Shown here: in pieces, positions 1-64,000 of the stretch
How the letters are laid out: each line of letters starts with the position of its first letter
Position numbering within the stretch: position 1 is the first letter of the stretch
NCBI RefSeq assembly: GCF_963506605.1
Contig: NC_083280.1
Coordinates: 56,358,001 to 56,422,000 of the forward strand
Reading direction: 5' to 3'
From: Zootoca vivipara
Taxonomy: Eukaryota
Length of the DNA stretch: 64,000 nucleotides
The notes under the pieces: generated by a model
Databases searched by the model: none
Told to the model about the DNA's origin: nothing
Seen by the model: only the letters and a program-made list of their open reading frames with translations
Made by a program: the position numbers and the translations under genes

Positions 1-46
<46 letters not shown>
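1..46. repeat. (TTA)n microsatellite, probably an L2 tail truncated by the window edge
   Basis: Perfect TTA run; identical runs terminate L2 copies elsewhere in the window. Confidence 0.9.
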
Positions 47-172
47 TGTTTTTATTACAGTACCTTACAGCTGTTTCGGGCTTTGTATATCTACAAAAGA
101 ACTTGAGCTTAGCTTGGTAATACCGTATATGGGAAGCCAGAGCAGGTGGAGAGCATGCAACACTGTCCAGAA

Positions 173-245
173 CAGGGGTCAGCAAACTTTTAAATGTGGG
201 GGGGCTGGTTCATTGTCCCTCAGAACTTGTGGCGGGCTAGACCGT

Positions 246-276
<31 letters not shown>

Positions 277-1258
277 TGCCTTCCTTCCCTCCCGGCGTTC
301 AGATGGAGCAGGCTGGGCTGGGTCTTGGCTTGTGCTGAGGGGCCACAGCCACCCTGCCAGGAAGGGCCCCTACCCCGGGGTGTCCATGACCATGCTAAAG
401 TGCCACCGCCAAGCAGCACAGAGGAGTCCTCCTCCTCCTCTTACTCCTCCTCCTCCCTCCTCGCAGGCTCTCTGCTTCCGCGGCGCTGCTGGGCTCTCCG
501 AGCGCTCTGCGCTGCAGCAGCCGCCAGTTCTGGGCTGCAGGGTGGCAGGCCTCCTCAGCCGGGCCAGGCAGAGGCCCGGGTGCTCCGCCCGGTGCTGCCG
601 CGCGCTCCATGCAGCTGCCAGTTCTGGGCTGTAGGGAGAGCAGGCAGGGCGTGCGTGCGCAACCTGCAGGAATCAATGCGCTCCCATCTGCGGTGCGTGC
701 AAATGGCCCGGGAGGGCCGCCTCCGCTGCCAGGTCAGGTCCCCGCCGTAGCTGCAGGCTTCCCAAGGGGGCCGCCTGCAAAGCGCCGCACCGAGGCTCCC
801 TGGGAGAAGGCGCGTGGGGGCTTAAACCAGAGGCAGCGGGGAGCGGATTCTGGCCCCGGTGATGACAGGCGTGGCAGTCCCCTGAGCCAAAGCGCAGCTC
901 GGGGGACTGGCGGCAGCAGCGGGGCTTCCTCAGGGAAGGCAGGCAGGCGACAACAGCCCTGGAGCCGAAGCTCAGCGGGTGCTGCTTGCCGCCTGTCAAC
1001 CTGCCTTCCCTGCCAGTCTCCCGAGCCGAAGCGCAGCTTGGGGACTGGCGGCGGCAGCGGGGCTTCCTCGGATCGGCAGCTGGGGGCGGGGCGGCAGGAG
1101 GCTGGCGGGGAGGGCCCGATGCATCCCTCTGGCCGGGTCGGCCGTCGTGGCACGTGACCAGGCAACAAATCGCCCTTCTCGTCGCGGCACGTCGCGGCAC
1201 ACCAGCCAGCGTCTCGTGGCACACTAGTGTGCCACGGAACAGCGGTTGAAAAATGCTG
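173..1258. mobile_element. GC-rich non-autonomous hAT-type element(s), apparently chimeric
   Basis: Left end CAGGGGTCAGCAAAC resembles the reverse complement of the 53370-53511 right TIR; right end GGTTGAAAAATGCTG is a different hAT TIR type; flanks do not form a TSD; internal ~50-bp repeats near 882 and 1022; (CA)n at about 250-276. Confidence 0.65.
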
Positions 1259-1559
1259 TATTATGTGATGGTTTGTGGTGGTTTGCCAGTTCAACAGCTG
1301 GCAAATCCACAACTCATTCATTTTGTGACTGAGCTCAGAGCAATAACTATTATCACTCAGACAGATATTTGAATCGGTACAAAAAAAAAATTAGTCTCTT
1401 GTCTCTGAGCTTTCAGTCCTTGTCTCACAACTTTTGAAATACCGGTAGTTCACTGTGCTTGTTCAAAGGCATACATTCAGAATGATTCACAATAAACATA
1501 TTTTATTGTATCTCCTGGTCTATTGCATTATTACAGAGTCAGATTCCATTGTGAATCTT

Positions 1560-1830
1560 TCTAAAAGGGAAACTCTCACTCTTTTAGATGTATCCTGCTT
1601 CAGACAGCCTTTTTTATCTAACCCATAATCATTCTTTTCACAGCACATCCTGTCTCATTTTTGTATCCCATGGACAATCTTTGCTTTGCTCTTTTCTTAA
1701 ACTTAATTGATTTCGCTTGTCCATGAGCCTGTATACTTGATCTCGGATCCAAGCCTCTTTTATCTTATCCATTTGAACTGCACAGCTTCTTCGGCAATTT
1801 CTATGATGTTGGGTTGAAGGCACAAGTTAC
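1560..1830 (-). mobile_element. Highly decayed RTE-type ORF2 relic (EN-RT linker)
   Basis: Minus-strand frames give IIEIAEEAV and KIKEAWIRDQVYRLMDKRNQL, resembling the RTE linker motif EAAEE..PWISDETL.LMDERR.LK; frameshifted. Confidence 0.35.
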
Positions 1831-2218
1831 TACTCACCCTTTGTACTTCACAGCACATTCTGGGTTTTTTTAATATTTAAAAAAAATGACTCCTGGTTGG
1901 TTTTCCACTTCCAGATACTGCCCATGTGCAAAAGGTTTCCTTGTTTGCTGAGCCACAGACCATAATTCTTAGACTGCAATCCTCATATACACTTGCTGTC
2001 AGGGACTGGCTAGACAATGATGAATGGTGGGAGGCTCCAAATTGAGAACTCCCTAGGGAAGCTTCAGAAAAGGAAGGCTCAGAGCCAGGAGAGTGTTGGT
2101 GGGACACAGGAAACAGGTCAGAGCACCAACCAACTATGAAAAACTTGAAACGATAATACATTTACTGTAATACAATTGATCTGAAACTTTATTGAACTTG
2201 TTGTGTAGCTTCCATGTG

Positions 2219-2993
2219 TCATGCTGATGACACAACCTTGATGGCAGAAAGTGAGGAGGAATTAAAAAACCTTTTAATGGGGGTGAAAGAGGAGAGCACA
2301 AAATATGGTCTGAAGCTCAACATCAAAAAAAAAACTAAGATCATGGGCACTGGTCCAATCACCTCCTGGCAAATAGAAGGGAAAGAAATGGAGGCAGTGA
2401 GAGATTTTACTTTCTTGGGTTCCATGATCACTGCAGATGGTGACAGCAGTCATGAAATTAAAAGACGCCTGCTTCTTGGGAGAAAAGCAATGACAAACCT
2501 AGACAGCATCTTAAAAAGCAGAGACATCACCTTGCCAACAAAGGTCCGTATAGTTAAAGCTATGGTTTTTCTGGTAGTGATGTATGGAAGTGAGAGCTGG
2601 ACCATAAAGAAGGCTGATTGCCGAAGAATTGATGCTTTTGAATTATGGTGCTGGAGAAGACTCTTGAGAGCTCTAAGAAGATCAAACCTATCCATTCTGA
2701 AGGAAATCAGCCCTGAGTGCTCACTGGAAGGACAGATCCTGAAGCTGAGGTTCCAATACTTTGGCCACCTCATGAGAAGAGAAGGCTCCCTAGAAAAGAC
2801 CCTAATGCTGGGAAAGATTGAGGGCACAAGGAGAAGGGGACGACAGAGGACGTGATGGTTGGACAGTGTTCTCAAAGCTACGAACATGAGTCTGACCAAA
2901 CTGTGGGAGGCAGTGGAAGACAGGAGTGCCTGGTGTGCTCTGGTCCATGGGGTCACGAAGAGTTGGACACGACTAAACGACTAAACAACAACA
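2219..2993 (+). mobile_element. RTE-BovB LINE, 5'-truncated, RT C-terminal part
   Basis: ORF 2214-2855 ADDTTLMAESEEELK..GLKLNIKKTKIM..VMYGSESWTIKK..ELWCWRRLLR is typical BovB; (CAA)n tail; 12-bp TSD AGCTTCCATGTG (2207-2218, 2994-3005); premature TGA near 2853. Confidence 0.95.
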
Positions 2994-5281
2994 AGCTTCC
3001 ATGTGATGTTTCTATAATGAATCAGAAGCCCCAAAGGTGCTAACTCCCTGAGTGCCCAAGCACCCACAAAATTCCCCATAAAGGAACTGGACACCTACAA
3101 ATTTCAGTGCCAGGGCCATACATGCTGTGTGAAACCCATGGCTCTGGGCACTCACGGTTGCGGGATCACGTTGGCACTCCTGAGAAGCCCTATTGTGTAT
3201 ATGGAATTACATCTGTAGTTGTCTGGATTGTTGATTCCAGCTTTATTACTGTGAACATCTACTTTCCTGGACACCTGGCCTAGAGTGATGGCCTCAACAT
3301 AGATCAGAAAGACATGTTCAACCAGATTGCCTAACATTGTATCTGATACACCACATCACTCCCAAAGTCAACCATTTGATCGAAGCCACACTTACTTTGT
3401 TACAATGTAGGCCAGTTTCTCTGTGTACCAGATTTGTACCTAAAACTAGAGTACAGCTTATTTTGTAAGCAGGGTGTTTATTTCTTCAAGATGTGACATC
3501 TTACGCCCAGTTCGAATTGCTCCTATCATGTCCATGCAAAAAGCACCAACTGCCCCTGAGAATGTGATGTGTCACCTACAGAGAATGGGATATATCACCC
3601 AAGGCACTCTGAGATACAGGTGTGGTTCCGTAGCAGCCCCTTGGGCATTACAGTACAGCAGAACATTTTAATTATTCAGCTCCAGCGATCATAGAAATCG
3701 GACTCACTCCCAGGTAAACTGTAACCAAACCCAGAAGCAGCTTAAGTCATCCTTTGCATTCCCCATGTGATAGTTAGGATTCACTTCTGCCAAAGACTGT
3801 GAATGTCTGAAGCAGCCCTTAGCTAGTCCATATTAAGCTTTGGTCATTTTGCTGGTTGGGATCTAGATTTATATGAGACACTGGAATTATATGCACATCT
3901 GCAAATACCAAAAGCAAATGTTCAGACTTTGGTGGGATATATCAACTCTTGCAACCCAGGGTGGCTGCTTTTCCTTGCAGATGATGGAAGCACTATTTTG
4001 AGAGTATTACGTGTTGCAGAATGTTCTGGTGCAGTGCTACTGCCCTTTCATTGTCTATGCCATCCCATATCTTACATGCATTTTTTACAGCATGTGTTGT
4101 GATATGTCAAGATGATTAGACTATACCAGGTGATTAAGCTATAGAGGGGTAGCGTTGGCTTAACTATTGCTTCTCATGGGATCAGCTCCCTCCCGCACCC
4201 CATCTCTGATATGAATTCCCCAGCGATGCAACAGTGCGATCCCAGAACAGTGCTGTAGCAACAGTGTTCAGCTGATTTGTACAGCAACTCTTGCTTCTGA
4301 TTTACCCAGCCATGTAATTGTGCAATAAATCAGCAGGAAGAAATAAAGCATTTTGAACAAGGTAGAAAACGAGCACATCCTTAACCAGGCATTACTTCTG
4401 GTGTCAGAGAGAGTGGAAAATAACAGCAGGGCCTAAGCCAAAGGTGGAAACAGTGCAATCTATGACAGGATCTGTGTTTCCCCCTCATCAGAGTTAATGC
4501 AAGATCTCTGTAAACTGTAACAGTGAAATATGACCTCTCTAACCCAGGCCAAAGAAACAGTGTGGCTACATCAGTTCCTAGGATCAGAAATGAGCTGAAT
4601 GTACTAGAATGCACATTAAATAGAAATTCATTAAACTGCCGGTGAAATCAAGGCCTGAAAGACAGGAGAAGAATGCATCAGATGCAGTTGCTAATCCTGA
4701 AATATACAGTAGGTCCATCCGTCCCTCAAATCTGGTCTGATCATTAGGTAGAGAGAAGCAGATTGGGGTGTAATCAAAGGAAAGCAAATTGTTTGCTCTT
4801 AAGAAATATATGCTTTGAGAATACCTACCCGGGGAACGCGGTGAAATGGTCCACTAGTAAGAACAGCCAGCCATTGCGATGCCGTGATTAAGTGAGGAAT
4901 TTCCACATATACTATAAAAGAGACAACTCTGTTACCACTGCAAGTGTGGATCAGCTGACTAAAAATCCACATCTGGCACAAGCTGCTAATGCAAGTCAAA
5001 ACAGCTAGTTATTTTATTTATTTGTTTCTTTGTTTGTTGCATTTATATCCCATCTTTTTCTCCAAACATTTGTTTCAAGCCCTGAAGAGGCTGAGAGGAA
5101 GGGTATGTCAGAAGGAAAACAAATTGATACTGAGTTTTACATAGATTAGCAACTTTGTATTAATGTAACTTTTTTATATGCAACTGTGTGTTTTGCACCA
5201 CAGCAGAAACCAACAGTTTGTTGGAATAAGCAAGAGCCTTTAATTAATACCCACAATACTGGAAGGGATGAGGTACTAGAG

Positions 5282-5716
5282 CAGGGGTTCCCAAACTACG
5301 GCCCGGGGGCCGGATGCGGCCCAATTGGCCTGCCAATCCGGCCCGCGACGACCCCCGCCGCCCGCCACCGCCCGCTCTTACAGCGCGCAGCGCGGCAGCG
5401 CTCTTCCGGGTCAGGAAAAAAGCGCCGAAAATCCTTTGTGCGCATGCGTATGGGCCTCTCCCGACCCGGAAGAGGTCATTTCTGGTGCACTTCCGGGTCG
5501 GGGGAGGCCCATACGCATGCGCACAACGGATTTTCGGCGCTTTTTCCACCCTAGAAGCGCGCCGCCGCGCCAGTAAGCACCCGTGCGCATGCGCATGGGC
5601 ACGCACTCCCCCGCCCGCCGGCCCGCACAGGCGCGCGCTCCCCCTTGTCCTCCGGCCCGCCGCACGATCGGCGCGGTGGGAACCGGCCCAAACGCCGGTA
5701 AGTCTGGGGACCCCTG
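5282..5716. mobile_element. hAT (Charlie-type) MITE, 435 bp, with long internal hairpin
   Basis: TIRs CAGGGGTTCCCAAACT / AGTCTGGGGACCCCTG; perfect 8-bp TSD TACTAGAG. Confidence 0.92.
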
Positions 5717-6022
5717 TACTAGAGGATGTGGGAACAGAGAGCTAGGTGCCCTTTCTGAGTTGCCTATTTCAGCTTTGCTTCCACCTTTCCTGCTTGCTTC
5801 TGATGTAATCAGTAATGGCTGGTGTTGTTAATTCAAATATACAGTTTAAATTTTACCAGCCTGTTCATTTTCCTTGTTGTGAGGCAAACACTTCCTCTGC
5901 AACATAGTTTCTGTTAGCGAACTCCTTCATTGTCACATACCACATCCACCGGTTGTGTCAGATGGCCCTGCTCTCAGGTGCCAATGATGTTTAAAGATTG
6001 TACTAGGGTTTTTTTTTTAAAA

Positions 6023-6528
6023 AGAAAAGGTAAAGGACCCTTGGACGGTTAAGTCCAGTCAATGGCGACTCTGCGGCTGCGGCACTCATCTCGCTTTCAG
6101 GCTGAGGGAGCCGGCATTTGCCCACAGACAGCTTTCCGGGTCATGTGGCCAGCTTCTGGCACAATGGAACATCGTGACGGAAACCAGAGCACATGGAAAT
6201 GCTGTTTACCTTCTCGCTGTACCAGTACCTATTAATCTACTTGCACTGGTGTGCTTTCAAACTGTCAGGTTAGCAGGAGCTGAGACAGAGCAATGGGAGT
6301 TCACTCCACCACAGGGATTCAAACCGCCGACCTTCTGATTGTCAAGCCCAAGAGGCTCAGTGGTTTAGACCAGTGGTCCTCAACCTTGGGCCTCCAGATG
6401 TTTTGAGACTACAATTCCCATCATCCCTGACCACTGATCCTGCTAGCTAGGGATCATGGGAGTTGTAGGCCAAAAACATCTGGAGGCCCAAGGTTGAGGA
6501 CCACTGGTTTAGACCACAGTGCCACCCC
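6023..6528 (-). mobile_element. Sauria SINE interrupted by a MITE
   Basis: (ACCTTT) tail on minus strand, tRNA-like head; 15-bp TSD TTAAAGATTGTACTA (5991-6005, 6534-6548). Confidence 0.92.
6371..6506. mobile_element. 136-bp hAT MITE (URR1-like core) nested in the Sauria SINE head
   Basis: TIR CAGTGGTCCTCAACC; perfect TSD GTTTAGAC. Confidence 0.93.
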
Positions 6529-6711
6529 CACAATTAAAGATTGTACTACCAGTACAACAGGGTAAGTCGTCCCTAATGGTCTACAAGTTTTTGCCATGTA
6601 CACTATCTGATGTTACAGATGTGATGTGATCTTAATGCTTCGTTTTCACTGGCTGGAGGATTTTATCTGTCACTGTTTGCAAACAAAGCAAAGTTACTGA
6701 GCTAGCAGAAA

Positions 6712-6790
6712 GAGTCCTGTGGCACTTGAGTGACAGATTTATGTGGCATATGCTGTCATGGACCACAGCCCACTTCATCAGAGGTATGAA
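6712..6790 (-). mobile_element. Penelope-like element terminal fragment, decayed
   Basis: AGTCCTGTGGCAC...CCCACTTCATCAGA resembles reptile Penelope pLTR; minus strand has CTGATGA core. Confidence 0.55.
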
Positions 6791-7684
6791 ATGTATCCTC
6801 ATGCACATCATGGAGTAGTCTCCTTGTTCTGGCAGAGCTCTAACCTACACTTGTGATTTAATCATTAATACTTGAACTTCCCCACAAGAGAATTTGCTCT
6901 TTACATTCATTAGCAATTCTTCAGCAGATTAATTAGATGACTGCAAATTGAATTTTTTTTTAAAAGTGAAGTAGCTTTCTGGTTATTCATCAGGATGTGG
7001 GGAAACACTAAGAGAAAGCATGTTACTTGGGGAAATATGTCAAAAGTAATGTTCTCTTCCATTTTTAAGCCTGTTGACATAACTGAGAACAGGGGGCTGG
7101 CATACCTAATGAGTTCTAATTTTTTTCTCCATGCACAAATTGGAGGTTTTGGTGCAATGCTCTCTCTTCTTTTTTTTAAGAAAAAAAATAACCATGTGAC
7201 ATATGTGGAAATGAATGCTAATATAAGTAAGCCCTTTGCTGAAAATGCTAATTAAGCAGTTCAGTCCAATGGTTATGCTTCCATTAATCATGCTTCAGAA
7301 AACAAAATCAATTCTTTTGCCATTTCTGTTCACTATCTGAAATTCAACAGAGCTGAATTCAAAAACATTCTCACATTCATTTAGAGCTTCCTTTGTCATA
7401 CCTCTTCTCAAGAGAGGAAAGTGGTCATTTCAAGAAGCTGAAAATGGCAATTATGGATCTGTTTCCCAGAAGCTTTTTCAAATGTTCGGTCACTGAAATG
7501 CTCAGTGTTTGTCAATAGGGTGGATGCTGCAGGATGTAACAGCAGAGAAACCAGTGTGGAACTAGAATTTACCATTTGAATATACATACCATTTTTTTCT
7601 GGAAAGCTCTCTCTTAGCTTGCTTGCTAGCCTTTACTTAACAGGATTGCTAATGTCTATTCACAAATTCGTGAGAAAGACTATC

Positions 7685-7900
7685 TACATGCAGGGGGACT
7701 CCCTAACTCCCTGAGGGTTTGAGACCCATCAACTACCCTCACCTCGTTTAGCTGGTCAGTCAAAGCCATTCCTGAGGTGTGGCTGCTGTCACATGCTGAG
7801 AGCTTCAAGGAGCCACAGGTGACGGCTGAGCACAGGGTGGGAAACAGAGGTAGATAAAATACCCCAGAAAGAGCACAACATGTCCCGCACCAAAGGTACT
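7685..7900. repeat. Old interspersed repeat, family uncertain (possibly a LINE 5' region)
   Basis: Resembles a recurrent lizard repeat from recall; no TSD or TIR seen. Confidence 0.3.
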
Positions 7901-8109
7901 ACAAAGTTCATTTCACTTTTGTACAGAGCTTAGTTTATACTGCACCAGAATAATAATGATGGAAATGCAAGGGAAATATGCAGCTGGCAAAACCCATTCA
8001 TCCTTAACTGGGGTTCTCAAAAAGTAACTTGTATTAATTTCAGCAGAAATTATAATTTTAAAATGTGTTGGCTTGCCACCCAAGAATGTTACAGATCTGC
8101 ACTGCTCAC

Positions 8110-8111
<2 letters not shown>

Positions 8112-8153
<42 letters not shown>
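8112..8153. repeat. (GT)n microsatellite
   Basis: Perfect dinucleotide run. Confidence 0.95.
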
Positions 8154-8154
<1 letters not shown>

Positions 8155-8283
8155 CCATCTTGTATTTGTGTATTGTTAATAACTCTCATTTGCTTCTGAG
8201 CTGATCTGTGCTCTCTCTAACCTGTGTTTCAGGTTCCAAGCTGCTCTATATAAAACAAAGCACCATGTCCCCTGTTCACTATA

Positions 8284-8502
8284 CAGTGGCACCTCTGGTT
8301 ACAAACTTAATTCGTTCCAGAGGTCCGTTCTTAACCTGAAACCGTTCTTAACCTGAGGTACCACTTTAGCTAATAGGGCCTTCCCATTGCCGCCGGCACA
8401 CGGTTTCTGTTCTCATCCTGAGGTAAAGTTCTTAACCTGAGATACTACTTCTGAGTTAGTGGAGTCTGTAACCTGAAGCGTTTGTAACCCGAGGTACCAC
8501 TG
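8284..8502. mobile_element. Tc1/mariner (Tigger-like) MITE
   Basis: TIR CAGTGG(T)ACCTC / GAGGTACCACTG after TA; repeated TAACCTGA motifs; related copies at 16060 and 49927. Confidence 0.85.
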
Positions 8503-8982
8503 TGGTGCAGAATCCTTTGGGGGATGAAATTTACAAGCACAGGACCCCCTCAGAGTGGGTTATGCCTGCCAAATTGCAGCAAATTCATCAAGGGTTCCAT
8601 TGTCCTTTGTAATATGGAAGGTGGAAGGGAGGTTTCTCTTGCCCATTCTTACCTTAAATTAATTAAAGGTGTGTATTTTTGCCTGTACAAGCTTTACACC
8701 AGTCTTTCCTCTGGTCCTGTCTTGTGAATAAACCTTATGATGTAAGGCTGCACGAAATCTTGCCTCCAAAATTCTGAAGAGCTCTTGGGAGCGGGAATAT
8801 AAAGCAGAGCAACACAGAACTTAAAAAAAAAACTTTAATGACTATTTCAACTTCTTTTTTGTTTGTTTGTTTTTAAGTATCCTGTTTCAGTGGTTTAACA
8901 GCAACAGCAGCAAAACAATCCAGAGTTATTCCACAAGCAGCCTTTGGGCTGCCTCACTTGCTCCAAAGCTCATGGACCTAGA

Positions 8983-9070
8983 GAATCATAGAACTGTAGA
9001 GTTAGAAGAGATCCCAAAGGTCCAACCCCTGTAATGCAGGAATCTCAGTTAAAGCATCCATGACAGATGA
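8983..9070 (-). mobile_element. CR1 3' tail fragment
   Basis: AGAATCATAGAA is the reverse complement of the CR1 (ATTCTRTG) tail; similar to the 40925-41149 end. Confidence 0.7.
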
Positions 9071-9129
9071 ATAAGAGATACAGAAATATATGGAGCTATA
9101 AGGTACCAAAAATACAGGAACAGCAGAGC

Positions 9130-9464
9130 CAGCGGCGGAGCAAGCCGATCGGGCGCCTGGGGCAGCGCATGTGCCCTGCACCCAGGGGCGGAGGCCAGCC
9201 AGGGCAGGACGCTCCACGGGGCCTCTGAGGAGTCTGCCTGCCTCCTCCCACTCAGCCACCCTACAGCTGAGGGGAAGGCGGTGGGCGGACTGTTTGGGGC
9301 AGAGCCTGTGGGTGCCCAAGCCACCGTGTCATTCCCAGGAGAGACACGTGGCTCTAGCACACTGCAGGCCCAACTGTGAGTGCCGCCCGACATTTTGTCA
9401 CACATCCCCAGTGGTAACACCCAGGGGGGCTCACCCCCACTGCACCCCCTTTCCTCCGCCCCTG
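9130..9464. mobile_element. hAT MITE, 335 bp
   Basis: TIRs CAGCGGCGGAG / CTCCGCCCCTG; perfect TSD AGCAGAGC; paralog at 51620-51942. Confidence 0.9.
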
Positions 9465-9650
9465 AGCAGAGCAATACAAGATTGGGCTGATCTGAGGGGA
9501 GGCAGTATTGGCACTCTGGGAGATGGGGAAGGCCCCACAATGACCCTGATTCACCTCATGATTTGACCCACATGCACAGCCAACACACATCCCTATAATT
9601 TACCCTTCTCAGAGCTGGTATTCACTTTTAGCCCTTCAACATGGAAACCA

Positions 9651-9652
<2 letters not shown>

Positions 9653-9703
<51 letters not shown>
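9653..9703. repeat. (GT)n microsatellite
   Basis: Perfect run. Confidence 0.95.
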
Positions 9704-9705
<2 letters not shown>

Positions 9706-10328
9706 CATCTCCATCTGTCTCCTTTTCTGACTCCCATCCGTCTCTGTTCCTCTCACCTTCTGCTTCTATTCCTCCTCATGTCAATCCCTCCCCATTTATT
9801 TATTTTTAAAGAATGGTGGTGATGTAAAAACCATTACGGTCAGAACATGGCCCAGGAATGCCTGGCAAGAAAAGCAAGAATAGGATCTTGCTGTGGCTCT
9901 AGCTTTGCAAGTTGTTAACTTGTTTGGCTGCAGCAAACGTTAATTCAGAGGCTGATACTGCCAAGTCACAAAGATAGAAGACACATTGCAGAAAACAGCA
10001 GAGAAATGTTTAGAGCTGGGGGAAAGACCTGAGTTCTATGGTTCTGAATGACTGCCATATTTGAGGTCATCACAGAAAAATCTTCCCAGAGGTCAGATTG
10101 ACCAGCAATGATGATGAATCGTTCCTTCTCTTGCACTCTAAGTTCTGTAACTTTGAATTACCAAAAACGTATGTAGGCTATACTGGCAGAAATGTAACTC
10201 CCATCATTTTTATTTTTTCAAATGATAAAAGCATCCAGTAGGAGAGGGCGCTCTAATTTGATAGCAAAGAGGGACAGGTTGTGAAGGTGGCAATCTGGCT
10301 CCCAGTAAGTGTTTCCGAGCACAATTCC

Positions 10329-10460
10329 AATAATAATAATAATAATTTATTATTTATACCCTGCCCATCTGGCTGGGTTTCCCCGGCCACTCTGAGAGGC
10401 TTCCAACAGACATTAAAATACAATAATCTATTAAACATTAAAAGCTTCCCTAAACAGGGT
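10329..10460 (-). mobile_element. L2-clade LINE 3' tail
   Basis: Reverse complement of the 10725-10860 type tail, with (AAT)n. Confidence 0.85.
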
Positions 10461-10465
10461 TGCCA

Positions 10466-10765
10466 AAGTGTTGGTGCTGACCTTTAAAGTCCTAAATGGC
10501 CTCGGCCCAGTGTACCTGAAGGAGCGTCTCCACCCGCATTGTTCTGCCTGGACACTGGGGTCCAGCTCTGAGGGTCTTCTGCCAGTTTCCTCACTGAGAG
10601 AAGCAAAGTTACAGGGGACCAGAAAGAGGGCCTTCTCAGTAGTGGTGCCCGCCCTGTGGAACACCCTCCCATCAGAAATCAAGGAAATAAACAACAACCT
10701 CACTTTTAGAAGACATCTGAAGGCAGCCCTATTTAGGGAAGTTTTTAATGTTTGTGTTTTATCAC

Positions 10766-10807
<42 letters not shown>

Positions 10808-10881
10808 TTGTTGGGAGCCACCCAGAGTGGCTGGAGAAACCCAGTCAGATGGGCAGGGTAAATAAATAAATAAATAAATAA

Positions 10882-10921
<40 letters not shown>
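10466..10921 (+). mobile_element. L2-clade LINE 3' end (ORF2 C-terminus plus tail)
   Basis: KVLVLTFKVLNGLGPVYLKERL...RAFSVVVPALWNTLP...FRRHLKAALF is a classic L2 ORF2 C-terminus; (TAAA)n/(TTA)n tail. Confidence 0.9.
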
Positions 10922-10923
<2 letters not shown>

Positions 10924-11845
10924 GGTTTATCCTCCTCAGTACGCTGTTAGTGTGTGTTGGAGGTGAGCATCAGAGTTCAGCTTGTAAGAGCCAACCCACC
11001 ATGAGCAAGGCAGGCCAAAAGAAATGTAGCTTCCTAGTGCTGACAGAGAACTGAGGTAGAGGGAAGGTTGTCTTTTAACTAGCTACCTGACTGCTGATCA
11101 TTTAATAAAACTATGGCCCTTGGGTTCAGTCCAATTAATGCATCTCATGTTTTATTTCCAGGATGCTGGAGTAACAGAAATTTGGAGCTGTCATTCAAAA
11201 AGCAGCAAAGAGCAAAACTTTACTTACAAACTTTGACTAACACAGAAATGCATGGGCTGCCTGTCAAGCTCCTCCAAAATCAATACAATTGCTGGGAGGC
11301 TTACAGATTGGTGCTGCCTGTGGAGTAACTTATAACAAAGCCAACTTCTTACCTGCAAATTAGGTCCATTTCTTCAGGTGTCAGCATCCGTCCGGAATGT
11401 AATGAGATTTTCTCACATTTGTCATGAAAAGTCCTTATAAGTTTTACAGTCCAGAGCAGAATTAACTAAATTATTTTTTTTTCAGTTCCCATGAAACTCA
11501 TTGGGCCTTACTTCTGAGCAGACAGAAATATAGGACTGCAGTGACATTCACAAAACTGGGTGCCTAATTTTCACAGTGGCAGGATTTAAAGAATTATTAG
11601 CTTGTGTGTGATTTTGCATTGCTTCAGATAATTCTCAATAGGCTGAGCAGCTTGCTATCTTGCATGATGTCAGAATATTTCTGAAGAAAGTTAGCCCACT
11701 CAAAGACTGAGCCAGTTTGTCATTATGCTTACTGCCAGACCATTGCTCATTATCACTTCCCATTCAAATAGGTGATCAGCTTGCTGTTGTGATTTCTGTC
11801 GGGCTATTGCACATCCTCCCCTCATTCAGTGGAATTAGTCTAGCT

Positions 11846-11981
11846 CAGGCATAGGCAAACTCGGCCCTCCAGATGTTTTGAGACTACATTTCCCATCATC
11901 CTAGACAACTGGTCTTGTTAGCTAGGGATGATGCGAGTTGTAGTCCCAAAACGTCTGGAGGGCCGAGTTTGCCTATGCCTG
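11846..11981. mobile_element. 136-bp hAT MITE
   Basis: TIR CAGGCATAGGCAAACTCGGCCC; perfect TSD GTCTAGCT. Confidence 0.95.
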
Positions 11982-12075
11982 GTCTAGCTATACAACAAGT
12001 TGTACACCTGCAACTTGTTTTGTACACCTGCAATTAATGTTCAGAAACCTGTTGCTATATTTGAGATACTTCCTA

Positions 12076-12445
12076 AAAAGGTAAAGGTAAAGGACCCCTA
12101 TCAGTTAAGTCCAGTCGCGAACAGCTATGGGGTTGCGGCGCTCATCTCGCTTCACTGGCCGAGGAAGCCGATGTTTGTCTGCAGACAGTTTTTCCGGGTC
12201 ATGTGGCCAGCATGACTAAGCTGCTTCTGGCAAAACCAGAGCAGCGCACGGAAACGCTGTTTACCTTCCCACCGGAGCGGTACATATTTATCTACTTGCA
12301 CTTTGACGTGCTTTCGAACTGCTAGGTTGGCAGGAACTGGGACCAAGCAACAGGAGCTCCCCCTGTCGTGGAGATTTGAACCTCCGACCTTCCGATCGGC
12401 AAGCCCTAGGCTCAGTGGTTTAGACCACAGCGCCACCCATGTACC
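12076..12445 (-). mobile_element. Sauria SINE, full length
   Basis: AAAGGT-repeat tail, tRNA-like head; TSD TTGAGATA(C/T)TTCCTA (12061-12075, 12448-12462). Confidence 0.95.
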
Positions 12446-13560
12446 TTTTGAGATATTTCCTAGTGGTATGCTATTTAGATCCACAAAAATGAAGAGTTTA
12501 CATATTCTTCTCCAATGCCCTGATTTTTGTTTTTTGTTTTTTGAGGCAGGTGTTTTAGATGTTAAAAGAAAGTGTATGGCAAGCTTAGAGCAAATACTTT
12601 GCACATTATTTTCCAGCCACCTACATTCTTTTTTCCCTACTCTGAAACACAATCGTTCATTACATGCTAGCTCTTCTGCAGCACTCTTTAAACTACTATA
12701 GATAATACCACTGCAATAATTACACCATGAAGGGGAAATGAATAGGGTTCTTTTGGATACTGACAGGAGACAAAGTATGTATTCATATGAAATTTCAATG
12801 AAAGGAGAATTGCTGAAGCAGGGAAATGAAAAGATACGGGAGAGAAGAGGCAAACTTTGCTCCAAGCCACAGACAAAGTGATATATTACTTTAGAAGGGA
12901 TTAAGATCTATAGGGCCCAGCAGCTGAGACACTAGGTTAGGAAGTGTGTGTATGTGTTTGATTTCCATATGTCACCAAAGACTCACTGCATAATGTATGT
13001 GAAATGATCATATGCCTATGAGTTTGTCAATTAAGTCTCATGGCCACACTTCCAGTGTGCACACACCCTCTGGATGCCTGCACTCTAGAAAGTTCACTGT
13101 AAGTAAAGACCCCTGGCTCCATATAGTTTGCAGACTAAAAGCAACAGCAGCAAATACCGGTACTGGTGGTATTTGCTGGATTGATTTCCATTCCAGACAC
13201 AGGATGAATAAGTGAACATTGGCAATTTCGACTCCCGTTTCTATTTCTGTCGGAATTCTATGACATACCTAGTCAAATCCTGTGCATTTGCCAGTGTTAT
13301 CTATATTTGCCAAAGAATCCAGAGTGTTCCTGTTGGTCTCGCCACAATACTTGTTTGTTTGTGGATTTATCTGTTTATTTTTAATCATATCCTCAGGCTC
13401 TGTGGTCAGGTCACTTGCATTTGTCATATAACCTCTTGAAGAATTAAAGTTGGGTTTTCTGGGCATTTTCTTCTGGGATCATTTGTCCTAAATGCTTATA
13501 GTCAATTAATCTCTGATAATTTCATCTTTCAAAATTCTGTACTCCTTAAGTATACATTGC

Positions 13561-13855
13561 AGGAGCGTCTCCACCCCCATTGCTCAGCCCAGACACAGAG
13601 GTCCTCCTCCGAGGGTCTTCTGCTGGTTCCCTCAGTGCGAGAAGTGAAGTTACAAGGAACCAGGCAGAGGGCCTTCTTGGTAGTGGCGCCCTCCCTGTGG
13701 ATGTCAAGGAGATAAAGAACTATACAACTTTTAGAAGATATCTGAAGGCAGTCCTGTTTCAGGGAGTGTTTAATGTTTGATGGGTTTTTTTTAATGTTTT
13801 AATATATGCTGTAAGCCACCCAGAGTGACTGTAGAAACCCAGCCAAATTAGCAGG

Positions 13856-13902
<47 letters not shown>
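13561..13902 (+). mobile_element. L2 3' fragment with (TTA)n tail
   Basis: Homologous to 10520-10920. Confidence 0.88.
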
Positions 13903-13905
<3 letters not shown>

Positions 13906-13964
13906 TTGCAGTCTGGTAACAAAATGGTATATGACAGGGATGAGAACCAGTTACCATCCTGATG

Positions 13965-14135
13965 GCTTGTAGAGCACATGGCTCACATACAGGCTTGTCC
14001 CAGGTTCAATGCTCTGGTGTCCCCAGTAGAACTGGGAATGTTTCCTACCTGAAACCCTGAAGAGCTCATGACAGTCAACATAGATAATACTGAGCTAGAT
14101 TGGCCAATAGTATAAGCTAGCTTCTGATATTTCTA
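13965..14135 (+). mobile_element. tRNA-head, CR1-tailed squamate SINE (Squam3-like), diverged
   Basis: TAGAGCA..CCCAGGTTCAAT B-box, CTGAAACCCTG..ATACTGAGCTAGAT; paralogs at 27025, 29503, 47925, 55287, 57582. Confidence 0.65.
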
Positions 14136-14220
14136 TGTTGTTTGGTTGGTGAGCTGCTTTGGGAAGGCGGCAAACTTGAAAGGTGGCTTAGAAATTTTAA
14201 ATGAAGGTATGTTCTTCTTC

Positions 14221-14523
14221 TTGAGAGTCCCATGGACTGCAAGAAGATCAAACCTATCCATTCTGAAGGAAATCAGCCCCGAGTGCTCATTGGAAGGACA
14301 GCTCCTGAAGCTGAGGCTCCAATACTTTGGCCACCTCATGAGAAGAGAAGACTTCCTGGAAAAGACCCTGATGTTGGGAAAGATGGAGGGCACTAGGAGA
14401 AAGGGACGACAGAGGACGAGATGGTTGGACAGTGTTCTCGAGGCAGTGGAAGACAGGAGTGCCTGGTGTGCTATGGTCCATGGGGTCACGAAGAGTCGGA
14501 CACGACTAAACGACTAAACAACA
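14221..14523 (+). mobile_element. RTE-BovB 3' fragment
   Basis: LRVPWTARRSNLSILKEISPECSLEG..; (CAA) tail; 12-bp TSD ATGTTCTTCTTC; ~33-bp internal deletion relative to the 2219 copy. Confidence 0.95.
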
Positions 14524-16059
14524 ATGTTCTTCTTCAGATAGCAGACTCCCAGTAGAAACAATTCCCATCAGCAAGGTACTAGCGAACCTATGAAGCTATC
14601 GGTAGGAACACTTAGACACCTTTGCTGAGGGGAAAACACAAAGTGTCATACCAAAGGCACAAAACCTCAGAAATGGCACTGATGTACAGCATCTGCCATG
14701 AACAGTCCCCACAGTACTGAGATAAAAGATCACGAAAACAATAAAGCAAATGAAAAAGGATGGCACGGTGACAAAGTGACAGGCAGCTGCAGCAGAAAAA
14801 CCCAAGAAACACTGTATTTATTTGCATACACTCAAGAAATTTAAGCATGGGTATTAAGAGTTCTCTCCCAGGTGCCTACTACAGAAGAGATCTTACCTGG
14901 TTTTGTCAAGACAAAGGTATTTTCTCAAAGGGTGAGTAGCGGCAAATTTCAACAGATGAAAGCAGTCCCCCCCCCCACTGGTTTCTGGACCTCAGAAGGC
15001 CCTTACAGATCTCACAGGATGCATTTTGGGATGAAATCCATGGGACAGCAACAACAGGGTGCATTCTCAGCTCTCAATGGAGTGAGTAGGCATGCATTGC
15101 ACTATGCAGCTGTTTTTATATGTTCTTTATTATATTGTAAATCACTTTGGAGTACCTCATGGGAAACAAATCATAAATGGAATTGGTAATAGTAATGATG
15201 GTGGTGCCTTGAAAAGGATAGCATTCATAAATCTTATTTAGAAGTTTTGTTTGTTTCCAAAGAGTATGGGACTAGCAGATCACTCCCTTCATGAATTACT
15301 GGCATATGGGGTGGGGAACCTGCTAAAGAAAATGTCTGTCTATCTGTCTGTCTGTCTGTCTGTCTGACTACTGGTGTAAACAAATACCTTTCACTGCCGT
15401 CATGACTGTGCACTGACTTGTGTTCAGAAACACATGTTCCTTGGTAGCACGGCTCTTGAATTATTGAAAGCTGAAGTTGCAGAAAAAGCTGCAGATCAGC
15501 TGGGACGCAAATGGAGCAATGCTAAAGCCCCCTATGGCAGGCATGCTAAAGAGCTGTAGAGCTGCATGATGGAGAAAGAGTAAGAAGAATTATTTCCTCA
15601 GGACAGGACATGTCCTTGGATAAATAGGAACTTGCATAGGGAAGATAAATCCCCTCAACATACCGTTGAGGTTAATGGACACATATATCAACTAAACTGC
15701 AAATTAATTCATTTGGTGGCTCATCAAGCAACCTCAGACACCCCAGGTGTGTCCGAAGGTAGGAGACACAATCCTTCAACTACCCACCATTCTGACCAAA
15801 ATCCACAACCTACTTGGCATTCTTTTTGTAAACTTCTTTGAGAGTTCCCCCCCAATCAAGTGATATATAAATTTTATGAAATAAATAAATAAGAAAAGTC
15901 AACTGTACACACAATTCCACAGCCAATACAGAACAGTAGAGCATAGCTGAATGACAAGAAAAACACAACTATAGATCTAGGTCTGTGAATCAAAGACAAG
16001 TTGCACAGTCAGCCCACTAAATGATCTGTAGCATAGCATTTTCAATGGTACCTCGGGTG

Positions 16060-16194
16060 CAGTGGTACCTCAGATTAAGAACTTAATTCGTTCTGGAGGT
16101 CCGTTCTAAACCTGAAACTGTTCTTAACCCGAGGTACTATTTCTGGGTTAGCGGAGTCTGTAACCTGAAGCGTCTGTAACCTGAGGTACCACTG
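16060..16194. mobile_element. Tigger-like MITE, internally deleted, with a duplicated left TIR (16043-16059)
   Basis: CAGTGGTACCTC...GAGGTACCACTG-TA; matches the 8284 copy. Confidence 0.85.
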
Positions 16195-17584
16195 TACAAC
16201 TCGAGTCATTGTAACAACATAGAAAGTTGCCTTATGTTGAATCAGATCTGAGATCTTTTTTCATGAAAAGCAGATAGCCTACCACTAAGATCCTCCTCCA
16301 AAGCATTTGTATTCTCTTGAATAATTGTGACAATGCACACTCTGGAACTGGCTGAAAGAAATGCTCTTTTTTTGTCATGTTCACAGAGCCAGTAGACTCA
16401 GAAAAGCAGTTTTCACACCCAGTCTATGCCTTATTCCTTATGTGATCTAGGTTGTGTGTGTAAGATTTAGTGTAAAAGCTACCATCCTTGGCTGGTGTTG
16501 TCCTTGGTTGGGCCATGGAACCTACAGGGACCAGACCAAAAGAAAAGCAGAGAAAAGAATTGGCATAGATTTAAGCCTGAGTACCATCCTCTCAGTTTTA
16601 AAAGACCTGTGTGAAATATCCACCTGGATGAAACCAAGATTACATCAAAGTTCTGTGATCCTCTTAAAAGAACCTGAGAGTGAACCCTAAGCTGAAATAC
16701 ATCCAAATTCTCTATTGATTACTTTTCATTGACTTAACTGGATATCCTGTTGAGTTCACAGAGCCTAATTGTGCAAATCACTATTCGGTAATCTAGAGGG
16801 ATTCACAAGGAAGTAGGCCCAGATACAAAATTCATTGAAATTCATAGATGTCTTCCACCGTCTTCATAGGTCAGGCCTTCAGCTGGGAGTATTTTCCTGA
16901 GAAAAGGCAAGCTGTTCCTTTTCTTTTTTCATGTACTATACTTGAATGTGTTATTTTATTTAAGGGCAAGTTTAAGTCAAGGGAAAGAGATGGGAGGAGG
17001 GGAGGAAGAAATGAATATTTTTTTAAAAAGAAAGAGAGGTGTAGAACAAAAATAGCACTCTTAAATGTGTGCTTTCTTGGAATGTTTCCAAATGACTGTA
17101 AACTCTCTCAAGGTTTTGAGATGCAGAAAAATAGGGCTGTTTATGCCCTCCATTGCTCTTTTATGATGTGCAGAGACAGCCTCGTAAAGATTGTTGTTCT
17201 TTTGTAATGATTCATCTATTTTTTTCCCCTTCCAAAGTATTTGGCAACCGCTGGAGGTCCTGGAGCAGGGCCATCTATGAAGCTTGAACTCCAGCTCTCC
17301 AGAGTCCTAGTACTATGCAACACAGAGTTTTAAACTGGAGAAACGTTCAGACAGAGATTCGACTCCTTAGTGTCATATTGTATTGACACATGATAGTCAG
17401 TTGAATTTATGAAAATAAGAGATTGTGAAGATGAGCGCTAATGGAGTTAGTCCTTTAAAACGGATCAAAGCACTGACTCAACTGCAGATGCAAACACTGT
17501 GGATTCACCTCAGCTGCTAAATGTTTGGCATAACATTCAAATCGACTCCGCATAAATACATTTTTAAAATTAACATTTTCTTGT

Positions 17585-17850
17585 ATTTATAGCCCACCTT
17601 TCTTCCATTCATTGATCCCAGCGTGGTATAGATGTGGTTCTGGGGTTATAATAATAATAATTTATTATTTATACCCCGCCCATCTGGCCGGGTCTCCCCA
17701 GCCACTCTGGGCGGCTTCCAACAAAAAAATGAAACACAATAATCTATTAAACATTAAAAGCTTAAAAGGTTGTCTTCCATTCAGTCACTGGCCAGACCCA
17801 GACTTGCTTAAGTTCAGAAATGTAATGGCTTCATGTGCCTCCAGACCATA
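17585..17850 (-). mobile_element. Putative 5S rRNA-derived SINE3 interrupted by an L2 tail (about 17647-17765)
   Basis: GTCTTCCATTCAGTCACTGGCCAGACCCAGACTTGCTTAAGTTC resembles antisense 5S rRNA; similar relic at 23945-24040; L2 tail matches 10329-10460. Confidence 0.5.
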
Positions 17851-17902
17851 CACATCCTTTCATTTACTTATTTATTTCATAAAATTTATATACTGCTTGA
17901 TT

Positions 17903-17940
<38 letters not shown>

Positions 17941-18017
17941 ACAAAACCCTAAACGTGGTTCATCCATCTACCATCCAAAATAATATAATTATTTTGCTGA
18001 AACAAAACAGTTCCTTA

Positions 18018-18252
18018 CCGTGTTTCTCATATTATAAGACATGTCTTATATTTATTTTTTCCTCAAAAAAACACACTATGACTTATTTTCAAGGGGTGTC
18101 TTATTTTTTTCCTCCTCCTCCTGCCGCGGCCGGCATTGCTGCTGCGCCTATCACTATGTCTTATTTTCGGGGTATGGCTTATATTCCTTGAATGCTTAAA
18201 AATCCTGCTATGGCTTATTTTATGGGTATGTCTTAAAATATGAGAAACAGGG
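18018..18252. mobile_element. Tc1/mariner (pogo/Tigger-type) MITE with CCG-type ends
   Basis: TA-CCGTGTTTCTCATATT...AATATGAGAAACAGGG-TA; repeated GTCTTATTTT subterminal motifs. Confidence 0.9.
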
Positions 18253-18763
18253 TAGATTGCAAAGGCGCAGCTCAATTCTGTTCACCAGTAAGCATCATTA
18301 TGTGCAGTGGGGCTTACTCCTTATTCCGCAGGTTTAGGATTTACAACAAATAGCACGATACAGTGTGTGTCGACTATGAAGTTGAGCCCCTTTGAGTCCA
18401 ATGGAATTTATATTCTTGACAATTGCATACAGGATTGCAACCTTTATTTATATACGGACCACATCAGATGATCACTTGTGATGTTTATCCAAATGCAACT
18501 TCTCTGAACAGATTCAGATGCCCATGTCATTCATATGAATGGTTGTGATTATCATATGATAGTCTGATTATCGGGTGTTTTTATCATGCTGTGACTCACC
18601 AAAAAGTAATCCTTTGTTCTCCTAAAAGAGGAACAAATTTTCCTATGGTGGAGATGGTCTTGGGGTTTGGGGGTTGTTGGTGTTGTTGTTGTTTTCAATA
18701 AATGCTCTGTTTATTTATTTCATTCTATTTATGAATCACTTCCTATAAAAACAGCTTGAAATA

Positions 18764-18768
<5 letters not shown>

Positions 18769-18829
<61 letters not shown>
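18769..18829. repeat. (AT)n microsatellite
   Basis: Perfect run of about 30 units. Confidence 0.95.
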
Positions 18830-18830
<1 letters not shown>

Positions 18831-20339
18831 CCAATTTCAAATCTAATACAGATATGTGAGCAATATTCCCATAGGCTCCTTGGGGGCTGTGGTGGTGATG
18901 GGAATAGGGAATAGGGAAGAGATGTTTGAGAAACGTAATGTGCCGAGTAGTTAAAGCAATGTGTGTCACCTTTTTTCTTTTGTAAGGAGCAAAAGGAATA
19001 CCTGATAGCAAACAGTAACAAAGTCTCTGTTCCATCTCTCCAGTGACTATCTTCTGGGGTGGAAGCAGGTGAGTGGAATCTGTTCATGAGGCCTTGGAGA
19101 GGTATAATGAGAAGCATCTGCACTGCTGGTTTTAGCCCTTTTCATGAATTAGGCTCCAAATGTTCAAATACAAAGAGGAGAGATGCACCTATTTTCATTG
19201 CCCTTTCCAGCTCTGTCCTCAGACTTTCGCATATTGGGCTAAAGTTCTGATGAGGAATCTGTACACATCCTGCTAAATGCACATAGAATCCTCCATGCAA
19301 CCGGGTGCAAGTGGGATGATAGCTCTGACTCATGTGGCCCATGTTCAGCTGATTGGGCGGAGGTTTCCTCTCTGTGCATAGGGGTCTTGGGGTGAGGACA
19401 GCAGCAGACAGTAGGGACACAACAGTGGAACACTCTGCAGAGGACCTTCTTCTGTTCTGAATGCAAGCTCGAAGTCACCTTGAGCTACTGTATTTCATTC
19501 ATCCTGAATGGTATACACATTTACATGTAACAAATAAGCTAATAAAGCCTGGAAGTTCTGAAAAACATTAATAAGAAATGAAACTGCGGGTTGGATTCCC
19601 CTAATGAGCCACATCAGCAAAAGCCCAGCACAATTACATCCACTTGTGCAATGGGGCTATCCCTCCTCTTCTCCTCCATGCAGCCCCATCACCCCCAGAA
19701 TTGGCTCTGGGGGGATTGAGAGAACCCCCAAAACAGCACACAGAGGGTGGAGAAGGGGGGAATCATTCCATATGACAAGCTCCAGTGACTGCAGAGATGA
19801 AACATTTGTCAGAGCACAATTCTGCCCTTTATAGTGTGCTTCTGCATAATAAAGCTTCCTTCTTCAACACAAAATACTTGGAAAAGAGTATTCATAGGAA
19901 TATTCATAGGAATTCATAGGAAGATACATATTCCAGATATGCTCAAAAACACGAACAGTTCTAACACATGCCAAAATGTTTTCTTCCATTGTAGAAATCA
20001 GCTGTGAAAGTATCAGTATGAAACAGTCCTTTTAAAAAATAAAATAAAATCCATTTATCATCCAATTTTTGTGATGTTGCTTTATCAGCCTGTTTCCCAA
20101 GCTTACTTGTGTATGAATGTATTGCTGCTTCGAGATTAGAAATATTTGTTCTGTTTTAATATTCTTATTTTTCACTTGTTGAAACTGTTGAAATTCACTT
20201 GTTGAAATTGCATTTACAGTCTTCAATTTTTTATTTTCAAAAATGGAGAAAGTAAGAGGACGGTGATAAGAAAAGGGTATGTCTGCTGACACAGATTCAA
20301 GAAGATTAGATATTTTTATGCATTCAATTTCGATTTGAG

Positions 20340-20560
20340 GGAAATAATAGCTCACTCACACTTAGGGGGAAAGGAAGGCGTTCCAACGAGGAAATCCTAT
20401 ATGGTCAATTCTGCTCTGGATAATGCGAAAAAGATGAGAGCTGAAAACACTAAAGATTATCTTCCGATGACATCAGCATGGCGAATGAAAAGCTATAAGA
20501 CATGGGATGGCAGACTGGATCTCACCAGCAAGCTCTACCAAGAATATATATTCTAGACAC
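20340..20560 (+). mobile_element. Decayed RTE-like ORF2 3' relic
   Basis: Translates to EILYGQFCSG, similar to the RTE motif K.ILYG.L..G.R. Confidence 0.3.
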
Positions 20561-20651
20561 AAAATGTGCAGTTCAGAAACTGCTCATGTCCAGTCAGAAA
20601 AATGTAGAGATGCAGAAGAAGGCACATTTGGTGTATGTGTTTAATGATTTT

Positions 20652-20862
20652 TATTTATTTATTGCATTTATACCCTACATTTTTCCTCCGAAGAGCTCTA
20701 GGTGGCATGCACTGTTCTGCCCCTCCTCATTTAATTCCCACCACAAACCTGTGAGGTAAGGATAGCTGAGAGGCAGCGACTGATCCACAGCCACCCAGTG
20801 AGCTGCATGGGCAATTGTGGTTTGAAACCTGGTTTCCCAGGTCCTAGTCCAGCGCTCTAACC
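20652..20862 (-). mobile_element. MIR/CORE-like squamate SINE2
   Basis: CCTGTGAGGTA..GCCACCCAGTGAGCT..CCCAGGTCCTAGTCCAGCGCTCTAACCA; paralogs at 29055-29200 and 36860-37655; an inverted 3' piece follows at 20863-20945. Confidence 0.7.
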
Positions 20863-21690
20863 AGGATAAAATGGAGATAGGGAAAACCATGTAGATGGCA
20901 CCTTAAACTTTCTGGAGGAAAGGTGGGATATAAATGTAATCAATTTATTTACTAATGCAGCCTTTAAAACAGTTTAAAACAAATTACAATCACAGCTACA
21001 GTGGGTTCAAGAAATTTATATCTCAAGTGTCAAAGATAAAGAGGTGCATCTTTAACATACAACCCAAGTTGTACAATGAAGATGTCAAAGGTTGCCTCTG
21101 TGGGGAATAGCGACATAATACCGGTAGGTACAGAGTAAAAGACCCCTGCAAAGCTTTGAGCTTTATAACCTCAACGGCTTCAAACTGCTGACTGAGGGTT
21201 TTTTTTCAGTCTTTTCAAAAAAGTTCGGTTGTTGCTACTTGAAAGTGTTAGCATACTGTTAAAAATTATATTCACTCCATTAATTCAGTTTATAAAATAT
21301 GCAGTTCGCTGTGGCTTTGAATAACTGGGAAACCTACGACGGCCTTCAAGAGTTCTAGCTTACAGATCATTCAGATTTCAAGTCTGAGGGGTTGCATGGG
21401 TGTACAACATCTACACAGCTATTTAATAATAACAATAATAATTTCCTTGCTAGGTTTCCAGTGGAGCAAGGCCAATATTTCAGTCAAAGCAAAGCAAAAC
21501 AAAATGTTACCTACTATAAATACAATCTCAACTGAGAAATTTCCAGCATTTAAACAGCCTCCTACCCAGTGTTCGCTGACCCGCAGTGGGTCCCCAGGGT
21601 TTCATACATGTGTCTTTTCCAGCCCTACCTAAGGATGCGAAGAATTGAACCCGAGACCTCAGGTGCTCTGCCACTGAGCTTCCCCTAAGC

Positions 21691-21826
21691 CAGGCATCCC
21701 CAAACTGTGGCCCTCCAGGTGTTTTGGCCTACAACTCCCATGATCCCTAGCTAACAGGACCAGTGGTCAGGGATGATGGGAATTGTAGTCCAAAACATCT
21801 GGAGAGCCGAAGTTTGGGGGTGCCTG
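21691..21826. mobile_element. 136-bp hAT MITE
   Basis: TIR CAGGCATCCCCAAACT; TSD CCCTAAGC/TCCTAAGC; sits at the head of a SINE relic. Confidence 0.92.
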
Positions 21827-22257
21827 TCCTAAGCCATAGCCCTTTCCCTACTCTAATGCAAACATCTGGAGAGCATCCCGTGTGCTGCCTCTGCTCAACG
21901 GCATAATAAGAATTTGAGTAAAGCATGTAACTTAATGAAGCTCATTATACACAACACCAGTGTTTTCTCATGCAAACATCTGCATTGTTATTCTAGAGCA
22001 TGATTTTATTTGGGTATCTGCTACCTTTAGTAGTCCTAGGCAGTTCACTACCTAAGGAATGCAAGACCAAATGGAGACCAAATGGAGGCTAGAAGAGAGG
22101 GCAAGCAGAGGTGATGAGACAAACATTCAGCGTCTAGTTTCATTATAACTGTCTGAGGTGTCTGCCTGCTCCATAAATAGAAGAAAGCAGACCTCTCATT
22201 TCATTTCATTCATGTGGTTTAAGAGACAACAGGCCTCACCAGCTGCAACACAAGATA

Positions 22258-22258
<1 letters not shown>

Positions 22259-22307
<49 letters not shown>
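22259..22307. repeat. (CA)n microsatellite
   Basis: Perfect run. Confidence 0.95.
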
Positions 22308-22308
<1 letters not shown>

Positions 22309-23011
22309 ATGAAACAGGATTCTTTTATCTCCCTCTTAGGAAATGAAAATATGGACAAGTTTGCTTTTCGAGGCTGCAGAAAGCCACAGAAATGTGAAAG
22401 GCACTTACATAAATAATATTCACATTTATTTCCCGCCATGTCTATATTTACCTTTACTTGCCACTTTCAGTAGCATAAAACGAAGCATTTCTAGTTTGTC
22501 ACAAACGGGCCTTTTATTAAAGGCCAGAGTTGAAATACCTTTGTAACAGTTCTTCCTATCAATAAACAAGCAAGCTTTGCACTATACAATCCAGACTTTG
22601 TCACATTTAGGGTTAGCAAGCTCGTAACCTCATGTTTGGGCCAGATGGTTTGCATTAGAATGGGCACCTTAAGAATAAACACTGCTCTCTGCCTGGAAAC
22701 TCATTTGATACATCTTGCCAGACAATGTACAGAAAAAGCAATGGCATGTAGGCTGCTCAGGAAAATTAAATTTGCTAAAACTTAAAGGGCCTTCTTTGTC
22801 CTTCGGTTTGTCCTTCAGTTAAAGCTAATGTTTTCTGGTTGGGCCAGTCCAATTAACCTGTGGCTATATCCAGCACTCACTATGCAGATTGACAACGACA
22901 AAAACTGAGTAGCCCAACACAGCTGGGTAAAAGTATGTTAAAAACTGCACCACTGATTGAAATGCCCCGAGAAATAGCTACAAATCATGAGCACTCTTAT
23001 AGAGTGCTGAA

Positions 23012-23471
23012 GGGACGTGGGTGATGCTGTGGGTTAAACCACAGAGCCTAGGGCTTGCCAATCAGAAGGTTGGCGGTTCGAATCCCCGCGACAGGGTGAG
23101 CTCCTGGGTGACCTTGGGCTAGTCACACTTCTTTGAAGTCTCTCAGCCCCACTCACCCACTTAGCCGCTTTGAGACTCCTTCGGGTTGTGATAAAGCGGG
23201 ATATCAAATCCAAACTCTTCTTCTTCTTCTCCCATTGCTCAGTCCCAGCTCCTGCCAACCTAGCAGTTCAAAAACACCTCAAAGTCCAAGTAGATAAATA
23301 GGTACCGCTACACCGGGAAGGTAAACGGCGTTTCCGTGTGCTGCTCTGGTTCACCAGAAGCGGCTTTGTCATGCTGGCCACATGACCTGGAAGCTGTACG
23401 CTGGCTCCCTCGGCCAATAATGCGAGATGAGCGCCGCTCATCTAATGGTCAGGGGTCCCTTTACCCTTTAC
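23012..23471 (+). mobile_element. Sauria SINE with a nested foreign SINE 3' fragment (about 23106-23229)
   Basis: GGGACGTGGGTG head, GGTTCGAATCC B-box, CCTTTACC tail; TSD CTTATAGAGTGCT; insert ends in (CTT)n. Confidence 0.92.
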
Positions 23472-26400
23472 CTTATAGAGTGCTATAGCTGCTGGTTGAA
23501 CTTCTGTCATTAGACAGATTCCTGACCAATTCCCCAGGATATTTGGTTGATGGCTGATCAATGGGTTGGGATTTGGTCCTCTGAGAACTTGAGATTCCTC
23601 TTTGGTGTTTTAAATGGGACATGCAGTAATGTTGCCTAAACATTTGAGTCCCTCTTCATAACCACTCCTGATTTGTAAAATTAAAAAGCTTTACCTTTTA
23701 TTATTATTATTATTCTGTCCACTAATGAACTTTGATTTGAGCCTGGAAACTATTTGATAGCCAATGCAGTCGTGCCAGAATTGGTGTTATATGTTTGGAC
23801 TATCCTGTCCCAGTCAACAATCTGGCTGCCATAGTCTGCACCAGCTGCAGTTTGGAAACTTCACATGTATAACAGATTGCAGAACTCCAGCCTAGAGGTT
23901 CCCAGAGCATAGACAATGGAGGTTAGTCTGTTCATGTATATTCTGCTTTTCATCCATGAATCCCAAGGCAACATTCATGTGGTTTCAAGACTGCCTTCCA
24001 TCTAGGTACCAGCCAGACACAGGCAGTGTAACTTCATCAAAGTTCCATCAAGGGTCTTCCCATTTTCTGGGACCAGGTCTCTAACACATAGAACAACTTA
24101 TCAAATAGATCACCATTGTTTTATGGGCTCGCCAAGAACATCCAGCAAGGATGTGGAGAAGTTCCAAGTGATAATGATCCACATGGTAACCAACTCCCAT
24201 TGTAGTCTCTGACTGCATACACTCTATCGTTTACTCTGCATCCAGTATCTATCCTGTTGTTTCTTATAAAATACTGCATTTTGATGCCTTTCCCCCCAAA
24301 CCAGCTTCAATATTAATTGAGAAAAAGAAACAATCTAGCTGCAATTTAAGCTGGTAATGTGTACACAGTCTCAGTGTAGAACACTTGGCAGAAGAAGCCT
24401 GGTTTGAGAAGCATTTGTCAGGGCAAGAACAACATGAGTCAGTCTAGGGGGGGGGGAGCCATTCGGTCTACTTAACACAAGCCAAAAGTCAATCTAGGGG
24501 ACAGAAACCATCTAATCTACTTAACACAGGCCTCTGGTTTGAGAACATTAGGAAAATGGACGCTTTTTTCTTGCAGAAACTGCCTGCATTACCCAGTGAA
24601 TGTATTGCCCATTTCTATTGAACATGTGCAAACAACATGAAAAAGTCAGAAGACAGACTGAAAGAATCACAAATTGCAGACCTCATGAGCATGGAGCTCT
24701 CTCCCCCGCGCTTCCTGCTCCTTGCTTTTCTCTGGAGTTCCTGCAGTTTCAAATGAGTGAATACATGACAGCTAGCCTTCTAAGATTTGACAAGTACCTA
24801 TGTACTGTGTGAAATGAATATCTGCTTCAAACAGAATAGGAAGAGGACGAATAACTTCCCAGGGGTCTGACAATATTCACTCTATTTTGAAACGTTAAAT
24901 TTCAAAATATACTAGGATTTCTACCTTGGGGCCAGTGCTGATTTAATACAGCTACTCTGTTAACCATGGTTAAGGGTTCAGGACTGGGTGGTAGTGGGCT
25001 TTCTCTTCCCCCAGTATCTCCTCTCTCAAACCAGCGTTTTCCCTGCTTTCTCTCACCAGCTTTAACCATAGTTTGAGGTTACACTGGCAGCAATACCGGT
25101 AGGGTATACCGGTAAGGGGGCACACAGGGTTTGAAGCTAGTAACAACACCCTGGCTATGTTCGAGTCCTGGTAACATTAACCATGGTTCAGATCAGTACA
25201 TAACCATGGTGAAGTTGTCAGGGGGAACATAAGCCAAATAAGAAGTACTAGGGAGAACTTCTACAGCCTAGTCACATTTACTTAAGCACAGTTCAGTATT
25301 CAGTTTTTGTTGAAGATATATCTGCTGCTATTAATGCATTTCCCTGTCATAAGCCTCTGATGGCAATTTCCACTCAGATGGTACAGAATACTTTGGGGGA
25401 GGGGACATACCACCAGTTCCTTATTGTCTTCTATATCCATTGGCTATTTTTGATGATGTCTTGAGTCCAAACAAGCATTGGGTTGGATATGTGTCTATGT
25501 CACTTGGAGTATGACCTGGGGTGGCACAAAGTTTGTTGTGTGCACAGCCTTATTCATTTTTAAATATTTTGATGTTTGTTGTATGCACATAGTAGGTTGA
25601 GTCAGGTCATATAATGGAATCAGAGTTTGGGCATGTCTTTGGAATCTTCAAAACCAAACCTACTGAGAAGCCCCAGTACTCCAACAACATGTGAACGGTA
25701 CTTGTTTCTATTAGACTTCAGTCCCATTCATTGTAGTGGAACTTTCTTCCATACAAGTGGCATAGATCTGTCAACCATTAGCATTTCCATATGTCCTTTT
25801 CAGTGCAGCTCAAATGCAGCAACTCTGATTTGTGTCTTATTTGCCTGTGACTCTGATTGATGCTCAAAAGAAGACAGCTGGCATTGCACAAGTACAGCAG
25901 AAGGTTATAGCCATGGAGACTTGTGTTTAAAATTCGTAACACAAGTCTGGGGATTTTTACAGAGAGGAAGAAACATATTGAGGCCTTTCATGTTCTTTGA
26001 ATTTACTCAGCTTGGAAGTCAGATAAATTGTGCAATCCCATTATGCTTATAATTGAGGCTAGTCGTTAGTCAAAGCTAAATAAGCCTGAATCTACATCTG
26101 TGCTGCATCACATCTCTTTATTCCAAAGTTATTCAAGTAAACAAATCAAGAGAAAGTATGTTGAATTTCCCTCTCACTGTCTGAATTTAACGAATGTATC
26201 TTACCTGTAGCTTAAACGTATTTCACTTGTGGCTTGAAATTACATTCCTTTATAGATCTTTTTTCTTACCAGGCTCATTCACTATCCCCATCCCTCAAAA
26301 ACATAAAAGGTTCTATATATGAATCTTGTAAATATCTACTGGTTTCAGGTAGCCATCCCTGGTACATAAAAGTCCTATTTTCTTGTGAGGATGAAACTAT

Positions 26401-27024
26401 TTCATCATTACTAGGGCTTACTGGGGCTCCCTTGTAGTTAATCATACAGCACAAAGGAGCATAAACATGCCTGAGGAGCACATGAGTAGGTGGTGTAACT
26501 TCTCAAAGACTAGACAGGGTAAATAGAAATGTTGGCTGATAAACTGAAAACAGAAAAGCAAGGCTTTCAGAGTGAAAGCAACCCGAAGAAATGGGCAAAG
26601 TAGGTCAGCAGATAAACAAGATCTCCCTTTTCCCTTTCTCAAATATTATGGGCACTCCCGATATTGAAGGGAATCCAGTTCATTTACAATTCTGAAATTT
26701 TCCACAGGTACCCTCCCTTTTTCTTAACATTTATTTGCTAGGTTCACAACTAGGCCACAAGTAAGGTTTCAAAAAACGTTTCTGTGGTCTGGAAATCAAA
26801 CCAAGAAAACTTGTCCTCCAAAGAACCCTGAAGAGATGCTGTGGGTCATCTTTGAGCAGTTTTGCACTTAAATTCACTGTAGTCACTATTTAATTTAACT
26901 ATTTAATTTGTCACCATGCAAAGATGTATACATGGAGACACGTTTCTACATGCTGCTGTAATAACATGCAACTACATACCATGACAGTATGAAAACTACC
27001 CCAGTCTCTTTTTGCTAAGTCAAA

Positions 27025-27192
27025 CAGAGTGGTAGAAGGCATGCAAAAGATCTTCATTTCATTTCTCAGCATCTCCAGGTAGGGCTGGGACAGACTGCTA
27101 TCTGAAACTTGGGAGACCACCTGCTGGTCCCTACAAACAATGCTAGTACAATAGTCTGACATGGTATAAGACAGTACCAGTTCCCTATGTTC
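27025..27192 (+). mobile_element. Squam3-like SINE
   Basis: GCATCTCCAGGTAGGGCTGGGA..CTGAAAC..TATGTTCCT. Confidence 0.65.
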
Positions 27193-28752
27193 CTATCCCT
27201 AATGAATTTTAAATCCAGGAGTTTGTCCTTTAGCAATTGCAAAATGGTACAGTCAATGGCAGCAAGTAGATTAGCAAATAAATGGATGGGAAGGACAATT
27301 CCAACTCTGTTATTTTCAACTGCACAATACAAGATGAGGATGCTTTTCCATCTCATTTCTGAAACAATTCTGCCTTTGTAACCACTAAACACTGTGCTGA
27401 TCACCAGGAAATGGAATTTTCTGAGATTTTAACTGTATTGAATTAGCTGTATTAACTAAACAATGAGCAATGGAGGCTGGTGATGCAGTCCTTTCTGAAA
27501 CTTGATAGACCTAGTAGTTAGATTGGTGAAAGAAACAGCTGCATCTCTTTGGCAATATTAAGAACTCTCCACAATACTTCAGAGAGCCTGTTTAACTGCA
27601 TCAGCTATCCAACTGCATCAAGTACCCATTTAAAGGATCATTTAATAAGCAGTGCAATTATCTGCATTTCAAATCAATTCACACACACCTGACATCTTGA
27701 TGGAATTGTCAGGTGTTTTTTTTTTAAAAAAAGTCTGAGTTCATAATCCCATTGCACAGATTAGTTTCAGGCCCACCTGTTCAGCCATCGGCCATATGCA
27801 GCATGCATACCAATGCAGGCTTCCTTGTGGTCCTCACTAGCTGGATAGGGAATCATGCAGTCTTTGTCCATTCATGATTCCCCAGCCTGATTTGGCAGCC
27901 AGGCCTGAGAGTTCAGAGCTGCTGCATCAAGCAATCAATGCTAGTGCTGATTGCTTGATGGAAAGCAGCAGAATGGATGAAATGCCCCTGATCCCCTTAA
28001 ATTTCTAATCCACATGACTGATGATTGTTCAACCGGGGATATGCACGCATGACCTCACTTCCTCTGGATAGAGCCAGTGGCTACAAATGGCAAATGTTCT
28101 TCATTGCTTCTTATTAAAAGCACATCCTCTCCTGCAACTTATTGTTCTAGGACTACAGTCCTTTCCAAATATATTGTCACATTCTCCTGGAATCCCTGGA
28201 ATCTTGCACCGCTCAGAGATTGGGGTGGCATGAAACACTGTTTTTCGATATGAGCAAGAGTCTCCACTATTTCTATGCTTGGTCATCCATCCCTTCTGAC
28301 TCTGCTGTAGGAAAACCTTGCTGCACTCTCTAAAACATCTGTGACCACAGTCAATGATACAAATATTGCAGTGGGAATTATAATAGCCAAAGGACATAAT
28401 CTTGGGTCCTGTTTCCAGCTAGTGAGAGCATTTATTGACTTCCTTACATCCCTTAAAGTTATGAGTGATAATCAATATGGTTAGAAATCCAATCTGAGCA
28501 AATATAATGAGTTGTGAATGGAATAATATTATTCTTCACAAGCTTTATGATGTTGTGCTGCTCAGTGGATTCTCCTGTCTTAAAATACCCACTTCCCAGA
28601 TCCACTTGTCATGGGATTTTTGTTGCTAAATTACATGGGCTGCAAATCACCCATAATGTATGCATGTATTTTTCAACCCATTTGAATTTAAAGCATATGT
28701 AAGTAGTGACTGGATCTGCTCAGGCCCCTACTCAAGATGCAATACACTAGAA

Positions 28753-28888
28753 CAGGCATCCCCAAACTTCGGCCCTCCAGATGTTTTGGACTACAATTCC
28801 CATCATCCCTGACCACTGGTCCTGTTAGCTAGGGATCATGGGAGTTGTAGGCCAAAACACCTGGAGGGCCGCAGTTTGGGGGTGCCTG
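28753..28888. mobile_element. 136-bp hAT MITE
   Basis: TIR CAGGCATCCCCAAACT; perfect TSD CACTAGAA. Confidence 0.95.
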
Positions 28889-29502
28889 CACTAGAACAAT
28901 TCACTAGAAATTCATGTACTACAGCCCCAAATGAGTATATTGTCTATTTAAATAAAGCTCAATGCAAAGACAGATTGTTGTTTTATTTATTTTTAAGTTG
29001 TTTTATGCTCTGGGAAGGTGTGAACAATGAAGAGCAGGTTATAAAGAGAAGCTGAGGATGGCATACTTGGCTCTTCTTCCCATTCCCCATGTTATCTTCA
29101 CAACAATCCTGTGAGGTAGTCCAGGCTAAAGTCACCTAGTAAGATTCAAAGCTGAACTAGATTTGATCTTCCTAGTCATGGTTCATCATTACTAACCATT
29201 GTGCCTACTTTATGGAAAACTTTCATCTTTGTACTCATGTATCTATGAAAAAACCCTGCACAAGGGGCTCCTCATTGGCCTCTTTTTTATATTCTTCTAT
29301 TTGTTCTATTGATTTCCGTTCTAATATTTTTAAAAAGCTCAAAGTGAAAACTGTTGAGACAGGATACATAACTGTGAGGAATCATACTGGGGATGTATTT
29401 TTAGCCCATTGTGGCTTCTTATGATCAATGAACTTCATGATTAACACAGGAATAAAAGGCATGTTCAGACTCCTGTGGATACCCAGCATGCACTGTGATC
29501 AC

Positions 29503-29687
29503 AGGAACATAGGAAACTGCTTTTTACCTTTAGTCCATCAGGATCGTCATCTATACTAACCGCCAACAGCTCTCAAGAGTTTCAGACAGGTGTCTTATCC
29601 CAGCCCTACCTGAAGATGCCAAGGAGTGAATCTGGACACTCTTGCACACAAAACATTTCCCCATCCAGTCAACTATTGTCCTTCCCC
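29503..29687 (-). mobile_element. Squam3-like SINE
   Basis: AGGAACATAGGAA tail; GTTTCAGACAGG..CCCAGCCCTACCTG. Confidence 0.65.
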
Positions 29688-30103
29688 TCACTCCTCTTCT
29701 GCTCTCGGCATATGGCACACTGTAGACGAGATGATACAGGTTAATATCCCCATAAGGTAGTGAGCTTCAGCAGATCCTGCTGTTCTTCATTTAACAGCTC
29801 TAATATCCTATTACTATGTCTCTATAGGATTATGGGATGTCCGAGATATACTGGAAATGATCCCTCAGCATTTTACTCATAATTATTAGGTTATTAAGTA
29901 AATGAGGCGTGCATTCATTTCAGAATAGCATGGAAGAAATGTGTGGATTGTGAGCTTGTGCTGTAGATGATAACAGCCAAAGAACTCTGCATTTGCCATA
30001 TGCTACTGCAGCCAAAATCCTAGAGGGTAACAGGAAGCAGCAGGCTCATCTGAATGGCCACCGGTTTCAGTGGCAGTGAAAAGACCAAAGCTGAGAAACA
30101 TTA

Positions 30104-30539
30104 TGTCAGGGTTTATTGTGACTACTCTTGAGTAACGACCATCCACATGCTTGTCTTTCAGACGTTTTTATTGGTGCACATTATTTACAGTGTAATGGAT
30201 TGCTCATTCCATGTCTACCCGCTCGAGTCAGATTCCTGCACTAATTCCTTCCGCGTTCGCGACCAGCATAAAAGCCTCGGAACTGAGAAGCGCCTCCCTT
30301 TCCTCCTCTTTCTCAATTCCTGCGTCGGAGGGATGGGTCTTCTATCTGACCTATTCCTGTCCACTCTTTCCACCTCCCTCTCTTCCTGCCTATGGAGCAG
30401 GGGTTCTTTAGTGTTGCCAGAGCCCTGGCACTCCCTCTCCGTTTCCTGACTCACCCCTTCAGACCTCTCGCTCTCATGACTGCTTGGAGACGGGCTGCTT
30501 CTGATGGGGGGGGGTTCTCTATAATCCCTCCCCCTCACA
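30104..30539 (-). mobile_element. Solo LTR (Gypsy-like), 436 bp
   Basis: TG...CA ends with short TIR TGTCAGGG/CCCTCACA; perfect 5-bp TSD CATTA; AATAAA on minus strand at 30167-30172; CpGs retained. Confidence 0.88.
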
Positions 30540-32623
30540 CATTACATTCGGTTTTAGCTCCATGAGCATCATGTGTTAAGAAGGTGAGCTGATTCAGTAC
30601 CTCCAGGGTACCAAGCGAAACTGAATGAGCATCACATTTCAAAGACCCAGAGCAAACTGGGGCAGTGGATCAGGAATCAAAATTCTTATGTGTAACGTAA
30701 CTTCAGACGTTTTCATCAATGGTCTCAGGAATGCGTGTAGTTACAGCCAACCACCTCGTTGTTACAAAATATGTTTTTGAACCCTAGTAGCGGCAGGGAA
30801 TAAGTGCAACTATGACATTAGAAGCTTAAGAAGCCACCTTATCTAAATATGCAGCTGATTGGATATGCTCTGGTTTAATGACAAAATTAAATGAATATGA
30901 CTCATAAAGGCTTGTTAGATAGAGCTGGTGGGAAAATATTCACTCAGGCTATGCTGTATGATAATTTTTTCAGACTGTGATCAAATCATGAAATCCTTAA
31001 AAGAACACCTGGAGTGTGAAAGGTTTAAGTTTAATAGCTTTGTAAAATCTTGCCCAGCAGGCAAGGATAATAGCTTAATGTTATTTGCATTTAAAACCTG
31101 AGATTTGGGATTCTCTGCAATAAAACAGTAACTGTAAAGAATCTTTTTAAGAATAGGAAGAATGCTTTAGTAAACAATATCTTTTTTATAAACATGTATT
31201 AGTGTGATTTTATAATGTGCTTTTTGTGAAGAAGTTTTAATTTTTTAGCACTGACAAAAATAATGTATGGCAGAATTTTGCTAGCATTTCATAATCATGC
31301 TATATTATATAACATAATGCATAACAAAAAACCACATTTCTAAAATTTACACATTCCTTTCATAACAAGTTCTATACACTGAGATGTTTTTGAGGTTCAA
31401 TACAACTAAAAAATAGCATTTAACATCTGAATCAGTAAAGTTGTCTTTGCAGTATGGTTCCAGTTAACTTTGATGCTATCCTAACTCTCTCTTTTCTTCT
31501 TGGTTCTTTGGTAATGAGTTACATTGGAAATAATTGCAAAATACTGTATTTTATCCAGTCACCTTTTCAGTGCATGTTAGTTTTAAAAGCACCCAAGTTT
31601 TTGTACGTTTGTGTTTTCCTGGCTATATTGACATCCCAAACACAGCTGTAATCTGCTAGAGAGGTCTATCTTTCTGAGATGAGCCTTGTTGTAGGTGGCA
31701 ATGCTTTAGATGGTTTTATATATCATTTAAAATAAATCTATAATATACTTAGTATATTATAAATCTATAATTTATACTTAGTATAAAATGAATAGTATAC
31801 ACTATTCATCAGTGTTAGGGAAATACCAAAGGTAGTTTTCAAAATCTAACTTTGTAATAAGTATTAAAGGGGACACATGAAACTTCCACTACAAGAGACC
31901 CTAAGTCTCTAGACTTGTTCCATCAGGCCCAAATAGTATCAACAGTATTATTAAAGTATATTCTTCCATACTTTAATGCAAACAATGCATATGTTTTACT
32001 GCATCTGCACTACAGCATGTCAGTTTTTCTAATCAAACTCTACTTGATTTCCCATTGGAAAATGCAGTCATGATTTTGAGACGTTTAAGCCCTGACTACA
32101 GTGGCTCATTAGCTGCACATCATCCATTCAGGGAAAGCTCTGATGAACAATAATGATCCATTCAGTTCCACGGTTGCTTCTACATAATAATAAAAAGCAC
32201 TGTGCTATAAAATATTAACAAATTTGGCCTTATGAAAGCAATAGGATTGTACTTAGTCAAATGCCCTTCTGCTAATTGCACCGTTGCAAAAATGCCGCAG
32301 TAAAAGCAGTCTGAGAGAAACTTCCCAAGGTGTTTTGCAATGTGGCAAAGGACAGGAAGTACAAGCCTCACATTTTGCCTTCGAAAAGTAGGCACAACTG
32401 AAAGCAATGCTGTGTATAGCTTTGGATAGATAAAACCAGTTTTATCCTTCCAAATAGTTTTAGAGTTTTTCCGTGTACATCCAGTAAACCCTCAATCTGG
32501 GTTGCTTTGTAATCCCTAGTAGTCCCTACTAATTTCTGCACAGAGCAGCAATATCTCCTAACAGAACATACATCAGCCAGGGGAGGGATGTGATCTGAAA
32601 ATGACATGAGGAAAGGGTTAAAG

Positions 32624-32658
<35 letters not shown>

Positions 32659-33231
32659 CTAAAATAGTCTTGCTTCCTTCTGGCAGCTATTTACTTAAAT
32701 GTGAAGGGTCAGCAGATCCAGTCAAAGATCCCCATCATCTTATCTAGGTTCTGATGTGTGACACAAAACTGTAATGTACAAGTGGGGTTTGTTTGTTTTC
32801 TGTAAGCCTGTCAAGTATTTAGAGCCACAGCAAACATGATAGAATACTAAAACAAATACAGCTGACATTTGGCACTGATGGGAACTTTTTCCTAAGGCTT
32901 CCAGCCCTGCACAGCAGCCAATCTCCATGTTGATCTTGGTGGAGGAGTGAAGTGACAAGTCTGCCCTTCCCATGTGCAATGAGAATTGAGCTTCCTGCCC
33001 CTCTAATTCATTAAGGAAAACCAGATACATAGCTGCCTGCTACATATTAAGCAGTGTCTAGGCAAGTTCTAAGAAACAATGCATTTTAATTTGCCAAGGA
33101 TAGCACATGAATAAGACCAACTGTTTTATTACCAATTTTATTGCTAACCATAGCATCTCATTAGGGTCAACATTCCTTGCCATGGTTGATTTTGCCTTTA
33201 AAAGCATCCAGAAGGTTAGTATAAGAAGAGC

Positions 33232-34140
33232 CATCTAGTTCAGCATCCTGTTCTCACAGTGGCCAACCAGATGCCCATGGAAAGCCCACAGGCAAGACAT
33301 GGACCCAAGAGCACCCTAGCCACTGACATTCAGAGGCACACTGGCTCCATTACTGGTAGTCGTACTCAGCCATTATGACCTTGATAATCTTCTCCTCCAT
33401 GAATTTTTCTAACCCCCCTTTAAAAGCTAGCCAACTTAGTAACCATCACTGTGTCTTGTGGTAGTGAATTACATTTTGTCTCTCCTGGATCTTCAAGTAC
33501 TCAGCTTCAATGATTGACCTTGGGTTCTAGTATTACGAGAGGGGAAAACCTCTCTCTATCCCAGGTCCATGGTCCATGTGCTCTGGTCCATGGGGTCACG
33601 AAGACTAAACAACAACAATCCCAGGGATAGAAAGATGGCCCTCCAGATGTTGCTGGACTACAACTCCCATCATCCCTGAACATTGACCATGCTTGCTGAT
33701 GGAAGTTGTAGTTAAGGAACATCTGAAAAGTCAAAGGTTCTCCACCCCTGCTTTCTCCACACCAAGCAGTTTTATGTCCCTTCTTACTCATATTCTTTCT
33801 AACCTAAGAAGTCCAAAATGTTGCAACCTCTCCTTGTACAAAAGCAGTTCTAAACCCTTTGATCATTTTGGCTATTTCTGAACCTTTTCCAGGTCTACAA
33901 TATTGGCTTGGGGGGGGGGATAAAGTGACCAGAACTGTATGCAATATTCCAAGTATTGACAGCTTCATTTTCAATCCCTTTTCTCCTCAAGACAGAATTT
34001 GTCTTTTTTACAGCTGCCACATGCGGAGTCAAAATTTCACTGAGCTATCCATCACAACCACAATCACAAAATCTCATTCCTGGTCAGTCAATGCTAGTTC
34101 CAACACAATTCACAAATATGTGAAGTTACAAAAAATTGTC
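33232..34140 (-). mobile_element. Old CR1 3' region, interrupted at about 33561-33750
   Basis: CATCTAGTTCAGCATCCTGTTCTCACAGTGGCCAACCAGATGCC and GACCAGAACTG..AATATTCCAAG are CR1 antisense motifs. Confidence 0.7.
33566..33617 (+). mobile_element. 52-bp BovB extreme 3' insertion
   Basis: GTGCTCTGGTCCATGGGGTCACGAAGA..CTAAACAACAAC; TSD ATCCCAGG. Confidence 0.85.
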
Positions 34141-35389
34141 TCAGTGTGCAGGTGGCATGATCCGAATGGTATTCTGATCACATCTTTTGAAAGCCTATTT
34201 GCAAGCAGAGAAACCCCTGTCAGTGGTCACATTCACCCCATACATTTAAAGTGTTACCATGCCACCTTCAACAGTCATGACCTCTCCCAAAGAATTTTGG
34301 GAGCTGTAGTTTGTTAGGGGTGCTAATAGTTGTTACAGGAGCCTATAATCCCCCTTACAGAGTTACAATTCTCAGTTTTTTTGTGTGAAGACAGATTTAT
34401 TGTTAAATCAGTCTGATAATCATAGCTTAGGTGGATATAGGGTTCTTCTCTGAAATTCCTTTCCTCGGTCAGCTTTTAAATGTATAGAAGGGTAGGGGGA
34501 AGTTCATAACCTTACATCTCTTGCAAACAAACCTTACTTGGACAGTCTACAGTTGCCTAAAGGAAACATTTATAAAAAGGTAAAAGCCCTACAGATGTCT
34601 TTTTAAGACTTGTTTTGCAGCCCCCTGAGATGCATAAAAATAAATCTTCCTCTTCCAAATCTTTCTGCCTAGAGAGAGAGATGTTTTTACCCCCTACCAG
34701 CTGGATCACAGGCAAGCAATACATGCTGCCTATAAAGTCCTGGAAGAACAACCACTTGAACGCCACCAGCAAAACAGCATTCCCAGATTAAAATGCAATA
34801 AAAGAGAAATATGTGATAATGAAACCTCAACAGCTCACCGCAAGATGCTTACCAAAACATTATGCTTCTGAAGGATTCCAGCCTCTTGTCTTCTTTTTCT
34901 TTTTCACACCAGATGGTCAAGGGACTCAATGTCTCAGTTTATATAATGTTCAGACTTTGCTATCGTGAGGCCTGTCTCAGATTCAATTTTCACCTAAGCT
35001 AGTTCTTTTCGATGTTATGAAAAAGGCAATAACTAATATGTCTGTGGGAGTTTTGCTATCACCATAGGCTTTTCAGGGAGAAAACAAAAATGTGCCTGTT
35101 CTGAGGGTTTATTTGGGGACCACAGAAAACATTTGCTAGGAACATTTTAACATATGTCATGTCTTTATTTTATGCCTTGGAAATATAAGCTCATCCTTTT
35201 ATCCTTATTTCCACAAGCATTGTTTTCGAATTAACACTTCCATTGGACTTATCAACTGAAAGTGTAAGTAACCAAAGGTCATTTAAAGATTATTGTTTAC
35301 ATTGTTCTGAGAAAAGCCTATCATTTTCATTAGGGACTTTCCTCTTTAAACTAATGGTTTTCTATTTAAGAGTAAGGCATAACATATTT

Positions 35390-35449
35390 CAGGCATAGGC
35401 AAACTCGGGAATTGTGGTCCCAAAACATCTGGAGGGACGAGTATGCCTG
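35390..35449. mobile_element. 60-bp minimal hAT MITE
   Basis: CAGGCATAGGCAAACTC...TATGCCTG; perfect TSD ACATATTT. Confidence 0.88.
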
Positions 35450-35523
35450 ACATATTTCTATTTTTGAGGAGGGGTGTTTGTTTTGATTGGCCACTTCTCC
35501 TGTACGGTATTAGCCATTAAACA

Positions 35524-35840
35524 GCCTCAGCCCAGTATACCTGAAGGGGCGTCTCCACCCCTATCATAGAGCCCAGACACTGAGGTCCAGTGCTGAGGGC
35601 CTTCTGGCGGTTCCCTTATTGCAAGGTTACAGGGAACCAGGCAGAGGGCCTTCTCGGTGGTGGCGCTTGTCCTGTGGAACGCCCTCCCAACAGATGTCAA
35701 GGAAATAAACAACTATCTGACTTTTAGAAGACATAAGAAGGGAGCCCTGTTTGATGTTTTATTGTGCTTTTAATATGCTGCTGGAAGCCGCCCAGAGTGG
35801 CTGGGGAGGCCCGGCCAGATGTGTGGGGTATAAGTAATAA
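35524..35840 (+). mobile_element. L2 3' fragment
   Basis: Homologous to 10500-10860. Confidence 0.88.
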
Positions 35841-36932
35841 ATCATCATCATCAACATACATTTTCAAATAGTCTCCTATGTGCTCAGAATCCCCACACTT
35901 TAAGCTCTCTGCAGTGTGGCTTCCAGTCTGGAAGCAGTTCTTGGTGTGCCATGTGACTATATAACATCACAAAGTCCAGGGGTTGAGGAACCCCAAGGGG
36001 CAAACTCATAGGTGCCAGCTGCTAGGGCTGAGGCACTTTTGCCCCTGCCCCCAGTGTTCAGAAGGTGTTCAGCTTGACCCCTGGGCTCCTCACAACGTTG
36101 CGCGTGTGACATCAGGATCGGGGGCCCTCAATCATCTTGAGAAGATAGCACCTCTGGATACACTCCCTTCAAGGAAACATGCCAAGGACCACACACCAGT
36201 GTTGGGCAGAGTCAGAGGCAAAAGTGGCCAGAGCAACCAGTATACCTGTGTACTGTAAGCTAGTTTCTACACATATTCACACATCCCTCTCCACCCTGGC
36301 ATGACTAGAGTCATGACCAGGGTTCAAGGACACATTCCAGCCAGGCAAAAACACTCAAGGAAAATGTGCAACAATGCCAGTGAGGGCATGGTATGGGGAG
36401 AAAGAGTAGCCTGAAAAAAATCCCAAGAGCCAGACAGAGAGGCCCAGAGGACCACATGGCATAGTCACTTGGAGATCTAGGGAAGTGCTACAAAGCTAGA
36501 AGCCTGCATGCACAGCTCTTCATGCTACTACGAACACATGTGGAACTTTTTACTACAATGTGGTTTTTTTAATGTTTATGTTTATTAAACATCATAGAAA
36601 ATAATAAAATGGTAAACAAAACTAACAGCAAACACACATGGCTTCCCCCAGGTAATTAATGTACATCTCTTCTGAAAAAAAGGATCAAATGGATCAATGT
36701 ACACATTCTTTATGCTCTTGTCCTAACAGGTTGGCCCAAATTTACCATGTGTTAACAACAATAAAGTCCTCTCAGCCACCTCATACAGTAAAATAAGGTA
36801 AGCGCAACCTCATGTCCTTCAAAAAAGTTATTTGATATCAAAACTTCAGCTGCTGCCTGTGACATAGTGGTTAGAACGTTGGGCTAGGACCTGGGAGAGC
36901 AGGGTTTGAATCATCATCATCATTTTTAGTTA

Positions 36933-37042
36933 CCGTATTTACTCAAATCTAATACAGCTACTCACCTTTTGGGGCCAAATTACATTGCAAAAATTAAGGT
37001 GCACATTAAATTCAATGGTGCATTAGACTCGAGTAAATACTG
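36933..37042. mobile_element. Tigger/pogo-type MITE with CCG/CAG ends
   Basis: TA-CCGTATTTACTCAAATCTAAT...ATTAGACTCGAGTAAATACTG-TA. Confidence 0.85.
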
Positions 37043-37365
37043 TATACTTCGCCCATCTGGCTGGGTTGCCCCAGCCACTCTAGGCACCTTCCTGCACACA
37101 TAAAATAATCATAAAACATCAAACATGAATAGTAACAATCAGATCCTATATAAAAACTCACAATGACTTTAAAATAAACAACTTATATCAAATAAAGCAA
37201 TATTCAATTATCCATTAGAATCCCATAGTAAACAATAAAATTAAACATCAGCAAATAATAATTTGCACTTACCAATTACAGTAAAGAATTACTAATCTAT
37301 AATCAAGGAAATAACAGCAAATCACAATGCATGAAATACCACAAAACATACAAGATCATGTAAAA

Positions 37366-37485
37366 CAGGCATCCCCAAACTTCAGCCCTCCAGATGTTTG
37401 GGACTACAATTCCCATCACCCCTGACCACTGGTCCTCTTAGCTAGGGATCATGGGAGTTCTAGGGCCGCAGTTTGGGGATGCCTG
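37366..37485. mobile_element. hAT MITE of the 136-bp family with internal deletion
   Basis: TIR CAGGCATCCCCAAAC; perfect TSD ATGTAAAA. Confidence 0.92.
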
Positions 37486-38464
37486 ATGTAAAAGGATCAA
37501 ATGGAGAATCCCCACTCAGCCATGAAGCTCACTGGGTGACCTTGGGCCAGTCATCAGCTCTTAGCCTAACCTACCTCACAGAGTTGTTGTGAGATTAAAA
37601 TGGGGAGAAGGAGAACCACGTACACCAGCTTAATGTCCTTGGAAGAAAAATGTCTGGTCAAATGACCACTATTTAGATGCATTTTCACATAGGACAAATA
37701 AATAAGCATCTGGCTACCTATTCCCCCTCGAAGAGAGCAGGATGTACTGGGAGCAGTGAATGTTAGTCATGTGTGATATTGAGGATCTCTCTGTTCTGAC
37801 ATAACGGGGGGGGGGGGAGATAGTGGTTCTGATGCAGCTATATAAATTGGACAACAAGATTCAATATCAGATATAAAACACACCAGTAACATATCTAATT
37901 TCAGGTAAACTGGAGCAGTAAACAAGGGTCATTGGGCAGTTTTCTAGATGCAGTGCTTCATTTCTGTAAACTGCTTTATTTACTTGTGTTTAGTCTACAC
38001 AATGTTCCAACTTAATGAAGGATCTGGCATAAATCATAGTTAAAGACATGCCAAAGATATCAAAGATTTGTTTTTATTTTTTATTGGCTGGCAGGTAGAC
38101 CATGAATTCCATGCTAACTCAAGTGAACTGACAATTTCAAGAACTTTTGCTACTGCTGCAGTAAATAGTACATTTGAACCAGATTGTTGTTCTGCCTGTT
38201 TATGTGCCGTGAATAAACAGGGCCTTTCTCTGAACGTCTTCCATTACCAGTTTCTGCTTAATAATTTTCAGTGACCATATTATAATCCTTGCAGACCTCA
38301 TAATTACTACATAGCACAGTAGCAGTAAACAATCTCATTGTGTTTACTTCATCACTCTTACAAAAGATTCATAAACTACACTTGCCAAAATCATTGTCAC
38401 AAATAGAAGTTTTCTTTCCAAACCTCAAATCCACCTTTCCCTCCACCCGTAACATAGACAACCC

Positions 38465-38763
38465 AACTGACAACTGGGAAACACTGGCCTGCGAGCGCTC
38501 CAGTTGGAGAACAGCCTTTACCAAAGGTGTCATGGGCTTTTAGAAACTCGATCTCAGGATGCAAGGGAAAAACGTGCTAAGAGGAAGGCACGTTTGGCAA
38601 ACCCACACCGTGATCAACTCCCGACCAGAAACCAATGTCCCCACTGTGGAAGGACGTGTGGATCCAGAATTGGCCTCCACAGTCACTTACAGACCCATTG
38701 TTAAAACCGTGTTTATGGAAGACAATCTTACTCGGATATGAGTGATTGCCAAAGAAGAAGAAG
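38465..38763 (+). mobile_element. RTE-clade LINE (non-BovB) 3' end with C-terminal C2H2 zinc finger
   Basis: WETLACERSSWR..CPHCGRTCGSRIGLHSHLQTH; (GAA)n tail; TSD AGACAACCC. Confidence 0.9.
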
Positions 38764-39170
38764 AGACAACCCCTTTCCACTGTTGCCTTATGTTGGTCTT
38801 TTTCTCCTCCTTTCACTCTCTCTCTTTCTCCATCTTTTTCTTTCATCGCCATCGTTCAGCTTTCTAACATCTCCCCCTCCCCATATTTCTGAAATGATAT
38901 CTAAATCAAATAAAGGAGAAAATGGTGGCTCCAGCACTAGTTTTGACCTACCATTTGAAGGCCAAGGTGTGCACAATAGAGAAAAGTCATTGGTTGAACA
39001 TTTCATCCACTGGTGGACATACAGATAGACAATATTGTACAACCCAGAACAATATTCTAGGATCCATAACAGCTGGCTGTAAACTGGTTATGGTAATAAC
39101 CATGCATTACATTTGCCTCATAGCAGCTGTAGAGGAAATAAGGGGAAATGTAACATATAGAATCACTATA

Positions 39171-39500
39171 GGTAACAGACGACTCTGTGGTTGCAGCACT
39201 CATCTCGCTCTATAGGCCGAGGAAGCCAGCGTTTGACCGCAGACAGCTTCCGGGTCACATGGCCAGCATGACTAAGCTGCTTCTGGCGAACCAGAGCAGC
39301 ACACAGAAACACCATTTACCTTCCCGCCAGAGTAATACCTATTTATCTACTTGCATTTTGACGTGCTTTCGAACTACTAGGTTGGCAGGAGCTGGGACCA
39401 AGCAATGGGAGCTCACTCCGTCATGGGGATTCGAACTGCCGACCTTCTGATCGGCAAGCCCTAGGCTCTGTGGTTTAGACCACAGTGCCACCCGCGTCCC
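39171..39500 (-). mobile_element. Sauria SINE with shortened tail
   Basis: Homologous to 12076-12445; perfect 12-bp TSD AGAATCACTATA. Confidence 0.95.
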
Positions 39501-40924
39501 AGAATCACTATAAGGCTCATATAAAACAATTTAAGGTCCAACAGGCATAATTCTTTATAAATACGTCAGCTGATAAATCCTGTTGCTTATCAAAGCCAGA
39601 TAACTTTTGCACAGGTATATTCCATTTCCATATATGTTTTAAATTGAATCCATCATGGCTAACTTGTATATGAACTGGATTAAACCAGTTTTCAATACAG
39701 TAGGGCAAAAACATTAATATAGAATTCCAGTTTGAGAAATGTGCATTAGTCCTATAAGTATGTTATGAATTTTAGCCTTCGAAGTAGCCTTGGCACCCGA
39801 CTGTCAGTAATCCATCAGTGAGCCATAAAAATGCCATAGGTCTGCGGATCTGTTGTAAAATGAGATAGGAACATCTGTCTGTTCTAACTTTATTATTCCT
39901 ACACTGTGAAATATGACACAATATATGAACAGTTTTGAATTTTATAGATACGAAAAAGACAAAGTAAGCAATCAAACTGATAAAGATGTTGTTAGGAATT
40001 GTAAAAAGAAAGGAAAAAGAAATGGTACACGATGTACAAAGTCAACACCTGCTTTTACAGTGAGAGATGGCCAGTTTGATTTCAAATCACAGAGACAGGC
40101 ATGTTTCAGCCCTTCCATAAATAAGGGTTTAATTGGAGCCACAGTGAGAGCCTAGAAGGGATGCAGCATTAAAGCCAGCAGCTTTAATTCTAGACGAAGA
40201 GTGGAAATGGGAGGTGAAATTGAATGGAATATACTAATGGAAAGAAATGATGCAAAGAATAAAAAGACTAACATTCAAGTGGACCCTGAGGTCATGGGAT
40301 TCATTAGGCAGCACAGACCCTAGGGGAGAAAGTGAAGAATATGGATGTACAATGAGATGAAGAGAGTAATCATTGATACAGAAAAGAGATAAAATATAAA
40401 AACAGGATGAGCTCACAGAATTCTGTTAGAATACTCTGGCAAAATTACAGGAGAAGCAATGGCAAAGAATGAAGTGAAATTTTTAGCAGAGGACGAGCAG
40501 TAAAAAAACTATTCTGAGTGCAAAAAAAGAGGAAAGGTCAAGAGATAAAGTACAATGAGAGCTGATATAAGAACAATAATTTATTGACAATAGCTTCAGA
40601 CTTGGCTCATGGGGAAAAGGAAGTAAGGAATGGATTGTCCTTCTCAACATTCAAGAAAAAAGTATGCAGGAAAGATGCCAATATCCAATGCACATTCTTT
40701 TTAAAGGACAAAGTAAATAAATCGGTATATATGGCAGAAAATTATTATTACTCCAATAGCACATGAAGAAATTAAACAATTGCAGGAACGCAAATGTCCA
40801 GATTTAGACCAATCCAGACTGTGAAAGGAAGGTCATAACAAAGCACAAGGCTCCACAGACTATAAAATTATTATCATATCGTTTATTCATGAAACCATAG
40901 TGAAGAAAACCTAGAAAACCCAAG

Positions 40925-41149
40925 AAAGAAGATTCCACCTAAACATTAGGAAGAACTCCTGACAGTAAGAGCTGTTCGGCAGTGGAATTTGCTACCAAGG
41001 AGTGTGGTGGAGTCTCCTTCTTTGGAGGTCTTTAAGCAGAGGCTTGACAGGCATATGTCAAGAATGCTTTGATGGTGTTTCCTGCTTGGCAGGGGGTTGG
41101 ACTGGATGGCCCTTGTGGTCTCTTCCAACTCTATGATTCTATGATTCTA
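40925..41149 (+). mobile_element. CR1 3' end, relatively young
   Basis: AGATTCCACCTAAACATTAGGAAGAAC...; (ATTCTATG)n tail. Confidence 0.92.
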
Positions 41150-43009
41150 GTGCTCATCTTTCAGATTTCAGTGGATTCTGGAATAATGGAGTTGTGGATT
41201 AGAGCTAGTCTGCCATCCTTCCTCCGCCACCTCATTTTAAGGAACAGAGCTGGTGATATTTGATCACCTGTGAAGAACATCAAGACTGAAGATTCCACTG
41301 TCGGAAAATGTGAATAATTTAATGTGAAACTAAAATAACAAATTAGCTTTGTTGGGCGGGGGTGTCACAGAAATTCTGAGTCTTTGAGAATGTTCTAGCA
41401 CTCTGATATATTGTCGCAACACCTCCATTTTGTCCCTACGCCTTCAGATTGTCTTTCTTTAGCTGCCAAGCTGGCAATGGCTAGTAGCAAATAGCAATGG
41501 TGCTTGGCTATCCAAGTCACCATCCACATTCCTTTGAAATGAAGAGCAGAGATAGTCCAAGCTCACACATGTCCCAGATGTCCCAATCACCCCTTCACCA
41601 CAGGGCAATCAGGACAAGACCTAGACACTCATAAATGGACAGTAGTGAGAGCCCTGTGTGCCTTTGCAACCTTCCCATCTAGTTCCTGCTCAACCAAGAA
41701 GCCCCCTGCAACCCTTTCTCAGAACCATCTCTGGTACCTCCAGCCCTTTTGATTCTCATGGAACTTATTGTTATTGTTAGCACCCTAGCCTTTTGTTTTC
41801 TTCGAAGTCTTTGGAATCTGGTGTTTGGTGTGCTCTCAGATGTGGTAAAGCGGCGGACACTCTGCTTGACCAACTCTTTGAACTCCCATCTTTGAGAAAT
41901 GTGTTCTTGGCCAGTTGAAGCCCTTCTGTTGCTTGGGAATACCTGATCTCCTGATCAGCATCCTGAATGAATGGCTGCATTCTAACCTGCCACAAATGTG
42001 GAGATCCTATTTCTAAGAGCAAATAATGTACATTAGTACTAATAGCAGAGCTGCTCTCTGGCGTTTATTCTAGTTGCAAAGGGAAATTTTATTTTAAAAA
42101 ATGTTTTTCTTTTAAATAGATCACAGATGAACCATCATTATTTTAAATATTTGTAGGCTGCTGGGGGGAGGGGGGCAAATGACCATGTAAATCATCTTGC
42201 AGTCAAAACTAAGAGAAAGTTCACAGTAGTACAAAGTTATAAAACTTCATCCTATTAGATGCTAAGAGTTTGAGCTATGAAGTGGTAAATTATGAACCTT
42301 ACCATATTTAAAAGGTAAACATTTGGGAGAAAGGTCAGTGTCTCCGGTAAAAAAAAATTATTCTTTTTCAATCAGCCATGCATTTCTAGATTCCCTAAAT
42401 ACTCTTTTGCTTAGCGTGGAAAACATATTGATGTTCCTAGGAAGACCAAAAAAAAATAGCACGAAGGAATTGCCAAGATGATCTTCAAAGAAATAAACTA
42501 TTTACATGAGCTATTTTAAAGTAACAAACAAATGTTGCCTATCATTTGTGCACAGATATTATCTTACTTCTGCACTTTGCACTCAAGCATATTTTTAAAA
42601 GGTCTGCTTTTAAACATACCAAATCAACAATGCACATTTCACTCTTCTCTGAACTGCTATCATCTACCAGCATCAAGTGCATATATTTTCCATGCTTCTT
42701 ACAATCACTAAATCAAAGATACTGGGCTGATTAAAATGCTTTTCTAAGTATTTTTGCCCCCAATCTGGATCTTACTTGCTTACCCCAATCATAAAAAATG
42801 TTATCATCTAACCGCACCAGGTACATATATTTTCCATAGTTATTATTATTTATCACTAAATCAAAGGTACTTGGCTGATTAAAATACTTTTCTAAGTTTT
42901 ATTGCAAACTGGAACATATATACCAACTCTAGTCTTAAACAAGAATCTTTGTTCTGCATTTTGTAAAGACGTAAACATTTCTGCAATATTATGCTACCAT
43001 CATCTACTG

Positions 43010-43224
43010 CAGGGGTCCCCAGACTACGGCCTGGGGACCCCTGCCGCACGCTCTTATCGGCACAGCAAGGCTGCCCACCAGAAATGACGCTGGCGCATGT
43101 GCACAAGCTATTTTCGGTGACCTGGAAGCACGACGGAAATTGCATATAGGCATGTGCTCCAGCCCGCCGCATGATTCGGCGCTCGAGGCACCAGCCCAAG
43201 GCCAGGTAAGTCTGGGGACCCCTG
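43010..43224. mobile_element. hAT MITE related to 5282-5716
   Basis: TIR CAGGGGTCCCCAGACT; perfect TSD ATCTACTG. Confidence 0.92.
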
Positions 43225-45293
43225 ATCTACTGTATATAACTGTGAAGTGGCCTCAGTCATCAGGAAAAAACATTTTGAAGCACTTGGCAAGCTCCGTCAC
43301 AGTCAGAGTTTATGCATTTTCTAAGACATTATACCAGGACCAAAACCAGGAGGAACCCCATGTCCAATATCCGGCTTCACAACTTTGCCTTCCACCCCTC
43401 TCCACAGAGCACAAAATGCCCAGGCATAAATAACCAAGGAAGGAATAGTGAGGGTGTCCTTTTCTTAATATAGAATGCTGTAGTCAGGCATGCAAAGTGG
43501 ATTCCATATTTATTGCTGAAATAGATCCCCATCGTTTTAAAGATGACCCAAAAAAATCAAACATAGATGTAGATGACAGGTTGCTAACCCCCACTTTGAG
43601 GGGAGCAGCTTATTTGGGACAGAAAGGAGTTCAGAAGATCTGCTGTGTTGCCCTAATACAGTACCCTATACAACACCCCAACTTGAGTCACACACTGTGG
43701 TTGTGAGACTCCTGTGGCCCTCTAGGTGTCGTTGACTACAACTTCCATCATCCCTGACCATTGACCATGTTTTCTGGGGCTGATGGGAGCTGGAGTCCAA
43801 CAACAACTGGAAGCCCATGTGTATTAAAGTGCTCCTGTGCCATATAATTTTTGTCTTTTGGGTTAGTTAAAAGGCAATATGAGAAAAGAACAAGAGTGAT
43901 GCTCCTTGGAAACTAGAGCTGATTGAAATTGGCTCACAAATTTCTCTACCTGATTTGCAGGTAGCAAAATGGAGGAAAGGCAGAAATGTCTACAGAAATA
44001 TAGATGCAGAAATTTCAGTTTGTCTTTTCTAAGTTCAGCTGAACTAATAATGAATGAAACTATATTGAATGGAACTCTAAATGAAAGTATGTTGTTAGCT
44101 CTTACTGGAGGGTGAAGGATAAAATGGGCTAAGAGAGGAGGAAAAAGTAGAGGCCAATGCCCATTGCTTCCTTTGGCAATATTAAAATAATTTTAAATAA
44201 TAAAGCTGGATCTACCACTGTGTCCTATCTGCAAGCTGTCAAATTGGTGGAGGAGATGTTGCTAAATATGCTTCAGGGGGGTGAAATTCTCCAACTGTTC
44301 AGAGGAGCCCCAAAAAGAAAATTATCACAAAGGTTATCATAAAATTATTTTCTAAGGAATTTCACCCCAGGTCTAGTACTAATGAGAATGTAACTCAGGT
44401 GGCAAGCCTAGATAGATGTGAAGCTAGGTGGTGAACTGAGCTCTCACAGAGATAGCTGCTGTTGTACAAGCAGCTTTTGAATTTCGGAAGCAAGAATAGC
44501 AGGTTAAACAAATAAAGAAAAAAGCACCCAGCCTGCCTGAGGTCTCAGCTTTATTTATAAAATGTCAACCAAAGGACCGCAAACTGGTGGGATTTCAAGC
44601 TACTCTCTCTTCATGCCACTTCACAGTCAGTAAATTCTAGACAAACAGTATCAAACCAGACAAAACAAGCCAGAAGCAGGACAGGGAAGCTTTGCTGTCT
44701 CCAGGGCATCCTGTCCTGGCTTCTGGGCAGTGAACCTGCTCTCACCTTTGCAAATGAAGCATTTCATAGATATTTAAAAAAACAAAGAACAAGACTCTTT
44801 TCCCCTTGGTGCTGCACGAAGCTCAAAACACTTAAGCTTGAATTGGAGCACATGTTCCAGAAAGTGATAGCCAGCCTTCATTTTTAAAATCCAAACAACC
44901 AGTTTTCCCTTTCAAGTTCTCAGCCTCCAGTATGTTTACTCTTAGCTCTCCTCCCCACTTCCACACACACACCATGGAATTTGTGTATCTCTGCCTGGGA
45001 TAACTCTCTGCTTGCTTCCACATGCTGTCGCTGTTCTCTTTCTGCAAGGGTGTCTCTTTGCCCATAAAGTAGCCACAGCTTGCAGATAGCGATCTGGGAA
45101 GTTGCATAGCATCCCAACTGGATGAAGCCCCTGTTGAGAATCAACTGCCATAGGGGTTCATTTTCAGACATCTACACTCAACATGTAACTGTCACGGATG
45201 GGGCTCCTCTGGGCATGGGATATCATGAATGGGCCCAGTCAGTGGAGAGTAGACATGCATCGGAAGAACCCTGCTGGATTAAACCAATGGTAC

Positions 45294-45680
45294 CATGGGC
45301 GTACCCAGGATCAAAACTAGGGGGGGGGCAAGGGGAGGGGCCAAGGCACGGAAGGGGAGGGGCCACAAAGTGGGCGGGAACGGCGAACTCGCCCTCCGCC
45401 GGGCTGTGCCCCTCCCTAGAAGCAGGGCTGGTGGGCGGAGGCGGAGCCCAGCCCAGCGGAGCGCGAGTTCAGCGTTCCCGCCCGCCGCGCCGCGCTCTCT
45501 GGTTCCCCGCTGCGCTTGGCCTTGCCAGAGGGCGCGACGGGGAGCTGGAGGGAGGGCGCAGCGCGGCGGGCGGGAACGGCGAACTCGCGCTCCGCCGGGC
45601 TGTGCTCCGCCTCTGCCCACCAGCCCTGCTTCTAGAGTAGGGCAGCTGCCCTAACTTGCCGCATGGTGGGTACGCCCTTG
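45294..45680. mobile_element. GC-rich hAT MITE, 387 bp, nested in a CR1 3' relic
   Basis: TIR CATGGGCGTACCCA / TGGGTACGCCCTTG; perfect TSD AATGGTAC; flanks rejoin into CR1 antisense. Confidence 0.9.
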
Positions 45681-47740
45681 AATGGTACCATCTAGTCCAG
45701 CATCCCGTTTCCTACTCTGGAAAACCATGTGCATTTCAAACAGGAAGGCAGCAGTCCCCCCCCCCCCCCATGGTTGTTCTAAAGCAGCTGGATCTGGTGT
45801 CTGCATAGAGTCATCGTGACTAGAGCATAGAGTCATTCTAACTGGAAGAAATGTGATTGCAGATAGAAAATAAGAGTAAAACAAACAATGGAAGGGATAA
45901 TGGCATCCATGTGGAGAGCTATGGAAAGAGTACTAAACTAGCCAGAATTTCATCAGACCACTTCTTATCTGCACTACACACTGTGTTATGATTCAGCATA
46001 ATGGCAACAAGCAATGACATCACAACTCAAAAGTGTACACAATCCTGAAAAATTCCTAAGTCTCAAGCTCTGTTGCTACTACCCTGTTGCTACTACCCTG
46101 GCACCTGTCGAGGTTGAAATCCTATGCACACTTACGAGAGAGTACAGTCCATTGAATATAGTGGGACTTACATCCAAGGAAACACATAATACTCAAACAT
46201 CTCAAACAGGCATTGGTCATAGAGTACAGGATGGGACAGTAGCCTTTAGAGCAGCTGTGAAGGACCAGCAAGGTGAAAACTTCCTAAAGATGGAAGGGAA
46301 CAATGAAACCCCAGGAAATGATAGCCTAATTGGCCTTTTCCTACTAGAGTGCTTTGACTGTTTTTATTTTAAAATTCTTGTGCTATTAATTAATCAGTCT
46401 GATCATCACCCACTCTGAGCTGTCCAAGGATAAGACCTGCTAACTACAAGAGCTATAAACCATATGTCCTATTTCTTATCCCAGCCGTCTTACAATGCGT
46501 GCCATACTTAACATCACATGTGGCAGCACTTATGTAAAATTGCATGTTTAAAAAATAGCTCAGCAAGCTACAACAATACTAACCTAAAACGCACTGAGAT
46601 GAGTTTGACCCCCTTTTGCTTCAGGAAATCACTGGCACAGTCCCAAAGCTTTGTAAGCAAAAGCCTGAGGTTTTACTGGTGTTTTCACACCCTTCCAGCA
46701 CTGGACACAATCCAGCCCAAGTCAAGCACTTTGTGTCCGCTGAGTTCCCTGGGAGAGAGTTAAGCACACATTTAACTCTTCCATTAAAATCAGCACCAAA
46801 AAGAATATGCCTAACTTGGGCTGGATGTTGGCCTTTGATTCTGTCAAGGCATCACAAGACCTAAGGATTCTTGTGCTGTAAGGCAAGTCCATGGCTTGTT
46901 TGTAAAAAAAAAATGTATGTGATAAAGATGAAGGGAAAACATGCTCATCTTAGCAACCACCAACATTATATCAAAATGAAAGCTAAATGAAAGCTAATTA
47001 CCCCTATGGGCTCGGCACCTGTTTTATGAAGCTTTGATCCTACATTTGTAATATTACTTTCCCGTTCTGATATGTATTTGCTTAATCTCTAGATGCTATT
47101 CATTCTCAAATATAGGTAAATGATGACCTCATTACATATGTCCCATGATTTACTAAAAAATTCTTTTAACCATTTATCTTTGCTAAAGCAGCAGCTGCAG
47201 AATCAGGGTTCTCAAGCCACAGGTAGTCCTTGTCAAGAACTCCCTTAGAAAACTCCTTGGTCCTTTACCTGGTTTCTTGGCTCTTATGCTGCCCAGTGCA
47301 GATTTAGCTCAAAATGAACACCTAGGCTTAGAAACACCCTGCAAAGCCAGAGAAGGGCTCAGAGGAGTTCAGATTTGCAGGAATTCCAAAGGAAGATGCC
47401 CAAACCTCCAGAGTGATCAGGTCTAATGATTTATCAAAGAAGGGTATAAACTTACAGCAAAGGTCTGAAGGCTTCCTCCTCTACTTGGCTCACAGCATTC
47501 CATGGGAGAGACTCCACAGCAAGGAGATGGCTTGTCTACCCCCAAGTAAAGAAGCACAAAATCTTTACAGCACCTGGCAGGCTATGTCACATGGGAACAC
47601 AGGTGGCTGGTATTAATCATTACCTCCCTCTCTAGCTATGCCTATGAGCTTAGTGCTACACTTATGAGCTCAGTGCTACAGCTGCTACCAATTAGGTAGG
47701 GGTCACATGCCTAGTTTTGACTCTTTCTGAATACTTGGGG

Positions 47741-47876
47741 CAGGCATAGGCAAACTCGGCCCTCCAGATGTTTGGGGACTACAACTCCCATCATCCCTAG
47801 CTCACAGGACCAGTGGTCAGGGATGATGGGAATTGTAGTCTCAAAACATCTGGAGGACCGAGTTTGCCCATGCCTG
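47741..47876. mobile_element. 136-bp hAT MITE
   Basis: TIR CAGGCATAGGCAAACTCGG; perfect TSD ACTTGGGG. Confidence 0.95.
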
Positions 47877-48221
47877 ACTTGGGGTAATACCACATGTGCA
47901 ACTCAGCAATGCAGACTCTTGTGCCAGCCCTGAAGAGCTGCTTCCAATCCGTGTAGACAATACTGAGCTAGATGGACTAGTAGTCTTCATATAGCTTATC
48001 AACGTCTTATGTTCTGTGGAACAAGTCTCTAGTTTCAAAAAGCACACTTGCAGCACCATTTCAAGCAGTCTCTAGTGGCCATATCATCAAAAGCCTTCTT
48101 AAGATTGACTGCAAGCATCTTCTACAGATGCAACCCATGTTTTGTTTATGCCCCTGGCTCCCTTCTGAACACATAGAAAATGTCATAGAAAAGACACTAT
48201 GTAATGCAGTATTCAGCTAGG

Positions 48222-48654
48222 TGTGCCATGAGCATGCTACAGTGTCCTGGCCCTCCCCAGCCAAGGAAGGGACACTTCTGATAGTTAACTCTTTATTGAC
48301 ACAAAAAAACACTTGCAGCAGCTTCCATAGTGCTCAATACACACACACTTCTAGCCTCTAAGCATCTGTCCACAAATCTAGGCCCTGGGGAGCAGTTGCA
48401 GCAACAAGGAGAGACACACACCCCATCCTTGCAAGTTTATATACCCACTCCTGATGGGTTACTTGCCCATAACCTGCGACTTTCCTGCACAGAATTTGCT
48501 GTTGCTCTTCCTGCTTCAAGCCCCTCCTTATTCTAGGAGACAGTGGGGTGGAGGAAGGTGGGGAGACTACTGGCCCTGCAGGCAGCATCAAACCCCATAA
48601 ATCAGTGGTCCCCTCTCCCGGGTCACTCTTCTAGTCCCCTTCCTCTGGCCAACA
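48222..48654 (-). mobile_element. Possible old solo LTR
   Basis: TG..CA-like ends; minus-strand TATAAA (48436-48441) about 140 bp before AATAAA (48292-48297); no TSD found. Confidence 0.4.
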
Positions 48655-49356
48655 CTCTTCAGAGTCCTGTGAATTCCCTGGCATACAGTGACTCATCCAG
48701 GAGATTTTTTATTTATTTTTTACACTCAGTATCAAATTAACTTTTACATAAAACAGGATTGCTCTTTTTGATTAAGCAGGACCCCATGTGATCAATGAGA
48801 GGTCAGGGAGTCTCTAGTTAAAAATGCTGATTAGCTTTAATTTTAAACTTGGATTGGACCAATGTTGAACCAGAAAATAACAACAACAAATTAATTAGGT
48901 TGCAGATGGAACAAACTGTGTCTTGTTTTTTTTTTTGGCTTCTTTTTCTATGTTAATGGAAAGTGATAATCACCGTGCTTGATAATGTTAAAGAGATTTG
49001 AATGAATGTGCTGTTACTTTCATGGGTTTATTCCAGTTGCAACTTGTATGGTGGTAAATGAGAAGGCTCTCTTAATGAAATAATTAGAGTACAGTTTCTA
49101 AAATGGCAGAGCAATTGAGATCAGAATTAAAATAATCCTGTCCCTCCATTATGGAAGATTCTGTAATTTTGACAACTTACAGGCGTGTGATTTAAAAAAC
49201 AAAAAACAAACAAACTTTGGTATTCATCACAACAAAAAAGTTGATCTTCCTTAAGGTGTCTCAGTTTAAGCAAGAATGAGAAAGACACAGATACAGGAAG
49301 CTAGGTTTTGGGCTCTATGAGCATCTTAGGGTACTGGATGCATCCCTATAGATTTG

Positions 49357-49680
49357 CATACTCTCCAACATTTCTACAATGAAAATAGGGACATCCCATT
49401 CTATAATGGTAATTTTACTATTTGTACCCCACACATCTTACGGGGTTGACCCAGCCACTGTGAACAGCTTCCAACATAGATAAGAACATAATAAAACATT
49501 AAACTTTTTTTAAAAAAACAAACCTTCCCGATACAGGATTGCCTTCAGATGGCTCGTGGGTTGGATAGCTCAACACCCTCCATCATTTCTCCAATGAAAA
49601 TAGGGATCGAATCAGCCCAGGATGGTTTTTCTAAATCAGGGACATCCCTGGAAAATACCGGTAGGGACACTTGGAGGGTG
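49357..49680 (+). mobile_element. Composite hAT-like MITE carrying a captured L2 tail
   Basis: Ends CATACTCTCCAA / TTGGAGGGTG; TSD TAGATTTG/TGGATCTG (6/8); inverted paralog at 51254-51956. Confidence 0.75.
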
Positions 49681-49926
49681 TGGATCTGATGAGGGAGGAA
49701 TGGCTGTGTCTCTACCTACATTCTTTCTGTATACGGTAAATATGGTAATTATTGAAAACACCATGAAAATTGATGATTTCCTGCCCAAGGGAATCAAATG
49801 TGCAGAAGCACTGTGCCCCTTGACATTTTCACTGCCCAAAGAAATAGGTTGTTATGAGCTTAAGGTTTATTGATTACCAAAGAATGGACAGCTAATATGT
49901 AGCAATGCATTTTAATAAACGAACTA

Positions 49927-50111
49927 CAGTAGTACCTCGGGTTACGAACATGATTCGTTCTGGGTCACAGTTCGTAACCCGATAAGGTCGCAAACCGAGC
50001 GCCATTTCTGTGCATGTGCAAAGCGCGCGCGCCGAAAACACTTCTGGGTTTGCGGAGTTCGTAACCCGAACTGTTCGCAACCCGAGCGGTTCGTAAACCG
50101 AGGTACGACTG
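49927..50111. mobile_element. Tigger-like MITE, young
   Basis: TA-CAGTAGTACCTCGGGTTACGAAC...GTTCGTAAACCGAGGTACGACTG-TA; CpG-rich. Confidence 0.92.
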
Positions 50112-50270
50112 TACTGTTCATTCATTGCTAGGAAAATCTCTTCACGGATGCAGTTATAGAGGGGCACATCCTTCAGCAATCTTACTTTTTAAATAATCCA
50201 GTTTTGCAGTTTGAATATAGAGAGAAATGAAGTGTTAAGATGTTTTGCAGAGGTTGACAAGAGTCTAGGG

Positions 50271-50406
50271 CAGGGTTTCCCAAACTTGAGCCCCCAGCTG
50301 ATGTTCAACTACAACTCCCATAATCCCTAGCTAGCAGGAGCAGTGCTCATGGATGATGGGAATTGTAGTCCAAAAGCTACTGGAGACCCAAGTTTAGGAA
50401 ACCCTG
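50271..50406. mobile_element. 136-bp hAT MITE, older TIR variant
   Basis: TIR CAGGGTTTCCCAAACTTG; TSD GTCTAGGG/GTCTAGAG. Confidence 0.88.
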
Positions 50407-51472
50407 GTCTAGAGCACCGGCTAAAACTGCGGCTCTCTGAAAATGTGATTCAGGATCAGCAATTCTGCTGCCTATTTTCAAGAGCCTACGTTATTTACAT
50501 CTATGCATTGCTTGCATATGTGTAATTACAATAAATGTTACAAAGACACCACAAATCTCCAGTATTTTCCCAAACAGAAGAAACTGAACTCTTCAGCATA
50601 GCCCCTGGATGTCTCACCACTGGGGAAAGTGGGTGGCAGCATGTTAACACTGGTGTGAGATACACTGATTCTTTGAAGAGAACTGCAAGCTGCCAAACGA
50701 TCAAAGATTAAGCAAATACTAGCACTCCTGAAAATAAGACTGTCAAGATAGCAGATTCCAAGACAAACCAAAGCAATTCTGGAGATGCTAAATACCTCCC
50801 ATACATAGAACGGGAACAAGCCTGAAGTCCCACTGTGAGGAGGTGAGAACCTAATTTGATCAACAGTTACAAAGGGTCAAAGCTGACTCATAGGCCCAGC
50901 TGCAAAGCACCCAGTTGGGGGTGGGTGAAGAGGTGGGGGAGCAGCTGGCGAGCTTGGAGTGTGGACTATTGAGGTCAGTTTGCTAAGAATAAACAAACTG
51001 TCTCTGCCCTGGAGCTGGTCAGCATAAATAAGGATGAAAAGCAGGAGGAACACTGGAAAACTGCTGGGAAGAGATTGTGCCAAAGGAAAAGCAGAAAGGA
51101 CACAGGTTAGAAGCCTGCAGGCAAAGTCAAAGAGAAACTCAGTTTAGAGGCTCCGCCTTGTGTTCCCATGGAAGTGGATGGAATACGACTGGCACTTTCC
51201 TTTAACAGCATGGCAAAGCAGCATCTCGAGATTCTACCCCAAAACCCAGAGACAGACCCTATGAAAATGTCCCTATTTTCATGGGAGAAATGTTGGAGGG
51301 TATGGAGTTATCCAACCCCCTGAGCTGTCTGAAGGAAAGGGTTTTTTTTTATAAAAAAGTTTAATGTTTTATTATGTTTTTCTATATGTTGGAAGCTTCC
51401 CAGAGTACTGGTGCAACCCAGTAAGATGTGTGGGGTATAAATAGTAAAATTATCACGATGGAATGGAACAGC

Positions 51473-51584
51473 CAGTGCTTTTTTTCTGGGGGGAGGGCGC
51501 ATACTCCTAAACATTGAGGGGCAGTATTTCAATATGAGTAGGGAAATGAGAGTACCCCTAAATATTTTAAGAAAAAAAGCACTG
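51473..51584. mobile_element. 112-bp hAT MITE (nested)
   Basis: TIR CAGTGCTTTTTTTCT / AGAAAAAAAGCACTG; TSD GGAACAGC/GGGACATC (6/8). Confidence 0.8.
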
Positions 51585-51619
51585 GGGACATCCCTATTTT
51601 CACTGGAGGAATTTTGGAG

Positions 51620-51942
51620 CAGCGTCAGAGGAAGCTGCTCGGGCACCTGGAACGGTGCGCCCAGGGGCAGGGCAAGCCATTCATAGTGACAGGGTACACC
51701 ACAGGGCCTCCAGAATCTGCCTGCCTCCTCCCACTCAGCCGCCCTGGGGAGGAGGCAGCAGGCAGACCATCTGGCCAGCGCAGAGCCTGCGCCCGCCCAA
51801 GCCACCGCATCTCTCCCTGGAGAGATGTGTGGGTTGGACAAGCTGCAGGCCCCGGAGTGAGTGCCACCCGGCATCTTGTCACCCCCCTCAGTGGTGACAC
51901 ATGGGGCATTCCACACCCACCACACCCCTTCCTCTGCCCCTG
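51620..51942. mobile_element. hAT MITE, paralog of 9130-9464 (nested)
   Basis: Colinear with the 9130 copy; TSD TTTTGGAG/TGTTGGAG. Confidence 0.88.
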
Positions 51943-53080
51943 TGTTGGAGGGCATGCAGAGACTGCTGATAGGTAGATAGGGATTAACAAAATGAACCTG
52001 AACCCAGATAAAATGTCGCTGTTGAGGGTCCAAGAAGTCTTTGAAAGATGTGGTTGCTTGTTCTAATCTAAACTGAGTGACACAACCTGCTGAAAAGAAG
52101 GTATCACTTCTGTTGCAATGGAATTCACCTTTAATGACCTGCCATTAATGACCTGTCATTTGGTCTAGTCTAACTTTCTGATTTTTCCTTCTGCTTTATT
52201 TTGAACCACCCTGCTCAACAGTATGAATTAGACAACCATGTTTCCACCTTAATGTGTAATTCTGTCCTATGTACAGCTGCTTTAAGGGCATAGGCTTTGG
52301 CTTGTGCCTCAGTACCTCTTTTTATAGGAAATGAAGCAGCGCCAGAAATGCACAGATAATGTTTATAAGCCATTTTTACACAGATATTATTGAATTAACT
52401 GTTCCATGAAGCAGCATTCTATGACAAACCGTTCTGCATGCTGGATTTCTCAGGTACATTTCCTTCAGTGTGGGCTAAAATAATGATGTCTCTCAGACAC
52501 TGTTACTTGAATGCTAACAGCTCCTGCCCGCCCGCCCCTGCCCCCACCTTGAAATCATTTTTACATTCTTCTCAAAGAAAATGTGAGATGCTCCACTGAA
52601 ATAAAGGCATTTGCCCATTCAGAACCACTCAGTGACATTACCACTCATACGTGCATTCCAAGAGTCTCTTCTTCGGGGCTTTAATGAGGCATTGCCGAAT
52701 ATGCTGTATGTTTACAAAAGGCCTAACAGATAATGACTTTTAAAAATGCAGAAGTGCAGCTGCCAGCACAAACGGCCATAACACCAATTATCTCAGCAGC
52801 GTTTAGTCATTATGTTGATTCAAAGGCAAAACTGATCCAGTGGGTGGTTTTCTTCTCTTGTGTGGGGGACTGGGGGAAATGGGTGAGTTCCTCTCTCCTT
52901 ATTCCCCATATTTCCTATTAGATCTTTTCCCAGCTGGATACACTATTAATTCCTGGGCAAGTTTTCAGAGGAGGTTTTAGACATAAAAACAGACAATAGG
53001 GATATAAAAACAAATATGGTCTCCCTCCAGTATTTACTGGGGTAATGATCACATGCATTCTCCAGTATTAACAAGGCACT

Positions 53081-53320
53081 AGTTACAGGGAACCAGGCAG
53101 AGGGCCTTCTCGGTAGTGGCACCCACCCTGTGGAATGCCCTCCCACCAGAGGTCAAAGAGAACAACAATTACCAGACCTTTAGAAGGCATCTCAAGGCAG
53201 CCCTGTTAGGGAAGCTTTTAATGTTTGATTTCTGTATTTTAATGTTTTGTTGGAAGCCGCCCAGAGTGGCTGGGGGAACCCGGCCAGATGGGCGGGAAAT
53301 TAATAATAATAATAATAATA

Positions 53321-53361
<41 letters not shown>
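53081..53361 (+). mobile_element. L2 3' fragment with (AAT)n(TTA)n tail
   Basis: APTLWNALPPEVKE..FRRHLKAAL. Confidence 0.9.
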
Positions 53362-53362
<1 letters not shown>

Positions 53363-53369
53363 GCTAGGG

Positions 53370-53511
53370 CAGGGTTAGGCAACCTAAGGCCCGTGGGCCG
53401 GATGCGACCCAATTGCCTTCTCAATCCGGCCTGCAGACGGTCTGGGAATCAGTGTGTTTTTACATGAGTAGAATGTACCGGCCCACAGCTGAAAAAGGTT
53501 GCTGACCCCTG
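53370..53511. mobile_element. hAT-Charlie (OC1-like) internally deleted MITE
   Basis: CAGGGTTAGGCAACC / GGTTGCTGACCCCTG; perfect TSD TGCTAGGG. Confidence 0.88.
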
Positions 53512-55286
53512 TGCTAGGGGCATGCTAGCTTCCAATAACACAAACCATATGGGTATCACTCTGTGTGTGAAGTTCTTTCTGCTAAGCAGCTTTCATGCAG
53601 TTCAGTGGGAGGGGGGGGCATTCTGTTCAAACTTCCTAGGAGTCACTTCAAACAAAAGATTTATCATGTGCCTTGGCACACATATCGCCATAGGCATGAA
53701 AATATTAGCAGTCAAATGGAATTTGTGAAGCCCCTAATGACCATAGATATGCAAGTGTTTCCCAGAACTGTGCTTTCTTGAGCACCAAGTAGGAAATCTA
53801 TGCTTTCAAACACCTGTCAATAGCCATGATCCAAAAAATAAACCCTCCAAAAAGTATGATAAAGTGTATGACAGATTATTATGAAAACCTATTTTGGGGT
53901 ATCTCTGATAAATTATTATATAGGGACAGGCTAATCCAGCTTTTGCTTTTTTTCTAAAAACAAACCAAAAACCTGAAAATTGAAATATGTATTTTGGGGA
54001 TTATTTTTTTAAAAACATACACATTAACCTATTTTCTCTCCAATACATTTCTAAATATATTTTATCCTAAAGTATGCATGTTGTAACACATGTTTGGTCT
54101 TTTTTTGAGCCAAAAACCACATCACAAAATTCAAAATAGTGCATAATCTAAAAGGAAATGATATTCCATTCCACATACTACAGCATAATCCTAAAGACGT
54201 CTGCTCATAAGTAAGCCCTATGTAATAAGTGTTAGGGCTGCAGTGTGGCTCAGGTCAGTTCATACTGGAATCTGCAAAAATGGAATCCCTCAGGTATGCT
54301 CATTACTATACAACTAGAAGTATTCTGAAATGAGTTATAGAACTAATTTATTGTGCAGATGTACTTTTGTATTTTTCAATGCATAAAAAGATATTTCATC
54401 ACAAATATATTTTTGTATAGAATAGATTGATTTTGTAATTTAGTTCCAGGACGACTTCTAGCTGTACAGCAATTTATCAGAGAGAGATCCTAAATTAGTG
54501 CCTGTAGTATTTTAATTTATCAAAGAAATGTGTAAACACATACACCATCTATCACTTGTCCGTTTTTCATCAACAAAGTAAAAATGAAAGAAACGTAATT
54601 CCTTCAGTCTGGAATTCCATGTCTCACATATCTCAGAAGTAAATAGGAAACCTCTTGCACCAGGGATAGATCAGCTGATTCATCTGCCGATGGCCACACC
54701 ATCTATTGCTACCTGTCAAACATATGTCACAGCTGGAAGACATTAGATAGATGAAAAGCACAGATATGTTTAGAGTCCTGTGATGGAGAGACATTCATAC
54801 TGAAAGGAAATGGAATAGTGACATGAGTTTAAACTCTTCCCAGGATAGCAAGTAACACTTTCAAAGGAAAAACCAGTGGTGTACATTTACCAGAGATATA
54901 TGTTTGCATTACAAGTTAAATAGCAGCACTTAAAAAAATAAATCTGGCCTAGAGGGTCGTTTCAATGAGAAAAATGCTCTCGCAAGTAGACATTCTATGT
55001 TTTCTAAGGCATGAAATCGGTGCAGTGTTAAGAAAAACTGTGTGCTTGAACTGTGAAAACACTGAGCACTGTTTCAGCAGAGGTTATGGATGTATTTAAT
55101 TCCAAAGTCCCTGGGTGGCAGAGCTGCAATAATGAATGCAGCGGCTGGACAAGTAATATCAATAATTAATGGTCAGTTTGCTAATCTCAAAGCAAATTCT
55201 CATGAAAATGGGCAAAGCACATTTTTATTCATGGTGCAGTAGTTCTCACCCTCGAAAACCTGCAGGATTTCAATAGGATGCTTTCA

Positions 55287-55540
55287 ATGAACCTGCCTTG
55301 TATCAAGGCAGACTATTGGTCCACCTAGCTCCGTACTCCCAGGGATGTGGGACCTGCAGTCCTCCAGATATTGTTGGACTACAGCTCCCATCATCCCTGA
55401 GCATTGGCCATCCTGGCCAGGGCTGATGGGAGTCCAACGAGATCTAGAGGGCCACATGTTCTCCACCTCTATCTCCACTGACTGTCAGAAGCTTTCTAGG
55501 GTTTCAGACAGGGGTTTTCCCCAGCCATACATAGAGGTGA
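55287..55540 (-). mobile_element. Squam3-like SINE interrupted by an old hAT MITE (about 55340-55471)
   Basis: SINE halves flank a CCTCCAGAT..ACTACAGCTCCCATCATCCC core. Confidence 0.65.
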
Positions 55541-56121
55541 TGGAGATGGTGAACATACGATGGAGTCTGATTAACATGGCAAGCTAGTTGACACATACAG
55601 AGCAACCACAACATGGTGACAATATTAAATAGCTTTCGTGTGGTGGCTGTACTATTTGAGGCTTTGAGAAGACCTTCCTTAATTACCTGGGGTTCACTGC
55701 TGTTAGAGAAGGGATCTTGGATTAAATCATTTTCAACCCAATGACCACATTCTATCAAGGGCATTTTGCCAGTGCTGGGCAGGATCAGGAGGCAAAAGTG
55801 GCATGGCCAGAGGTTATAGTGAGTGTGATTCATATTTTTACAATACACTACATTCCAGCTTTGCAGAGGTGTCTACACACAAACACACATCTCTCTCTCC
55901 TTGATTCTGACAAGCAAGAGGCATGATCCCATATCAGTAACAGCTTCTATGTTACTGTAACATATTCTCTGAGTTACAGGCAGGTAGCCATCTCACCCAT
56001 TGATTTTCCTGTGGGACCAATTTGCAATCGTAAACAGTCATAGATTCTTCCTGCAAGACCAAATGCAGTCATAAACAGTCCGGCCCCTCCCCACCCTCTC
56101 ACTATATGTGGGGATCTGGTG

Positions 56122-56215
56122 ACTTCTGTTTCAGTGTATCAGAAGTGTGCATGCACACGAAAGCTCATACCAATGACAAACTTAGTTGGTCTCTAAGGTG
56201 CTATTGGAAGGAATA
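56122..56215 (+). mobile_element. Penelope-like terminal fragment with decayed hammerhead motif
   Basis: GTGTGCATGCACACGAAAGCTCATAC..TTAGTTGGTCTCTAAGGTGC. Confidence 0.7.
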
Positions 56216-56217
56216 TT

Positions 56218-56502
56218 CTCTGAGGTCTAGCTCCAGGGGATTTCTGGCGATTCCCTCACTGAGAAGTGAAGTTACAGGGAACCAGGCAGAGGGTATTTTC
56301 AGTAGTAGCGCCTGCCCTGTGGAATTCCCTCCCATCAAATGTCAAAGAGGTAAACAATTATACAGCCTTCTGTAGACATCTGAAGGCAGCCTTGTATCGG
56401 GATGGTTTTAATGTGTGGTGTTCTGTTGTGTTTCCAGTTTGTTGCAGAGTGACTGGGGCAGACTGGGGCAACTCAGTCAGATAAGTGGGGTACAAAAACC
56501 AA

Positions 56503-56531
<29 letters not shown>
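56218..56531 (+). mobile_element. L2 3' fragment
   Basis: KLQGTRQRVFSVVAPALWNSLP..; (TTA)n tail. Confidence 0.88.
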
Positions 56532-56533
<2 letters not shown>

Positions 56534-56760
56534 TAGCCAGGCAAAAGCAGAGCAGTGTTGGTGAGGGGTGTGGCCTGGGTAAAGGCCTGAGGGCATGATA
56601 GAGAGGCTTAAAGAGTTGCATTTGGCCCCCAGACCTGACATCCCCCACCCTAGCTAAAATAGTAACCTAATGTATTTATTTTAAAACATTAAACATTAAT
56701 GCCAATGTTACTTCAGTTTAGACTATGGACAACTGAGCACTGGTGAATTACACTATAGAA

Positions 56761-57130
56761 CAGGGGTTCACCAAATGTGGCTGCTGACCCCAGGTGGTCC
56801 ACAAGCTTCATTCAAGTAGTCCACTGTGAAGACTAGTGGGAGCAGCACCCTAAATACTCAAATTGATTTAAATTGCATTTTGATTGGTTCTTTTATTTCT
56901 TGACTTGTATTTTATTATTTATTCTTGTATTTTATGTTGCATTCGATGGCATTCAAATTGTAACACAATATAGGAAATGAAAGAAACAAAGAAATAGCAA
57001 TTAAAAGCTCACAGCATCTAGCACGGCACATTACAAATGCCACCACAGGCAGAAAAATCATTAAGTGGTCCACCAAGACTCTCAGCAATTTTCAAGTGGT
57101 CTACGGGGGAAGGAACCTTAGGAATCACTG
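56761..57130. mobile_element. Old hAT-Charlie MITE
   Basis: CAGGGGTTC...GAATCACTG ends, repeated GTGGTCC motifs; TSD CTATAGAA/CTACAGAG (6/8). Confidence 0.7.
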
Positions 57131-57581
57131 CTACAGAGCAAGCTGAAATTGTATATACGAGAGGAATTCGTTTTAATGTGTATGACTTTTTTTAAAAGGG
57201 GGGGTTCATTAAAAACCAACAACACACCTTTTCATTTCTATGGTTACTCAGCTTTTCCTTTCTGGTGTACACCGAGACCAGCTAATAGGCAGGACAAAAA
57301 CAATGCAGTAATCGTGGAAATAATGCAATAAGCGCATGAAACCCTTATTGCAAAGTAGTCACTTTGTGGCTACATTGTCAACAAAGAGTTCACTTAAAAT
57401 ACTTTAGTTCTGGTTTTGCTGGAAGCAGTAACTCAAAGGAGTTGACGGTACAGTGAAACGGAAGGAAATGCAATACTACAATCATTTTAGAAGCTACTAC
57501 AAATTAAAGTCATAGTCAAGAGTTCCAATTTAAAAAGAAATGAATCATACCAGGGAACGGGGAAAGCATAAAAACCTTTGA

Positions 57582-57772
57582 GGAACATAGGAAGTTGCTT
57601 TATACCGCATTGAACCATTGATGCCCTTTGCTCAGTATTTTCTGCACTGACTGGCAATGGTTCTCCAGGTTTTCAGATGGGGACACTGCCACTCTCAGTT
57701 GGAGATGCTGGAGAGACAACCTAGGACATTTTGCATGTAAAGTGCTTTACTACTGAGAGGTGGCCCTTCCCC
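57582..57772 (-). mobile_element. Squam3-like SINE
   Basis: GGAACATAGGAAGTTGC..CTCAGTATT..GCACTGACTGGCA. Confidence 0.65.
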
Positions 57773-57976
57773 TTTTCCCAACCTTCGTGTTGTTGGGCAT
57801 TCAAAGGGAGAGTAAGAGTATTTCTTAGGAGATTGTTCCACAGGCAGGGTGACCTCACCTGTCCTTTGAAAAGCACAATTTCCTGTGCACTCTGCTTGGA
57901 TGAGGGAAGGGTCTCTATAGAAGGTCAAATGACCACACAGAGGTTGGGAGTTGGGTCAGTGGAGTCTGATATTGAC

Positions 57977-58416
57977 CAGGGACGTCGCAATAGGGGGCGG
58001 GGGGCCCGGGCTCCAGTCAGCGGGGGGGCAGCGTGGCTGCGGGGGGGCAGCGTGGCGCCCCCTCACCGCTCCGCCTCTGCCTGAGTAGGAAGAAGACAAA
58101 GTGCATGGCAAGCCAACCCATAGCACGCTTTGTGCTTCTTCCTATTCAGGCAGAGTGGTGAGGGGCATCTCCGCTGAAGCCCCTCGCCGCTCTGCCTGAG
58201 TAGGAAGAAGCACATGTCGCACTATGGAGTGGGTTGCCAGCGGCAGTGCCTCGGATCCGGGCGCTGGAGCACCACCACCCCCGGCAACCCGTTCCGCAGT
58301 GCGACATGTGCGTTGTGACGCGCGGTGCATGCGCACGACGGACGCTCCGCCCCCCCCCCGGCGGGGTGCCTTCTGGTTTGCTGCCCCGGGCAGCCAGAAG
58401 GCTAGCAACGCCGCTG
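57977..58416. mobile_element. GC-rich hAT MITE, 440 bp
   Basis: CAGGGACGTCGC / GCAACGCCGCTG; perfect TSD ATATTGAC. Confidence 0.88.
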
Positions 58417-60280
58417 ATATTGACAATCCTTACTGCATTTGTTTCACCTGATAAGCCATCTGCTAAGGATTATGATGATCTGCCAGTCCTGCACATCAAG
58501 TCACTGGTAACTTTAAAAGTTGGCAACCCTATGTCCACAAGTCCAGGATGGTAACAGAAAAGTCCATGCTTCTACTCCTTATCGATGCCACCTCTTATGG
58601 TGTAGAGCAGGGGTGAGGAACCATTTTTGGCTCTGTAGACTAGATCTGTATGAGGATCAGCCTTGTGGGGCAAATTTGAGAGGTGGGTTGCATGGCATCA
58701 TTGTGACATCACACGATAGGCAGGTAGATTGCTTCACTTACACTTGGGCAAGGTGAAAGGAGTGTTGCCAGCCCTATGCTTTGCAAGCTTCTCCACACTT
58801 CTCCTTTAAGCTCCCAATGTCAGAGGTTTCAAGGCGCAGCACAGGGAGGCTTGCAAAGAGTAGGACTGGGAGGGGAAAGCATTTTCTATTGAATGAAACT
58901 CACTTCCTACTCTTGGAACAAGTGCACTCCTATAGCCCAATAGTTGGGAGCCTGTCTTTCTCCAGCAAATGAACAATTTAGAGACCACTTTAAGCTCCTG
59001 ATTGTTCCTTTGAATCCCCACCCTACCTACCCCACACTTGGCAACATGTATAATATCAGGTGTTGGGCAGGTAGCCATGGCTTCCCCAAAATGGTCTGGT
59101 GGGCTAGGTTTGGCCCATGGGCAGAGGTTCCCCAAACCAGGTGTAGAGATATGTGTAGCAGGTTCTTTTGTACATCTTTCAATAGGCAGGGTGGTCATAT
59201 TGCTGAGCTGAATCACTAAAAAAAAATATTCCAACTAAATGTTAACACTTTATTATTTTGGAAATGGTATGGTTAGAATTTATTTCCACCCTTGCCTTCA
59301 TCCTCTCATTCGACATTTCTGCTGAAACACCATTCTCCCTAAGTGGTTTTCTCATGCAAGCATCATTAGCTGAAATGTTGATAGAGGAGTTTATCCAAAG
59401 TATGGAACTGAACTAATATCCAAACACTGCCTTCTGCTCTTTGCATCCTCTTAAGCTCCCCCCAATCATCACTGGCACATCAGCTGCCGGTAAAATAGAA
59501 TCAGATCAATACCCACAATGGATAATAGCAGCTTGATGGAAATCAAAAGGGTACTAAACTTCCAAAAGGTCTTCATCCATTTATGCAGTCCCCTGCAGAG
59601 ATTGCTAAAGTATTTTCTTCCTAACTGCATTCCACAACCTCTGGCTAGCTTTACTGTGGCATTTTTTAGATAAACTCATAGGCAACAATAGGTAAACTAG
59701 GTAGAAATGAAATATTGTTTATTATTATACCACTTATTGCCAGAATAGGCTTCTAAGCAGTTTACAAATATAAAAACCAATTGTACAAATACTAAAATAT
59801 AAACTTCCATAATTAAGATACACAATTCCAATAAAACATTAAGATATAAACATCTATACCTAAAGTATTCAACAAACAATCCCTTTAAAAAAACAACCCA
59901 CCCACAGTAATTAAAACAGGAGACAGGGGTTGGGTAATCAAGGGAATGTCTGTATAAACAGGTGTGTCTATAATATCTAAACAGTAAACACCACATTTTG
60001 TATGGCAGTATAATTCTCCCCACCTGGCTATGGCACCCAACATGATTTGAGACCTTTTTTCAATACACACAGGTCCTGTAATCAATAATAGTATCAGCTT
60101 TGTCCACAAAGCTACCTGGGTGACATTTTATGAGTGACACTTTTGTCAGACCTATCCTGAGGGAAGGTGTATGGTGCATAGAATGGATGAATGAATGAAT
60201 GGATGGATGGATGAGGGATGCTAGTGCTTGACCAAGCTAAAAACATCCATTATTGCAGCCTGTGAACAAACTATTGGATA

Positions 60281-60691
60281 CAAAGCAACTACTCTATTCT
60301 GAACTTAAAAATGGAAAACATAATGCTGGTGGTCAACAAAAGGGGTTTAAAGACTGTCTCAAGGCAAATCTTTAAAAATGTAGTATAAACACCAACAATT
60401 GGGCAACATTTGCCTGCGAGTGTGCCAATTGGAAAACAGCCTTTACCAAAGGTGTAATGGGCTTTGAAGACATTCAAACGCAGGACGCAAGGGAGAAACG
60501 TGCTAAGAGGAAGGCACGCTTGGCAAATCCACACCGTGATCAACTCCCCCCCCCCCCAGAAACCAATGTTCCCACTGTGGAAGGACGGGTGGATCCAGAA
60601 TTGGCCTCCACAGTCACTTACGGACTCATTGTTAAAACCGTGTTTATGGAAGACAATCTTATTCAGCTACGAGTGATCGCCCAAAAAAGAA
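60281..60691 (+). mobile_element. RTE-clade LINE 3' fragment, same family as 38465
   Basis: KQLLYSELKNGK..GGQQK.FKD; colinear with 38465-38763. Confidence 0.9.
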
Positions 60692-61649
60692 GTGCTTTGA
60701 ATGAATGTATTTAAGAAAAGAAAGAAGGAAGACATCTCATGGCTTCTTATCAACATCCTCTCCCCGCCCACTACAGTCCCTGTGAAAGTCTCCCAATATG
60801 CTTAGTATTAATTTTTTGAAGATTCACCTAACCAGCCCCATCAACAGGGACCCTGCGCAAGGACTTCCACTTGTGCAATGGAGTTTCCCCCCATGCACAG
60901 CTCCACACACACATACCCAAAAAATTGGCTCTATGGATGTCAGAGAACACCCAAAGAGAGGAGGGGGCCTCATTCCACCTGGCAAGCTGAAATGCTTCAG
61001 CAGAGGGAACAATTAAGAGTGTGATGCAGTATTCCACCCTACATATTTAACATAGAGCATACTTTGACTCTAACATGACATTTGCTATCTATGAGCTTTC
61101 AGTTCTCAGGGCAAGGGCATCAAAAAAAACAAAACCCACTGATCTTTGTAGTGATCCTAAGTGCTCTAAAGCTCTCTTCACATCAGTTGCATTAAGGGAG
61201 ACCTATGCTATTAAGATGAAATAGGTCCATGATGCTGGTTCTGACCCTAACATCTAACACTGAGTGTAGATTTCTGAGCAGCGTAGGTCTGTTTCCAACT
61301 CACACTGAGATTTCCATGCCTATAGAAATTTATCTCTATTGGCCTATCCAACTTGTTGCCATCCAAGTTTTTTTAGACTCCATTTCCCATCTTCCCAAAC
61401 TAACATGGCCCATGATCAGGGATTATGGAAGTTGTAGTCCAACCATAACTGCAGGCCGAGAAGGCTGCTCTAGATGGTGTCTGAGTGGGGTGGGGGTGCA
61501 TGTTTTTTGCTACTTATTTTATAGATGCTAGACTTGCCATACATCAGCAAAATTCCTGACATGTCCTGTTTTCCTTGGGTGTAAAAATGGTGTCAACAAT
61601 TTGGGTTTGTTCCCCAAAAAAGCCCAACAATTTTTGGTGGGTTTCTTTA

Positions 61650-61992
61650 ATTATTATTATTATTATTCATTATTTATACCCCGCCCATCTGGCTGGGTTC
61701 CCCCCGCCACTCTGGGCGGCTTCCAACAAATACCAAAATACATTAAAATATCACAGAGGGCCTTTAGGGGTGTTTTCTAAATGTCAGGTAGTTGTTTATG
61801 TCCTTGACCTCCGATGGAAGGGCGTTCCACAGGCCGGGCGCCACTACCGAGAAGGCTCTCTGCCTGGTTCCCTGTAGCTTTGCTCTCACAGTGAGGGAAC
61901 CGCCAGAAGGCCCTCGGCGCTGGATCTCAGTGTCCGGGCTGAACAATGGGGGTGGAGACGCTCCTTCAGGTATATAGGGCCGAGGCCATTTA
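61650..61992 (-). mobile_element. L2 3' fragment
   Basis: RAKLQGTRQRAFSVVAPGLWNALPSEVK on minus strand. Confidence 0.9.
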
Positions 61993-63757
61993 AAAAAAAA
62001 ACCTTTGTGGGTGTCAGGAATTATACTTGGAAATATGGCAACCCTATAGATGTAATGTCGGGGAACGACGACGAATTATCAGTGCCCATTTAAATCCACA
62101 ATTGTTTGAACAACAAGGTTGTCATCACCAGTTTTGAGGCCATGCATCCTGCTTTCGGCTATTTTCATTTACATATACATATGTAATTATTGCCTTTGAA
62201 CTTCATTTGGGTGTCAAGTTCTCAGTTCAGAATGCAGCTTTCTCTTTTCCTTTACAAAAAATTAGCTCCATTCTGCCATGACCTGCGCCTTTTAAAATAC
62301 ATATTGATCCTAAATTATATTATTTAAAAGCTTTACTTAATGTACTTTTTACACCCTGAGTAATTGGCCAGTGTTCAAATCCTTTTATAAATAAAAATAT
62401 CACTTCATTTGCAGTTTTGGTTTCCCCTTTAATGATCAAGGGTGAGGGGAGAAATAATAAATTAGGGCTGAAATCCTACATACACTTTACCTGGAAGTAC
62501 ATCTCATTGAATTCAGTGGGACTTACTTCTCAGTAGACATGCATAAGATTGTGTTGCTAAAAGGCAGGCTGAAAAATTTAATCCTATTAGGTTTTTAAAG
62601 TAAGCTCAGGGCAGTAAATTATCCTAACCCTTGAGCAAATCCTGTTCCATAAATTTTGAGTAGGCTCTTCATCTCTCTCTCTCCTCATTCTTTGCAATCG
62701 TCTTCCCATGAACAGCAGCGTAAAGGAAGAAGATGTGTGTAGGAATGTTCTGCCTCAATGTTACCTTTTGAGGAGTTTTTGTGCTGTGTTTCAGACAGCC
62801 ACAGATTGGACGGAAGAAAGTATGCAGTCCCTAGCAAAGAAGCCAAAGGAAAGCTAAGAGTTTGTTCAGTGCATTCCAGCCTGTGCTGAATTTCCCTCAT
62901 CACACTCTTTAAATAAATACTGAGAACATGCTCACTCCCTTTCTGAAATCTGTAAAAAGACTGAGATGATCCTGAAGGTTAGTAAAGCATGCCATCACAT
63001 GTCCAGGTAGCTGCATTGCCTTAAGAAATGCTCTGCAGCAGAATTGCATGCTTAGGAATCCTTGTTCCCTTTTGTATTTCTCCATTGATCATGACAGTAA
63101 TATTAGAACATTGTTCATGTAACTCAACCTGACATGTCAGTCTGTCAGCACATTATGGCATCAAGCAGTTCCCTTGGTGTCCCACCCAATAATATCGTTC
63201 ATATCTCATTAACTGGTAGGAGAAAATACTACATAGAAAAATAACCCAGTGGGCTTTTACAGTTTCCCCCCACTTTTTAAAATTAATGAATTAAGGATAG
63301 ATGTCACTCCCACTCCTCCTTGCTTATGGGATTAGTCTCACCCAAGTGGCAGAAATGGCTTACCACATATGAATGATTCAAGCAGCTGTTGACTGCCAGG
63401 CTTACTTTTTTTCCGTTGTTTGGCTTGGCTGCTGTAAGAGTCTCCCATCAGCTGCATACATTTGGAGTCAGGAATCTGGAAGGGAAGGTGGAAGGTGTAA
63501 ATACAACCTATGAATTTGTATATTTGGCTGTTTTAATGTGTCCCACTGCCACAGATTCTATAATATATATCCTCCCTGCACGGAGTGATTTATACTTTTC
63601 CTTTCTTAATGGAATCAGTTCAGTGCAGAGTCCTAACCACCAGGCTCTTGGGGGAAGCCAGGAGAAAATTCAGAATTGCGAGGAAACCTGAACCAGAAAA
63701 CAGCAGCAAGGGTCAGAAAATAGTATATGAAGCTTACATTTGAAAGCCCTAAAGTTA

Positions 63758-64000
63758 AATCCTCCCCTTCATGGATCAATGCCTTGTCGTGGCGAAGGGG
63801 CTTGAATAACTCAGAGAAGCTATGAGCTATGCCATGCAGGGCCACCCAAGATGGACAGGTCATAGTGGAGAGTTTTGACTAAACGTGATCCACCTGGAGA
63901 AGGAACTGGCAAGCCACTCCAGTATCCCTGCCAAGAAAACTCCATGGAGAAAGACAACAGGCATATAAAAGTTATGAGGCTGGAAGATGAGCCCCTCAGG
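63758..64000 (+). mobile_element. RTE-BovB 5' UTR, element continues beyond the window
   Basis: GCCTTGTC..CTATGAGCTATGCCATGCAGGGCCACCCAAGATGGACAGGTCATAGTGGAGAG..GGCAAGCCACTCCAGTAT matches the recalled BovB 5' region. Confidence 0.85.

Follow-up and report, generated by a model that had tools for sequence, protein, structure and literature searches.

Cut-and-paste excision leaves footprints, and the basic mechanism is textbook knowledge. The Passer (PS) family of the pogo superfamily is described, in the accessible parts of two reports, as having a DD35D transposase with HTH_Tnp_Tc5 and DDE_1 domains (with or without BrkDBD), an open reading frame (ORF) of 400–500 aa, terminal inverted repeats (TIRs) below 30 bp, TA duplication and footprints of 0–4 bp (PMC9976928, PMC7386202); its target is given as AAGTACTT (PMC9976928, in the part available). 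As far as their accessible text goes, the Passer papers treat elements and plasmid excision products, whereas the present analysis concerns the genome-wide load of natural scars. Sleeping Beauty footprints comprise TACAGTA/TACTGTA and 2-nt CA/TG forms (bioRxiv 10.1101/659086, accessible part). Sleeping Beauty and Tc1/mariner share with the scars described here the layout of TA, end letters and TA, but the available text lists eight Sleeping Beauty footprints with at most three letters between the TAs; the 4-nt palindrome reported below appears to be peculiar to CCG ends or enhanced by them. In rice, natural excision scars were traced by genome comparison, with 94 excisions read by hand and most found irregular, according to the available portion of the report (PMC4423477); here, by contrast, a k-mer excess reveals stereotyped scars in the tens of thousands. 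A search of the literature outside subscription journals returned no paper that counts such scars across a vertebrate genome, and only an unrelated match for TACCGGTA as a whole word.

The window, i.e. the whole 64,000-nucleotide stretch analysed, contains TACCGGTA six times (Table 1; the double site starts at 25094 and 25107), in all six cases preceded by A. A recount confirmed these positions and the preceding A as originally predicted, and the claim that less than one copy is expected per 64 kb agrees with the 0.12–0.34 given by Markov models of order 1–4. In the genome (1.44 Gb) the octamer occurs 32,985 times, 9–13 times the Markov expectation of 2,450–3,630, and the enrichment proposed as a check was thus found; the reversed, CpG-free control ATGGCCAT stands at 0.9–1.1 times its own expectation. 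About 90% of the octamers genome-wide are excess above background. The predicted window-wide excess is real as a genome-wide enrichment, but the raised density in the window is attributed to chance. The genome rate corresponds to 1.47 copies per 64 kb against the six observed (Poisson P = 0.004, or P = 0.017 when counted as five events), a genome of this size should contain about 90 windows like it, and with five sites the 240 kb around the window match the genome average; a local hotspot was therefore dropped. The preceding A did not hold as a general property: it is found at 9,127 of 32,985 sites (27.7%), and at two of the five in the flanking 240 kb, so its occurrence in the window is chance. 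As the A-flank is also symmetric between the strands (9,127 versus 9,033), both the A and a strand bias were dropped as features. The heptamers predicted at 121, 35503 and 49732 are present, together with a further TACCGTA at 36931, and these four equal the genome rate (79,940 heptamers in all; 3.55 expected).

Table 1 Features in the window (positions in window coordinates)
Positions	Strand	Feature	Basis
121..127	.	TACCGTA, candidate 3-nt scar	
1440..1447	.	TACCGGTA, probable 4-nt scar	genome-wide excess, ~90% of octamers
13155..13162	.	TACCGGTA, +6 insertion versus one paralogue	
21119..21126	.	TACCGGTA apparently common to sister taxon; older scar or background	
25094..25114	.	double TACCGGTA: single lineage-specific replacement, deletion plus filler	
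35503..35509	.	TACGGTA, candidate 3-nt scar	
36931..37044	.	110-bp CCG-ended MITE between two TAs; mutation has turned its right end into CTG	inverted ends
49656..49663	.	TACCGGTA as clean +6 insertion at TA within a ~2,400-copy short repeat	
49732..49738	.	TACGGTA, candidate 3-nt scar	
49925..50113	.	CAG-ended MITE, TA-flanked, Tigger-like	23/25 end letters inverted

We consider it very probable that TACCGGTA is the repair scar of an excised CCG-ended Passer-family (pogo) transposon, resident and mobile until recently, or its MITE, a six-letter insertion at TA. The excision-scar reading of the original prediction is borne out by the enrichment, by TA insertions relative to paralogues and by intact CCG-ended transposase genes. 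The element inserts at a TA and duplicates it, and the resulting TA-CCG...CGG-TA is present in the sequence. By analogy with Tc1/mariner chemistry, staggered cuts would then leave 3-nt CCG overhangs at both donor ends. Joining of these overhangs in full register would yield TACCGTA or TACGGTA; alternatively, the overhangs may pair by 2 bp (CG–CG), and fill-in would give the mismatch-free TA-C-CG-G-TA. Such 2-bp pairing would be possible because both overhangs end in the self-complementary CG, and it would account for the unusually high share of 4-nt scars at CCG ends. The ratio of 4-nt to 3-nt scars is 6:10 for CCG ends versus 6:52 for CAG ends (Fisher P = 0.017, falling to P = 0.09 once decayed 3-nt scars are allowed for). 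A donor with a 4-nt overhang was also considered but found no support, as a TIR scan gave no prominent class of CCGG- or CCC-ended elements.

The search for an intact CCG-ended transposase was successful. All 13 full-length copies checked, 3.1–3.9 kb in length, combine TA-CCGTG ends with an ORF of 431–527 aa; short TIRs, TA target duplication, a size within 1.6–4.0 kb and one ORF were found in 13/13. Two pairs (L131/L132 and L133/L134) are 100% identical over 3.1 kb. The second and third D are separated by 35 residues (DD35D) in L134, L127, L130, L125 and L126, and HTH_Tnp_Tc5 and DDE_1 both score over cut-off in the two transposase proteins searched, with BrkDBD not reported; comparison of the transposase with solved structures gave no match. 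Genome-wide, CCG-type element ends number 16,301 versus 2,632 for the control. The DD35D motif, domains, short TIRs and TA duplication are those of Passer as far as its published description could be accessed, and the CCGTG ends and 431-aa ORF of the young family match the available PasserB rows for Schmidtea (PasserB1) and Crocodylus (PMC9976928). At their start, CCGTA-ended relatives (L113 and L114) resemble the Zootoca and Lacerta Passer rows of the same table (PMC9976928). The four lacertid rows seen there have CCGTA ends and one or two intact copies, in contrast to the CCGTG family, of which 13 or more copies are intact and several are 100% identical. The genome thus holds intact CCG-ended DD35D pogo transposons, assignable to the Passer family by DD35D, domains, and end motif and length compared with published table rows, and an active reptile transposase may be encoded by the identical copies. 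The donor had been predicted as a CCG-ended pogo/Tigger family; the first part stands, whereas Tigger gives way to Passer. A DDE_1 element (L101), which we take to be Tigger-like, and its associated MITEs end in CAG, and Tigger was rejected as the donor of TACCGGTA on these ends and on the flank profile. At position −1 the flanks of the scar are indistinguishable from those of CCG ends (P = 0.70) but differ from those of CAG ends (P = 9e-9) and of all TA (P = 5e-6). Likewise, 111 scar half-sites and 66 CCG ends show no difference at −3, −2 and −1, and each departs from the all-TA profile at −3 and −1; the A-rich −3/−2 at scars agrees with the Passer target.

Empty, occupied and scarred states can be compared at a TA in an L2-like repeat, where 3,286 copies are empty and 149 scarred (4.3% of ~3,435 non-occupied copies). 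By hand tally, the first 100 inserts listed include 52 CAG/CTG, 10 CCG/CGG, 6 CCGG, 6 CAGG/CCTG, 3 double scars and 1 local duplication; the CAG/CTG and 2-nt CA/TG forms are the commonest inserts at this site. All 45 four-letter inserts begin with C and 44 end with G: 22 are CCGG, 7 are CpG-decay forms of CCGG, 11 are CAGG/CCTG and 1 is of another kind. The remaining four are CCCG/CGGG, which are predicted from neither CCG nor CAG ends. The same TA also holds whole elements with TA duplication, as among 30 loci read two are CCG-ended (L227, L235), 24 are CAG-ended elements and four are scars. The scars accordingly show a duplicated TA around the terminal letters of the element, as an insertion relative to the empty site.

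An origin independent of transposase, in which the inverted CCG ends form a hairpin and replication slippage or microhomology joining of the two CGs deletes the interior, would on paper give a product identical to TACCGGTA, and would likewise tip the balance towards 4-nt scars at CCG relative to CAG ends. Still, we regard this route as improbable. In the one-TA spectrum the canonical 3-nt forms of the CCG and CAG ends prevail, and 2-nt forms of the TACATA/TATGTA type, as in Sleeping Beauty excision (bioRxiv 10.1101/659086, in the part available), also occur. Moreover, slippage should leave longer, variable inverted-repeat stubs, whereas one of the first 100 listed inserts is of this kind, and the genome holds intact, near-identical transposase copies.

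Returning to excision, the predicted +CCGGTA, +CCGTA and +CGGTA insertions at TA were found as clean insertions relative to empty paralogues. A sample of 65 unselected TACCGGTA octamers comprised 20 with a paralogue and 45 without. In ten of the 20 testable cases, in different hosts, the paralogue lacked exactly six letters, while none of 37 control TACCTA sites had a paralogue lacking four letters; six were ambiguous and four were repeat-internal, two of these in one palindromic MITE and two in another repeat. Of the 65 octamers examined, about these four do not count as independent scars. They also speak for an excess arising mainly from a few repeat families with an internal palindrome, as the weak clustering of same-scar L2 copies (identity 0.77 versus 0.74, permutation P = 0.073) does for retrotransposed scar copies. 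Both origins are judged very improbable, given that such sites make up just 4/65 of the unselected sample against ten +6 insertions in different hosts, and that identity among same-scar L2 copies does not exceed 93%, the three CCGG copies lying at 79–86%.

Within the window, the clearest case is the short repeat at 49656, with 2,444 plain-TA copies versus five filled ones: three TA-CCGG-TA (the window copy included), one TA-CCG-TA and one local duplication. For 13155 the single paralogue without the six letters (L180, 74% identity) has TG rather than TA as its empty site. Paralogues were not found for 1440, 121, 35503, 49732, 21119 and 25094 in the ~1.4 Mb compared, and no clean +6 difference relative to an orthologue was seen, 25094–25114 being messy and 21119 apparently common to organism B. 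Among the rows listed, 21108–21147 shows zero net length change in organisms B and C and the octamer region no substitution for B, from which TACCGGTA at 21119 is apparently present in B too. At 25093–25115, organisms B, C and D each show clustered substitutions and gaps with neither TACCGGTA intact, whereas the conspecific run X1 shows no difference at 25094–25114 (both among the rows listed). Both octamers predicted there exist, but as one complex event relative to B, C and D rather than two clean insertions. The replacement likely reflects templated repair after excision, and resembles a rice excision with deletion and filler (~18 bp lost, 13 bp gained; PMC4423477, accessible part). An artefact of assembly or polishing, or a protein-binding motif under selection, has as its single point in favour that TACCGGTA contains a methylatable CCGG. 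Against these readings, a conspecific sample assembled independently from short reads has 25094–25114 unchanged, CpG-decayed scar forms exist, and the scars lie at the target of the transposon itself inside repeats that are decaying, which leaves them with hardly any probability. A Pfam search of 100 non-repeat ORFs (of 128 listed) gave no match, and no host gene was identified.

The excess translates into roughly 28–30 thousand intact 4-nt scars and, as roughly, 45–50 thousand intact 3-nt CCG/CGG scars; past jumps have thus probably left very short, unannotated traces in the genome by the tens of thousands. At the L2-like site, 7 of 29 CCGG-type scars show CpG decay; genome-wide, TACCAGTA/TACTGGTA count 40,438 against a limiting background of 31,300–37,400 expected, and a rough 10–25% of TACCGGTA scars would have a decayed CpG. 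Scar ages are mixed because of these 7/29 and of 21119, seemingly common to the sister taxon, and the argument that unmutated CpGs imply a recent origin was overstated. We propose that some scars predate the split from sister taxa and others postdate it. We lean, with some reserve, towards a broader view, in which scars of two pogo families make up a major class of small insertions that annotation of lacertid-like genomes has missed (~75–80 thousand intact CCG-type and perhaps a few hundred thousand CAG-type), several-fold over the recognisable CCG-ended residents; CG–CG annealing would give a mismatch-free palindrome that seeds CpGs datable by decay, and a still-mobile PasserB would add more.

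Present estimates of DNA-transposon activity count only resident copies. If k-mers and the empty, occupied and scarred states of repeat TAs allow scars to be counted, one can measure in a vertebrate germline how often elements excise relative to how often they stay, and CpG decay could serve as the clock. A +6 scar preserves the reading frame and adds one CpG, and indel markers would also suffer homoplasy where hot TAs acquire identical scars more than once.

The window also holds a resident of each donor class. The TACCGTA at 36931 is the left end of a MITE of the CCG-ended class, while the MITE at 49925 belongs to the donor class of TACAGTA/TACTGTA, the CAG-type (Tigger-like) scars that are commoner still than the CCG-type; its CAG end type also flanks the DDE_1 gene in L101.

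The original prediction had placed six copies of the octamer TACCGGTA, a candidate 4-nt excision scar, in the window, and a motif count over the 64 kb recovered all six (see table), each after A, against a Markov expectation of 0.12–0.34. The excess is genome-wide: the 1.44-Gb genome holds 32,985 copies, where the Markov background predicts 2,958–3,628 (400-kb sample) or 2,450–3,347 (640-kb sample), i.e. a 9–13-fold enrichment. A reversed, CpG-free control octamer occurred at 0.9–1.1-fold of expectation, and the heptamers TACCGTA and TACGGTA, candidate 3-nt scars, together reached 79,940 genome-wide against about 21,500–26,200 expected. Conversely, the density of the window, which lies on contig C5, is a chance peak. 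The genome rate predicts 1.47 octamers for a stretch of this size and the flanking 240 kb contain 5; the six octamers are an upward fluctuation. The A-preceded form ATACCGGTA accounts for only 27.7% of genome octamers and both strands are alike; the preceding A, albeit found at all six window sites, is therefore outside the signal. The octamer signal itself is real and well explained. Excision footprints and Passer elements are already known; a genome-wide count of the TACCGGTA scar in a vertebrate was not found in the literature searched, which covered few subscription journals.

Comparison of repeat paralogues reveals that TACCGGTA is an insertion at TA, in line with the predicted indel. In the DNA compared, paralogues were present for 20 of 65 unselected octamers and lacking for the other 45. 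Exactly six letters were absent from the paralogues in 10 of the 20 testable cases, including 13155 and 49656; the remainder were internal to repeat families (4) or ambiguous (6). Control TACCTA sites with at least two paralogues (n = 37) showed a modal loss of four letters in 0/37 and conserved length in 30/37. The octamer at 49656 lies inside a short repeat, of which 2,444 genome copies carry plain TA at that point and five carry extra letters (3 CCGG, 1 CCG, 1 local duplication); the filled copies are unlike one another in their remaining letters. Among copies of the L2-like repeat treated next, those with the same scar clustered weakly (P = 0.073). The centre of a palindromic MITE (L155:5000, L161:5000) reads TACCGGTA or a decayed version of it, perhaps a scar that arose in an ancestral copy and spread with the family.

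One TA of a repeat that we take to be L2-like was empty in 3,286 copies and read TA-x-TA in 149. Counted by hand, the first 100 entries comprised CAG 23, CTG 29, CCG 5 and CGG 5 as 3-nt inserts, CCGG 6, CAGG 3, CCTG 3, CCCG 2 and CGGG 2 as 4-nt inserts, and CCCGG 1. The rest were eight single-letter variants of the 3-nt forms, eight two-letter inserts, three double scars (a scar re-targeted), one longer stub and one local duplication. The complete set of 45 four-letter inserts under relaxed flanks comprised CCGG 22, CTGG/CCAG 7, CAGG/CCTG 11, CCCG/CGGG 4 and other 1. For the CCCG/CGGG inserts (4/45), no fitting element end class was found in the TIR scan. Whole elements at this TA gave 114 pattern matches, with a CCG start in 14 of the first 100 listed. 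The 30 loci read held 24 CAG-ended elements (one without a clear right end), two CCG-ended elements (162 bp and 1,367 bp, each followed by TA and then by the rest of the host repeat) and four scars with a mutated flank. Located near the 3' end of the repeat (L064–L093, L214–L243), this TA is an extreme target hotspot, with whole elements at 26/30 loci read.

CCG-type element ends number 16,301 genome-wide versus 2,632 for the control. A DDE_1 search of the genome returned 96 matches, and 13 of 20 further loci read contain full-length elements of 3.1–3.9 kb with TA-CCGTG ends and an intact ORF of 431–527 aa. Copy pairs are 100% (L131/L132, L133/L134) or 99.97% (L127/L130) identical. The proteins carry HTH_Tnp_Tc5 and DDE_1 with DD35D spacing, the published signature of Passer (PMC7386202, PMC9976928, both in excerpt). 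Judged from sequence, the donor thus appears to be a resident, young CCG-ended family with the Passer signature; the predicted donor was found, although as Passer, a pogo family, rather than as Tigger. In the supplementary table of PMC9976928, as far as available, the PasserB rows agree with the CCGTG ends and 431 aa of the young family, and the lacertid Passer rows look similar to the older CCGTA-ended relatives L113 and L114. The transposase of the young family is a candidate active enzyme. Its members (L124–L138) lie on several contigs, with intact ORFs and pairs 99.97–100% identical over 3.1–3.5 kb. At L142:2457-5252, a CCG-family DDE_1 remnant is nested inside a second element, which is also flanked by TA but has inverted ends of a different type.

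The flanks of 111 scar half-sites resembled those of 66 CCG ends (P = 0.39, 0.14 and 0.70 at -3, -2 and -1) and differed from those of 118 CAG ends at -1 (P = 9e-9) and from all TA (P = 5e-6). Their A-rich -3/-2 positions are consistent with the Passer target AAGTACTT given in the accessible part of PMC9976928. Insertion at TA with duplication, empty, occupied and scarred states at one site, and matching end letters and flanks were all observed. It is very probable that the octamer is, as predicted, the excision scar of a transposon; transposase-independent deletion is a much less likely source of TACCGGTA.

In Tc1/mariner chemistry, excision leaves overhangs of the element end letters. 3' overhangs are described in PMC4423477 (in excerpt). 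Excision would here leave CCG overhangs at the donor ends, whose joining in full register would give TACCGTA/TACGGTA; pairing of the terminal CG dinucleotides followed by fill-in would give TACCGGTA. CAG ends in the same shifted register would be mismatched and yield CAGG/CCTG. The 4-nt to 3-nt ratio was 6:52 for CAGG/CCTG to CAG/CTG versus 6:10 for CCGG to CCG/CGG (P = 0.017; with decay taken into account, 0.09). We consider the CG-annealing step a reasonably likely route. Published Passer footprints measure 0–4 bp (PMC9976928, in excerpt), a comparison by length rather than letters.

Unmutated CpGs had been read as a sign of recent origin, which is overstated: the scars are not uniformly recent, with 7/29 CCGG-class inserts at the L2-like TA being CpG-decayed. 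Twenty runs from four organisms cover part of window 19000-28500; relatives B, C and D share about a fifth of words with the window, or roughly 5% divergence by a rule-of-thumb conversion. At 25093-25115 all three have different sequence and neither octamer, whereas a conspecific run (X1) matches the window. The octamers at 25094 and 25107 are hence lineage-specific, but as one joint deletion-plus-filler event rather than two scars. Events of like kind, excision with deletion plus filler, are described for rice (PMC4423477, in excerpt). At 21119 the rows listed for organism B contain neither a net length change nor a substitution, so the octamer there apparently predates that split or is background. 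A clean orthologous +6 indel was not seen in the relatives' data within 19000-28500.

After subtraction of background and the about 6% repeat-internal sites, we roughly infer 28–30 thousand independent intact 4-nt scars; subtracting background and element ends leaves an estimated 45–50 thousand 3-nt CCG/CGG scars, compared with roughly 13,700 recognisable CCG ends. TACAGTA/TACTGTA occurred 127 times versus 47 expected in a 400-kb sample (L011–L050), and CAG-type scars outnumber CCG-type at the L2-like site; they are probably the larger class, masked by higher background.

The repeats of the genome are presumably lacertid-like. The window also holds what we take to be SINE, L2-like and hAT-like MITE copies, typical for lizards.

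Features located in the window
Feature	Position	Remark
Octamer TACCGGTA	1440, 13155, 21119, 25094, 25107, 49656	start positions
CCG-ended element, 110 bp	36931-37044	example of CCG-type ends
Fragments of reverse-transcriptase-type LINE	2196-2878, 14128-14517	presumably RTE-like

What the first reader, a model, noticed from the sequence alone, without database searches (positions are those of the whole stretch)
49651..49670. TA-CCGG-TA scar: direct evidence of a Tc1/mariner excision footprint
Seen: the motif GAAAATAGGGA occurs intact at about 49381 and 49596, and in reverse complement near 51271 and 51591. At 49651 it reads GAAAATA-CCGGTA-GGGACAC, a 6-bp insertion made of CCGG plus a duplicated TA. 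Known: Tc1/mariner/pogo elements duplicate TA and leave terminal bases between the two TAs when they excise. Seen: the window contains MITEs beginning TA-CCG (18018, 36933). Inference: CC from the left end plus GG from the right end gives CCGG, so an element inserted here and then excised in the germ line.
Basis: partly seen in the sequence, partly recalled or inferred. Interest (0 to 1): 0.7.

Follow-up and report, generated by a model that had tools for sequence, protein, structure and literature searches.

The report
Jumping-gene scar in a lizard genome
Six extra letters inside an old repeat (TA became TA-CCGG-TA) are most likely the scar left when a pogo-type jumping gene cut itself out of germ-line DNA, and this genome likely holds tens of thousands of such scars, probably about ten for each such jumping gene still in place.

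Summary
Confirmed. TACCGGTA at 49656-49663 is a 6-bp insertion at a TA in a 326-bp host MITE; 28 of 30 family loci lack it. At this same host position all three states occur among paralogues: empty, filled by a 1,050-bp CCG-ended element, and scarred. Another sample of the species has the insert; three related species appear not to. The likely makers are pogo (Passer-like, DD35D) elements with CCGTGTTT ends, present as 99.9-100% identical intact copies. At one SINE site, 100 listed inserts read CCG 32, CGG 26, CCGG 18, CC or GG 0. Scars outnumber resident elements about 10:1 there. TACCGGTA occurs 32,985 times against about 3,000-4,000 expected, but some copies are internal to repeats, and two window sites failed or were unresolved against outgroups. 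Excision footprints are textbook; the scale and the CCGG route were not found in print. This scan noted the same scar earlier in a diatom genome.

The parts
49656..49663 (.). TA-CCGG-TA scar: duplicated TA around four terminal bases of a CCG-ended element
49357..49682 (+). Host MITE (326 bp; ends CATACTCTCCAA and TTGGAGGGTGTG, family ends CA[T/G]ACCCTCCAA and TTGGAGGGTCTG) with repeated sub-terminal GAAAATAGGGAC motifs; the scar lies 19 bp from its right end
   Evidence: orthologous flanks covered in X1, X3, X6, X9
49351..49356 (+). Left copy of the host MITE's 6-bp target duplication (GATTTG)
   Evidence: 12 of 18 full-length family copies have a 6-bp duplication with at most 1 mismatch
49683..49688 (+). 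Right copy of the host MITE's 6-bp target duplication (GATCTG)
18018..18252 (.). TA-flanked CCGTGTTT-ended MITE, non-autonomous relative of the pogo DD35D family; its right end has lost the CGG (reads AGGG)
   Evidence: same first 24 bases as L191-L194 and L197; 79-87% identical to both ends of L204
36933..37042 (.). TA-flanked CCGTATTT-ended MITE, 110 bp; its right end reads CTG instead of CGG
   Evidence: no match to the fetched autonomous elements printed
1440..1447 (.). TACCGGTA, candidate scar, untested (no paralogue)
13155..13162 (.). TACCGGTA, candidate scar, unresolved (one weak paralogue)
21119..21126 (.). TACCGGTA, candidate scar, untested (no paralogue)
25094..25114 (.). Two TACCGGTA 13 bp apart; not shown to be species-specific insertions
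   Evidence: no 6-bp gap shared by X3, X7 and X9 among the rows shown; X7 and X9 have 2 extra letters at 25109; table cut (78 rows not shown)

Best explanation
The 6 extra bases at 49656-49663 are a CCGGTA insertion at a TA of an older MITE, and are most likely the germ-line excision scar of a CCG-ended pogo (Passer-like, DD35D) element whose two 3-nt overhangs likely annealed on their terminal CG. Steps: (1) shown: the host family has a plain TA here. (2) Shown in a paralogue, inferred for this locus: a CCG...CGG element inserted at the TA and duplicated it. (3) Inferred from the scar spectrum and from known Tc1/mariner chemistry: transposase cut 3 nt inside each end, leaving TA-CCG-3' on both flanks. 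(4) Inferred: end joining either paired the overhangs fully around a C:C mismatch (CCG or CGG, about three scars in four) or shifted by one base so that CG paired with CG and filled one base on each strand (CCGG, about one in four). (5) Inferred: this happened after the split from three related species, and the allele is shared with another sample of the same species. Odds: footprint about 0.92; CG-annealing route, given a footprint, about 0.7.
For: Consensus lacks the insert in 28 of 30 loci. At the same host position, CCCTGGAAAA-TA-GGGACAC: filled L054 (1,050 bp, 18 of 20 terminal bases matching, TA on both sides, host continuing), CCGG in L057 (this site), L059, L066 and L067, CCG in L058; a second filled copy (L056) and a CCGG (L064) at inner repeats. 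The four CCGG copies are one clade in 0% of 200 bootstrap trees. Orthologous contigs of X3, X6 and X9 (three other species) stop matching exactly at 49662 with 6, 8 and 8 letters left over, while X1 runs through. At an unrelated SINE site, TA-N(1-6)-TA gave 320 matches (control 0); the first 100 read CCG 32, CGG 26, CCGG 18, CTGG 6, CCAG 1, CAG 3, CTG 2, CG 2, CCCG 2, others 8, and CC, GG or CCGCGG 0 (hand tally); 20 of 20 fetched rows are SINE copies. Pooled over three sites, 4-nt to 3-nt scars are 23:66 for CCG-type and 0:26 for CAG-type, Fisher P = 0.0017. TACCGCGGTA occurs 19 times in the genome. Flanks of 55 TACCGGTA sites (C 0.36 at -1, A 0.53 at -3) resemble those of 66 CCG-element ends (0.41, 0.48), not 40 CAG-element ends (C 0.10) or all TA (0.21, 0.31). 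Source: 3.08-kb elements with 23-bp CCGTGTTTCCCC ends and a 431-aa DDE_1 + HTH_Tnp_Tc5 ORF, DD35D, six copies 99.9-100% identical over their last 1,480 bp. Sleeping Beauty (CAG ends, 3-nt overhangs) gives TACAGTA or TACTGTA, and none of its eight reported footprints has four inner bases.
Against: No allele with the element at this locus was seen. The outgroup contigs do not bridge the site by the tool's 31-letter rule and their left-over letters were not printed, so 'empty' is inferred; X1 has only 6 letters left of the scar. Starred branches alone do not exclude one origin of the four CCGG copies. Not every TACCGGTA is a scar: of 20 unselected sites with paralogues, 8 were clear 6-bp insertions, 8 were repeat-internal or substitutions and 4 unclear. 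Window sites 25094 and 25107 did not show as species-specific gaps. CCGG can also be made without annealing by uneven cuts joined end to end (3+1, 2+2, 1+3); uneven cutting is reported for Sleeping Beauty, and CCCG (2) and CCCGG (1) show some imprecision. Several CCG-ended families coexist (L180, L201, L204, L210), so the exact donor cannot be named. The published Passer target AAGTACTT has G at -1, while C leads here.
Confidence: 0.85

Rival explanations
1. Same footprint, different joint: a 2-nt (Tc1/Tc3-like) or uneven cut, with the overhangs ligated end to end and filled (CC+GG, the first reader's version, or CCG+G).
For: It gives the same letters. Tc1/Tc3 leave 2-bp footprints and Sleeping Beauty cuts unevenly at times (passages). 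Passer is reported to leave 0-4 bp.
Against: CC or GG alone 0 of 100 while CCG or CGG is 58 of 100. The 3+3 product is nearly absent genome-wide (19). CAG-type scars have no 4-nt form (0 of 26).
Confidence: 0.25
2. The six bases are an ordinary small insertion (slippage or templated repair) that resembles a footprint by chance.
For: Some TACCGGTA arise otherwise: substitutions and MITE-internal palindromes, and perhaps 25107.
Against: There is no local CCGG template. The same six bases recur at this TA in three other copies, and a filled copy exists. CCG-type inserts make up 88 of 100 inserts at another site.
Confidence: 0.04
3. The scar was made once in a source copy of the host MITE and spread by the host's own transposition or by gene conversion, so no excision took place at this locus.
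For: Four copies share the identical insert at the identical TA; the tree's starred branches do not force more than one origin.
Against: The copies are never a clade in 200 bootstrap trees. The right end of the host copy and its flank appear at the same place in three related species without the insert. Gene conversion from another scarred copy (4 known among thousands) is not excluded but improbable.
Confidence: 0.05
4. Assembly or polishing artefact.
For: All six window sites and the three matches had the same orientation of flanks.
Against: Genome-wide there is no strand bias; an independent contig of another sample has the insert; the inserts match resident element ends and their target preference.
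Confidence: 0.01

Closest known systems
Canonical Tc1/mariner excision footprints (Sleeping Beauty TACAGTA/TACTGTA; PMC6943129 and bioRxiv 10.1101/659086, passages read)
   Same: TA duplication around terminal bases of the element; 3-nt 3' overhangs; two mirror-image 3-nt scars in similar numbers (CCG 32, CGG 26).
   Different: Ends are CCG, so a frequent 4-nt scar (CCGG) appears that is not among the eight Sleeping Beauty footprints listed. These scars are natural and heritable rather than from cell-culture assays.
Passer (PS) family of the pogo superfamily (PMC7386202 passages; PMC9976928 passages and supplement rows)
   Same: DD35D, DDE_1 + HTH_Tnp_Tc5, short ends starting CCGT, TA duplication, 1.6-4 kb, 400-500 aa. 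Passer elements with CCGTA ends are listed for several lacertid lizards in the supplement, and footprints of 0-4 bp are reported in HeLa cells.
   Different: The young family here starts CCGTG and exists as at least six near-identical intact copies, whereas the four lizard rows seen list 1-2 intact copies. BrkDBD was not detected. Tree placement was not tested. The sequences of the Passer footprints are in Fig. 4D, which could not be seen and may already show CCGG.
   Same: TACCGGTA over-represented and read as the scar of a resident pogo-type element.
   Different: Unrelated genome, unchecked AI note; here filled, empty and scarred states and the scar spectrum were counted.

Membership tests
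IS630-Tc1-mariner/pogo excision footprint | Target TA duplicated around the inserted bases | tested here: met
   TA-CCGG-TA against TA in 28 of 30 family loci
IS630-Tc1-mariner/pogo excision footprint | Inner bases equal the terminal bases of a resident TA-targeting element | tested here: met
   CCG...CGG ends in L054, L089-L100, L195-L204
IS630-Tc1-mariner/pogo excision footprint | Empty site is the ancestral state at this locus | tested here: met
   Paralogues. Orthologous contigs of three species stop matching at 49662; their letters were not printed, so the orthologue part is inferred
IS630-Tc1-mariner/pogo excision footprint | Filled allele at the same locus | tested here: inconclusive
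   Seen at the homologous TA of a paralogue (L054); not seen at this locus in the 4 runs laid
IS630-Tc1-mariner/pogo excision footprint | Scar flanks follow the element's target preference | tested here: met
IS630-Tc1-mariner/pogo excision footprint | Scar reproduced by the transposase in an excision assay | not testable with these tools
   needs a bench assay
Passer (pogo) for the source element | DD35D catalytic triad | tested here: met
   D174, D278, D314, spacer 35, triad assigned by motif
Passer (pogo) for the source element | DDE_1 with HTH_Tnp_Tc5 (with or without BrkDBD) | tested here: met
   BrkDBD not hit at E 0.001
Passer (pogo) for the source element | Short ends (<30 bp), TA duplication, 1.6-4 kb, one 400-500-aa ORF | tested here: met
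   23-bp ends, 3.08 kb, 431 aa
Passer (pogo) for the source element | Placement in the Passer clade (Fot/Fot-like are also DD35D) | not tested
   no tree with reference transposases was built
Passer (pogo) for the source element | Target consensus AAGTACTT as published for fish Passer | tested here: inconclusive
   A at -3 agrees; at -1 C 0.41 and G 0.27

The most novel reading that the evidence does not exclude
This lizard's germ line has been scarred on a mass scale by still-young pogo elements: some 40,000-130,000 heritable CCG, CGG and CCGG scars, about ten for each element left in place. Cut-and-paste excision with end joining is then a major source of 5-6-bp insertions and new CpG sites in a vertebrate genome, copy counts understate past transposition about tenfold, and the CCG:CCGG ratio records CG-microhomology use by germ-line repair.
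Probability: 0.55. Interest if true: 0.65.

Novelty: new variant of a known kind. Interest (0 to 1): 0.48.

Why it matters
One footprint is ordinary. What it leads to is less so. Excision of DNA transposons in vertebrate germ lines is mostly known from engineered assays and is usually invisible in genomes (own knowledge). Here an 8-letter CpG palindrome makes it countable. The scar-to-element ratio at fixed target sites gives a direct handle on how often natural elements excise and how the break is repaired, and the near-identical intact DD35D copies give a transposase with which the CG-annealing idea can be tested. The scars are also near homoplasy-poor, polarised markers for lizard population history, with the caution that preferred TA sites are hit repeatedly.

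Tried and rejected
Assembly artefact: suspected from one-sided flanks in the window, rejected. One origin amplified with the host MITE: not supported. End-to-end 3+3 joining: rejected. 'Every TACCGGTA is a scar': rejected. The lay of 23500-28150 was meant to test 25094 and 25107; its tables were cut, so 25094 is unresolved and 25107 differs in the wrong direction (2 extra letters in X7 and X9). The genome-wide control (32,630) has no CpG and is not a fair background; Markov expectations from 400 kb at fixed coordinates (2,614-4,144) were used instead. That sample held 6 TACCGGTA, against 9 expected from the genome count. (145 matches, control 414) has a high background, so only the 20 of 100 listed rows that were fetched, chosen by inner motif, were used. 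A possible CCGGTAG-ended element in L191 looks like two separate TACCGGTA 1 kb apart and was not pursued. Literature searches for the motif or for mass footprints in reptiles or vertebrates (listings only) found no such report; subscription papers and figures are not covered.

Full report
Observation. It sits 19 bp from the right end of a 326-bp MITE (49357-49682) with a 6-bp target duplication, GATTTG/GATCTG. TACCGGTA occurs 6 times in the window against 0.18 expected, and 32,985 times in the genome against 2,614-4,144 by Markov models from 400 kb taken at fixed coordinates.

Artefact and ancestry. All six window sites had A on the left, which raised the worry of a strand-bound assembly error; genome-wide counts are even (2,929 and 3,039). 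A contig from another sample and study of the same species (X1) matches 49650-49924 with no gap, so it carries the insert. Contigs of three other species (X3, X6, X9) that carry the unique right flank stop matching exactly at 49662 with 6, 8 and 8 letters unaligned. A scar or a filled site would have matched further, so these are inferred to be empty.

Three states at one site. A search for the host flank followed by TACCG gave 15 matches. Read out: L054 holds a 1,050-bp element with CCGTGTTTCCC ends between two TA at the very position of our scar, with the host end continuing after it; L056 holds a 188-bp element at an inner repeat; L057 (ours), L059, L066 and L067 carry CCGG and L058 carries CCG at the terminal site; L064 carries CCGG at an inner repeat; L060 is a substitution variant; six are not host copies. 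The four terminal CCGG copies form one clade in 0% of 200 bootstrap trees, although starred branches alone do not force several origins (29 rows, scar removed).

The makers. Close relatives of the L054 insert are 90-97% identical, and nearly all their ends are flanked by TA. A DDE_1 search (96 matches) and 20 fetched loci gave full elements of 3.08-3.24 kb with the same 23-bp ends and a 431-aa ORF with DDE_1 and HTH_Tnp_Tc5 and a DD35D triad. Six copies are 99.9-100% identical over their last 1,480 bp, so the family is very young; present activity is inferred, not shown. The MITE at 18018 shares its first 24 bases with five other transposase-coding loci. These features fit Passer, a pogo family (PMC7386202, passages; PMC9976928, passages and supplement rows); tree placement was not tested. 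The flanks of 55 TACCGGTA sites resemble those of CCG-element ends and not those of CAG-element ends or of all TA.

How CCGG is made. At one TA of a SINE with about 79,000 exact empty copies (22 in 400 kb), TA-N(1-6)-TA gave 320 matches, control 0. My hand tally of the 100 listed: CCG 32, CGG 26, CCGG 18, CTGG 6, CCAG 1, CAG 3, CTG 2, CG 2, CCCG 2, and one each of CCCGG, CA, C, GC, GGC, CTTA, CGGA and GCAGC; no CC, GG or CCGCGG. Twenty of 20 fetched rows are true SINE copies and are no more alike than empty copies (0.836 against 0.849). A second site (all 51 rows) gave CCG 1, CGG 4, CCGG 3, CTGG 1, CAG 4, CTG 8, CG 1, GG 1 and no CATG; the remaining 28 rows were other inserts, mostly local duplications. 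Mirror pairs CCG/CGG are what a 3-nt staggered cut gives, as CAG/CTG for Sleeping Beauty (PMC6943129 passages; bioRxiv 10.1101/659086 passages). Two CCG-3' overhangs can also pair CG with CG after a one-base shift, and filling one base per strand gives CCGG; CAG overhangs cannot. Four-base scars are 23 of 89 for the CCG type and 0 of 26 for the CAG type (P = 0.0017), and the end-to-end 3+3 product occurs 19 times in the genome. It does not exclude uneven cuts joined end to end, and some CAG/CTG could be CpG-decayed CGG/CCG, though the matching decay products CCA and TGG were not seen.

Scale. At the SINE site the element-start pattern gave 70 matches (control 5). Of 25 fetched, 10 were elements in the SINE (5 with both ends seen and the SINE continuing), 2 were scars with a changed flank and 13 were other places. 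That gives about 28 filled sites (15-43) against about 282 scars, roughly 10:1 (6.6-19). Elements with decayed ends are missed, which inflates the ratio; scars needed 14 exact flank bases against 6, which deflates it. Of 56 unselected TACCGGTA sites, 36 had no paralogue; of the other 20, 8 were clear 6-bp insertions, 8 repeat-internal or substitutions and 4 unclear. Taking 8 of 15 (unclear rows dropped, one duplicate pair counted once) gives 8,800-26,000 CCGG scars, and 43,000-127,000 of all CCG types if the SINE-site proportions hold. These are rough extrapolations.

Against. Window sites 25094 and 25107 did not appear as gaps shared by X3, X7 and X9, and X7 and X9 have two extra letters at 25109; the table was cut. 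No filled allele of this locus was seen. The donor family cannot be named among several CCG-ended ones.

What is known. Footprints of TA-targeting elements are textbook, and Passer is reported to leave 0-4 bp in HeLa cells; the figure with the sequences could not be seen and may already include CCGG. Nine searches (listings only) found no report of this motif as a footprint or of mass germ-line footprints in reptiles; subscription papers are not covered, and supplements of the bioRxiv paper were not seen. An earlier, unchecked note of this scan reads the same palindrome the same way in a diatom; look-ups for this genome and for look-alike stretches returned nothing.

Verdict. A real footprint (about 0.92) of a pogo DD35D element, probably joined by CG annealing (about 0.7). 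The single site is ordinary; the countable, genome-wide excess of scars over elements is the part worth following. Interest 0.48; new variant of a known kind.

Noticed in passing
window 49927-50111: TA-flanked CAGTAGTACCTCGGG MITE that is absent from the orthologous contigs of all four runs laid, including X1 of the same species: a very recent, probably polymorphic insertion.
   Followed up: partly
window 49732-49738: TACGGTA 76 bp from the scar; the other species read TACCGTA (X3), TACCATA (X6) and TACCCTA (X9) by the substitutions. Possibly an older 3-nt scar shared by all four species; no outgroup without it.
   Followed up: partly
window 49357-49682 and family (L001-L030): The host MITE has 6-bp target duplications (12 of 18 full-length copies), CA...TG ends and GGGAC sub-terminal repeats; superfamily not determined (hAT-like by recall only).
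   Followed up: partly
SINE site: Unexplained: CTGG 6 and CCAG 1 beside 18 CCGG suggest about 28% CpG decay, yet CCG/CGG show no CCA or TGG among 58. The 4-nt scars may be older, or may be altered during repair.
   Followed up: no
L069-L077 (inner GAAAATAGGGAC repeats of the host MITE): CAG (7) and CTG (2) scars dominate at the inner repeats while CCGG dominates at the terminal repeat: different TA-targeting families seem to prefer different TA contexts.
   Followed up: partly
L195:118-3357, L198-L201, L203: Six intact pogo DD35D elements at 99.9-100% identity, with further copies partly fetched (L196, L202) and a sister subfamily (L191-L194, L197, L204): a candidate active transposase.
   Followed up: partly
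L052:501, L146:301, L151:301, L154:301, L136:1866: TACCGGTA is also an internal motif of some MITE families (GATCTACCGGTAGATC; AAAACCGTACCGGTAAT), which inflates raw motif counts.
   Followed up: partly
window 25107-25114: X7 and X9 have AG put in behind 25109, so this site is 2 letters longer in two other species; origin unclear.
   Followed up: partly
window 51260-51486 and 51585-51619: Further partial copies of the host family in reverse orientation, forming long inverted repeats with 49357-49606.
   Followed up: no
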